NCBI GenBank assembly: GCA_051294375.1
Contig: CM119271.1
Coordinates: 6,573,632 to 6,637,631 of the forward strand
DNA: 64,000 nt
Direction of reading: 5' to 3'
DNA from: Paraspadella gotoi
Lineage: Eukaryota > Animalia > Chaetognatha
Every line of letters starts with the position of its first letter. The first letter of the stretch is position 1. Under the pieces are notes generated by a model, which was not told the DNA's origin, made no database searches, and saw only the letters and a list, made by a program, of their open reading frames with translations. Made by a program: the position numbers and the translations under genes. Below are positions 1 through 64,000 of this stretch, in pieces.

Positions 1-1087
1 TTCGCCTGATCCAAAGGGCAACGAGCGGAAGGATCTTCGCGACGGAGTAGTTGACCACCCATTCCATCTTGGCGCCGGCAAAAATTATAAAACGATGAGC
101 GTCGGGACAGGGCCACGGTCGGGTCGAAAGGGATTCGCCGAAAGAATCGAAGAATCGTCGACGCGGAAAGTCGACTTGAAGGAATTCGTCGACGACGCGC
201 ATGTCGGGGAATCCTTCGACCGACGAGACTTTCTTCGCCAATTGAGTCTCGAGGCGAAGCGTCTCTTCGGACAGCGCGTTCCAGGCGGCGCCACACGCGC
301 ATCCCGAGTCGCATTTGGGTAGATAATCGTCGGAAACGCAAGGAGTTCGAGTTTTCCACGTCTTGAGGCGAAGAAAGACGCCGTGGGGAGGGAAGGCGGA
401 GAGGACTTTAAGCGACGAAGCTCTCCCGATGCCTTTGACTCCCGAAGGGAAAAAATCGCAGCCGAGGAAAAGACCCAGCGCGATGAGCTTTTCCTGGTTG
501 AGCCCGAGAGAATCTCGGATAAAGTCTCGATCGTAAACGTCGATCTCAAGATCCTTCTTGGCGTCGCAGCCGAAGTTTTTGATGACCCTTTTGGCGCCGT
601 AAAGAAACGCGTCGCCGTCCTCGGTGATGACGCCGTCGACGACGCCGATCTGATTGAGCGCCGCGCAGGCTGCCTCCGCTTCGCCAGGGCTTTGTATCCA
701 TGGCACTCCGAGAGCGTCTAGCAAGTCGCAGCATTCCTTGAGGACAGATCGAAAACGAGACCGGCCGGTCACTTTTTTCTTGTTCTTGCCGGAATCCGGT
801 CCTGAGCCGAAACGAGCCTCGTTGCGTCGACGCATTGTCTGCTCTTTGAGGACGGGAGCTTCGCCCTCCACGCAAAAAATTAACTGGACATTATGCTCCA
901 GAAGTTTGAGAACGCGAAAAAAAATGTTTCGTAGATGCGGCCTTATAACGACTCCATGCATTTGGGTATTCTGCACTTCCACCACCCAGATTGCCAAATC
1001 TACTGCGAGACGCTGACCCGCTAACTGGGAGACGGGAACTTGGCGCGCGCCGGGCCGAAGGATGCTCCAAAGGCCTTTGACGCCCAT
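1..1087 (-). CDS. GEN1: GEN1 Holliday-junction resolvase / XPG-family endonuclease, 5' part (runs off the window)
   Basis: Absent from the ORF track because there is no stop in the window. Manual translation from ATG 1087 gives MGVKGLWSIL...LAVDLAIWVVE...RPHLRNIFFR...CVEGEAP...GEAEAACAALN...VITEDGDAFLYGA, the XPG-N and XPG-I motifs in GEN1 form. Confidence 0.9.
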   Translation of the reverse strand, partial: MGVKGLWSILRPGARQVPVSQLAGQRLAVDLAIWVVEVQNTQMHGVVIRPHLRNIFFRVLKLLEHNVQLIFCVEGEAPVLKEQTMRRRNEARFGSGPDSGKNKKKVTGRSRFRSVLKECCDLLDALGVPWIQSPGEAEAACAALNQIGVVDGVITEDGDAFLYGAKRVIKNFGCDAKKDLEIDVYDRDFIRDSLGLNQEKLIALGLFLGCDFFPSGVKGIGRASSLKVLSAFPPHGVFLRLKTWKTRTPCVSDDYLPKCDSGCACGAAWNALSEETLRLETQLAKKVSSVEGFPDMRVVDEFLQVDFPRRRFFDSFGESLSTRPWPCPDAHRFIIFAGAKMEWVVNYSVAKILPLVALWIRR

Positions 1088-1233
1088 TATAAAAACAAAG
1101 AGTCATACGGCTTTATTTCTAAAGTATAAAAAAAAACATACCATCGTATTACTACAACTAAAAAACTGCTTGATCGGAGAAGGAATAAATAATATTCGCA
1201 ACAAGATAACAATGATCATCGGATCGATAAAAA

Positions 1234-2604
1234 TCATTTTTTGAAGTTTATAGTATATCCGCCAGAGTTAGGGTCCTGTTGCAGCTGGAAATTTTCCGTA
1301 GACAACCCAAAAGGCTTTAAAACCATATTCCCCAGATCCTTGAGTTTTCCCATCATCTCCGCCTTTAGTTTTTCGTTCTTTTCATTGATTTCCCCGGGCA
1401 GTCTTCGACACGCCTCCACGGCCTCGCGTTGCCGCGGATCCTGCTCCAACACTTTTTGGTAGTCCTCCAAAGCCGACTCTAAATTCTCCAGCTTTTCGTA
1501 AATCTGGGCCCGCCTCAATCGAGCTTTGGTGTACTTGGGGTTGAGCTCGAGCGCCTTGCTGCAGTCGGCAGCGGCCCGTTTTCGCTCCTTCTCTGAATCG
1601 AATTTGAGGCGCACGGCGGCTCGGTTGGCGTAGAGTACGGACCGATCGTCGTCGTACATGAGCGGACAAAGGCGCAGGCCGGCGTCGTACTCGGCCAGGG
1701 CGGAGGCCCACTCGAAGACCTTGAAGTGGTCGTTGCCGCGAGATTTGTGTTGCCTCGCGAAGCGACGGTTTTCCTCTTTCTGCTCCACGGAAAGTCCTTT
1801 CTCCAATTCCGCCAATCTCTCCTCGTCGATGAAAGACGGGTCCGAACGATCCATTTTGTCTTCGTCGTCGGCATCGCCGGCATCGTCAGCGTCGGCAGCA
1901 GCAGCAGCAGTAGCAAAATTGCCGGCGTCTTCTTCGACCTCACGTTTTCTTCCATCTTCTTCGTCCCTGAATCTAGAAAACTCATTCCACGAGGCGCCGT
2001 CGCCATCGTCGTCGTCGTCAGGTATAGGGCGATAAAATCTATCGACTCGCTGCGTCCTTCGCTTCGAATCGCCGGCACCCGGTGCATCCTCGCCAACGGT
2101 GTCGAAATGATTCGGTCGGGGATTCTTTTCCGTGTCCAGATCCTTTTCCGAAACGGAGCTGATGGACTCTTTGTGTCTGACTCTAGAGTAGGTAGTTTTA
2201 TTATCACAGTCATCATCCTCGAAGGTGAATTCGTCGTTGAGCGACAGAGCAGCGTCGTCTTCAACTTCATCGTTTCTATCATCTTCGAGCGCGGCAACTG
2301 AATCCGCAACGTCGCACGGAACGACGCCGTGACCGGGGCGTGGGCGGTCGCGGGACAAAGGAACCTCATCTCGGATAACGTCGTTCGTCGGCGGATGCGC
2401 GACGCGATCGAGGACCACGCGACCGCGATCTGAAGTGAAATCGTCCTCCATCATTCGCCTCAATCGATCGATATCCTCGTCGTTGAGATCGTCGTCGTCA
2501 TCGCCGCTCGACGCCGTCAAGAAAGCCTCCTCATCATCCTCTTCCGCAACTAATTCCTCGTCGGCGTCTCCCTTATTCATGTCGTTTCTATCTCTCTTCG
2601 ACAT
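1234..2604 (-). CDS. TTC1: Tetratricopeptide repeat protein 1 with long acidic N-terminus
   Basis: Three TPRs (KSRGNDHFK...YANRAA...YTKARLRRA) and the TTC1 C-terminus EMMGKLKDLGNMVLKPFGLSTENF...GGYTINF. Intronless. Confidence 0.92.
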   Translation of the reverse strand: MSKRDRNDMNKGDADEELVAEEDDEEAFLTASSGDDDDDLNDEDIDRLRRMMEDDFTSDRGRVVLDRVAHPPTNDVIRDEVPLSRDRPRPGHGVVPCDVADSVAALEDDRNDEVEDDAALSLNDEFTFEDDDCDNKTTYSRVRHKESISSVSEKDLDTEKNPRPNHFDTVGEDAPGAGDSKRRTQRVDRFYRPIPDDDDDGDGASWNEFSRFRDEEDGRKREVEEDAGNFATAAAAADADDAGDADDEDKMDRSDPSFIDEERLAELEKGLSVEQKEENRRFARQHKSRGNDHFKVFEWASALAEYDAGLRLCPLMYDDDRSVLYANRAAVRLKFDSEKERKRAAADCSKALELNPKYTKARLRRAQIYEKLENLESALEDYQKVLEQDPRQREAVEACRRLPGEINEKNEKLKAEMMGKLKDLGNMVLKPFGLSTENFQLQQDPNSGGYTINFKK

Positions 2605-2785
2605 AGTTTTACCTCAACAGTCTCTCATTTCGCAACTTAGAGTAAAACAAATACGTATTTCGTCATCGGAAAAAAATGCAATTTTAATGAGAAATATTTT
2701 TAAATAGCAGCAGAAACATGATTTCATAACAAGTGTAAAAAAGGAGAATGGCATGGAATGCGTAAGAAGAAAAAATCCAGTCTTT

Positions 2786-3430
2786 TTATGACGTTTTTTC
2801 GTGGGCATCCACGAATGTCCGAATCCCCACGACTCCAGTTTGGACTTCTCTCGCCACCCCATCCCTGTTCTTTAGAGCCATGGTTAAAGCCCTTATAGTT
2901 CGCTTGTAAGGTCCGTTTAACAGTCGCTTGTTTCGGCCGAAGACTTCGCGCTCGATGGCCTCAGGGATATTATGCGTCTCTTCCAACCCCAGTGGCGCCG
3001 CGAGCATCCGCCTGGCGTTCCGACGCGTTCCTTCGGTCTTCTCGTCGCTACGCACTTCGATCATTGGCCGGGAGAGTTTGTTCTTGAAGTAAAGCTTCCA
3101 CTCGGCGCGAATCTCCTTGGCCAACCGCGCTACTTCAGGATCACCGTGTCGACGAAGGGCGTTGAGAGTCACGCCCACTTTAGTGCGGAGAAGGACCTCG
3201 CGCGAGGGGATCTTGCGACGGAGTTTGTTGAGGGCATCGAGGAGGTCGTCGGGCGTTTGCGTCTCGCATTCGAGGAGCGACTTGAGGCGCTCGATCTCTT
3301 CCACGACGACGACGCCGCGGAGATCCTCTATCGTCGCTTGACGAAGACGCGAACTTCCCAACGATGACGTAGGGCGCGAATGTGCAGAAGTAGAGCGAAC
3401 TACAAAACGGTCCATTGAGGATTGAGCCAT
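2786..3430 (-). CDS. TCEANC2: Transcription elongation factor A N-terminal and central domain-containing protein 2
   Basis: MDRFVVR start, RQATIEDLRGVVVVEEI, TFIIS N-terminal-like KIPSREVLLRTKVG, PMIEVRSD. First ATG (MAQSS) is at 3430. Confidence 0.85.
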   Translation of the reverse strand: MAQSSMDRFVVRSTSAHSRPTSSLGSSRLRQATIEDLRGVVVVEEIERLKSLLECETQTPDDLLDALNKLRRKIPSREVLLRTKVGVTLNALRRHGDPEVARLAKEIRAEWKLYFKNKLSRPMIEVRSDEKTEGTRRNARRMLAAPLGLEETHNIPEAIEREVFGRNKRLLNGPYKRTIRALTMALKNRDGVAREVQTGVVGIRTFVDAHEKTS

Positions 3431-4096
3431 TTGGGTGAAATGCAACGAAAACAAGCGAGCAACCTTTTTCAAACCGAATCACTTTTTTGTATGAGTTCTC
3501 TATTAACTCATGATTCAAATTTATTAGAAATGATTGTAAAATTGTGAAATAAAAACACAAAAAAATTAACTCGATTTAATTTGTAATTGTAAAAAATGCA
3601 TGACTAGAATTATCAGAAATTGTAGTAACGCTGAATTTGAAACCAGCCGCAAGGATTTGAACACTAACGCACTTTTATATGAATTTCATTTGTTTTTGTT
3701 TTGACTTGCCAATTAGTGGATAAAAATGGCTAAGAAATCTATACTTACATAATACAACTCTAACAGAGGGATATCTCTGACTTCGTCTGACTGAGAACAG
3801 TTTTAAACATGCTTTTATTTCCTGATGTTAATTTAAATATTTGATGATTCTTTTAGGAATATAAAAACGCATTTTCTTTTACCTCGTACGAAGGACGAAG
3901 GACGAAGGATTGGGGACAATACACAATAACCAGAAATTTGAAAATTATCTCCCTTCATCCTCTCATTATTCCGACAATCTTGCTCTGCAGTATGAAACAT
4001 ACCATGTGATTAAAGAAGAAAAACGCAATGCCCAGTAATTTATTAAGTTTCGGTGGTAAAATTTTATTTTTGTCTTTAAACTGCGAAGTTTTTGCT

Positions 4097-5089
4097 TTAA
4101 AACTTATTAGACAACAAGTGCAAAATCCAGCGAGGTAATTGAATCCATGAAGGAACAAAGTCCGCTGCAGCAGCATAAACTCCACCAAGTGACAAAAGCC
4201 CCGTCTTGAGAGAGCGCATGTTGAGAGGGCGTAAGCCGTTGTCGTCCTTCAAGTCATATTCAGAGGCCAAATCTGCTGTCATCAAGATCTTTCCCGTTTT
4301 CACCATCACTTTCGGATCTGCAGCTAAAGCAGCTATGCACTTTCCCGGAAATTCGGGGCTTTCCCCTTTTTCAAACAGCTTTGCCATTCGATCAGCAGGA
4401 ATGTCGCCAAACCCTGGATCAGACATTTGACTAGTTCGATGCATAATCTCCTCAGTCTTGACAGGGCCTGGCCATAAGGAGATGCAAGCCACTCCATGTT
4501 TTTTTAACTCAACGGCGCAGTCTGCCATCATGCGATCTGTAGCAGCCTTGCCGACGCCATAGGGAACGTTAAATAAGTATTTCAATCCCCCCGCCGAGGA
4601 TACATTAACAATGAGACCTGATTGCCGTGCAACCATACGCTTGGCCGCTTGCATGGCGCAAATGTACGAATTGCGTAGTCCCACATGATTGATTTCATCC
4701 CATGTTGACGATCGTTGCTCCCAGAAAGGCACACCCATTTGATCGGAAACAGCTGCTACTCCAGAGAAGGCATTGTTTACCAGAATATCAAGACGGCCAT
4801 CATTGTCAGCATCTATTTTTTCAAAGAGGTGCACAATGTCTTCATCTTTGCCATGATCACATTGGACTGCGACGCCACTCCCAACACCACCGCCACGTGC
4901 CTTCATCTCCTCAATGGTCTCTTCAAGGGAACCTCCAGCCCCGTCTGCCTTGGGTTTGACAGTTCTACCAGTGACATAAACAAGCGCACCAGCTTCACAA
5001 AGTTGCAAAGCAATGCCTTTTCCAATACCGCGGGATGCACCAGTCACTAAAGCAATGTAACCTCGCAATGGATACTTTGACGATGACAT
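4097..5089 (-). CDS. DHRS1: Short-chain dehydrogenase/reductase DHRS1-like, copy A
   Basis: TGASRGIG Rossmann motif, LVNNA, catalytic YGVGK, and DHRS1-type LKYLFNVPYGVGK and SLWPGPVKTE. Intronless. Confidence 0.9.
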   Translation of the reverse strand: MSSSKYPLRGYIALVTGASRGIGKGIALQLCEAGALVYVTGRTVKPKADGAGGSLEETIEEMKARGGGVGSGVAVQCDHGKDEDIVHLFEKIDADNDGRLDILVNNAFSGVAAVSDQMGVPFWEQRSSTWDEINHVGLRNSYICAMQAAKRMVARQSGLIVNVSSAGGLKYLFNVPYGVGKAATDRMMADCAVELKKHGVACISLWPGPVKTEEIMHRTSQMSDPGFGDIPADRMAKLFEKGESPEFPGKCIAALAADPKVMVKTGKILMTADLASEYDLKDDNGLRPLNMRSLKTGLLSLGGVYAAAADFVPSWIQLPRWILHLLSNKF

Positions 5090-5509
5090 CTTGCAGTAAT
5101 GCAGCTAAAACATAAAAAAGTATGTAAAATGAGTTTTGATAATTTAAAAAAAGTTTAAAAATAAGAGTAAATAAGTGTAATTACAATAAATTTGACCATA
5201 ACATGCATCATGTAAAAACAAATGTGATTTAGAGCATCCCAATTAACCCACGTTTTTTAACAGGAACATCAATATGGTAAATTGTCAAAAAAAGTGGTAA
5301 ATATTTTTTAATAGACACTCAACTGAAATAAGGAAGTGACTAAACAGTAAAAATGCCTCTGCAGTTTGATATTAGTATACTTTGATAACACGAGATAAAA
5401 CTTATTAAGAGCCTACTTATACAGTAAGCTAAAAAACCCAAAAATCCATAAAACCCAAAAACCAGTGGACCGTGCTTTTATAAAAATACAATGTTTTAGC
5501 CAAATGTGT

Positions 5510-6502
5510 TTAAAATTTGTTAGAAAACAAGTGTATAACCCAACAAGGTAAATGGATCCAAGACGGAATATAATCCGAAACAATGGCGTAAATTCCGCCA
5601 AGTGACATTAGTCCAATTTTAACAGAACGCATATTATGGGGACGAAGGCCATTGTTGTCGCGCAAGTCATACTCTGAGGCCAAATCTGCTGTCATCAAAA
5701 TCCTTCCTGTCTTTGACATCACCTGAGGATCAGCAGCCAAAGCCACCACGCATTTTCCTGGAAACTCGGGGCTTTCGCCCTGTTCCAAAATCATTGCCAT
5801 TCTTTCAGTTGGAATCTCACCAAAACCTTTTTGGGACATCTGGCCCATACGGTGCTTAATCTCCTCGGTCTTCACGGCTCCAGGCCACAAGGAAATACAT
5901 GCCACACCACTACTTCTCAACTCAACAGCGCAGTCGGCCATCATGCGATCCATGGCAGCTTTGCCAACTCCATATGGGACGTTAAAAAGGTATTTTAATC
6001 CACCGGCAGACGAAATGTTAACAATAAGACCCGATTTGCGCTTCACCATAAGTTTGGCCGCCTGGACAGCGCAAATGTATGAATTTCGCAGCCCGACATT
6101 ATTGATCTCATCCCATGTTGATGCTCGTTGCTCCCAGAAGGGCACGCCCATTTGATCAGAAGTAGTTGGGATTCCGGAGAAGGCGTTGTTGACAAGAATG
6201 TCAAGACGACCATTTTCGGCGTCGATTCTTTGAAAGAGGGATAAAACATCCTCATCCTTGTTGTGATCGCACTGGACAGCAACACCGATCCCAACCCCAC
6301 CACTACGCGCCTCCATTTCCTGGACCGTTTCCTCAAGAGAGCCACCGATACTGTCAAGCTTGGGTTTAAGAGTTCTTCCCGTGACGTAGACGAGCGCACC
6401 AGCCTCACAAAGCTTCAAAGCGATACCTTTGCCGATACCGCGCGAGGCACCTGTCACTAAGGCAACACGACCACGTAATGGATACTTCGACGATGATGAC
6501 AT
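5510..6502 (-). CDS. DHRS1: DHRS1-like, copy B (tandem paralog)
   Basis: Colinear with copy A over its whole length. True start is MSSSSKYPL at 6502; the upstream extension in the ORF track is spacer sequence. Confidence 0.9.
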   Translation of the reverse strand: MSSSSKYPLRGRVALVTGASRGIGKGIALKLCEAGALVYVTGRTLKPKLDSIGGSLEETVQEMEARSGGVGIGVAVQCDHNKDEDVLSLFQRIDAENGRLDILVNNAFSGIPTTSDQMGVPFWEQRASTWDEINNVGLRNSYICAVQAAKLMVKRKSGLIVNISSAGGLKYLFNVPYGVGKAAMDRMMADCAVELRSSGVACISLWPGAVKTEEIKHRMGQMSQKGFGEIPTERMAMILEQGESPEFPGKCVVALAADPQVMSKTGRILMTADLASEYDLRDNNGLRPHNMRSVKIGLMSLGGIYAIVSDYIPSWIHLPCWVIHLFSNKF

Positions 6503-6907
6503 CTCGCTGCGATGACGTCTGAAGAAATGAAAATGCCTTTTCGTGTGAGATGACATATTTAATTCGAGAAACAATAATTCTTTAAATGGGGTACAGTTAA
6601 TACATTTTACAAAAAATATTGGGAACTGAAGAATGATACAACACGCATTAGACAAGAAAATAATGCGAAAAGAGAGAAACACTCAAGCGAATCACAAGGA
6701 CATCTAAGAGATACTTGAAAGGATACAATCGTAACACTTTTTGAGTTTTTTTATTTTAATGTCTTTTTCTGAAGCAAGGGAAGGGTGGTTACTTTATTAT
6801 TATTATTATCGTAATAATGATATTTTTCGTTGGGAGTGTTAGGAGAGTTATGAAAACTTCAATTCGCGTTGAGGAACTTCGTTGGATGGAATTTTTCATT
6901 TGACGCA

Positions 6908-7933
6908 TCAGCGCGAGCGAGAGCGCGATCGTCGCGCTGGAGAGTAGGACGGGGAGCCGCGTCTGTTACCGCTTCCACGCGGCGAGCGGCTACGCGAGCG
7001 AGAATAGCTTCTGCGCCCTTTCCCGTCTTCGAACCTGAACGAAAAAGTGCAAAAGGAATTTAAAAAAATCGGAGAAATATCGGTCTTCCGAGTCTAATGC
7101 CAAAAATACTCACTTGGGATCCATCTTGACCCGGATGTAAGCGACCTCCGCCTCGTGGGACCGGAACTTGGAATCATCGAGCTTCCTGGCCGCGTAAGTC
7201 ATGTCCTCATAGCGCATGAATTCGACGACGCCGGTCCCATCTTTGTAGACGTCGGTGTAGCAAACATCCCCGGCCTCGCGCATGTGATCCTTCAGATCTT
7301 GCCAGCTGCCTAGATGCCGGGAAAAGGTTTAAAAAAATTACAAAAATACGAAACTGAAACATGTGGTAGGTGTAGGTCGTTTCCCCTTTTCCCTTCGGAT
7401 TTCCTTCTCTTTAATTCAAAAGCATATACGTAGACTACAGAAATAAATTAACCTGAGGGAGGCAGACCAGAAACGAGGCAACGGTAATCCGAACGACGGG
7501 GATTTCCAACACGATCCCGTCCGCCACTGCTCCCGCCGCCGCCGCCGCCGCCTCCGCGACTGTAGCTGAAGCTGCGAGGACCACCACCACCACGGCCGCG
7601 GCCTCTGGAGGTCGAATCTCGAGGATATTCCACACGCAGTCTGTAGCCATCTAGAAACCAGGAGGGAAACCAGATTCAACGCTCAGTTGTATAAAGAATA
7701 TTTCGACGCGAGGCTCACATCTCACCGTAATCGTAGCCTTCTCGGGCGTAAACGGCGTCTTCGGCGTCCCTCGGGTCCTCAAACTCGACGAAAGCGAAGG
7801 GCGGGCCACGTTGGTTCTTCAGGTCGATCATGGTGATCTTTCCGTACCTGTAGAAGAGGTCCTCGATGTCCTTGTTGCGAATATCGGGCGGCAGATTCCC
7901 AACGTAAATGCGGCATTCTCCTCGAGACGACAT
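6908..7933 (-). CDS. SRSF1: Serine/arginine-rich splicing factor 1 (ASF/SF2), 4 coding exons (about 7933-7726, 7650-7453, 7309-7114, 7034-6908)
   Basis: RRM1 [12 protein letters not shown]...[16 protein letters not shown], Gly linker, pseudo-RRM [17 protein letters not shown] tail, and GT-AG introns in compatible phases. Confidence 0.93.
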
Positions 7934-10155
7934 TGTCGGTGGTCACGTAACGAGATGAGTCGTTGAACAAACGAGGAACTTCTACAAAAAGGCAGAGAGA
8001 GAGAGAGAAGGGAAAATGAGCGTTTGAGCTAAAGTCGTTGATTCAATTACTTTATTTACTTCATGGTGTTTACTGTTTAAATTCTTATAGAGCCTACGAA
8101 TCTTTTTCGATGCGATGGAAATTACTGTTCATCGAAAACGATTAACAAACGCCATCCTTTCTACCTCAATTCCGGTTATACTTTTTAAAATGGTCCGCTC
8201 CGAATTAAATCCGCGGCTATCCTATCCTTTGCCAGCGACGCTACCGCCGGCGAATCCTACATCCTCTCCATGGGAGGTTGGAGACTGGATAGTTGTCCTC
8301 CGAGAGGCTCCTCCGAGAATCCTTTTTTCCCTTTTTTAAATTAAACTAGACGGTAGACCGGACCGACCACCGAAAATTTTTTTTTCCGGCTCGGTGAAAA
8401 GACCCAAGTTCCCACGCCTTTTCCAAGGAACAAAAATTGGCAAAAGCCGTCTATCCCAAAGGAAAGGTTTTCGATGGAGATCCAGACGGAGTGTTCCATT
8501 TCCCCCCCACCCGGAAGAAAATCCGGGGACGAAATCCGAGAAAATCCTAAATTCTTCGGTGGGGGATGCTAAGAATGAGAAAATCCTCCACTCCACCTTT
8601 GAGAATCCCATTTCATCAGACGGTTTAAAATCCTCCGCGATCCAGCGGCGAAAGTTTGTTAATTTTTTTTTTATTTTCGGGCGCCCTCAGAATTTATCCC
8701 TCGTCCCTCCGCCGCCGAGATGCAATTCTCTTTTCTCCCACGGCGGCGGTGTCCTTCTCAAAAAATACGAGGTCCTACAACGATACAACGAACGGAACGA
8801 AGCGAATTCCGGGATAAAGGCGATTCCATTCCTGTCTCCGTGAGGGCAAAATCCGCGTGAAAGAGTAAAGGATATTCTCAAGCCTTTTCCGATGGCCGCG
8901 AGCACCTTAGGTATTTCTCGGTAGGTAATGGTTGAAAAAAACTCCAAGAAAAAAAAATTGATTCAAAAGAAATAAAAGGGATAATGATTTGCGGTCCTCG
9001 AGCGGTTTTCCTAGGTTTTCACGGTTTTTTATTCGCGAAATGGGAGCGGGGGAAAAATTAATCCATCCGGATATCCTATTTTTGGGCTCCCTCCTTATCC
9101 AAGATTTGGGCCTTTGTAGAAGGCCGCAGTTGGATGCCTGGAGTATGGGATGCGAGAGGAAAAAGTTAAACGATTTACGTAACATACTAATTGATTTTTA
9201 TAACCTCTCGATCTTATGTTTCGTTAAAGCTTTTATAACGATCGAAATAATGAATCAAGAATCAAAATTTATGCAAAATGATCGGTACCCTATTATTTCA
9301 GACAAAGGCCGATGAATAATGATGATGGCTCAACTCATGTAATATATCATAACTTTCGAAAACCCAAAACTAGGGTACAAGCGTGGTAAAATTAACAGCT
9401 TGAAATTATCAATATTTCTGATTCTTTGACTCGAGATTTAAAATACATGTATATGGAATTGCCTACAAAACCCAAGGAACACTCTGAATTAGATTAGCTA
9501 CTAGCGCACTAAATTTCATTATTAAATATTAAAAGATGCCAACGAAGATATTTTAAATAACAAATAATTTATTATTATTTATCGGATTAACGTTTAAGTA
9601 GTGAAATCGGCCAATTTATTTGTAAATACTAGTATATTATAAATTTATATTATGTCTAGCAAAATTCTATTATAAATTATTTGGTTAGAATATAATATAT
9701 AAAAAATATATTGAATAAGAAACTAAGCTTACGCTTTAGAAAAAACTGACCAAAATGCGAGGATAAAAGTTTCTAACCAGGAATTTGAAAAATATAAAGA
9801 AAATGTGTTTACAATACGTTACTTGGCTTACGAAGATACGTTGACGTTCGCCGACAAGTTTAAGTCCAAAGCGAGAAGGAAATAATCTGAAAAATATAAC
9901 GTTATTTGTGGCGGACGGCTAAAAGACAATAATAATAAAGAGGAAAAGCAAACAGTACATTTCCGTCGAATGGAAACATCGGGATTGGGTAACGTGCAGC
10001 GAAAATGAAAAAAAAAAAAATAACTGCTTCTGCGTGCGTTTGGTTTAGTACTTGTAATACTAATACTATCTTTCGCACAAAAAAAAATGTTAAATAAATA
10101 AATAGTTTGAAACAGAGTAAAACGTAAAAATGTCAGCGAATTCCGGGCCTTTTTT

Positions 10156-11681
10156 TCATCTGTGATGTAAGTAGAGCGCGACGACGACGAGGAGGAACGC
10201 CAGACAGAAAAAACCGTTGATTCTGAGGCCAAAGAGAATCATGGAGACGCTCGTCGAGATCATCATCGAGGAGGAAACGAGGAAGAGGCGGGCGATGTTG
10301 TTGGAATGCTTGAAGATGACGGACATGATGAGGCCACTCATTGCCTGGGTCCCAATCATGACCCAAGTCAAGAAGGTGAACCCGGTGAAGAGGTGTCGAC
10401 TATTCATTTCCACCGTCCCCGCGTTGTCGTGTTCTGTGACAAGGGACTCCACGAAGTAGGAGCCTCCGTTGAGGCCAACTCCAAAGGTGTAGAGCAGAAT
10501 GTTCTGAAGACTCAGCGGAAGCTGCTTTGACTTTTTGAGGATGTACTCGCTGAAGACGCCTAAAGAATTGTTGTGAAATTATTATCTATTTTTTTATTAG
10601 TATTATTATTTTAAAAATCGTTCTCTCGTTCCAAGCTTTTCGTCCGGACCAAACGAACCAGCCATGCCGGAGATGGAACAATAACAGACGATGAGAACGA
10701 GGCCAACCAAGGAAACGTGCATCTGACCCGCGTTCAATTGCCCGTCGAAGTACTGCATGAAAAAAGAGATGAGGTGAGGAAAAGTCTGGTACAATGCAAT
10801 GTGAGAAGGAAGAGAAAGAAACGGGACTGTAGAGAGAATGTCCAAGGCGAAAAGGTAAACGTGAACGCCTTGGGAGTTGGGACGAATGGGAATAACATTT
10901 ACGGTAAAAGAAGAGCATTATTAAATAGGCCTACTCACTGATCCGTTCGGTCCACTGGGCTGGGGAATAATGTATCCACCTAAGCTGTTAAAGACTCCGG
11001 CGAGAGTGAGAAGAAAGAGGGCGAACCATTTTATTCGGCTGAGCGGTTTCCGCAAAAATGTGCGATAAAGTAAAGCTGTCGTCGCTATTTTGAGATTTCC
11101 GAGTATCTGGAAATGATAATCAAATAATAATAAGAATACGTAATTACGTATATAGTATTAAGAGAATGAGGGAAAAATAGTGCAGCAAATGCGCCGAAAC
11201 AAACCTGGAAGCTCGCCGGATCCATATGAAGCTGGATGAAGTAAGAGAGATTGTTGTTGAGGGCGTAAAGCACGGCGGGCAGCGCAAAGGGCCAGACCTG
11301 CTGTACTAACGGCATTTGGATCTTCTTCCCGGAAGAGATTGAATATAGGGCGAAAAAAAACCCGCAGACGACCAGTTTGGTAAGCTCCGTCATCAGCACC
11401 ACCGACGAAGTGCTGAAGGGTATCTGGCCGTCAACCTCGCACAGATTAATGAAGACGGCGTGGGATCCATAGACGCAGGCGCCGACGACGAAGGTGAGCC
11501 GCCAGCCCCAAACTGAGGCGCGGGTGTTCAAAAAGGAAAAGGCGGGCGGCGGGCCTGGCTTGAGAACCGGTCCTTCACCTCGGATCGTTTGTTGATAGGA
11601 CGGCAAAACGCGCGCGTTGCGGTAAAGATCTTCGTCGACGATGTCGACTGAGTAAGAAAATTTTGGGCGCGGAGCGGACAT
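10156..11681 (-). CDS. SLC35A4: Nucleotide-sugar transporter SLC35A4-like (multi-exon)
   Basis: YGSHAVFINLCEVDGQIPFSTSSVVLMTELTKL is the SLC35A4-type N-terminus. Also PAVLYALNNN, MDPASFQ and GLIMSVIFKHSNNI. Confidence 0.82.
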
Positions 11682-12059
11682 CGTGATAAATCGAACTTAA
11701 TCTCAAACTCGAGTATCACAGTTAATGCTTTTTTAACATTATACTAATGTGAGAAATTAATGATACACCGCTGAAAATATGAAATGAAAAATATTGAATT
11801 TCGCGTGACTTGTTTTTCGACGATTAAAACCGTCGAACTACTAATTGAAAATTGCAGATGCAGACTAGAGAAAAAAATTAACTAACTTCAAATTACATGG
11901 AATGAAAAAATTATCTTGTCATAAAATTAATCAAAGACGAATTAAATAAATACTAAACACAAAGTGTAAAAAATCAAACATAAGAATTGATCAAACGCCT
12001 ACATTCAACAAAAACCTCTGAAATATTGGGAGGTTAAAGCAAAATGTATAAGCAAGACT

Positions 12060-13506
12060 TTAAACGACGCTCTTAGTTTCAATTTGGGATGGTACTGGGG
12101 GCGGCAAAGGCGGGGGTGGCGACATATTATACATGAAAGTGGCACTGCTGACCAGCACGGCGCCAAGGGCGAAGAAGCTCCCTATGTGCGTCCCGAAGCA
12201 AACGTGAGAGCCTACCGTCGCTAGAAGAATCGCGGCGGCGGAACCGAAGTTTTTGATGATGTTGTCGGTGTACTTCATGACGAGGGAGATAATAAGGCCG
12301 CCTAGCGACTGGAAGCAGACGAGTCCGTAGACGACGGGATTGTATCCGTGGAAAAACCCATTGTTTCGGATGCCCTCAAAGTCGTTGGCTATCATGAGGC
12401 AAAAGGCCACCAGTGTGCAAAAGATGTACATTTGGAAGTTTTTCATCCAAAGAGAAGCTTCGGACTTGACTCCGCTGCCCTTTAGCAGTTTTTCGAAGTA
12501 TACGCCTGCGAAACCTGAGCAGCAGCAGGCGAGAGCGATGGCGGAGATGCCTTTGGCGTAGTTGTAGTGAGCATCGTCTGGTAAAAGAAATAACAATTAT
12601 CATGCTTAGATTCAATAGTTCAATTTAATTGAAGTGGTCTCATTTAACAAAATCTTGACTGACACGAAATAGTAAACTGACCTGGATTCATGGTTGCAGC
12701 TGTAGACGGTGATTTGTCAACTTTTTCAAGATTTACCAACGCCACGCCTATGAATTGAGGTGGACATATAATATACTAAATTCATTTTGAGATAAGGACA
12801 ATAGAAAATTACCAGCAGTAAGAACGAAAATTGAGATCCATTGTTTGACGCTCAATTGTTTGTTCATCATAAAAAACATTAGCACTGCTGTCGTAACAAT
12901 TTTAAACTGGTATGTAACTTGAAACGTGGCGGCATCAAGGTTTGACAGAGCGATGTAACTTAAATTATTCTGGAAAAAAAAAATTTATAGAGAGTTTGAA
13001 GTATGAACTAACAAACGGCGTCAGGAGTTAAAATAAGGTACCTGTAGAGCGTAGACAAGCGAGGGCACTGCCATCTTAAGGGTCTCCTTTTTGTTAGATA
13101 AAACGTGATTTTGAATTCCTTCCCATAAATCTTTAAGGCTGCAGGCGTTCTCCCAAAAGAAAAGAACTAGAACTGTAACACTGGGGAAACAGAAGTTAAA
13201 GTTAGAGAATGTTAAATGTTGGATTGTCTGGTTTTAATTCTACTGATATTGTAAAGGCTTACACTAATTTTTGAAATTCCGCGAGAACCACGGCAGTGGT
13301 GGAGTAATACATAGGACCAGAAGTGACACGGGTGTAGCGAATGAGCAGCACAACCAGCGCCGCATTCATCACCATGATAACGAGGATGAGTGCTTTCCCA
13401 GGAAGGGATTGGGCGAATTTCTATAATAAATTCAAAGTGACGGTTAAGTGTGGAGAGAGCGGAACTGCAACGAGCGACGTCGTGAACAAACCTGAAGTGC
13501 CGACAT
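12060..13506 (-). CDS. UDP-Gal/UDP-GlcNAc-type nucleotide-sugar transporter (SLC35A2/A3 family, multi-exon)
   Basis: Spliced reading gives LIRYTRV...YYSTTAVVLAE, PSLVYALQNNL, LDAATFQVTYQFKI, SGFAGVYFEKLLK, GGLIISLVMKYTDNIIK. Short first exon MSALQ starts at 13506. Confidence 0.85.
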
Positions 13507-14429
13507 GATATCCGATTTCTTCTTCGAAATTCTAACTCAAGTACAATTAACCGTCAAAGGAAAAATCAGTTACTACCCCATCTATGACATATTGCGTGAG
13601 ACCGGATAAGAATGAACGATTGTGAAAAATAACCTTCAGACTTTTAATTAACTTGTAGAAAACTGTAGTACAAGAATTAAACTGAGTCGTAATCAAGTAA
13701 AAAAAACATAATGGAATGGATACATGGCACAAAAACTAAAAAAGAAAAAAATGTGACAGCTAGTGACGTAGTTAGCAATAAAAACAAAACGACTGTAGTT
13801 GTTTTTAAAAAAGTATATACAGCCGCTGGAACCACGAAAATCTCTCAAGAGCCGACTTTTGTACATTTATGCAAAGGGTTTGAAAACCGAAAATAATTGG
13901 GAAACGCTAGCATTTGTTTGGTCTAGACGGCCACAACGCGACATGCAAATTTATAAGCATTTGTTTGTATAAGAGTATTTTTCTTAAGGATTTCCCACTC
14001 AAAATAAAAAAATCATTAAATTATGCTTTTTTGTGGCCCCCCCCCCTGCTCAGCCAGAAAGACGCCCGTCCCTGATTAACAGGAGCGCCGAGAATATTTT
14101 AAAATACATGGAGTAGTCGGTACATAAACTATACTTTTTTTTAGTTTTGAAAACAAAAGTGTTTTTAATTTAACTACTATAATCGTTGGCTTCGATCGTT
14201 AAACGAACATTAGACGGGGAGGGTGAAAATCGAAATCTCGCTTTGCCATTTATTTCACCGCAAAATTCGCGCTTTATTGACATATAACGGCATATCGATA
14301 TTATCGGTAATCAGGAGTCTATGGAACACAAAAAAAAAATGGAAACGATGACATCTTGTTGTAAAAAAAATGGAGCGAAGTTTGGGATTAAAGAGTTTCT
14401 TCGTTCATCGCCGCCGCAGTTGACGTGGA

Positions 14430-17400
14430 TCAACGCCTCCGTTTCTTCGGCGACGACATTGGCCGATACTCGTCGTCGTCTTCGTCGGAAAACTGATCCA
14501 CGTAATAACTTTTGTTGGCGCGAGATTTTCTTTAAAAAAAAAAAATAAGAGAAATGGTCAAACTCGCTCGACGGAAAATTGATTCCTAAATTTCCTTCCT
14601 GAATAGATTTCATAGTACCTTGCTGGCTGCGGGGCCCGCGGTGGCAGGTCAGGAATGTCGTTGAGGACGACGTAAGGTATGCCCCTTTCGTTGATGGCGC
14701 CGCCGAGTTTGGAAACAGTTGTGGGCTTGGGCTTGGCAGCACCCTTGCCACGCTTCACCGAGGGCAGCACCATAACTTCGACGTCCTCCACGTCCGGTTC
14801 CCTGGCACGTTTAGCGAGCAGACGCGCCTTCTTGTCTGTCGCGACCTTGACGGCCTCGTCGAGGACGCGTTGCTCGTCGTCGTCGACGTCGCCCTCCACG
14901 CGCGCAGACATGAGGGCGGCAAGCTCCTGCGAGACTTCATCTCTGGCGAAACGGGAAAGAAGTTCAAGTATCATAAGATATAAATGAAATTAACTGATGT
15001 AAAACAAAATATTGGACAATTAGTATAAGCGCATCATGTCGTTACAAATTGCACAATAATAATTTCACAAAATTTCAGAGTAAAAGAAATGAATATCTCT
15101 TACCGGTTCAAATCTGTGATATTGAGTTTGTTCTCCATCTTGGCTTGAACGTTCTCCAACTGCTTGTACACGTATTCTGAGAGAGAATCAGTCAGATTGT
15201 TCTCCGCGTAACAACACATCGCTGACGTTAACGCCTCCTTGGCGTAGATGCCCATTGATGACTTATCGTTAGAGTCCTTATAATAAAACGACAATAAAAA
15301 TAAACTAACTGATAATCATATTTCAGAACCATTATTGACAAAAACCCTTATTTGTCACCTTAAAGTAGTTTTGCACCAAATCGCTCATGGCGCCGACTTC
15401 GTCTACGACAGATTCGTCGTGACCGCCCTTTATGTCTTCCTGATAAAAGCTTACATCCTCCTTCACATCCGGTTTAGTTTCTTCCACCGGTTCCGGCAGG
15501 GGCGCCTCAGTTTCCATCGTTTCCTGCTCTGTTCCGTTAATCGCGGCGCCGTTGATAACAGAGTCCATTAGTGTTTCTTTATCTTCGTGACCGTTACCGT
15601 TTATTGCCTAAATTAGTGTTGGGAAAGAAAACTACGTAGATTGCTAAGAAACATGAATGTATTTTCTATATCAATGGTAAATACTTAGACACATTTTTTT
15701 CCGCAACAAACATGTCATAGAAACTTCGGAAAACCACCATTCGATTCGAAATAAAATTCTCTTTCGTTTGGTATATAATTTAATTAATTTCTAAAAATAT
15801 TTCGCTTGACCCAGGCGAGTTGAAAGCAACTAGGTAACAACATCCAAATTGGAACTCTTTCTCAGTTACAATATTTATTATTTTTCGATATAATTTAGTT
15901 AATTATTAAATTTCTGTGACTGATAGATAGTTATTCTTTGTTAATTTATTAAGAATAATATTTTTTTACAGACAGTCCATTAATCATGAACACTCGTTCT
16001 GCTACAGGGGCCCGAGTTTCCTCTGTTTGCCGAATTTGGTATTTGCAAGCGCTTAGCGAACTTTCGACCACCGCCGGCAGAACCACCAAAAGGGGCAGCA
16101 GTATTGGAACAGTTCTTTGACATTTTTTACACTCATCCCAAAAACCAACGAGATAAAAATGAGACTGCTTATGTCGTAGCTCTAGAATTAATTAACCTTT
16201 GGAAACTGGGTGACGCGCGAATCCCTTTGCTTCACCTGAAAACAATTCGGAAGAACTAAGGAAGAACTAAGGAAAAAGATTACTATGTCATATTTTTAGT
16301 AGAATATGAGTAGAGTAAAATTAGATAAATAATTATGCACAAAATGCTTTGTAGTTTGCAGATTTATTTAGATTTTAGAAATCAATTATCATTATATTGC
16401 CAAAAGCACACTCATAATAAAATTAATATGAAGTCAGTTGATCTCGTCTCTTTTTCTTTGGCAAAGAAGCTCAACTTCACATGACAAAAAGGCTAAGCAC
16501 GATACATCACGCTCGTTGGATGGGTAGCTGCCTCTACATTCTCAAAATGCTGATCGTTGGTGATTCTTTTGTTTTGAGTCACCAGCAGAAAATGGATGTC
16601 TTCGTGATGTCTTATTACATCTTGTACATTCAATTTTATTACTGGTTCTGCTGTCCATTCATGGGGATGCTCCATTCCTTACTCTCTCCCTTTATGAAGA
16701 TCTAATGGCGTGGCGATCAAGGGATCGCGATGGGGCCCATGCTGGACTAAGAAAGATTGATTTACATACCGAATATCTTTCTGGCCACTCGGTTATTCTC
16801 GCTTTGGCTTCAAAAAAAGTCTCAAACTCAACTAGAATGTCGATGGCTGAAGCCCTCTTGAGCTCTGAAAAGGTCCAAGTAGAAATGGGAAAGCCGGAAA
16901 TACCATGCGTATATGAAAACAGCAAATTAGAAGATTACGTTTCGGCTGATTCATGGTTATTTTTTCAGGTTCATTTGCAATATTTTATCAATAATTTTTA
17001 TATTATTATATCTAATTTCAATGACTATTATATTTATTACACAACTTTGTCACTTTGAGCCATCTTTTTTGTCGAAACCTGTGGAAGAATGTAATGATAA
17101 CGTCAACTACCACTCATTCTGCAAGCTTGTAAATGGATTTTCGCCACTCAATGATGCTGCAGAGAGGGTGGTTAAATTTGCAAGTGATTACAATGGTTCA
17201 ATAACCCGTAAAAAATGCAACATGAAGCAATGCTTCAGGGCGTTGAAGAACATTGTCGATCTCACCCTAAGCCAAACAAAGTGTCTTATGAACTTCAAGT
17301 TTAAAGATTCAGTTAACAATAACAACGCAAGAATTGTTTGCCTCTTGCCGTCACTTTCATGAGAGAAGATAAATTGGTTTAAAAATATTTAAAATTACAC

Positions 17401-19983
17401 TTCCGGTATATTTTGCTTAATACTTTTTATTTAATTTTTAATAAATTACAACTACATCGGATTTTTACATTCATTTCAATCTATAATGATTAAAAACATC
17501 ACATAAGATCCCTTCAACGTTTCAAAATATACGTAAATCAATGAATCTGACGCATGTGGAACTTTGACGCCGCTGGGTCAAGCGAAATCTTTCAAGAAGT
17601 TTAATCATATAGCACATCATTCGAAAGAGAATTTTATTTCGAATCGAATGGTGGTTTTCCAAGTTTCTATGACAATTTGTTGCGGAAAAAAATGTGTCTA
17701 GTAAATACCACCTTCATTCTTTAAAGCTCACCTCTCGTAAGATATCTCCGTTCTGCTCTGATTGGATGGTTTCGCCGGTCGCGGGTTCGGCGACCGGATG
17801 TTTTAAGTCGGTCGCCGGAGAAAACTCTGTCGTTGGGGCTGGGGGAGAGCGACGGGCGTAGGGATTCAAGTGACGCGGTCGACGTTGGCAAAAGACGACG
17901 ACGTCCTTGGGGTTGGCGACTCGGCCCTCGAATGATTGAGAAAAGCTGAGAACCAAATTCATTCAGATTAGAGAAGGTTTAGAGAGGAAATCTTAAGTTT
18001 CAAATTGAAAACGTGTTTTAACACCTGCATAGATTAAAGGTCTCGAAGGCTCCTCGCCCGTCAGCCGATGTCTTATTGACTTTTAACTTAATAAGGGGCT
18101 CCTTGGGCTGGATTCCGTTGTGCTCGGCGGCGGCTTGGGAGATCATTTCTTCAATTTGATGCCGACAAATATTTTCCACCTTAAAAAAAAATAAATATAC
18201 ATATTTATTATTGATTGATTGATTTCTGATTGATTGATTGATACATAAAACATGAAGAAAATAAATCAAAAGGCAGAGAGCATTTTGATAAAAATTTATC
18301 AAAGCTTAATCAGAATACAACAATATGCAAATGAGCAAATTAAACTGCTTCAAGCATACTTGCGTTTTGACGTCGAGCTCCGTGTTGGACGTGTCCACCA
18401 GATCTGCCAATCGAATTTCCCGCGAGTAAAACTGCCGAACGGTTTGCAGAGGAATCTTTTCTACCTTGAACTGTTTTTCTTCTTGGCCGTCGTCGGTCTT
18501 TGAAAGAAAACAAAAACTTCAATTATGTCATCAGGCCAAGAACATTTGAAAAAACGTCAATTATGTCATCAGGCCAAGAACATTTGAAAAAAACTTCTCA
18601 AACATGTCTCACCAACAACGTAGCGACTCGAAGGAGCCCGAGATGCTTTCTGCCTACGTCTTCGTCGTGGAGTTTGACGTGGATGGTGCTGCCAGGCTGG
18701 GTGACGTGGAAGTGCTGCTGCTCGTTCCATTCCGCATCGACGCGACAATCGGCCTCGTGGCCCCAAATAACAAGGTCCATCAGCGCATCTGAGAGAAAAG
18801 CGAAAAAAAAATAACCTTTTGAAAATATTGGAACATTGGGCAGGAGTATTGATGAGAACGGAGAAGCATCGCTCAGAATAAAAAAAGTAAACAAATAGAA
18901 GAAAGAAAAAAAGAAAAAAGTAAAAAGTTACCGATGCTTTCTTCCGCCACGCCCTTCCCTCCCGAATCCTCTTCCGACTTCCGACGATTCTGATGTAGCA
19001 GAAAAATGTTGAACCAGTTCTGAGGTTTGTCGTCTGGATGAGACCCCAAGTGAACTTTGCCATTTTCGAGCAACCGGTTTAATCTATTAAAAATAGGGGA
19101 AAGAAAATTAATAGAAAAAGAGAACAAAAAAACGAATGTGAGGAAATGTAGGGAAGGAGAGGGAACGGGAAAAAATAGGGAGAAAGTGGAGGGAAAATAG
19201 AAAAAAGGAGAAAAAATAGGAGGAAAAAAGGCAGGAGAAAAACAGAAGGGAATCCAATTATGTCAAACGAGAAACAGATATTATCTAAAATGTAATAATT
19301 TCATACTCGCCTTCCTTCGTTCATGGCTCCAAGGCCAAACATGGCCAATTTAGTGATGCCCTTTTGAAGAAGGAAGGGTTTGACGATGACCTCGTCGGCG
19401 ACGTTAGTCTTCCCAAAGTAGTTGATGAGACCCGCCGTGTGGAGGACATTTAAGATGCTGAGCCCGTCGTTGCGTGAGCCGATGCCTTATACGAAATTCA
19501 ATCAAATACGTAACCGTAAAAAACCGTAAAAATAAAGGAAAAATGCGAAGGAAATAGTCAGTAATATATTTTTTAAATTCTATTTTTCCCGCCATTCTCA
19601 CCGACTGGATCGTCGTGAACACCGTGAATGGAGAAAACTGGGAGGGCCACGTTGAGGTTGGGGTCTTTGAAGTTGGCGGCGGGGACGCCGGTCTCCTCGG
19701 CGCCGACCACATCAAAGTCGGAATTGCGTTGGCCCAGGCAGTGACTACGAAGGGCGCGAACGGCGCCGTCCACAATCTGTTTGGGAGGGTTGCTCTGGTG
19801 GAAAAGGTCCCCGCCGAGGAGGACAAAGTCTACGCCGCGCTCGCGACCCACGCGGAGGATCTCCTCGAACGTGTTCAAGGAATCTCGGGATCGGATGGGG
19901 TCTTTGTGGCCGAAGCCCAAGTGGACGTCTGAGGCGAAGAGAATCTCGAAGACGTCCTGAGGACATCGATCGGGTTCGGCCAT
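14430..19983 (-). CDS. MRE11: MRE11-like double-strand break repair protein (multi-exon, divergent active site)
   Basis: Phosphoesterase motifs DVHLG, GGDLFH, SIHGVHDDP, LLHQNR, WGHEAD and TQPGS; KIPLQTVRQF; FEGRVANPKDVV; Rad50-binding-type helices MSDLVQNYFK...YVYKQLE; ends ...SSPKKRRR* at 14430. Confidence 0.85.
15685..17700 (+). mobile_element. Degenerate hAT-superfamily (hATm-like) DNA transposon inside an MRE11 intron
   Basis: Imperfect TIRs of about 130 bp (15686-15815 vs 17572-17700, tagacacattttttt...). 8-bp TSD gtaaatac at 15677-15684 and 17701-17708. Fragmentary transposase inside. Confidence 0.85.
16481..17280 (+). pseudogene. Broken transposase fragments
   Basis: HHARWMGSCLYILKM, YLSGHSVILAL, SWLFFQ and PLNDAAERVVKFASDYN fall in three short ORFs broken by stops or frame changes. 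The N-terminal part appears deleted. Confidence 0.7.
18520..18596. repeat. Two-copy tandem duplication of about 38 bp in an MRE11 intron
   Basis: caattatgtcatcaggccaagaacatttgaaaaaa occurs twice in tandem. Confidence 0.8.
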
Positions 19984-20150
19984 CGTTTTTTTAGTTTGTT
20001 TTTGCAAGTTCTTTGTTTAAAAAAACAATAAAAAGACATAGCATGACAAAAACAGTACACATGTAAAGATTTTTTTAAGTCGTCATTGTATCCGAACGAA
20101 GTTACGACGAAAAAGGCAAGGGAGAGACAAAAAGGCACGATGATATCATA

Positions 20151-21279
20151 TCACTGTAAGGCGAGCATCCGAACTTCGAACAAGTCCTTGGGGAATTTCT
20201 TTTGTTTTTCGTCTTTAACGATTCGAAAGCCACTTCGGTGAATGAGGTCCTTGAGCTGCGACAGAGGACGAGTGTAACTCGAATCTTCTTTGTCAAACTC
20301 CAACTTTTTCGCCACATTTTCTTTAACCACCATGACCCCGTTTGGAGCCAAGCCTGGAAATGTAATAAAAAAGAAGCCGTCATAACATAAAAATAATAAG
20401 AAATAAATCTATAGATATGCTAAATCTTCAATTTATGATTTCAAACACGAAAGAACAAAAACGAACGTTCCCTCACCTTCCCGACACCGCCTGAAAAATT
20501 CAACCAAATGGTCATCAGTCAAGTGACCCAAGACCCACTGCGACCAGATGACGTCGTAAGCCCCCTTCTCGGGGCAAAAGTCTTGTAGTCCGCTGCAAAA
20601 GCATCGGTCGAGGCGGCCGCCGTCGGGCAGCGCAGCAAAGTCCGCCTTGGCTTGAGTCAGGAAATCAGCGTTGAGTTCGACCAGGTCGATCTTGTCGAAG
20701 AAAGGAAGAAAGAGCAACTTGGAAATTCGTCCGATGCCCGCCCCGCAGTCAAGGACTCGACTGATCCCGGTGCGCCCGCCCGATGAGGTCAGGAATGGGA
20801 GAAGAAAGCCTTTCGAACTAAATACGTCAGAAAATATAGAAAATTAGACTTAGAGGTGAGCTCTCTACAATAAATACCGCTCATCAAGCATTGAAAACAA
20901 AAACGACAACTAATTAAAGATAAAAAAGCAAATTAAATTCAATTATACACCGGGTGTTGCCAGGAAAAAAAAAAAAAAATAAAACTAAGGACAAAAAAAA
21001 AATTCAAAAAGTCATGAGGGGGAAAAACGAGAAATAAAAGAAAGGAAAAAAGATAAATAGCAAGCAAGAAAAAAATAAAAAGACAAGAAGGGCGTTACCT
21101 GTGTATGTCGATAGGCGAAATACTTTGGAATCCTCCCAACATTCCTTGATCGGTGGCCGGAATCTTAGACCAATATTTCGACGCATTCTCGTAAAACTGG
21201 GACAATAAGTATTGTTTCTCGCTTTTTAAAATATCAATTAACAGCGTCAACGTTTGCTTACTTCGTTTTCAATTTCCAT
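20151..21279 (-). CDS. NTMT1: N-terminal Xaa-Pro-Lys N-methyltransferase 1 (multi-exon)
   Basis: FYENASKYW...GMLGG, SAM motif VLDCGAGIGRI, YDVIWSQWVLGHLTD, VVKEN, DSSYTR, FPKDLFEVRMLAL. Confidence 0.9.
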
Positions 21280-21595
21280 CCTTGAGAAAATTTGGCAAAG
21301 CCGTCGCTGAGTTTCGAGTTTTTTTTTAATAATTGTTTTCACTTCATTGGTTATCAATCTCATTGAAGAAGTTTTCGAAAACTTGACATGTTTTCCTTTT
21401 TAGTAACTTAAAGATAAATTTGACTATTCTAACGGAAAATTGAAAAAAAAAAAAAAAAAACGGGGGGGGAAAAATGCGGAACGGGTGAAAAGCTGAGAGT
21501 CCATCGAACGGTTATGACTAAAAGTGAAAGGTGAAAAATTCACGTTTTACGTCGCAAACGAAGCAATTTTTTTAAAATTATCCTATAAAACGGAA

Positions 21596-24592
21596 TTATT
21601 TGGCTCTGGCAACGAGGTTCGAGAGAGAGATTGGGTTCCACAGAGAACCCTCTTGCGCGAAGATGACTTGCTTGTCGATGCAGATGTAGACGTTGCCAAA
21701 CTTGTAGACGGGTTTGGCCTCGAAGAACTTGTTGGGCACGGGCACGAAGACGACGTTGCTCTCCTCGGCTTTTTTGGCCACCAGGTCTTTGAAAGTGAGA
21801 TGAACGTTGGACGCTAGGCCGGCACCAACGCGTTGCCTGGCAACCGCGTCAAACTCGGAAGGGCTGAGCTCGCGAGCCCTTCGCTCGGTTGTCGTTAAAT
21901 AGGCAACGTTTTCTCGCGCGCCCGGCGCCAAATGCGCGTTAGTGCCCGAGACGGCGCGGTTCATAATCTCTAGCGCTTGATTGAGTTTATCCTTCACGAT
22001 TGGATGAGAGAGGGCCGCCTCCGGGATAATGCTCTTCCATCCTAAATACCTAAAAAGGGAAAAAATTAAAAATAAAACGCTCCTCTTGGAACAAATACAA
22101 AGTTATTCTACCATTTTGTAACTTCGTCGTAATTGGGATCGTGGTTCAGCCACGAACAGAGTGACTGAGTCCATTTAGGGAAAAAGTGCTTGTCGAGAAG
22201 GCTAACAATGGTGGCGGTGGGAAGCATGTCGGCCCAAGCCATAACCCAGTTCCACTGATCCAATATCTGCCGGTGAGGATTGACCTGAGGAAGAAAAATA
22301 TGAGCTGATCCCATCTATTAATCTAGAAAAACAGCAGGAAATCAATTCAAACCTTGAATTCGGCAAAGGCAGCGTGAAGTTTAGGAACGATGGAGCGTAA
22401 AATAAAAGCTTGTAATTCGGCCTGATCGAAGACTTTCTTCCAGGGCGACAATATCAGTTTTGCTAAAATATAAATAAATAAAAAAAATATATACAATGGT
22501 CTCAGAAATGAGTAATGCATCTGAGTTACGAAACTGACCAGATCCGTCCGAGGCGTGCCAATTAGTCAAGGCGGCGGCTAGTTTGTGCCTTATAGGCGCA
22601 AAGAGGGGCTGAAGACGGGCGCCCATGAGTGAAAGCCAGGGGTGGATCCAAGAGTGTATGGGAACGGTATCGGTCAATGGGTCCCACCGGTCAACCTCCG
22701 ATTGCAGCTTGGGCATGATCTGCGAATCGAGGATGTTGGCGAGAATCCAGCCGGGAATGCGGGGCGTCCACAGCTCGATGAAGGAGACGAGGGCTTCCGG
22801 ATCACGAACGTTCCATCTGGCGAGAATGGTCGCCCGAACCGGAGGCATCCAAGCGTCCCACAGAAGCCGGTGGTAGGGATCCATTGATTCGGTGTTGAGG
22901 CCGTCGGTGTACCTAGAAAGAAGTCACTAAATAATATACACGCTTCAAGACTTCAAATGTGAAAAGTGCTGATCCGACCAAACCTTGCTCCCACAGTATC
23001 TTCCAACAACTTCTGAAGCTCCTTCATCGTATCGAAGCCGAGCTTGGGCGCGCCGAGACAGTCCCAAGATTTCCACGACTTTCTAACGAGGGGCAGGGCT
23101 AGGGCGTGGCCGAGAGAGGAGAGCTCGTAGATGCGGTACTCTTCATAAAAGTCCTCTTGGAGTCTCTGAAAGAAGTGAGTGAGATCGTCTAGGGTAAGGG
23201 GATCCGCGGCATCGTCCTTGGCCTTATCCTCGTACTCCTCGATGAGGACGAGAAGCTCACGGTGCCGCTTCAAGAGTTTTTCCTCGTTTTCGACGAGGGC
23301 GTGCAAGCGTTCGTGTTCGTGCTTCATGTGAACGATTTGATCGTTGGCGTAACCCAGTTTGCGGTCGTTCTGAATGATCTCTTGCTCGGTGGCATCGCAG
23401 AGGAGATCAAGGTTGTGCAACAATTCGGGCATGTCAAAATATTTGCGATCGGAAGATGCGCGTGACTGGCCGTCCTCTCCCTCGTCGGTAGGACGAACGT
23501 GCTTCGAGGAAAAGCTCGCGTAACCCTGGAGTACCTTAGTTTGTTTGCCGGTCATGTCTGTCGAAAAGAAATTAAATTCTTAGATTTATACGAAGTTTCA
23601 CATACATAAAGAATTAAATATGTATCAGTTCTTAAAAGTTTCTCTTTTTTCAACTCACCAATAACTTTAATTTTATCCATCTTTGAGGAATCGGTGGCAG
23701 AGATTTTCCCCATCGCACCGGCGGGCGAAGAAGCGACAACCTCGTCGTAAGTCCGGTAGTTGTACTTGACCTTGCCCTTCTTGCCCGTCGGTGCTGAGTC
23801 CTTGCCCGACTTCTTCCTCCACTGGGACAACTTTTGGTGAAACTTCTCGTCCTCTTCCTCCTCAGAGTCGGCCCGTTTCGTTCCGACGAACCGCTCGTGA
23901 CCGGCGCCCTTCTTGATCAATACTTCTGTTCCGTAGGCCCCGACGGCGCCTCTTCCTGCCCGCTTGGAGGCTTCGACGGGAGTCACGATTCCTTCGCCCG
24001 ACTTGCCGAGACCCGAGCCCGCCTTGTAGCCCATCTTCTCCAGCAAGCGCTTTCCTATGCCCTTAGTGTGCCGCTCCCACTCACCGAGCCGCTCGTTGCC
24101 GACTTGACCGATGCCGACGCCGCTGCCGTAGCTGCGACCGACTTGTCCGAGACCGGCGAAGTGGCCCGAGACCCCGCCAGAGTCCGCCCCATCGGAGCCC
24201 TCCTCGCGATAGAGAACCTTGTCGGCCTTGAACTTTCCTTTGGAGGACCCGAATGATTTGGGCAGAGTCGTCTTCCTCATCATTCTCTCTTCCTCGGAAT
24301 CGGTGCTGATGTTCCCTTTCTCCTTCGTCTCCTCGTCGTCATCATCCTCCAAGTCTTCCCGTTCGCCGCCCGGCGGCCCGGCGGATCCTTTCTTCACCCC
24401 GCCGCTGACAAAGTTGATGGGGGCAGAATAATTCTTCTCTTTTTTCCTTTTGCCATCGTCCTCTTCCTCGCTGTCCTCCGCCCAAATGCCGTAGGTCTCA
24501 GACTCTTTGGTCCGTTTTCTCCGTTGTCGCGGGTAGAACTCGTTGTCCAAGTCGTAATCCGTGATTTCAAACTTTTCGTATTCCTCACCCAT
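21596..24592 (-). CDS. TFIP11: Tuftelin-interacting protein 11 (Ntr1/Spp382 spliceosome disassembly factor, multi-exon)
   Basis: [15 protein letters not shown]-terminus, G-patch [41 protein letters not shown], and GCFC-domain [18 protein letters not shown]. Confidence 0.93.
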
Positions 24593-24973
24593 AGTGTCGT
24601 TCGAGTCTGATATTATCCCCTAATTAGTTAACGTTATTTTTTTTTTTTTAGATTTCTAGAACTGTTTCTTCGAAAAAACAGCATCTGAAAACAACAACAA
24701 ATGTTATTTAATGTCAATGCAATGGGTGCGGACTTGCCTAAAGAATTAATACTAAGAATAGGAAGAATACTAAAAAATACTAAGTCGGTAATAGAAATTC
24801 TATAACCAAAACAATGCCCAAAATTATTATACACTTAAAAAATTTTTTTCACAAAAAAAAACAACAAAAATAGCTAAAATCAACCTCGTAACAAACAAAA
24901 TAACCGAGACTTTCTTCAAGTAACCCGTTTGTCCAACAGAATAAAAAGAAAAGTTTCTACCGAGCCATTGTCA

Positions 24974-27900
24974 TCAAACGCTCGTAGTGACAGACTCGAC
25001 CACGGGCGCGGGCGTCTCGGCGTACGAGTCGCCCTCCACTTGGTAGTTGTTGGCGCGGTGACGATGCGACACCACGTAATAGACGCCGGCCGCAGTGAAG
25101 CATAAAACGAAGGCGCAGACGACGATGAGAGGCACCACCCAATTTCCGCGTTCGCTTTTCACCACCCCCGTGGCTTTTCCAGTATTCGCAGCTTCTTCCG
25201 CGGCCAGCCGACCCCGAATTCTTCCTTCTTCGGATGACGAGGTTTCCAGTCTTCTCCCCAAAATTTCTCCGAAAGATTTTTTTGTTCTTTTTCATTGAAC
25301 AATTCGCCATATTCTATCTCACTCATGGGTCCAATGGCGGGAGTAGTTGCCGCCGTCGTAGCTTTGGTCGTCGGTTTAGTAATTAACTTTCTGGGTAGAG
25401 ATTTGGTTCTCATAAGCAATCTGACCATGACTTCGAATCTATTGACCTCGTTGTCCACCACGATTATTATGGCTGATTTTCTGAGCGCCTGATGCCAAGA
25501 AAGATAGGTGATATGAAGATCGAATCCATCGGAAAACTCTTCCGTGCCGTAAACTGTGACTTGTCCCTCCATCGTAGCCGCTTCTAGGCTAGTAAGGGTC
25601 AGGATGTGCACATGATCCGGCTTCAAAGGAGGAAAGGAAAGGAAATAGCAGCGGACAGTAAAGGGAATACGTGTGACTTCAACTTCGTGGTCGCAGCTCA
25701 ACTTTCCCCAGAAGACCAGTGGCTGTTCCCACTTGCGGACAAACTCTCTATTGTAACAATGAGCGTTATAATTGAAATTGAGAGACAACAAAAGGCGATT
25801 ATTGAACGAAGGCGATCGTTTTTTTCTTTCGATAGTCGTTGGCACTTCAGTTGCGAGATGATCAATTTCGCTCTCTTTTTCTATTTCTTCCTTCCTTTCT
25901 ACCTTTTCAGCATTTGAGCTTGGAGGTAAGGTTTTGATTTCCTCACCCACTGTATTCAAGTTATTTATTTCAGTTGTTTTAGTAGTAGTTGTTTTAGTAG
26001 TAGTTGCTATAGTAGTTGTAGTTGTTGGCATAGTAATAGAAGTAGTGGTTGTCGTAGTTGGTATAGTAGTCGTAGTCGTAGTTGTTGGAGTCGGTGTAGT
26101 AGTTGTAGACGGCCGAGTAGTTGGTTTAGTAGTAGAGGTAGTAGTTGGTTTAGTAGTAGAGGTAGTAGTTGGCGTAGTAGTAGACGTAGAGGTCATAGTA
26201 GTGGAGGTCGTAATAGTGGAGGTCGTAGTTGGAGTAGAAGTAGTTGTAGAGGTTGATGAAACTGTGTCTGGTATCTTTTCTTGTACGACATTAGAATCGT
26301 CGGCGTTATTATCATTATTGTTGAGGTTGTCATCATCACGAGGGTAGCCCGACTTCGATAATGAACCGTTTGTTGTATTTGCATTTGGCAATTGATTTGT
26401 CGTCGATCTAAGATCAGAAGTAATCATCGTGCTTGTCGAGATCTCTGATGGCAAGAACAAATCTTTTGTTTTAGCCCCCTCATCAATGGTCGAGAATTCA
26501 TTTTCAACAGATACTGAAGTAGAGTTAATTTCATTTCTTGCTTTAGTTGTTTCTTGCGAGTCAAAAGACGGCAATATGGAAGAGTCTTCTTCCGACATCG
26601 ATTCATTCAACCAAGTCATCGTCGTAGTGGTTGATTTCGTGGTTAATGTTGTGGAAGGAAAATCAGTGGTGGTAGTAATTGAGGCCAAGGCAAATTCCCT
26701 TATCTCCTCCTCTCTTTCCCCTTGGAAACTTGCCTCGAGATCTCTCCTCGTCTCCAACTTCTGTTCCATGTTAAATTTTGACTTAAATTTGTCTTCGCTT
26801 AATGAGATTGCCTCGAACTCGGCCTTCACCACTGTTGGCCCAAAAAAACCTTCGCCGATACTTCCGTCCTGACCGTCCGCCGATATTCTTACAATATCTT
26901 TCGGGTAGAACCAGCTGACGTTCTTGTAGGGAATCACCGGCACCGATTTGATATGACAAATGACAACTAATTTCTGAGACTCGCGGGAAAGATCCAAAAA
27001 GCGCGGACCCTTAAAGGAGCAGTTGATGGTCGGCTCCCGATAAACCGTCACGTCGAAAGATTCGCTAATGGTGGCCACACCGAAATCGAGGACATTAAAG
27101 TGAACCTTGGCTACCGGGGGCTCAAGATACTTGCAGCCGTCTGGCGGGATGGTGATGCGACATGCGCTGGAATTGGCCAAACAGTCGGCCTCTACGGGCT
27201 CGGGTTCGACTTTTTTGCCTTTGATGTTCCAATTGAAGGAGAGATCTTCGATTTCAGGGATTACCGCCACGCTAACGTTGCAAGAGGGAGGGCTCCAGAA
27301 GTCACTATCGATCAGATAACGACGAATTTCGGACGAACAAGTGACATTGACACCGTGCGTCAGTTGGAGACGGGGAGTTACAACGTAGACCAAATTTGGT
27401 GCCTGAGAAATCTCGATTTGAACCGTGATGTTTTTGTCTGTGGAGATAAGAGTGAAGTGAGCGCAAATGGAATACGAAATTGAGTAAAAGAACACCTACC
27501 AATGTCATTTTTCTTTGGGCGAAATTTGAAAAACCCATAAGATTTATTCCATGGATTTTTCTTGGCGAATGAATCGACGTACTGTCCAACTTTTTTGTCA
27601 CTCGCGAATAACAAAAACTTGACTTGACCATAGTGATTTACACTTCTACTTATTTTGCACGAAATGTTGACCATTCGGTTGACAACCCAGGGAAACCCAT
27701 CGTGACTGAACAAAAAATATTTACGTATTTATCATCGATTCTAAACTTTTAAGTTTATTTGATAAAAAACCTGCATTCCAAATCCCTGACGATCGTGACT
27801 TGAAACGTTTTTGAAGTCATAACAGCCAATATAGTGCATTTGTACTTGTCCGGGTGACCGATGTTTTCGTCGTCCATGTTGGCGGCGCGTATAACTAAAT

Positions 27901-28291
27901 GCGAGCTGCTGTTGTCCGATTTAATTTCGTAGTGTTCCATCAATGACGGCTGCATCATCTTGACTAATTTCGTAAAAGCAAATTTAAGTTTCGCACATCG
28001 GGGAGGGGCGTTATATGATCTAAGGAAATGATACTTACTCGTGTACTGAAAAAAATCGCTTCCCTTTATGGAGAAAAGCTCAAGACTACTGTCCCCTCTG
28101 GCCCACAAACAGTCCCGGTTGGTGGTGATGTTGGTCTGAGGAAAGGTCGCAGTCTTAAAGGGACACTCCATGTCTAGCTCGCCTCCTTCTTTGATTGTGT
28201 AAAATTTACTTGAACCTTCATCAGTTGGCCGAAAGGCGGCCGCAGAAGAAATGATTATGGCCATTATCAGAAGCGTTAACTTCCAAGCCAT
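24974..28291 (-). CDS. Type I membrane protein with signal peptide, Ig-like domains and Thr-rich mucin stalk (unnamed)
   Basis: Signal peptide MAWKLTLLIMAIIISSAAA; Ig-like C...W...LVI...D...Y.C pattern; Thr/Pro-rich tract; TM WVVPLIVVCAFVLCFTAAGVYYVV. The TM is in a different frame from the long ORF. Confidence 0.6.
25960..26260 (-). repeat. Coding low-complexity Thr-rich repeat (ACT/ACC/ACA; TTTSTTKP-like units)
   Basis: gtagtagtt-type repeats on the plus strand encode poly-Thr on the minus strand. Confidence 0.85.
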
Positions 28292-28652
28292 TTTCCGCTT
28301 CGAGGTCTTGGACATATATCGCAATAATTGATTTGTAGGAAAGATTCTCTGCATAAAAAGGGGAAAAATAGTTTTTAACTCTTTAAAGCTTTTCAAAGAA
28401 TGTTAATAAATCCGACAAAAACACGAAAAGGCAAATTGCATTATGCATGGATATCGACTTCTCAAATAATTTAAAACGCGGATAATGAAATTAATTATTT
28501 TCAAAACAGAATAGAAAACTGTTTCGATCTCAAAATCGGTTGCGCCTCAATTTTAAAAAATATTAACCTAAATAAATCTATCTCAATAGATATTTGAAAA
28601 ACTTTTTGCGCAAGTGACCAAAATCTATCTACCAAATAATGCCTTTTACTAC

Positions 28653-28853
28653 GAACGTTAGCCAAAAAAATAAAGGTTAATTATAACATTATATGATTTA
28701 CATCTACAGAAGGCTTCATATTATAAAATGTAGTACCCCTTTTTGTGACCAGAACGTTAGCCAAAAAAATAAAGGTTAATTATAACATTATATGATTTAC
28801 ATCTACAGAAGGCTTCATTTATAAAATGTAGTACCTTTTTTTTGTGACCAGAA
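28653..28853. repeat. Tandem duplication of about 99 bp spanning the MITE's left junction
   Basis: gaacgttagccaaaaaaataaagg...tacagaaggcttcat...gtgaccagaa appears twice with a 99-nt period. Confidence 0.85.
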
Positions 28854-29519
28854 TCTGTTCCCACCAAACTACCCAATCAAATTTAATGAAATATTACATT
28901 TAGAGTGCTAATGACTATATAAATGGAACTATCGAGGCGATATTTTGATATTCAACCCCTGACAAGAGATACAGGGCCCTTGGGTGGACCCCTGGGGGGC
29001 AAAAAATGTTAAAATTTTTTTTTTATTTTTCCAATATTTTTAGTAGCATCAGGTGCATTGACGTTTTAAAACATAAGAAAAAAACATTTTAGAATAAAAT
29101 TGATAAATTTGCCATAATTAAGCATGGTTGAAGATGCATGGTTCATCGTTTTACTTCCATTTTCCCCAAATTATTCCAAATCTGCCTTTAACTGCTGATG
29201 TTCATGAAGCTAAAAATTAAGGTAAATGAATATTTTTGAGGTAATAAATACGTTTTTGTGGAATAGTAAACGTCTGCGCAACTGTTTAAAACAAAAATAA
29301 TCAAAAAATTTGAAAAATTTTTTGACCATTTGTGGCCCTCAGGGGCTGTCCCCTCAGGGCCCCTTATCTCAGCTTAGGGGTAGAATGTAAAAAATTCGCC
29401 TCGATAGTTCCATTTGTATCACAACTGGTACTTTTCATTAAATTCTATTCAGTAGTTTTCTCGGAACGTGTTCTGGTCACAAAAAAGGGGTACCACATTT
29501 TATAATATGAAGCCTTCTG
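28806..29519. mobile_element. Non-autonomous Tc1/mariner-type MITE with long TIRs
   Basis: TA|cagaaggcttcat...atgaagccttctg|TA ends (TA TSD). Inverted similarity extends about 200 bp inward, e.g. aaatggaactatcgaggcga at 28921 vs tcgcctcgatagttccattt at 29396. No transposase ORF. Confidence 0.85.
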
Positions 29520-29651
29520 TACTTAAAATTGGTGAAAAATAATCGAAATTGTAACTATCGTGTCAGCATCAAAGGCTCAATAAAAACAGTTACGATAATA
29601 AAAAGAAAAAAAGTACTAAGGGGAAAAAAAAAGTCGCCACCGCGAAAAATG

Positions 29652-32113
29652 TCACAAATTGCCGAGCGTATTAACGGTGGTGGACGTGTAGGTGGTAGCC
29701 GTGGCGGTGCTGGAAATGACGAGGGCGAGTTTCTTAGTGCCTCTCTCTTCGGCCACCTTTAGCATCTCCCCAATAACCTCCGCCACCGTAGTCTCGCATT
29801 TGCGCGGCTCCGGCAACGGGTTGGCCGACGATTCGAAGGCGCCGATGCCAGGGTTGAGCGGGGAGACCTGATTGAGGGTGGCCTCGTCTCGGTGCCACGT
29901 GTCGAGCAACTCGGACATGCTTTTCAGCGCCGCCATGGGGCATCGCTCGAAGGTGCGAACCACGTTCTGGATGATGGGCGAATCGCGGTCCCGAATGATC
30001 CGGGCGAACACGAAGCTAAAGAAACCGAAGACTGAGTCGAAAGTGTATTTGAGGAGTTTGTCGGTCATGACCCGGTTGCGGTCGCGATCCCGATCCTTGA
30101 TCCGTAGACGTCGCTTGAGGTCCCCAATGGGCCACTTGACGAGGATGCGGTGGAAAACCTTGACGGCGACCTCGATTATCTCGAGACTCGTCATAGAATG
30201 GACGAGAAGGGCCTGAGCGATGTTGTAGGAGCAGGCGATGGAGATGAACCACTTGGTCTGCAACTCTTCCGCTTCCAGACACCACCGTAAGTATTGTGCC
30301 ACCGGACGGAGAATGGCTGCCGCTTGTGGCGGAAGTTTGCCGATTATGCCCACTTTGAGGCTAACGCTAGACCTGAATTTGAGGAAAAACAAGTTTGAGC
30401 AAACAATGCCGGCTCTGCCCACGATCATTAGCGATAAGCAGCTAATTAATTAATACAGTTTGCATTTATATTTAATCAAAAAAATAAAAATCATAATCAA
30501 TTAGTGAAACAGGTTTTTTTGTTTTTTCCATTTAAACTCATTTCCACTCGGACGATTCCATCTAAACTTGATTTCCAGATCAATCACACACTTCTTTACC
30601 CACACACACAATTTCAAGTAAATCGCCTCATCCACTAATTGGCGTTCATTGCTAAGGGGGGACGAACGGACGGACGAACAGACTTTTTATTTGAACAATT
30701 CTGACATGATTTAAATGAATGACCGACAAGTTTGGGGGGGGTGTTAGTTTCTTCCCGACAAGGGCGGACCGACAAAGTGAATTATAGAGCCGGAATCTAC
30801 TGTAACAAGATCCGGCTAAAAATCTGAATAAATCGGAATTTAATCGGGCATACTCCTCTCCTGCTCGGTCACCTGTCGCTTCGCCTCGTTTCCATATCAC
30901 AGGTTTGGCAAATGAGATACATGACGTGGATCCACGAGTCGATGGCGTCGGGGTTCTCGTGCTCATCGTGAATGACCTTCCAGCATTCCAGTAGACCCTC
31001 GACAAGCTCGTACTCGACAACCCACATGTGCATCAACGCCGAGACCAGATCGGCCGCGCGTTCGCATTCGAAGATCTGGTCGAGAAACTTAAGCACGTTG
31101 CGAAGTAGGTCGAGCCGGGTCGAACTCTGCAGGATAAACTCGATGTTCTTGGAGATTGACGGCGTGGTGTCCGGATCAGGTTTTACGATCTGCGCCGCCT
31201 GCGACTCCGAGGAAGACACCGTCGAAAGCACAGTTCGGTCTTCGATGAGCGGCAGGATTGGTTTCTTGATGATGCAACGCCCGTAGAGCGTTTCTATCCA
31301 GGGTGTGGTTTCCTGTTCGCTGATCGAGTCGAAAATAGTGGTCACTAAACGAGTGGTCTCAACGAGCAACGGGGCGTCGGTGCTGATCTGCAGGATCCAA
31401 TAAATTAGTTCCATCACTTTAGTTTCGGCGGCCATCACGGCGCAGGCCTCTCTCTGGCAGGCCATGTTGCCGAGAATGCCGACGGCGATCTCGGTGTAGC
31501 GCGGCTCCACGCCCACAGACTTGTAGATGGCACCGACGAGAAGATCGATGGCATTGTATTCCAACAGCAGTTTGACCACGTCGGGTTCGGAGGTCATGTC
31601 CCACAAACTGCACAACTCCGCCTCGGTCTCTTCGTCGATCTTTTCCCCGGCTAGGGATGGAGCAGCTCGAGAGTTTCCGTCGGAGGGGGAAATGAGGGCG
31701 ACTGCTTTTGAGTCGGAAAGGGAAGAGGAGGGGGGAGGTGGGCCATTGGGTTCGTCCTCGGGAACTTCGGTCAATTTGTCAGATTTTCCATTTTTCGCTT
31801 CTGCGATTTCCGCGACGAACGACGACGCCGAGTCTTCGGTGGACTCTGTCTCCGCCGTCGATTCGATCCCTGCCGTCGTCTCCTTCTTTGGGTCTTTGAG
31901 GGAATTCCCTTCTCCCGGTTCCGACGTTTCCGAAGGATCGAGGGCGTCTCGGTGCAGGCCTTCCACCTGGCGAAGGAGTTTCAAAAGAGTGGAGAAGAGC
32001 CATTGCTTGGAATAGGCCGTGCCGCCGATGGCGTCGCTGGCCAAAGCCTCGGCCTCTTCGCGCCCTTCGCCGTCGCGGGGGGGAGACGGGTTACGAATCA
32101 AGGGCTTCGACAT
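29652..32113 (-). CDS. SAAL1: Serum amyloid A-like 1 protein
   Basis: DAIGGTAYSKQWLF, ELCSLWDMT, EIAVGILGNMAC and DAPLLVETTRL. Donor at 30872 is in phase with an acceptor near 30373; a possible extra exon starts at 30651. The 3' structure is less certain. Confidence 0.8.
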
Positions 32114-33322
32114 CCTCCCCGACTGAAAGGGGAATAGAAGAAAAGGGAAAGGGGAAGATGGGAAAGGCTTTTTTTTTTGCGTGTGGGACAGATATTATGG
32201 CATAAGAATAGAGATAAAAATATCGAGAGTAAAAAGTGGCAGTGTTATAAAAAAAAACCGTTGGGAATTTTTTTTAAATTTTTTTTTACAAACGATAAAT
32301 TTGTATTCGTGCACTTTCACGCACTTTGTGAGAGTCAAAAATCGTGAAGGACATTTGAACCAAAAAATTGTGGCTAATAAAGTCACGATCTCCTCGAACG
32401 GGAGGATTGATTCTCACAACAGTGAATGTAATAGGAACGGAAGATTGCTTGTGGTGTGGACGTTGTTAACCGAACTTTTTTAGAGACAAAATAAAACCAT
32501 GCAAATACTAACAAATCGTGATTGAATACTCGTTACTTAGTGCGACAGTTTTTCATAACTGTCATTCAATTAACAAGCTACGTATACAATGTGAAAATCT
32601 ACTAATACTAATAAAACAAATGGGTAGTTAACACTAGCCCGAGACTTAGCGTTTGAATCCGCATGTAGCTTTCGCTGAAAATTTGTTAGTAAAATGTAAA
32701 ATTCACTTTTTATGAAATATAGAAGCAGTATTTTAGACTAGATTATATTCTCAAAAAACTGCTAGTAACAATGCGATAACAGTTTCTCACGTAGTCAAAC
32801 GGCAGCATCCTTAACGTGAACACAAATGAATTTAATTTTTTCGTTAGAGAGATTTCGTAACATCATATAAATACAACCCACGGAGTTTAATGAAACTTTC
32901 AAGATATTTTGGGCATTTACGTAATTTTCTATATTATTTTATATATGATATCCTAGAATTTAATATAAAGAAAATTAATCAAAAATGTTCTTTTTTTACT
33001 ACATACAATTTATAATTAACCAAAACAAGTAAGAAAAACACTGCTAGCGTTAAAAATTAAACGAAAGTCCACGATTTCCGTGGGTTTTACGAATCTCAGA
33101 TAGTCTCAGCTATGCTATCACGAAAGGTTACAAATATAAAAAAAGTAAACTGTAACCAATTTAACTTATCAATAGTAAAATGCCAATATTACTAGCAAAA
33201 AAAAGCTAATAAACGTTGTAATTCTTAGAAGTTCGTCTGCCGTGCCTATTCTTCCACCCATTCCGTTTTTTTATTTTTTTTTATTTTTGAGTGAGAGCCT
33301 CGCGGAAATCCGTTTTTGTTCG

Positions 33323-34354
33323 TTAAGAGGGCAAATTTGAGGTCTGAACAAAAATGATATTTGTACCCTGCCGAACAAGTTCGTGATCACTGGCTATAAT
33401 AAGGCCATCGGCCGTGACGTAGGCCAATCGCTGAGGCGAAACCAAATCAGTCTCGGTCGTCTCGACCACGTTCAAAACGGCTCCGCCGCTTTGAGATATT
33501 GCAACGGCGGAGTCACCGGCGGCGAAGGCTGGGCCGGCGCTCCTCTCGGTCCACGATACCCCGTCCAAGTCCGGAGGTAGAGCGACGTTGATTAGCTGCT
33601 GCTGATGCGTGCTTGGCGCCGGCGCGGACAATGCCGCAATCGAGGAGCGTCCCGCGGCCACTGGAGACCGACCTTCGTCCTCTTCTTCCTCGCTAAAGAC
33701 GGGATCCTTGGAATTTTCGTCGATGGACACGGTGGAGGTGGTGACGGCGTCGTCGTCCGTCTTCCCGTCACCGCTGGTCGCTCCGGACGCGCGGCTCGCC
33801 TCGTCGAACGGCCCCTCGCCGCCCCCGCCGGCTTCGTGCGCGCTTACGTGCATCTTGAGCCAGAGGTTGACGTCGAAGGAGGCGTCGGGGTGAGTGGCGC
33901 ATAGGTCGCGCTTCAATTCGCCGATTCGCTGTTGTAATTCAATCTTTCGCCGAGCCAGCGTGGCCGTCTCCGTCTCCAGGTTTTTCTCCCGAAGCTTGAG
34001 GGTTTGGATACAGCGGATGGCTCCGCGCAGCACGGAAAGGTTGGAGCACTTCGGGTCATCTATTTCCAGTGCGTCGCGAAGGTGAGCGAAACAGTCGCGC
34101 AGGTATGCGCGGCGACCCTTCTCCAACGCGTTGTGGTTTTCGCGCGCGGTCCGTCCCTTGAAGCGGCGCTGAATCTTGGGGTCGCGGGCCGAGACGTCCG
34201 TCGACGAAGACGACGACGACGTTTGGGCCGAGTCCGGGGATCCCGACGAGGAAAAAAAGTCGCCGGTTGGGACAGGTACAGTTTTTTGCTCGAAGGAAAG
34301 ACTAGAATGAGATTCCAAAAACTCCGCCGCGTCCAACAAATATTGAATATTCAT
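33323..34354 (-). CDS. MNT: Max-binding transcriptional repressor MNT
   Basis: Sin3-interaction domain MNIQYLLDAAEFLE; bHLH-ZIP ARENHNALEKGRRAYLRDCF...SNLSVLRGAIRCIQTL...LARRKIELQQR. Confidence 0.85.
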   Translation of the reverse strand: MNIQYLLDAAEFLESHSSLSFEQKTVPVPTGDFFSSSGSPDSAQTSSSSSSTDVSARDPKIQRRFKGRTARENHNALEKGRRAYLRDCFAHLRDALEIDDPKCSNLSVLRGAIRCIQTLKLREKNLETETATLARRKIELQQRIGELKRDLCATHPDASFDVNLWLKMHVSAHEAGGGGEGPFDEASRASGATSGDGKTDDDAVTTSTVSIDENSKDPVFSEEEEDEGRSPVAAGRSSIAALSAPAPSTHQQQLINVALPPDLDGVSWTERSAGPAFAAGDSAVAISQSGGAVLNVVETTETDLVSPQRLAYVTADGLIIASDHELVRQGTNIIFVQTSNLPS

Positions 34355-34698
34355 TGTAATAATTTTTTTTTTTTTTTTTTACAGAGGTAAGGGTTAAAAA
34401 GGTAAAAACCTCTGGTAGGTGTTTAGTTTTTAGTTTGTTTTTTTACATATATTACGTCTACCTATCCTGCAAACATATAATAATTGCCAAATAAAATATT
34501 TATTATAAAATTATGAAAAGCGAAAATTTTTTTTCCAAAGTAAACCAAAAACGAACTCGACGGGAAAAAAAAATCAAAAATCAAACTCAAGTACATATTA
34601 TGCCAGACTGTTCAGAAGCTCATCTTCGCAAAAAAGGGATTAAAAACGTCTCACAAATATTTTACGACGAAATCGAGTCACACGGTATCGCTCACATC

Positions 34699-35406
34699 TT
34701 AATGAACTTTTTTGTCGTCCGACTCGAGTTGGCGCTGCAACTTCTCGTGCTCGTTCATGAGGCGATCGTATTCCTTGTTAGTTCCCTCGGCCTGACTCTT
34801 CAGTGCCGACAGCTGCTTCTCGAGGCCTTCGGCCTTTCGCAGCGCCTCGTCGCGATCCTTCGTGGCGTCGGTGACGCGAGCGCGGAGACGTGAGGCTTCG
34901 TCGGAAACGCCGTCACCCGCGCCCGCGGTCGCCCTCTCACCACCGGCCGACATCAAACTCTGCGCCGCCTCCGACGCGCTTTTGGCCTGCTTCAGCGCCG
35001 CCTCCTTCTGCGCCACGAGATTCGCTTGCTCGGCCAAGAGCACCACCAGGCGCCGAATGACGAAGACCAAAAAGAGGGCGAATCCACAGATGTAAAGATT
35101 GCGTTGGGCGCGAAAGAGTTTCATGTGGTATTGCATCTCGGCGAGAGGGCCTTCGCCGTGACCGTGCTCGGCCTCGACCGGCGCCGTGTAGTGGCGCACC
35201 GAACGGACGGCGTCGAAGAAGAGAAGACACAGAACGCCGACGGAGAATCGGAAATAGTAGTGGGACGTAGATTTGAATGTCTTGACGGCGTTCGACTGAA
35301 AGATGGCGTTCCACCGGGTAGGGGAAATGAAAGGTAGGAGTAGAAGGATAACCACGGCGATTTCCGAGTAGAGGACAGTAGCCACGAGGGTCCACTGGAG
35401 ACTCAT
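34699..35406 (-). CDS. BCAP31: B-cell receptor-associated protein 31/29
   Basis: MSLQWTLVATVLYSEI, MKLFRAQRNLYICGF, EYDRLM, and C-terminal KKXX ER-retrieval signal (KKVH). Confidence 0.93.
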   Translation of the reverse strand: MSLQWTLVATVLYSEIAVVILLLLPFISPTRWNAIFQSNAVKTFKSTSHYYFRFSVGVLCLLFFDAVRSVRHYTAPVEAEHGHGEGPLAEMQYHMKLFRAQRNLYICGFALFLVFVIRRLVVLLAEQANLVAQKEAALKQAKSASEAAQSLMSAGGERATAGAGDGVSDEASRLRARVTDATKDRDEALRKAEGLEKQLSALKSQAEGTNKEYDRLMNEHEKLQRQLESDDKKVH

Positions 35407-35607
35407 GGTGTTAGTTTCAAAAGATGGTTTCGTTCTTTGTGATGATTACGTTAATATTTTTGTATTTGTTTGCACGCGAATAAGTTTCCTATGCACAATC
35501 TGCTCGAATAAAATTCATATTTGCTTAGTTACCATCATACCGAACAAAATTTTAAAAAGCAAAGAGATAAATTAAATAAAAAACAAAACTACAAAATGGT
35601 ACAGAAG

Positions 35608-36021
35608 TTATGCCGGATTGAACTCTTCTCCCCTCTTTCTCGCTTCGTCTCTCTCTTGGATAAATTTTCTCTGTTTCTTAGTCAACCCCGTCCGCCGATA
35701 CTCTGACCGCTCCTCCAGGTAAATGTCCGTGCATCTCTGTCGAAACGCTGAGTCGGTGAAAAATCCTGTGAGACAGTTTGTCATTGCCTCGTTCTCCGCC
35801 CGACATTTTACCCACATTAAGAGGTGCGCCTTTTGGCAGCATTTCGTAAAAGCGTTCATCTGTGCGACGCAATGTTCCGTCTGAGCGATGCGGCGCATAA
35901 CCCCGGGCACGAGAATCTCGATCTCGACCTTGCGCAAAGACTTGTCGTCCGGATCGCCAAGATTATGCGGACCGCCCGAGTAGTACTTGGGCAGTACGGT
36001 CGACTCAGTTTCTTCGGACAT
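35608..36021 (-). CDS. CMC1: COX assembly mitochondrial protein CMC1 (twin CX9C)
   Basis: GGPHNLGDPDDKSLRKVEIEILVP, then C-X9-C...C-X9-C, then YLEERSEYRRTG. ATG at 36021. Confidence 0.88.
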   Translation of the reverse strand: MSEETESTVLPKYYSGGPHNLGDPDDKSLRKVEIEILVPGVMRRIAQTEHCVAQMNAFTKCCQKAHLLMWVKCRAENEAMTNCLTGFFTDSAFRQRCTDIYLEERSEYRRTGLTKKQRKFIQERDEARKRGEEFNPA

Positions 36022-36219
36022 GTCCACAAGGAAAAATTTTATATGAGTGGACACTGGACACGATATCTTGCTGAATACAATGTCAAAATAATTAAACGTC
36101 AACAGTGCGCAAGATACAGTATATATTCGAATTGCCGCCGGGCGAAAAATGAAGGGAACGTAAATTGAGAAAATTACAAAAACATTCTTCTCGGGCCGAG
36201 GCGTCCATCAGGCGTTAAT

Positions 36220-36516
36220 TTATTTCTGACTCGGCGGAACGGGTTCATCAAAGTCGTCAAGGAACTGTTCTTGTTTGACGGCGCCCATCGTGTAAGAGTA
36301 AATGCCGATGACGCCGGCGGCGAGCCCGATGCCCACGAAAAAGTTTCGGCGTCGGATGCGTAAGAGTTTTTGTACTCGATCGCGGTTGAAAGCCTCCATT
36401 CGCTGGATGTTAATTTGGTCAGGTTTCTGCAACTTGGGCATTTCCGTTTCTAGGTCGAGAGGCTCGGCTACGTCTAGGGCCGGCACAGAGGCCTGGCCCT
36501 TGGGCGGCTCGGTCAT
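36220..36516 (-). CDS. COA3: Cytochrome c oxidase assembly factor 3 (CCDC56/MITRAC12)
   Basis: RRRNFFVGIGLAAGVIGIYSYTMGAVKQEQFLDDF signature. Confidence 0.9.
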   Translation of the reverse strand: MTEPPKGQASVPALDVAEPLDLETEMPKLQKPDQINIQRMEAFNRDRVQKLLRIRRRNFFVGIGLAAGVIGIYSYTMGAVKQEQFLDDFDEPVPPSQK

Positions 36517-36734
36517 GGCTCCGCCTATCTTTTTACTAAATTTTCAATAGTATGCTTGGGCGATTTAGTAGTTTTATCGCGGTCGCATCATTTCTTTAAA
36601 AAAAATAAATAAAAGCAGTCAAAAATACAAATGTATATGATTTTTTTATCGACACTATCATTAAAAACAGCAAATTTCCAGATATACGAAAGTAAAATTT
36701 TAACCAAAATCTGCAAAATTCACAAAAAAAAACA

Positions 36735-37337
36735 TTAAACGTCAGCGACAAGACTTCTCTCGCGTAAAGCGACAACGTCGTCGTACAAAAACCTTGCGAC
36801 GAACAATGGAGTCGCCAAAGTGAGGAAAAGAACAAGTGCGGCAGGAAGAGGCGCAGTGTGACGTCCTCCGGCGAAGGGCCAGAGCCAAATGCCGCGGCGG
36901 AGAGCGTCGCGGAGATGGTGCGAAGCGATGGCCACTAAGCCGATAGGACCGAAAAGGGTCGACCCCACGTCGGTCCTGTGCTTCACCCGCCGCCAAACTG
37001 AAATTAACAACGAAGCGCCGAGGAGGGGCAAGGAGGCGTGGAACGGTGGGCGCCTCCCAATATTCACGACGTCGGAGAGACGCGGGGATTTCGCGACAAG
37101 GAAATGGTCGATGTCGATGAAGGAAGAGACGACGCCGCAGAGGACGCTGGCCAGCAGCGATGCAGCGTCGATAGAAGGCGAAACTACGCGCCAACTCGAA
37201 AACGCGATGAGGGCGTGAGAAAGGTTGTCGGCTGCTGCGCGAACAGGGAGAGAGGAATTAGATGTCGACGACAGAAAAACGTCGGCGACCAAGGAACAAC
37301 ACATCAAAATTATAACGTTCACGGCTCGAAAAAGCAT
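36735..37337 (-). CDS. TMEM267: Transmembrane protein 267
   Basis: DNLSHALIA..SW, SSFIDIDHF, RPPFH, SHHLRDALRRGIWLWP motifs. Confidence 0.88.
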   Translation of the reverse strand: MLFRAVNVIILMCCSLVADVFLSSTSNSSLPVRAAADNLSHALIAFSSWRVVSPSIDAASLLASVLCGVVSSFIDIDHFLVAKSPRLSDVVNIGRRPPFHASLPLLGASLLISVWRRVKHRTDVGSTLFGPIGLVAIASHHLRDALRRGIWLWPFAGGRHTAPLPAALVLFLTLATPLFVARFLYDDVVALRERSLVADV

Positions 37338-37673
37338 GACCAAACTTAAAGAGTATATTGTCACATAATTGATATTAAACAATGTCTAAAAAAAGAATAA
37401 AAAATGACTAGTAAGAACGATTATCGAAGATTGGGCTGACAGTAAGGACTAAGTCATTTTTTAAGAGTATTATTAATCAGAAAAACCAAAAGTAAAACCA
37501 AACACCAAAACAAAACAAAAAAAAACAATCAAGAGCGATCAAGATCATAACTTTGGACGCTGTAGTAGCAAAAAATCTTTAAAGGATTGTTCCAGAGTAA
37601 AAAATAAATAGAGAACATGTAAAATCTTCTATTTGACGGAATGATCCATAAGAGAATTTTTTTGTTGGGTCTT

Positions 37674-40600
37674 TTAGACATAAGAGGAATCGTTCTCCAA
37701 AAAATGCATCAAAAACTGCATTTTCTTTTTGGCCCGCTGCCTCTGCGGAATTAACTTCCCCCCCTGGACGATCCCCTTGGACCGGAGGATGGCTTCGCCG
37801 AAGATGGTGGCCACAAAGTTTTTATCCAGTCCGTTTGAGCCTTGCCACCGCAGTAGCTCGCGGAGAAACGCCATCAGATACTGAAAGACGTTTTGGTGGA
37901 AGAGCGGGAGCACGAGAACAGTTCTCGCAGCGTCGGAGGCGTTGGCCCCGTTCTCCAGGCATCGGTCGAGAAAGGCGAAGGGCACGACACCGTCGGGCAA
38001 AGATTCGAGAAAAAGGAGAAGGGATTCGGCGACGGCATGAACGTCCTCGATGGGAAGTCGCTCGGGGATCTCGGAATCGAGCACGTCGCGGATCTTGCGT
38101 AACGTTGAGGGGCTGGAGGATTTGACTTGGAAAAGGTCCTTCTGTTCTCGTCCGTAACGATAGAGATGATCGACAAGGATCCAGAGCTCTTTAGGAATAT
38201 CGTACGCCTGTCCGAAGCCAGTCCCGCTCCGCGCCAGCCACACAGAGTTGCCGGAGTCGACGCCGTCTGGAGAAGCTGAGACGGAAGATGTCTTCTCGAA
38301 TTCCCGAATCTGGCTTTCCGTGTACTCGCTGATCGGAGAAGTCATTCGAACTAAAGCGTCGAGACTCGCCCCGAAACAAGAGGGACGGTAGCGCCCCTTG
38401 ACGGTGATGAAAATGTCCTTCCCGTTTTCCAAATGTAGAACGAGGATGTCGTCGAGGGCGTCTCGACCTGCATTGAATAACGACGCAGTCTCCGGCGTCA
38501 CTTTGACCTCTACATCAACGAACGACTTCTCTTTCGGCAAAATAATGTCCGAATAATTCCGAATCTTCAGCCAACGCTTGCAAAAGTGCGTGTCGTTGGG
38601 CTTGTTGACGAACCCGTACTGCACGGGTATTTGACCGGTGTTGGTGATGCCGATCTGTAGCAGCTTAGGCTCCATGAACTTGATGATGCTAAAGTCTAGT
38701 TCGAAAGAGTCCAGCTCAACTTGAGGGAGAAACTCGTTCTCCAACTTGTCCATACGTTTCATGAGATCCTCGAAAATCTTTTTGCGCACTTCGACGTTTA
38801 CTACTTTGACTTGGATGTCGAAGGAAGCTGAAACGGGTTTGTGGTCGGACAGTTTGAAAGTGGGATGGCTGCGGTAGGCGAGTGGCGCGACCACCGCCGA
38901 ATCATCGTCCTCGATGATAGCATGCCGCTGCGTCCCGCGCATGTAGTAGCCGAAGCAGCGCCACAACACACGGTCGCACCAGGCCGGGGCGCGGTTTTTT
39001 TCCGATGAATCCCAGTCGTCAGTGCCGGGGTCATACTTGTAGGTTGGTCGGAAAGTGATTGGAGCCTCCTTATATCCGTGAAAACACTTCTTGGCCTCAC
39101 GACTCTGGCTTAACTGATCGTGCTTGTAAAGGTCTTCGAAGCGTTCCTCTTTGGCAAGCTGAAATAGGTGAATGTTACCATTATTGTTACCATTTATTGA
39201 ATAAAGAGTTTTTCTAGTTTCCCCAACCTCTTTAATATTTTCCGGAGAAAGATTGCTTTCATGTATCCGGTAGTTGAGGTCGCCGACCCAAAAAACTATA
39301 TCGTGGCTCTCGATATTTAGAGTTCTGTCGGGTGATTCAGGATCGAAAGAAAATTCCATTCGTTGGTTGATATCCTGAGGATTGAGGAATTAATAACATC
39401 AATTAATAAAAAAATAATTAATAAAAAATTTTTTGGGCTTTGTCCCCTAAACCTTTTTTTCTAAATTTCTTCTTTTTGGTTCACTTTTATTGTTAACATA
39501 TAAAAGTTTTTTGCAACCATTCCCTCAATTTTTTTCATGTTTTCTTTTCAGAAAAAAAATAAAATAAAATAAACCACGACAGTCGATCGGGAAGAAAAAA
39601 AGAAAAAGAAAAATCTTAAAATTATAGTGAGCTCGCCAGACGTTATTATCAAAGATAATTAAAAATCTGAAAAAAAAAACGAATGATTGATGCAATAACA
39701 AATTATTGATATAATAATAATTAAATTGATGTAATAGTAATTGATTGATTGATGTAATAGTTATTGATTATTGATACAATGATAACCAAATATTGATGCA
39801 TTGATAACCAAATATTGATGCGTTGATAAACAAAGGATTAATGCTATGATAACCAAAGGATCTGCGATAATAATCATTGATACGATGATAATCATTCATT
39901 GATGCAATGATAGTCATTCATTGATCCAATGATAATCATTCATTGATCCAATGATAATCATTCATTGATCCAATAATAATCATTCATTAATGCGATGAGT
40001 TATTCATCATAAATAAAACAGAGAAAAAAAAAAGAGAGAGAAAAAAAGAAAAAAAGATAAAAGCTGGAAAGCCACTGGACAGCCGGTGCAGAGTTTAACT
40101 CGTTTTTAAACGAATCAGAAGAAACAACGATAGAAAAAAAGAGCGACAAATAATTAAAAGAGAGAATTAAAAAAGAGAGGGAGACATATATTTAAAAGAG
40201 AGACATATATTTAAAAGAGAGAAGATAAAAAGCTGGACAGCCACTGCAGAACTGAACTCGTCTATATATTTATATCAAAATTGTTTTGTAAATAAAACAA
40301 ATGAATGGAGGAATATGAAACAACAATTTAAAAAACCTCAATGATAAAAAATCATATCAAAATTTTTATCTTCCTATCGCATTATTATCTTCCTATGGTT
40401 ATACACTTGAGTTAAAACAGCGTAATGACGACAACAACGGCACAAAGAAGCAATACTAAATGGTTATCCACGCCCAAGACGGGCTTAAGCCCGTCTGGCG
40501 AGATAAAAACCTTAAAATCCTGGTTTCGTCTCTCGAATTGCTCCGTATGAGCCGCGAGATGAGAATCCACGAAGCAAATCGTCGTGTTGTGAAATTTGAA

Positions 40601-42566
40601 GCGAATCGCCACGCCACCTTTGTTGCCCATTTTACCTGAAGGAAGAGTGGACTCAAGATTGACATACAATTTATTGAATATCGATCATACGCATTGATTC
40701 TGACTTACCCATGAGACCTGTTCCGACGGATTCGGCGACAACCTCCCCGATTAAATCGACGAGGTGTTCCTTTGTGAAGACAATGAGCATCATTCCCACC
40801 AACCGAATTTGACGAACGCAAGAGTATTTGGCTTTCGGGTGAAGAGCCTTGAAGTTAAAAAAAAACTTTAATCGAAACAGAGTAAGTCAGTAAAAAGTCA
40901 TAAGGAAAAAGAAAACTAGGAAAATGAGAATTAAAAATATATAAATTACTAATAAAATCACAGATGCAGTCGAAATTATCATGAGAATAAATCACCTTCG
41001 CGACTTTGCCGTACCACTCGGCTTCTCTGGGCGATTCGGCAAAGAGAAAAGCTTCTTTGCTGAGGTCAAGCTCTTGAAAACCGACGGCGTAGAGATCCGG
41101 GGGATCTTGGTCAACCGCCAGCCAGCCTTCCAGCGCCTCGGTCGGCATTTGACCATTCACGTTCCAAGTTCCAGCGAAGACGGTGAAAGTCTTTAGGTCG
41201 GTAAAGTCTTGTTCACGCATAATCATATTCATATTCACGTAGGTCTCTCTCTTGTCTATTCGCCCCATTTTTCCGGGACGTCTGATAATGTTATCGCCAA
41301 AGCAGGAACCGAGTGGGGCATCGATAAGGTCGCCGCCTGTGCCTGATGAATGATACGTTTTTTTTTTCACCGGTTATAGTTTTTTTAAAAATATTATCAA
41401 ACAAAAGTACTAAATTTTCAAATAAAATCATAAATTAAACTGATGACTCACCGTTTCCCTGGACCGGAATTTCAATTTCCTCCGCGGGGGCCACATCCTC
41501 GGTTTTCCGGATAAAGGGTGAATTGTGCGCGGATCCGATCTGCTCTTCCGGAAAGGGCGAATTTCTCAAGCTGGATGCTAGAACAACAAAATTAAGCAAG
41601 CAAAAAAGTAGTTACATATTAAAAACAAAACTATGTATTTAATGGGCACATGGGCACATTACTCTCACCATCAGAGACTTTATCGTCGTCCGGTGTGAGA
41701 GTTGAGGCGCAAGACGTTGTGGACATAAAGGTGTCTAGTGAAACCTCGTCTTCCTCCGGTTCATCGTTGGACATTCGGTGGACGGATAGACCCGTTCGCT
41801 TCTCGATGCGGTTTACGTGCTTCTCCAACCAGTTCCATTGCGGGTTACCGTACGTCACCTGGAGAGTTATAGAATGTAAAATAAAAGTTAAGAATACATG
41901 AGTAGAATATGTCACAACGGAGTCGGAGGAAATTGATTTTCTCTAATGAAAAACAAATGTTACACAAAGAATAGTTAAATAAACCTTAAACTTCAAATTC
42001 ATTCAAATTTTGAAAATTTACACTTAAATCTTACATAAAGGAAAAAGAAAAGAAAAAGAAGACGAACAGCAGAAAATTGTTTAACTTTAAAATACCGTGT
42101 TTCTGGCAGACTCGGACGCTCGCTTCACATCTTGAACGAATCCCTGTGACTGAGCTCCAGGAGGAAGAAGGAATGATAACGTGATTCGTTCGTTGCATAT
42201 TTGTATCGAAATATCGTCGACTAATTAAAACAAAATTGTATGTATTGCGTTACCAATATATAGGACCAAATATATTAAGTAAATTGCCTTTAAAGAAAAA
42301 TTACCTAGTGATTCGTTTTGATCAACGAGCCGACATTCAAAGTCGGCGGCGACGGGCAGGATGTTAGAGAGCAGTAAGTCTCCCGCTTCCACAACAAAGT
42401 TGCGGGTGTTGGAAAAGACGAAGAGTGCGTTGACGCTCTGACGCTCGATCAGGGCAAGAGTGCACGAGGCCTGATTCGGATCGGAGGGTTTACAGTGTAC
42501 GGTCGACCGAACCGTCTCGTTTTTGCCGAGGTAATGATCGTTTATTAGGACGGAAACGGTATCCAT
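37674..42566 (-). CDS. OCRL: Inositol polyphosphate 5-phosphatase OCRL/INPP5B (PH, 5-phosphatase, ASH and RhoGAP-like domains; multi-exon)
   Basis: [90 protein letters not shown]. Confidence 0.92.
39690..39995. repeat. Degenerate intronic minisatellite (21-22 bp units)
   Basis: Repeats of ttcattgatccaatgataatca and ataaccaaatattgatgc in the large OCRL intron. Confidence 0.75.
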
Positions 42567-43506
42567 GCTGGGGACGCGCGCTTTTATTAAAACGCGTCAA
42601 GACCCGCAAAAGCCGGGATAAGGGACGGGTCGAAGCCGGCCGATGACGGCCATCTTTAATAAACTGTGGCAAGAAAAAAAAAACATACGAATGGAGGGTA
42701 ATAATATCTACATTTTTAATGGTTGTTGGGCTATGATTTTAGCAGTTTTTTCTGTTTAACCAATTGACTCGTGAGTCAGTTGAGACAATCATGGGAGAAT
42801 GTTACAAAGGAGAAAAAACCACGAATGTAAACATAATAAAAAGCATTATTTAAAAAAGCCCATTAAAGCGCATCTCTCACGGGAAGTCGAAAATCGTGGT
42901 GATAATAAAAACGCAGGAATCATAAAAAACATATATGATGTAATAAAAAGTAATTTGTATTGTAATTTACTACATTTTAATTCAACTTATTTTCAGCTTA
43001 CAAGTGACCATTGTATTTCTTAAATCTAGAATCAACGATTAACTACATCATTTAGTAAAATATTACACGCAATTTTGACTTAACTGGGAATCGAATCGAC
43101 GATAAAATATTATTAGTAACATGTTAATGTGAAAAGTCGTGTATCCGTATCATTAAATCTTGAACATCATTGTTTAACGTTTATAACCAATCTGACATTA
43201 CACTTGTAAGTATCTCACATACGTATATGCGGAAAATTTGATAATTGATATGATTACCTTCGTTTAAAGATTAATTTTAGCGATTAGAAAATTCCCGAAA
43301 AGCGCCGAAAAATAAGGAATGCTCCTTCGTAAGAAAGGCACACGCTCTACTTACTACAATTAAACGAATATCTAAATGCAACAAATCTAAAAACTTAAAG
43401 AAGACTAAATCATTTGGAGAACAAACCCGATCGAAATCGGATCGATATTTTTTTTTCTTTTTTTTTTGTTTTTTTTTTTGTTCGGGTATCGGGCTTGATT
43501 GTTGGA

Positions 43507-47999
<4,493 letters not shown>

Positions 48000-48607
48000 G
48001 GTGTGGAACTTTGGGTGAAAGGCGAAGGGATAGAGTCACCACGTTAAGAAGACTGATTCCTTAAAAAAATTATAAAAAAAAAGGATTCGGCGCAAATTGG
48101 AAAGTTTCAATAATCGATGAATTGACTTTACCGATGAAAAACTGTATCGCCAACAATTATTTACTCTTTATTGAGTTGAACCCTTCAGTCATGGAAACTA
48201 GCTTATAATCTAAAAAATACTAAAAAAACAAACAATTGCGATGAAAAAAACAAAGTTTTACGAAAACGAGATCGAATGAGTAAATAAAGAAAATAACATG
48301 GTTAGTAAAATTCGAAGGTAAAAAAATACAGTATATTTTTAGCCATAAATAGTTCATGGCTCAATAATTGGTAAAGGAGCACCAGGAGTAAAAATATTTC
48401 AATTTTTGTATAAAATTAATACAGTTGAAATTTAGCCAAATCAGGCATATCAAAAACAACAAAAGAATAAAAGCCACGAATAATTTTTTTAAAAAGTTAA
48501 TTTAATGTATAACTATGAAAATTTTAGTAACGAGGAATTAAAAACTATAAAGAAGAAACGGATTCTCTCCAGTTTCATTTCACCAACGACAAGAAAAGAG
48601 GAGTTAA

Positions 48608-48794
48608 TTTTACTTTCGCCGACCGAGGTTAAGGGGGAATTAGGGTTAAGGGTGGTTTTTGGGGTAGTTTATGGTTAGGGGTGGTTAGGGTTAAGAGGCT
48701 TTAGGGTTAGGGTAATTAGGTAATAATTTGTCAAAAATAAATATTTTAAGTAGTTTTTCAAAAGACGACAAAACCCCGGTCGGTGAAAGTAAAA
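48608..48794. mobile_element. Small TIR element (about 190 bp) carrying degenerate TTAGGG repeats
   Basis: 23-bp inverted repeats ttttactttcgccgaccgaggtt / aaccccggtcggtgaaagtaaaa flank ttagggttaagggtgg...ttagggttaggg. Confidence 0.65.
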
Positions 48795-48866
48795 CGTTAC
48801 CGAAAAGATTTTATGGAATAATACGTAATTTGTGAGTATTTTAAGAATTTTAAGTCCATAAAACTA

Positions 48867-51800
48867 TCATTTGGCAGGGCTTCGGCCCAAATGAATGCCG
48901 CAAAATGGTTTTCCAGGCAAAGCGCCACGGCTGCACAGAGCGCCCGACTTGGTGTTGGCGGCGCAGGGCTCGCGCGTCAGCGAGGAGTTGCGCGGCGGAG
49001 TCTTGCTTCGCGGCGGCGTCTTGGGCGCCCTCGTCTCGATGGTAGCGGAAAGGCGGGTAGGCGTGAGAGAGCGAGACGCGATCGGCGCTGAGAAGTGGGA
49101 AGTGATGAGCGATTGAGATCGTAAGGATTCTTCCGCCAATTGGTTTTCCTTGTCCGAGGATCTCCTTTGAAGAAAAAAGAAAAGAACTTGAGTGAAAAAA
49201 GGAATGGAGCCCATCGCTTCGTCATCAATTCCTCACCTCTCGCTCGTTCCTTCCGAATCCTTTAAACTTCTTCCCCGTGAACTGGATCGACGCCGAATTC
49301 TCCCGTAAAGCTCATCGTGAGAACCGTGAGGACTGGCCGAATCGCGTCGGCGTCCAGCGCCGGAAATGGTCGAAGACAAATTCCGTCTGGCACTGTCGAC
49401 GGAACCCGCCTCGTTCCGCGGGAGAAACGGAGGAACGCCGGCGGAATCGTCCTTGCCGATGGTGACGTCGCCGGCACGAATCCCGCCAGAGCCGAGCGCC
49501 GACGCGTTGAGGGTTAAGGGAGCGAGGACGCTGCGCGGTTGAAGACGAGCGAGGGCGCCGTTTACCGGGGGAAGACGCAAAGCCAGCATCGCCGTATCGG
49601 ACGCGGTGCGGTCCGGAAACGAGACACTGAATAAAGTTTAGTTTGAGAAATATATGAAATTTAAATCAAATATTCGTATTAATATAGATTTTAATTCGCT
49701 TCTAATAAAATTATACAAGCAAAAAGGATAGAGATTTTTCTCATCGTTTTCGGGTTCGGTGACATATGTGTCGGTTAAGAGGGTAATAAAGAGAGCGCAA
49801 AAGAATATAGATTAGGCTCCGGCTCGGCCGAGTCTTTGCTCTTCCTCACTCGGACTCCGTTCATCTCTTTAAAAACAAAGGAAGGCAGCGACGACGACGA
49901 CGAAAAACCAAAACAGATTCAACAAAAGACAAACGCATCTTTTCTCGTTTTTGAGTAATCAGCTGCGAGAGATTTAATAATCGTTATAAACGTCATTCTC
50001 CTCCGCACTAAATTTTGCAGGAGTGTGTATTTTTAATTATGCACTATTCATATTTTAAAATTATTTATCTATTGGAACGGATCAACCTTGGCAATAAATT
50101 TTTCAGTTTTTCTCCCCTTCAATAATTTCCCCCCTCCCTTTAAACCAACCTTTGATCGGTCTGGCCAAACTTGGCGGTGAGGTGCGCTTCGTTAGAGATG
50201 AGCGTCGAACTGAGTCTCGTCGGCAAAGTGGAGTCTACGCTGGATTCGTCGGGGACGAAGGTCGGGTCCACCGTGGACTCGCCCTCCTCCTCCGAGGAGG
50301 ACGACGACGAAATCCGGGCGCGCCGACTCCGGCTGCCGCTCCGCTTCCGCCGCGCGGCGCCATCGGCGCGAGACACGGCTCGCCGGGCGTCGGCTTCGAA
50401 GACGGCGCCGTCCGACTTGGCGGAGGACTCGGCGCGGGCCTTGGAAGAGGACGAGGAGGCGAAGAGAGCCAAGGCGACGCCGAGGAGGGAGTTGGCGGCG
50501 GCGGTGAGGAGGATGAAGAGAGTCATGAGGCCGAAGTCGAGGGAAGACTTGCGTCGAATCTCGGAGAGGGCGTTGAGGGGGATGAGGATGAGGAGGAAGA
50601 GGCGGGTGAAGGCGGGAGTGCGGAGGAAGAGGGCCGAGAGAACGGCGAGGAGGAGGTAGAGAATGTGGGAGCAAACTAGTTGGGCGAGGGGAAGGAAAAA
50701 TATTTACATACAATATAAAGAATAAATTAAAAAAAAAATAAACAATCTAGTATGAACCCTACATAATTTTTTTTTTAATTTAACGACGAATATGACATCT
50801 GATAAACAGATAAAGAACGAAGAACGAGAATAAAGATTTGTATTTAAGTTATCATCAACAATCACCAAATTGACCGGAAATCCGAATCTCACCCGTTTTC
50901 AAGAAGGCCACCTTGTCCCCGGTGCCACCGAGCGCCACCTCGAGCCAACCCAGTTTGGCGTAAAGACCTTCGCGCAAGGAGTCGACGGTGGTGATGACGA
51001 AGTTGACGGAATCGTTGACTTGACGGAGACTCGCTAAAGTTTCTTCGTAGTGAGAGTGAGTCATCGACTGATAAGCGGCCATCGCCTCCGCATTTCCCGT
51101 CATTTTCTCCATTACCTCTTGCGCCTAAGAAACGGAGACTTTGTCGGTTCCCTGCATTTTTAAAAAAGGCTCCGCCTACCTCCAAACCTGTTCTCTGATA
51201 AGCGCCAAATCTTTGAGGATCTCCTCGTGCGTCTCGCCCTGCGCCTCTCCTTGTTTCTCCATGAACTCGGAGGCGCGTTCCAACTTGGCCTTCAATCCCT
51301 CCGTCATGTCGGCGATCTCCTTCTGCCCGGCGGCGATGAGCGCCTTCTCTCTCGACAAAGACTTGAGGTTCTTCACGATGTGACTCTCCATCTCCGTTTG
51401 GGAAATTTTTATCTTCTCGTGGCGATGAAGCATCTCCCGTTGGGAAGCGTCCACTTTGTCCAGGGCGTCCGAAGTCATCTTGGCGTGGGAATAGACTTTA
51501 AAGTACAAAAAACAGAGACAAAAATAAAAACAGACAAAACCCCTACCTCCCCAAGCTTAAGTTGATCAGCCGTAAGTTTCTCCATCCCAACGATTTGCTT
51601 CTGCGACGTGGAGACGAGTTTGTTGACGGCGGCTTCGGTCTTGATGCGGAAAATCTGTTGCCGCGTGGCGTAACACACGGCACGCGCGCGATTCGCAACA
51701 ATCTGATACGCGTTCCACGTCGTCGGGTCCATATCGGACGTACACTCCGCTGGTATTAAGAATGCAGATTAAAATGGTTATTCATAATTACATATCCAAA

Positions 51801-52310
51801 TAAATGTAATACACAATTATACATTCACCCATACATTCCTTCATTTACCGATCGACATTGATTCTTCGCAATCGTACATCTTTCTCTTCTCCGAATAAAG
51901 TTGGCAGTTAAGAAGATGGACGGCCATTTTGTTCAATTCTTCCTCCGCCATGTCTGAGCAAGATTTCTTGAGATGATTTATAACCCGATAATTGCACTGA
52001 GATGAAAAGACAAAAGAAATAAAGAGAAATGATTGGCACAGAATTCTTGAACTACAAGTTTTTTTTCGCCTGTCACGACCTTATCCAGAGGGGAAAGCTG
52101 TAGAAAGGGTTGAGCCTCGAGGAGAAACTTATCGTCGGAAGTCTTTAATTCAAATCGGCCCGCTTCGCCGCCGGGTCCAATAGCGACGGCGGTTTTGGCA
52201 TCGGAGGCGGCAGAGCCCTGCCTTCCAAACAGCCACGCGTCACTTCCGGTAAAGAGAGACGCGAGCACCGCCAGACAAGTCAGTGTCGCCCGCCATGTTT
52301 GGCCAGACAT
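48867..52310 (-). CDS. bmb: Brambleberry / GEX1 / Kar5-family nuclear membrane fusion protein (multi-exon)
   Basis: Signal peptide; Cys-rich domain CNYRVINHLKKSCSDMAEEELNKMAVHLLNCQ...CTSDMDPTTWNAY...RARAVCY; coiled coils; TM segments near 50680-50460; C-terminal C-X8-C-X9-C-X2-H motif. Confidence 0.85.
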
Positions 52311-52646
52311 TGTTTAAATTGCTTAAATAAAGGAGCCACTCTGTAGTCGATAACAAGAAACAGGAAATAAAAGAAAAAGTCCACAAAAAAGTGATGGAGA
52401 CAATATCATGGACAATCTCAAAGACTCTAAACTTACCGATGCATATTATTATTAAACATTGTCTATTTGATTCATGTCTATTTATATTATTGTTTTCCCT
52501 TTCAGCCCTGTGAGCATCGTGTATTTATTATCATAGAAAGTACGTGTTTGAGTGTGAGTCCTAATCTAGTTGGCGTCCCCGTTCTCTTGTGTATTCATAT
52601 TCACAGATCCTATACTATACTATACTATACCCTCTAACAAAAGAGA

Positions 52647-53615
52647 TCACATGGCGACGGCAGGCAAGCGAAACTGAAAGGCAAAATCCTGGTCTGCGAT
52701 TCTGAGGTGCAACGCTTCGTTGTCTCGAAAACTCGCCAAGACACTGTCGGTAGGAATTTGTAGCGCCGTGAGAAAAGAGGCCAACTTGCGTACGTCGACT
52801 CGGACGGCAAAAGCGTTCTCGTCATTCGGGTTTCCGTGCGAGTTGGTGGATAGAGTGGAGTCGGCGTCGGAGGAGGAAGCCCGTTGGAGGTCGTTGAATG
52901 TCGTCGTCACTGAAACAAACTCGTTGTCGACGTTAAGCTTGATCGATGCGGTATGAGACGCAGCTCCCGGGTTCTTTTCCGCCACAAGAATGACGTGATG
53001 GCTGAGGTTCTTCATCTTGTCCACAACGTTTTTCAGAGTCTTGAGTGGAGGGAGCCAGACGTCGATGTCGTAATCTCCGACGCGACAGTCGGCGTCAACG
53101 ATCCAATTACGGCGAGCAACCACGTGGACAGGGATCTCTTGGGTGAGAACCCGGGTCCGGTTGGCGGCGCCGGCTGAAGGCAACTCCACTTCAATAGTGA
53201 GGCAAGGACCTTGCGGCTGTTTTTTTGTCAATTTCATTTTAAGCGATTTGGCATTGGAGCTGGAAAGGGAGCGGGACGAGGTGCTGTAGTGATTAGAAGG
53301 GGCAGTAGAACCGGCGAGGGCCGTCTTAAAGGCCTGATCGAGAGTTGAGGGAACGATCACTAGTTGAATCTCGTTGTCAACAGAGCTGAGGCCCTCAAAG
53401 TTATACTCGTCGAAGGCAGAGTTGGCGGAGAGGCGAGACCAGACGGTGACGCCCCCATTGACGGCAGATTCGCTCTTAATGAAAAAGACGGCAGAAGGGG
53501 TTAGTCGCAGGACGAACACGTCTGCAGACGACTTGACCAGTTTAGATAAAGTCCATAGGAGACGATGGAATTGGTTTATGGCTGAAAGGTCGTGCATCAT
53601 TCCGCGAAAACGCAT
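52647..53615 (-). CDS. HUS1: Checkpoint clamp (9-1-1) subunit HUS1
   Basis: MRFRGMM, FDEYNFEG, AKSLKMKLTKK..PCLTIEVEL, LPPLKTLKNVVDKMKNLS, VSVTTTFNDL. Intronless. Confidence 0.92.
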   Translation of the reverse strand: MRFRGMMHDLSAINQFHRLLWTLSKLVKSSADVFVLRLTPSAVFFIKSESAVNGGVTVWSRLSANSAFDEYNFEGLSSVDNEIQLVIVPSTLDQAFKTALAGSTAPSNHYSTSSRSLSSSNAKSLKMKLTKKQPQGPCLTIEVELPSAGAANRTRVLTQEIPVHVVARRNWIVDADCRVGDYDIDVWLPPLKTLKNVVDKMKNLSHHVILVAEKNPGAASHTASIKLNVDNEFVSVTTTFNDLQRASSSDADSTLSTNSHGNPNDENAFAVRVDVRKLASFLTALQIPTDSVLASFRDNEALHLRIADQDFAFQFRLPAVAM

Positions 53616-53829
53616 GTTGTATGTATATAACTGTTTGAAAATGGGAAAAAACGAAAACAATCTGTTTATGCTTTTAATTATAGTCAACATTGGCTACTAA
53701 ATTGATCCAAAAAGGTCATAAATCAAAACGATTGAAGACTAGAGATGTACAACTGGAAGGAGTGTGTTAGGGGGCAAATTAAAATTAATCAAAAATTGTA
53801 TGGCATCCAAATTGACGTTTACTTATTGA

Positions 53830-55905
53830 TCAATCACCACCACAAGTCAACTTATGTTTTTTGAGAGCATAATTAAAAAAAAATCTTTTTCCGCAGGCAC
53901 AATTAAATTTAGGTGCATCGTGAAAAGCCTGGTGTTGAACTAAGTTATTCGAACATTTAAACGATTTTCCACATCCTTCAAATGTACATAAATATGGGCG
54001 AAAGTTGGAGTGAACTTTAGAATGGTTGTTCAGAGAGGTTAACCTCGGGAAATTTCTTTTGCATATTTTACAAGTGTAAACCTCATGATTCGCATTTTTC
54101 TCTATATGCCTTCTCATTCGATGAGACCGCAAATTTGATCTCGCCGCACCTTCCGTAGCTCCATATATCTGTTTTCCGCAAATGTCACAAATTATCTGTA
54201 TATTTCTAATTTTTTTTTCTTTACAAACATGCTTTTCCAAATTTTCTTTCTCACTGAAATACCGGTGGCACTTGTGACAACGAAATTTTAATTTATGAGT
54301 ATGTTGGAACAAATGGTTCGAAAGCCCACGTTCGCTAAAAAAAGTACGGATGCATTTGCGGCACTGTAACAAAGGCCGATGAAAGTGAATGTTGGAAATG
54401 TGGATGGTCATATTATCGATGGAAGTTTCGTCGCAGAAGGGACAGAGGTGAGCAAACTCGGGCCCATGATCTTCTAACATATGGTTCCGAGAAAAAACTC
54501 CTAAAGGCTTGTAACATCGAATGCATTCTAAGAATCTTTTATGGGAACTCTTGGGTTTTTTCAATCCAAGGTTAAAACTGGTCGTGTTGTAAACTTCTAG
54601 CTGATCAATAGCCTCTCGAATTTCATCGTCGGTACATTTTCGTTTCACTTTTCTCCCACGAGACGTAACGACAACGTTAGAAGGCGCATCATCTGATGTG
54701 GTCAAGTTTGTTTTCTTAATCTTAGGGGTTGTTGAAGTCGATTTTTCTGATTTGACCGAAATATCATTCTCGACTGTGGGATGCAAATATTCGGATTTAA
54801 TAAAATCCTTCTCGAGCTTAGGACTTGTGAAAGAAAAATCGCCAGCGTCGATATCAAAATCAATTTCCTGCTTGACTTGGACGTGAGACAAGTCTTCAGC
54901 AATAGGATCGTGAATGTTTGCTCGGCTCCATGCTTCTATATCCATCTCAAATTGACTAAATTTCCTGCTTTCAATTGGATCCGAGGAAGTTTCTATTATT
55001 TCTGACTGATTCTTGTCGCCTTCCTCATTTTGATTCATGAAGGCTTCTTCCCTTTGTGACTGACTATCGTCTCTTCTCTCATTTTGATTCAAGTTGGTTT
55101 CTTCCATTTGTAATTGACTATCTTTTCCGCTCCCATTTTGATCTGAGTTGGATTCGACGTTATCAATCGATGGACTGTCGTACCACTCTTCGTCGAGAAA
55201 AGACAAGTCTCGCGGTTTATTCTCCGCACGAGCCGCCGTTTTTTTCTTTTTCTTTCGCCTCTTTGCTGCCGCTTTTTCCGCGTCACTTTCGTCCGAGTCA
55301 AACATGGACGGGTGCTCTTTAATATAGGCTTTCATATTTAGACGCAGAGATCTTTCCCTGAAAAATAAATCTTTCCAACAATCGATGAGCGAATAAGATT
55401 TGAGCAAATGCTTTTTGACGCGGGCGTAAATTTGTTCCCCAATGATTTCAGGTAGTCTTTCCTTTTCTCTTTCGAATTGACGAACTTTATAATTAACCTC
55501 AAGGTACTTATTAAGTTGTTTGGGTTTTGGCTGTTTCTTATGTATGACTCTGAAATAAAACAAACGTCTGTGGTTTCTCTTTAGCCGAAGATTTTTTTCA
55601 TCTATTTTGTCCTCTAATTTTTTCAGCTGTTTAAAACAAGCCTTTAATTGGAAGTTTTTCTTCTTTAAATCCTTTGACAGCGTCTTTATTTTCTGTTTCC
55701 ACTGTTCACGCCATTTATGGTATTTATCTCGAGAGGATATCTTTTCAGTCTGATCGTTGGCAATTGCACTAGTTAGGTCTTCAGCATTCGACGGTTCACT
55801 CGAAATGGGAAAAACAGACGTTCGGTTTTCACTGCTTGTTCCTTGTAATTTTAGATTTCTAATTTCTGGAGAATTCCAATTTCGAAGACTGCTTTTACGA
55901 ACCAT
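53830..55905 (-). CDS. C2H2 zinc-finger protein with N-terminal coiled coil
   Basis: About 8 C-X2-4-C...H-X3-5-H fingers at the C-terminus (e.g. CKICKRNFPRLTSLNNHSKVH, RPYLCTFEGCGKSF). First in-frame ATG is 55905; the 5' end is uncertain. Confidence 0.8.
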   Translation of the reverse strand: MVRKSSLRNWNSPEIRNLKLQGTSSENRTSVFPISSEPSNAEDLTSAIANDQTEKISSRDKYHKWREQWKQKIKTLSKDLKKKNFQLKACFKQLKKLEDKIDEKNLRLKRNHRRLFYFRVIHKKQPKPKQLNKYLEVNYKVRQFEREKERLPEIIGEQIYARVKKHLLKSYSLIDCWKDLFFRERSLRLNMKAYIKEHPSMFDSDESDAEKAAAKRRKKKKKTAARAENKPRDLSFLDEEWYDSPSIDNVESNSDQNGSGKDSQLQMEETNLNQNERRDDSQSQREEAFMNQNEEGDKNQSEIIETSSDPIESRKFSQFEMDIEAWSRANIHDPIAEDLSHVQVKQEIDFDIDAGDFSFTSPKLEKDFIKSEYLHPTVENDISVKSEKSTSTTPKIKKTNLTTSDDAPSNVVVTSRGRKVKRKCTDDEIREAIDQLEVYNTTSFNLGLKKPKSSHKRFLECIRCYKPLGVFSRNHMLEDHGPEFAHLCPFCDETSIDNMTIHISNIHFHRPLLQCRKCIRTFFSERGLSNHLFQHTHKLKFRCHKCHRYFSEKENLEKHVCKEKKIRNIQIICDICGKQIYGATEGAARSNLRSHRMRRHIEKNANHEVYTCKICKRNFPRLTSLNNHSKVHSNFRPYLCTFEGCGKSFKCSNNLVQHQAFHDAPKFNCACGKRFFFNYALKKHKLTCGGD

Positions 55906-56545
55906 TGTACCCACAAACAATTTAAATTTTAGTTTGGAGAAGCAAGACGTAGTACAATTAATAAATCAACGGATTGCTCAGCGTCATTGGTGAAGACCAG
56001 CGTTATTTCAAATGGCGCTGAATCTGAATAACAGAGAAAAATTAAAACTTTTGATCTCCAATAATATTTTTAGTATGGCGGGATATACCGAATCTGAACT
56101 AATAAATATAAAGTTAAAATACTAATCTACATTTGGCATTAAAGATTAAAATCGAAAAAACTAAGCTATTTAAAACACGTTAAATGGATAAAATTGGACG
56201 TATACAACTGGAATAGAATCCACTAAAAATAAAAAGACCTAGGATAGATAACATAAAATTTAATAAAAAAAATGCATGTACGTATGAGTTACCAGAAGAT
56301 TTGTCCGCCTGCGGACATGTACGCTGTCCGGCGTACAGAATAAAGACGAAAATCATTTTGATTTAAATAGTTGTCAAAAACTAGTAGAATTCATAAATCT
56401 TGTAATGCTTTTAAAAAGCGGTTGGCACGAGGAAATCTCGTAAAATAAAGAGAAACAAAAACATCATATAAATTTGTGTTTTGTGGGTTTCCGAATTTGA
56501 GATCTGTTGTTTCCTCCCTCCAAAGTATTTGTTAAAAAATAAAAT

Positions 56546-58279
56546 CTATCGAGGAATGCTTCCACCATTATAAGCCTCGCTCTCTCTGGCCAAACAGGCG
56601 TTGATGTGATGCCTCGTGATACGGGTCACGTCTTGCAGGCGTTCCGGGGACGGGGCATCTTCTGCCCTTGTACTCTCCCCTCCCGCGAACTGGTGGGGAG
56701 CATAAAGACCGAGTTTCACACCATAATCCGATTGTTGCTTTGACTTAATTTTTCCTTTTGCCCGATCGGGAAAAGGATTGCGGTAGGGGGTTTCCGATTC
56801 CGGTCGTTCGATAATAGGCGACGTCGAGGAAACGTGATCCGCCGAAAGATGACGAAATTCTTTGATCGATTGACGACGAGAAACGGAGGGAGATTGCGGA
56901 GAACGAGATTTTTGCTTGGTCCCATCTCGCGTGGAAGAAGAAGAACTCGTCAAGGACTTGGTCGGTGAGACTTGGAAGCTGGAAGCTTCCTTGGCGCCGA
57001 TATGCAGCACCCGTCGATTGGTAGCGGCTTCGGCGGAATTGTTCTTCCCTTCGTCGGAATTCTTCCGTGGAACTTTGAGATGATTTATGACGGGCTGAGG
57101 CCCAGCGATACTGGGGACGGAAGGCAGGACCAAGCCCGTTACGCGTTTGTAAGACTTGTGTAGCTTTTGAGGGGTGAGTTGAAGATACTGGGAAGCCTGG
57201 GCGTGCCGTTCTTTGAGTCGCCTCTGCCATTTTTCCAGCTCAGACGTTTGCGAGCCGATGGCCTTAAAATGCTTGAGTCTGAGTTCGCAGAGTTGCGGCA
57301 GCGGAAACGGCGCAAGTTGGTAGACGATGGTCATAAGCCGATCCACCTCCACAATTCCTGAGCTCTCGTCCACGGTCCTTGTCAAAATCTCTCCCATCCG
57401 AGTGTAAAAATCGTCGGCGGTTTTGATTCTCACCAGCACCTCCTCTTGCAGCAAGCCCCACAGGGCGAGTGAGGTTCGGATGAGGATCTCCGAGCCCTCC
57501 AGGAGGACGGCGTCCCAAACGCGTAGCACCGCCTCGGCCGGAAGCTGCGTAGCGAAGAGGGTGAGAAACCACTGCATGGTATAAACATCGGTCAAGGGCG
57601 GCCGTTCGTCGTCATCATGCTCGCTCTCCTCGCGCTTCAGGCGATCGAGATGCGCGTGCAGGCGCGGGAGGTGAGTGGCGAGTAGTTCTTGAAACACGGC
57701 CATGTCGACGGCCAAATCGCGCAGGTTGTCCGTAAAGTAAGACTTTGGGAGGACGCCGTCAATGAGATAGATCATGACCTTGAGAGCGGTCTCTTCTTCG
57801 CGGTCCATAACGTCGAGGATGACCGCGGCGATTACGTTGAAACCTTGACAATATCCCACACCCTTGTTCCATCGCGCGTACGCCAGAAGGACCCGCTTCA
57901 GCAAAGCGCGTTCCTGGTCGTTGTCCAGCCCGGAGAAGGAACTGCAGCCGGTCCGGTGGAGATCCTTTACGATCTGATAATCGAGCTCGTCGTCGTCGTC
58001 TGGATCAATCATTTCGTTGAAGGCGGCCTTGGAGGTTGACTCCCAGTCCACATTCTTGAGACTGTTAATGTGTCGCTCGGCGAGAGTCAGCCACACTTTA
58101 CGGCGGGAATCTTTCGGAAGGCCGTCGGGGAGTCGTGCAACAGCCTTCATGGCGTCGTGCCATTGTTCGAAACCGTCCTCAAACTTTCCAATGCCCAAAT
58201 AGCCATGGTATTTCGAGGCTCCTTCAGCCGGCTGAAGGCTCGAAGCAAACATCCCGTTCAATTGGGAAAAAATATTCAT
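56546..58279 (-). CDS. TBC1D30: TBC1 domain family member 30 (Rab GAP)
   Basis: FEQWHDAMKAVARLP.G, IVKDLHRTGC (R finger), YCQGFN (Q finger), LAVDMAVF, PPLTDVYTMQWFLTLF. Confidence 0.9.
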   Translation of the reverse strand: MNIFSQLNGMFASSLQPAEGASKYHGYLGIGKFEDGFEQWHDAMKAVARLPDGLPKDSRRKVWLTLAERHINSLKNVDWESTSKAAFNEMIDPDDDDELDYQIVKDLHRTGCSSFSGLDNDQERALLKRVLLAYARWNKGVGYCQGFNVIAAVILDVMDREEETALKVMIYLIDGVLPKSYFTDNLRDLAVDMAVFQELLATHLPRLHAHLDRLKREESEHDDDERPPLTDVYTMQWFLTLFATQLPAEAVLRVWDAVLLEGSEILIRTSLALWGLLQEEVLVRIKTADDFYTRMGEILTRTVDESSGIVEVDRLMTIVYQLAPFPLPQLCELRLKHFKAIGSQTSELEKWQRRLKERHAQASQYLQLTPQKLHKSYKRVTGLVLPSVPSIAGPQPVINHLKVPRKNSDEGKNNSAEAATNRRVLHIGAKEASSFQVSPTKSLTSSSSSTRDGTKQKSRSPQSPSVSRRQSIKEFRHLSADHVSSTSPIIERPESETPYRNPFPDRAKGKIKSKQQSDYGVKLGLYAPHQFAGGESTRAEDAPSPERLQDVTRITRHHINACLARESEAYNGGSIPR

Positions 58280-58516
58280 GATTGTGATTCTTCTTTAAAA
58301 AAAGTATTTCAATTTGAACATGACATCATGACGATGCTTGGCATCAACTTTTGTATCAGAAGTGTAAATCTATCAAAACAACAAAATACGGTGTAAAACA
58401 AATTTAGATAACATTAACAATTAGTGAATTACTAGATTCCGATTAAACTCCACGCAAACAACTAAAACATGAAAAAAAAACATTCAAAAAATAACAAATA
58501 ACTTATTGTCTGTTTT

Positions 58517-60418
58517 TCATGTATGCTTATTTTTTGAATTTTTTTTCAGTTCCTTCAACCTCATCTGTTCCTTCAAATATTCGAGCGCAAGTTCGTAGCG
58601 TTCAAAGTACGGTTCCAACTCCTCCTCGTCGGCTCGCACCCTGTGCATGGCCTTTTCGTCTTTTCCCGCCTCCTCCATCATTCCAGCAAAGTGCGCCTTT
58701 TGATTCTCTTCCAACAACGTGATGGCGCTGCCGGCGCGCCCAGCTCGAGCCGTTCGTCCCACGCGATGAACGTACGTCTTGACAAAGGCAGGACAGTCGT
58801 AGGAAATGACCCATTTAACGCCGGGTAAGTCCATGCCGCGGGCCATGGCGTCGGTGCAAACTACCACGTCCAACTTTTCCGCGTCGAACTGTCGGATGAT
58901 TCGCTCGCGTTTTAGTGGGGAGAGGGCGGAGGAAAACTCACGAACGGAGAAACCCCCGAAACCCTTGGAGAGGTGGAGCAATTTTCGGGCGTTCTCTTTG
59001 GTCTTGGTGAAGAGCAGAACCCGTTTGAATTTGAGTCGCGTCATGAAGTAGAGGAAAATGAGGGGCTTTAGAGATGGATTCTTAACGAAGCAAGTGTATT
59101 CGGCCAAGCCTTTGGGCGTCGTGTATTTGCCGAGAAATTGACCCTCACGCGGCGCAGATATCTCGCTTTCGGTGGCACCAGATTTTTTCGGCTGGACCGA
59201 CGTAAAAAGTTTCGGTTGAAATAAACGTAAAGCTTCAAGTTTTTCAGGATTTTGACTCAAAGTGGCCGAAAATAGAAGCTTCTGCAATGGATACACGGGC
59301 TTCATGGGCTTGTTGAGCCCGCCGAGACACAGAGCATCCTCGTGACTCACAATTTCTCGGTCGCGTTTGGCCGATTCTTCCACCGCCTCCAACCAATCCT
59401 GCTTTATGTCTTGCATCATTCGATCGGCCTCATCGATGACAAGGAATCGAAGTTTAGAGAGCGAGAATCCTGGAGTCGTTTGGAGATGATCAACGAGTCG
59501 ACCCGGCGTCGCCACCAAAATGTCCACTTTTGAGTAGGTGCCGGAACGAAGCTGCCATACGAGTGCTTTTCGCTCTTTTTCCATCGTCTGGTGACCGGAT
59601 ACCGCCAGTCCCACCTTGAGTCCCAGACAGGCCGCGTGGATTGAAAAAACTCTGAACACTTGCAGCGCCAAGTCCTTTACGGGAAGGACCACCAAGGCCC
59701 GCACGGCCGGTACGACGCGCTGACTGAGAGCCTGGAGGATGGGAACGACGTAGGCGAGTGTTTTGCCAGATCCGGTCGGCGCCGAGACACAGATGTCGTT
59801 CGGTCGAAGGAATCCGGGCTCGAGATAAAGGGTTCCGGGATGAAGACTACCGAGCAAAAATGGAACAACTTGGCGTTGCACCGGGAAGAAGTATCTTACG
59901 CCGTTTTCCTGTAGACTTTGTCGCAGACGTTCGTCGATGAGGGCCTCATCGCCGATTGGAGTTTTACCCTCGTCCAAATTGACCGCCACAACTGAAGGTT
60001 TGGATAACCACTCGGGAAGGACTCTTTCCACGACCGACCGTTGTATCCAATCGGACGGGGAAAGGACTGTGAATCCTCCCACTTCTCTGTTGTTGGAGAG
60101 AGATTCTACGGCTTCAGTCGAGGCAGACGGCTCAGTTACGGTCGATTCTTCAATTTCCCGTGTCCCTCCGAGCGAAGAAGGATACCCGGTGGCATCGTTG
60201 GATTCTTCCTGGATTATTTCCTCATTTTCTTCTCTTTTCTCCAGTTTCCGCTTTTTCGTTTTTTTCTTCTTCTTCTTTTTTTCTTCTTCCACTTCCCGCT
60301 CCGCTTTTCTTTTTAACGCCCTCGATTTCAACTGCGCAAGGACGTCGTCCGTGGGAGTTTCTGTCACCAAGTCCGACTCGTCTTCTCCCAGGTATCGGTT
60401 CACAGTAAACAGTGCCAT
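58517..60418 (-). CDS. DDX51: DEAD-box RNA helicase DDX51 (Dbp6)
   Basis: MALFTVNRY, LPEWL, FFPVQ Q-motif, APTGSGKT, TPGRLVDH, DEAD, FSATL, YVHRVGRTAR. Confidence 0.92.
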   Translation of the reverse strand: MALFTVNRYLGEDESDLVTETPTDDVLAQLKSRALKRKAEREVEEEKKKKKKKTKKRKLEKREENEEIIQEESNDATGYPSSLGGTREIEESTVTEPSASTEAVESLSNNREVGGFTVLSPSDWIQRSVVERVLPEWLSKPSVVAVNLDEGKTPIGDEALIDERLRQSLQENGVRYFFPVQRQVVPFLLGSLHPGTLYLEPGFLRPNDICVSAPTGSGKTLAYVVPILQALSQRVVPAVRALVVLPVKDLALQVFRVFSIHAACLGLKVGLAVSGHQTMEKERKALVWQLRSGTYSKVDILVATPGRLVDHLQTTPGFSLSKLRFLVIDEADRMMQDIKQDWLEAVEESAKRDREIVSHEDALCLGGLNKPMKPVYPLQKLLFSATLSQNPEKLEALRLFQPKLFTSVQPKKSGATESEISAPREGQFLGKYTTPKGLAEYTCFVKNPSLKPLIFLYFMTRLKFKRVLLFTKTKENARKLLHLSKGFGGFSVREFSSALSPLKRERIIRQFDAEKLDVVVCTDAMARGMDLPGVKWVISYDCPAFVKTYVHRVGRTARAGRAGSAITLLEENQKAHFAGMMEEAGKDEKAMHRVRADEEELEPYFERYELALEYLKEQMRLKELKKNSKNKHT

Positions 60419-60700
60419 CTCCTTTTAAACAATTTAAAAAGTAATATAATCATTAATCATCGAGAGAGCGAGAAAAAAAGAAAAATTTACACTAAAGACA
60501 AGTGCGAGCTATATAAAAATTCCCGGTTAATCATATAATAATATATTAACAGAGAATGAGAGACGGTAAAAGATAAAAAATGGTATGAACCTGAACTATT
60601 TGGGAGCGCTTGTATCACAGTAAAAATTAACTAGAACATTACACCAAACCGTCGCCAAGTGATCTGGACAGACTAGAAAATGACTTGCCAATTCATAAAG

Positions 60701-63700
60701 TTAAGAATTGGTTACATCGTCTATAAGCGTTAAAAGTTGCTGTTTGGCCTTTTTATTGAGATGCGAGACGCAACCAACAAGACCGCTCATTTGTTTCTTT
60801 GAATAGATGCCCTTTTTTTCTAGGACCCACTGCTCCAGCGAAGGCTCGGGCAAGTAAAAAGCTTTGATGTAGCCTTCGACGTAATCTCGGTCTGGAATCG
60901 GACGCAGGTCAGTCAGCTGCTCTAACTTGCTCAAAAACTGCTGATAATCTAACTGCATAAGCGCTCGACCTTCGTTGCTACACTTTTTCGTGCAGGCATA
61001 ACCTTCGACGAAAGTGCGGCTGGCCAGACGAATCACGTGCTCCCACAGAACATCGGTGACCACGGCGGGGACGGGCATCGACTTGGCTACCTCGCCGACT
61101 TTTCGAGCCATGCGTCGGAGCTCTCGCAGCGCGTCGTCGATGTACTGGCTGTGTTGCGACATTATCTCGTCAATGTCGAAAGCCGCTACGGCGATCGAAT
61201 TGAGGACGGATTCGTAGTTTACGGCTTGAACGGCGACGACTCGGTATACGGGGCGACGTAGTTCAACCGCCTGCGCCACAGATTGTGCGTAAAACTGCTG
61301 CATCCCCTGACGCTGACCCGGAGCTAAAAGCTTCTCAAAATGCGGTCGAAGAATGAGAACTTGCTCCGAAAGATAAACCAAGGACTCAGATGCGGCGACT
61401 CTTTCGGCGAAACAAAACAAGGCCGCTTCGTCTTCGGTTGAACTCAAGATCGGCGACAAGTTTGGCGCCGCCACTTTAAGTGTTTCCCCTTTGTCGGAGG
61501 CACAGTTGGCATCGTTCGTCGGACCCTCACGCCGAAGGATGAGTTCTTCACGCACGCGCTTTAACGTCCCCCGCAATCGAGACGGCAGCATCTTGTCGCC
61601 AACGAGGGAGCCAGTGAGGGCGTTTGAATCAACGTTGGAGCCACCAAGCAGAGTGGATTGGCTGCGGCCGAAGAACAGAAAGGTAGAGTAGAAGAGAAAC
61701 TCGTAAAGCTGAGTGGCGCCCACGAAGACATCAAAGGCAATCGGTTCCAGGGCCTGCATCATCTGCAGGTACTTGCCGATGAGCCGAAGCACGTTGAGAG
61801 TGGCGTTGGTCACGAGCGGGAGAGAAGCGTCAGGCCTTATCGGCTTTTTGTGGCGGATGGAGTGGACAACGACGGCGTCTTCGTCCTCCTCGATGGCTTC
61901 CCGTTTAAGCTCCTCGGATTCGGAATCAGAGTCACCGGCGTCGCCGGAATCGTCGGCCCAAACGTCTTCGACAAACTCTTCCTCTTTGCACAGGGCGTCG
62001 AAGGGGCTGGAGTTTTCCACGTAGCAGGCAAATACGTCTCCGGGGACTGAGTTGGCGGTCGGTCGCGGGAATAAACGGTTCGAACCTTCAGTGTCGACCT
62101 TTGACTGATTTTGTTTGCGCAAAAAGCGAAACTCGTAGAGCTGCTCGAGGGTAAAGGTCGACTTAACCGGAAGAAGGACCCAACCCTCGTTCTCCAAAAA
62201 CATTCGCAGCTCATCCAGGCAAGCGCGATGATAATGCTTAAAATAATTGATGCTCTGCTTTTTCATTCCGTCCCTGAGCCCTTCACTTGACGAAGCCGGA
62301 CAGAACTGAGCTCCAACGGCGATGAGAGTGTTCCCGATTCGTAGAACCTGCATAAAGTCGTCAAACTTGTACGAAGAAAGGTCCGAGGCCAGGAGGTAAA
62401 CCTTGACCTTTTGCTGCACGTCTTGCCAAATGCGAGAGACGCCGTGCTCGAGTTTTTGGCGCACGTAGGTGCAGGACTCAGGCGAGACATCCGCCTCTGG
62501 ACGGCGCGAGCTCGAGATTGTCGGCGGCGGGGGCGGGGGTGTACCAAAGCAGGGATCCTCGTTAAGGGTGGCGTCTTTAAGGGCGTCCTGGTGATCGAGT
62601 ATACGAGTCTTGTACCATCCCATTACCGAGTCGTAATTTCTCAGGATGCCGAAAAGCTCTTTCGAAAGGTCGACAAGGCACGGTACAAAAGACTCGGCTG
62701 GGATAAAACGGCACAAGTCACTGTACTGCTTTTTGCGAAAGTCGATATTGGATCCCGAATATTGAGACGAACAATACGACGATGACTGCGACGTCGACGA
62801 CTGCGACCGGCTGGGACCAAAGGGATTGGAATAAGAATCATCCTCGCCCGTTGTCTCGAATGAACTCTGCGGATAGGCGAGTTCCACGTGTCCAAGTACG
62901 ATATTGAATGCCAGGTTGTGGATAGTGCTGGCGAAGTGCATGAGCAATTGATCCACGGATGTCTCTGTCTTGCCCAGCATGGCGTAGGATTTTTGAAGCT
63001 TAGCAAATTCATCGCAGTCGAAGTGTTGAGGTATTCGACCAAGGGCGACGTCGAGACCCTCCTCGATCAATTCCAGTGTATCCTGCAGTTTGGAGCCCAA
63101 TTCGGCGATGCACTGGTGCTGTCGATGACGAAGGCTGGCGGCGCGGCAGTCGAGGCAGAGTTCGATGGCTCGGGCGTAATCCTCGGCGTCCACCATGGCC
63201 CGGAGAGCGGCGTCAGTGGCGCGTAGGCGTCGAATAGTTTTCAGCGATTCCAACAGAAATCGGAAACGAGATCGGCGCCGGGTTCTGGCGTATAGGCGTA
63301 GTGATTCTCCCGTAAAATCGTCGCGTGCGGCCGCGAGGGATCTGTAAGGTAAAAAAAATTTTGGCCAGAATAGATTATTTTTACAAAATAAAAAAATTTA
63401 AATAAACGTTCGTTCGATAGTCCTCACAAGGCTCATAGTCATAGTCATAGTCATACCTCCTCGACGAGGCAGCAACGGAAACGGCGTTCTTAAGCCCTTC
63501 CTGCAACTCAACAACACGGGCCAGCTCGTCCTGGAAAGCTGTGCTGTTCTGCAGCACAGCGTCGGAAAGCATTCGGCAGACCACGTCGAGTTGTTTGCGA
63601 AGCAGCGCCCGCCGCTCGGCGACTGCGTCTAGTTCCAGTGTTCCCTCGGCGGTGGCCGCCGCCGTTTCTTCCAACCCTTCCAACTCATGTCGGCCGGGGT

Positions 63701-63905
63701 CGGCGCCACCCTCCTCGAAGTATAACTGTGGTAGCGCCGATAGGAGGTCGCGGTCGACTTCGGGATTGGGTAATGGCTGACGGGGCGCCTCGAACCCCGT
63801 AAAAAATACGCCCGAAGAGTCAGCGTCTCGAGGTTCTGGTTCATCCTCGACCGAAGGTTGGGTCAGGTTTTCCACCAGGTTTTTCAGTTTTCGAAGGGCG
63901 GCCAT
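60701..63905 (-). CDS. VPS50: Syndetin / EARP complex subunit VPS50 (CCDC132), 2 exons (63905-63457, 63341-60701)
   Basis: ELGSKLQDTLE, RIWQDVQQKVK, ELRMFLENEGW, AERVAASESL, KKCSNEGRALMQLD, YVEGYIKAFYL. Confidence 0.92.
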
Positions 63906-64000
63906 TAAATGGTCAATCGGATTTTTAAATTTTTTTATTTTGTTAAGAATTGACTGAAAAGATGGGAAAATGTAAAGAGAGGAAAGACAAACGCAACACA

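Follow-up and report, generated by a model that had tools for sequence, protein, structure and literature searches.

Why should every gene in a long stretch of animal DNA read in the same direction? The window, the whole 64-kb stretch of the Paraspadella gotoi genome analysed here, holds 27 host genes, and all 27 lie head to tail on the minus strand, which confirms the original prediction that its recognisable host genes share that strand and raises their count from 26 to 27. A family search of the window brought 22 of the 27 to the Pfam cut-off, the other five being the TMEM267, SAAL1-like, brambleberry-like and Ig/mucin genes and gene X. On the plus strand, none of the 125 stop-to-stop open reading frames of at least 75 aa reached that cut-off, a search that genes composed of short exons alone would escape, and no tRNA was found in the 64-kb window. 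Two weak matches of plus-strand reading frames are antisense to minus-strand genes.

The features are given in the order of transcription, each with the evidence for it in brackets:

60701..63905, minus: VPS50/syndetin (Pfam Vps54_N, Syndetin_C; 1 predicted intron)
58517..60418, minus: DDX51 helicase, intronless (Pfam; named matches)
56546..58279, minus: RabGAP-TBC gene, presumably TBC1D30-like (Pfam)
53830..55905, minus: C2H2 zinc-finger gene (Pfam)
52647..53615, minus: HUS1 (Pfam)
50140..52310, minus: gene that we take to be brambleberry-like, approximate model (sequence; without Pfam match)
48867..49589, minus: gene X (RNA contig, record 13, extends to 48267; no usable match in an Atlas search, no family match in Pfam)
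43507..47999, minus: CUL1 (Pfam; 16 coding-region introns, 15 seen spliced in RNA; predicted 5′ UTR intron 48060-48131)
37674..42566, minus: OCRL/INPP5B (Pfam; RNA contig start computed at 42580, first base past AG)
36735..37337, minus: gene assumed to be TMEM267-like (Pfam YdjM below cut-off, E 3.9e-6; RNA record 11)
36220..36516, minus: COA3 (Pfam; RNA record 10)
35608..36021, minus: CMC1 (Pfam; orthologues P0290, P0371 and P0372 with leader-derived N-termini)
34699..35406, minus: BCAP31 (Pfam; orthologue P0270 with leader-derived N-terminus)
33323..34354, minus: bHLH gene, presumably MNT-like (Pfam HLH; RNA record 9)
29652..32113, minus: SAAL1-like (Atlas match 0.95; minus-strand 500-nt intron skipped in RNA)
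24974..28354, minus: Ig/mucin-like membrane gene, approximate model (sequence; weak I-set, E 0.05)
21596..24592, minus: TFIP11 (Pfam)
20151..21279, minus: NTMT1 (Pfam)
14430..19983, minus: MRE11 (Pfam; 10 predicted introns)
12060..13506, minus: nucleotide-sugar transporter, SLC35A2-like (Pfam; 5 introns seen spliced in RNA)
10156..11681, minus: nucleotide-sugar transporter, SLC35A4-like (Pfam; 3 introns seen spliced in RNA)
8155..9155, no strand: GC-rich island, candidate internal promoter or outron (GC 0.45-0.49)
6908..7933, minus: SRSF1-like SR protein (Pfam; RNA contig start computed at 7981, first base past AG)
5510..6556, minus: DHRS1-like paralogue a (Pfam)
4097..5089, minus: DHRS1-like paralogue b (Pfam)
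2786..3430, minus: TCEANC2-like (Pfam; RNA contig end at 2636, the G of TTC1's AG)
1234..2604, minus: TTC1 (Pfam; RNA contig aligned up to 2639, 1 mismatch, then 5 loose letters at AG 2637-2636)
1..1087, minus: GEN1, continuing past the window edge (Pfam; RNA contig start 1118, first base past AG)

Since the run includes two paralogue pairs (DHRS1a/b and the two SLC35A genes), about 25 orientations are independent, and the chance of a single strand is about 6e-8 by hand calculation, as compared with 1.5e-8 for 27. The odds were first put at about 2x0.5^26.

Spacers between the genes

The stop-to-start gaps (n=26) have a median of 347.5 nt and a maximum of 2,222 nt; eight are at most 250 nt and nine exceed 500 nt, and the longest chain held together by gaps of at most 250 nt comprises four genes. 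The nine gaps quoted in the original prediction (146, 167, 181, 198, 201, 214, 218, 237 and 282 nt, among them TTC1-GEN1 at 146 and NTMT1-MRE11 at 167) are exact but lie at the short end, as the nine smallest of the 26 rather than typical ones. As to its T-rich spacers, all 26 have more T than A, yet spacer T (0.376) equals that of introns (0.374), so T-richness alone carries no operon specificity. Most of the 1,297-nt gap consists of an inverted-repeat insertion, and the longest spacer, upstream of SRSF1, contains the GC-rich island, which lacks a consistent T-A skew and lies beneath RNA record 4 (7952-9309).

Acceptor-like signals are modestly enriched. For 17 of 26 genes, a T-rich AG occurs no farther than 140 nt from the ATG, shuffles giving 12.6 (p 0.027), and among seven simple patterns, with p uncorrected, TTYAG occurs in 13 of 26 (p 0.01) and TTTAAA in 11 of 26 (p 0.02). 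By a splice-site matrix built from 27 introns, strong acceptors are not in general excess over shuffles, with two of 26 spacers at p<=0.05. No GC-containing 9-mer is common to three of the nine long spacers, and a bacterial promoter scan of the window, a model irrelevant to an animal, stayed at chance level. Rfam revealed no spliced-leader RNA in the window (two weak matches overall); the single window match to a 16-nt leader tail, with two mismatches, is at chance level (24 of 100 shuffles); and relict leaders are not enriched ahead of start codons (p 0.5).

RNA contigs and leaders on relatives' orthologues

The RNA evidence comes from one run, X9, compared at 16 junctions (below 14.4 kb and at 29.5-49.4 kb). 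None of the runs is labelled as RNA in its record, and we take X9 to be RNA because introns kept by the DNA run X5 are skipped in it; in all, 27 introns of five genes are seen skipped. Its contigs bridge nine of the 16 junctions and at three more end 0-58 nt from the next acceptor, so that 12 of 16 are bridged or abutting. Even the 923- and 1,209-nt spacers are spanned; the bHLH and SAAL1 genes share one contig (record 9), as do TMEM267-like and OCRL (record 11). Every depth bin of both compared regions has cover, and depth falls to 0 at 34407, in the BCAP31-MNT spacer, where a gap in contigs proves little. Bridging could nonetheless reflect overlapping UTRs or trace DNA, as assembled contigs are no proof of a single RNA.

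The contig ends are mixed in what they say. Three of the ten placeable starts fall on the first base after an AG (GEN1, read directly; SRSF1 and OCRL, computed) and are candidate acceptors, with a chance of about 0.01 (0.009 for nine ends). The TTC1 alignment stops where a leader ending in TAAA would stop it, and at its other end this contig halts 46 nt short of the GEN1 acceptor. Six of the ten are unsupportive: COA3 starts with 31 unexplained loose letters away from any AG, CUL1 starts 12 nt upstream of an AG, MNT starts in poly-A sequence that was masked, the contigs of MRE11 and of gene X start within coding sequence, and the last is record 4. A joint that was discarded beside a repeat may represent cis-splicing to the SRSF1 acceptor. 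The loose ends that were read (6 of 11 below 14.4 kb and 12 of 348 at 29.5-49.4 kb) included no leader letters.

Leaders do appear in relatives. In quick trees of top matches only, sampled without rotifers, nematodes and flatworms, DDX51, BCAP31 and CMC1 of the window fall in clades separate from every named phylum that was sampled (support 100, 95 and 99, respectively). Translations of published chaetognath leaders begin four of 385 proteins (8/8, 9/10, 9/10 and 7/10), all in clades of window proteins, against a background of 0 of 4,997 blocks. These are P0270 (BCAP31; placed in its clade via the cluster representative P0143) and P0290, P0371 and P0372 (CMC1), which belong to relatives and not to the window's own species; P0371 and P0372 fall in one cluster, several leader forms thus being found on one gene. 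A chaetognath origin is very likely on this evidence, and glass sponge, tunicate, nematode and kinorhynch, which had been weighed as sources, were set aside in view of the leader peptides. BCAP31, the one gene examined in this respect, forms two sister paralogue clades (21 and 11 rows, joined at 99), as expected from the chaetognath-wide gene duplications (PMC12460157). A metagenome scan with the DDX51 alignment returned 80 loci at 27-40% identity and no close relative with neighbours, a viral-contig scan with BCAP31 found no relative, and six gene-name stems were not found in the 2008 list of trans-spliced genes. On the Spadella BAC 35A21, all 14 host-labelled rows lie on one strand over 120 kb, a clone that its authors picked for same-orientation clusters and for which 24 rows are given, with predictions numbered to g41.

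How the run may be transcribed and maintained

The spliced-leader operon lineage, the leaders on two genes' orthologues in relatives, and the RNA contigs bridging or abutting most compared spacers together make polycistronic transcription with leader trans-splicing well supported in kind. We hold it fairly probable that the run is a chain of several adjoining one-strand operons, the precursors of which are cut to single mRNAs by spliced-leader trans-splicing. Polymerase II would run past each poly(A) site, the leader would be joined to a U-rich AG that lies between a few and about 60 nt beyond it, and the capped downstream RNA would thereby be spared degradation, with promoters in only some spacers. 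One such internal promoter probably lies upstream of SRSF1, the GC-rich island being the candidate. Genes arriving in the sense orientation could do without their own promoters, while an inverted gene would go unexpressed or run against the oncoming transcription; this would hold whole domains on one strand far past the length of a single operon.

Alternatively, the whole run may be a single trypanosome-like polycistronic unit, longer than 64 kb and driven from a promoter past the right edge, with long spacers representing long 3′ UTRs or insertions. The lack of any plus-strand gene found, the T excess in every spacer, the contigs crossing the 923- and 1,209-nt spacers, the RNA cover in every compared bin and the repeat insertion that fills most of the 1,297-nt gap would all fit. 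We nevertheless consider this unlikely, as the GC-rich island, together with record 4 as a contig of its own, suggests a start before SRSF1, and as P. gotoi operons reportedly reach nine genes at the longest, with 18% of genes operonic (PMC12460157); the zero depth at 34407 also speaks against it, if weakly, a contig hole proving little. The very long polycistrons originally proposed are supported as to their leader-resolved kind, but less so as one very long transcript, given the nine of 26 gaps above 500 nt and the island.

At the other extreme, most genes may have their own promoter and be trans-spliced singly via an outron, with co-orientation maintained by, for example, avoidance of antisense overlap where genes are dense, and with bridges that are overlapping UTRs. 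Trans-splicing affects about half of P. gotoi genes and only 18% are operonic, nine gaps exceed 500 nt, and contigs cannot tell overlap from co-transcription. However, the TCEANC2 contig ends at the very AG that starts TTC1, and the TTC1 contig stops 46 nt short of the GEN1 acceptor, abutments at which any promoter would have to sit within the upstream gene; the sharing of one strand by 27 of 27 genes would also be left unexplained, and we regard this possibility as more doubtful still. Least credible of all is that the run arose by chance in a genome rich in operons, or that it is an artefact of assembly. The window was chosen from a very large scan for exactly its one-strand property, and with 70-75% same-strand neighbours 22,000 genes should contain 0.6 to 3 runs of this kind, but at about 57%, our estimate from the published P. 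gotoi operon share, the expectation drops to 0.004. Against an artefact, 84-99% of the words of 29650-39400 occur in nine runs from three studies (two of them maybe the assembly's source), and X5 and X9 contigs are colinear with the window.

A chain of adjoining operons has its closest counterparts in the spliced-leader operons of Spadella cephaloptera (PMC2481426) and P. gotoi itself (PMC12460157), which share with it the phylum, the leader forms on relatives' orthologues, the housekeeping genes and the several leader forms per gene. The Spadella operon was defined by an upstream 3′ end abutting a downstream acceptor, as at TCEANC2-TTC1. In P. gotoi about half of the genes are trans-spliced and 18% are operonic under a 250-bp rule, and the longest operon has nine genes (PMC12460157), whereas the run in the window comprises at least 27 genes over 64 kb, three times the longest. 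The mechanism is thus already known for the phylum, and what is new is the length of the one-strand run, which represents a higher order of arrangement than the operon in the sense of that study, the main text of which does not contain the word "strand".

Operons of Ciona intestinalis (PMC2760879; PMC7986045) likewise abut at the trans-splice acceptor, have no operon-specific leader and include many single-exon genes, but the largest hold six to seven genes, and their leader is unrelated and of independent origin. In those of C. elegans and Oikopleura, as described in passages of PMC7986045 and PMC11067885, housekeeping genes also follow one another head to tail, the spacers are short and U-rich, and spliced leaders resolve the transcripts; in the same passages, C. 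elegans has a dedicated SL2 and randomly oriented transcription units, and no run of comparable length was found for either animal. Trypanosomatid directons resemble the window in their tens of unrelated one-strand genes, averaging about 30 per directon against about two in animals (bioRxiv 10.64898/2026.07.29.740908, the text of which does not mention chaetognaths). Unlike trypanosomatid units, the window keeps many cis introns, though many of its genes are single-exon; in chaetognaths, trans-splicing extends to only about half of the genes, and the candidate start within the run, ahead of SRSF1, speaks against a one-start cluster.

With animal operons reported at two to nine genes and a mean animal same-strand run of about two, the 27-gene run and the hint from a second chaetognath suggest leader trans-splicing as a force able to move an animal genome toward the trypanosome layout, which bears on how operons grow. 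A bolder idea, to which we give somewhat less than even credence, is that much of the chaetognath housekeeping genome lies in one-strand domains of trypanosome scale, each holding tens of genes, with few promoters, resolved by spliced leaders and with introns kept, the first such case in an animal and one missed through the 250-bp operon cut-off. The run bears as well on the scarcity of regulatory elements at trans-spliced genes and on the lack of clear chromatin domains in chaetognaths (PMC12460157). For annotation, fused gene models are likely in such a run.

A one-strand run of host genes

The original prediction, that all recognisable genes of the window lie head-to-tail on the minus strand, holds after reading of the whole minus strand and fixing of start and stop codons, with a count of 27 host genes instead of 26; the first is VPS50, at the right edge, and the last is GEN1, cut off by the left edge. 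The Pfam cut-off is reached by 22 of the 27, and names more specific than the Pfam family are those that we take to apply, apart from DDX51, BCAP31 and CMC1, which have named matches. On the plus strand of the window, none of 125 ORFs of at least 75 aa reaches that cut-off. The one-strand run is a real feature.

The nine short gaps quoted earlier are exact on recomputation, yet they are the nine shortest of 26: the median gap is 347.5 nt, nine spacers exceed 500 nt and the maximum is 2,222 nt. Likewise, the spacers are T-rich as claimed in that T exceeds A in 26/26, but their T fraction (0.376) is the same as that of introns (0.374). One functionally linked pair occurs in an otherwise mixed run, namely the cytochrome c oxidase assembly factors COA3 and CMC1 (35608–36516), which are direct neighbours with a 198-nt gap and a common RNA contig.

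RNA contigs at spacers and acceptors

None of the 11 matching runs listed was recorded as RNA; the run taken as the organism's RNA, X9, was aligned to 29500–49400 alongside the DNA run X5, and alone to 1–14400. X9 skips minus-strand GT-AG and GC-AG introns that X5 retains, and in one OCRL bin its depth is 50.7, compared with 50.8 expected from exons only. With the splice joints listed (15 of 73 for 29500–49400; 11 for 1–14400) and a SAAL1 intron from the piece table, 27 introns were resolved. Because contig cleaning can remove weak intron paths, trace DNA in X9 may still be compatible with these intron-skipping data. Across the two regions, nine of 16 junctions lie within a single contig, an assembled contig spanning genes not being proof of a single transcript, and at three of 16 the contigs abut.

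Junctions and contig starts in X9 (minus strand)
OCRL-TMEM267, COA3-CMC1, CMC1-BCAP31, MNT-SAAL1: bridged, inside one X9 contig
SLC35A2-SLC35A4; SRSF1-DHRS1a-DHRS1b-TCEANC2: bridged, inside one X9 contig
MRE11-SLC35A2: probably bridged, from the length of the RNA contig
TCEANC2-TTC1: abutting, TCEANC2 contig end at the G of the TTC1 acceptor
TTC1-GEN1: abutting, TTC1 contig end 46 nt ahead of the GEN1 acceptor
Gene X-CUL1: abutting, gene X contig end ~58 nt ahead of a CUL1 acceptor
1118: GEN1 contig start, first base after AG, read directly
7981: SRSF1 contig start, computed; it shares 30 nt with the genomic contig upstream, the sign of a branch
42580: OCRL contig start, computed from an exon model translating to 981 aa

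Ten upstream contig ends could be placed among the pieces listed (8 of 32 for 1–14400; eight X9 rows for 29500–49400). Three of them (GEN1, SRSF1 and OCRL) are the first base after an AG, 14–48 nt before the ATG; six do not support an AG start. Alignment of the TTC1 contig continues four letters beyond the acceptor, one mismatch included, and leaves five letters loose, the pattern that the published leader end predicts. A leader whose last base is A, not G, is also compatible with a branch falling precisely on the first base of the exon. We infer a putative spliced leader on the organism's own mRNAs. One joint discarded beside a repeat in 1–14400 could be a cis-splice into SRSF1. The COA3 contig bears 31 unexplained unaligned letters at a non-AG position (36576–36600), with a U-rich AAG 18 nt further upstream. 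Ahead of OCRL (42597–42663), a short upstream ORF lies behind a strong acceptor (42663), and the contig start at the second AG (42580) bypasses its start codon.

Sequence-only acceptor tests are weak: a splice-acceptor matrix gives no general excess over shuffles in the spacers, and a T-rich AG precedes 17 of 26 starts, where shuffled sequence gives 12.6 (p 0.027) and the opposite strand 9. A 14/16 match to the chaetognath leader tail (60424–60439, minus strand), 6 nt ahead of the ATG of DDX51, is at chance level.

Leader peptides and the readings of the run

In quick trees built from top matches only (47, 54 and 27 rows, respectively), DDX51, BCAP31 and CMC1 of the window are each placed inside a long-stemmed clade of unnamed proteins; for DDX51, six relatives share 58–68% identity, and named matches, across molluscs, a priapulid and deuterostomes, reach at most 49%. 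Some clade proteins carry extra N-terminal residues called from transcript-contig edges. The BCAP31 relative P0270 starts with 8 residues identical to those that the published chaetognath leader SL2.0 encodes past its stop; the CMC1 proteins P0290, P0371 and P0372 match translated SL3 and SL1 at 9/10, 9/10 and 7/10 positions, and P0283, which belongs to the second paralogue of BCAP31, opens with the final three leader residues. The peptide is absent from the first 25 residues of all others among 385 proteins and from all 4,997 background blocks, and P0252, related to BCAP31 and extended by 18 residues, shows no leader. Because of these leader peptides, together with two sister paralogue clades of BCAP31, the clade holding the window's proteins is very likely chaetognath, and orthologues of BCAP31 and CMC1, two genes of the tightest group, are trans-spliced in relatives.

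The mechanism of the run is likely one already known for the phylum. In the published P. gotoi text, trans-splicing affects almost half of the genes, 18% belong to operons and the longest operon, under a 250-bp rule, has nine genes (PMC12460157). What is unreported is the scale: at least 27 genes follow one another on a single strand, three times as many as in that longest operon; the main text does not contain the term "strand", and its supplementary spreadsheet may list operons or strands. The largest operon given for Ciona has six (PMC2760879) or seven genes (PMC7986045). The Spadella study gives a leader table and one two-gene operon with 3 intergenic nt, its authors stating that other genes on the BAC have this orientation too (PMC2481426). 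Of the 24 rows in Table S5 there, which omits predictions without a match, all 14 host-labelled rows are plus (span 99–119,826), four are minus (three transposon-labelled, one unlabelled with a number common to a transposon row), five are plus but mobile or unlabelled and one lacks orientation. This BAC, picked for same-orientation clusters, points the same way as the window's run. Mean directons are ~2 genes in animals and ~30 in trypanosomatids, in a survey whose available text leaves chaetognaths unmentioned (bioRxiv 2026.07.29.740908). A literature search that also took in PMC11067885, PMC10282587, PMC2776167 and bioRxiv 2025.12.04.692336, with most subscription papers outside its coverage, returned no listing on long one-strand runs in chaetognaths and 0 papers for "chaetognath" with "co-oriented".

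Chance alignment of orientations we consider very improbable, such runs being expected 0.0002 times per 22,000 genes under independence and 0.004 times with 57% same-strand neighbours (our own estimate from published P. gotoi operon counts); one is expected only if 70–75% of neighbours share a strand. A GC-rich island of 1 kb, with no consistent skew, lies in the longest spacer, covered by a lower-depth RNA contig that extends from 9309 as far as the acceptor of SRSF1; the island is a possible promoter plus outron, and the run would then be split there. Separate promotion of the genes is doubtful, and a single giant transcript, though somewhat easier to credit, is unlikely. A chain of adjoining, leader-resolved operons on one strand is the best reading and a fairly probable one.

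Introns, repeats and small elements

Two consecutive CUL1 introns (46544–46812 and 46968–47038) are GC-AG with an identical 8-nt donor, both seen spliced in RNA, and MRE11 (14430–19983) has a third, predicted GC donor. There, in a model built from reading frame only, 5/10 predicted introns end in AAG; the introns that RNA confirms elsewhere all have CAG or TAG at the end (27/27). DDX51 (58517–60418) and CMC1 (35608–36021) are intronless in the window, and relatives (P0004, P0006, P0361) show apparent read-through introns, so that intron loss in the window's lineage is possible. A CUL1 intron holds a SNORD10-like C/D snoRNA candidate (46626–46707, minus strand; E 0.022, 29 bits, under the gathering score of 37). 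A predicted MRE11 intron contains an element (15686–17700) with a perfect 25-nt terminal inverted repeat, inner inverted repeats and four plus-strand ORFs without a Pfam match, and MITE-like nested inverted repeats (28700–29520) make up most of the 1,297-nt SAAL1-Ig/mucin spacer. Very high-copy intron repeats occupy 30164–30827 (SAAL1), 39460–40500 (OCRL) and 43955–44200 (CUL1), with summed X5 depth up to ~160,000; a 22-nt minisatellite lies at 39746–40020, and degenerate telomere-like CCCTAA repeats lie in the 3′ region of gene X (48620–48710).
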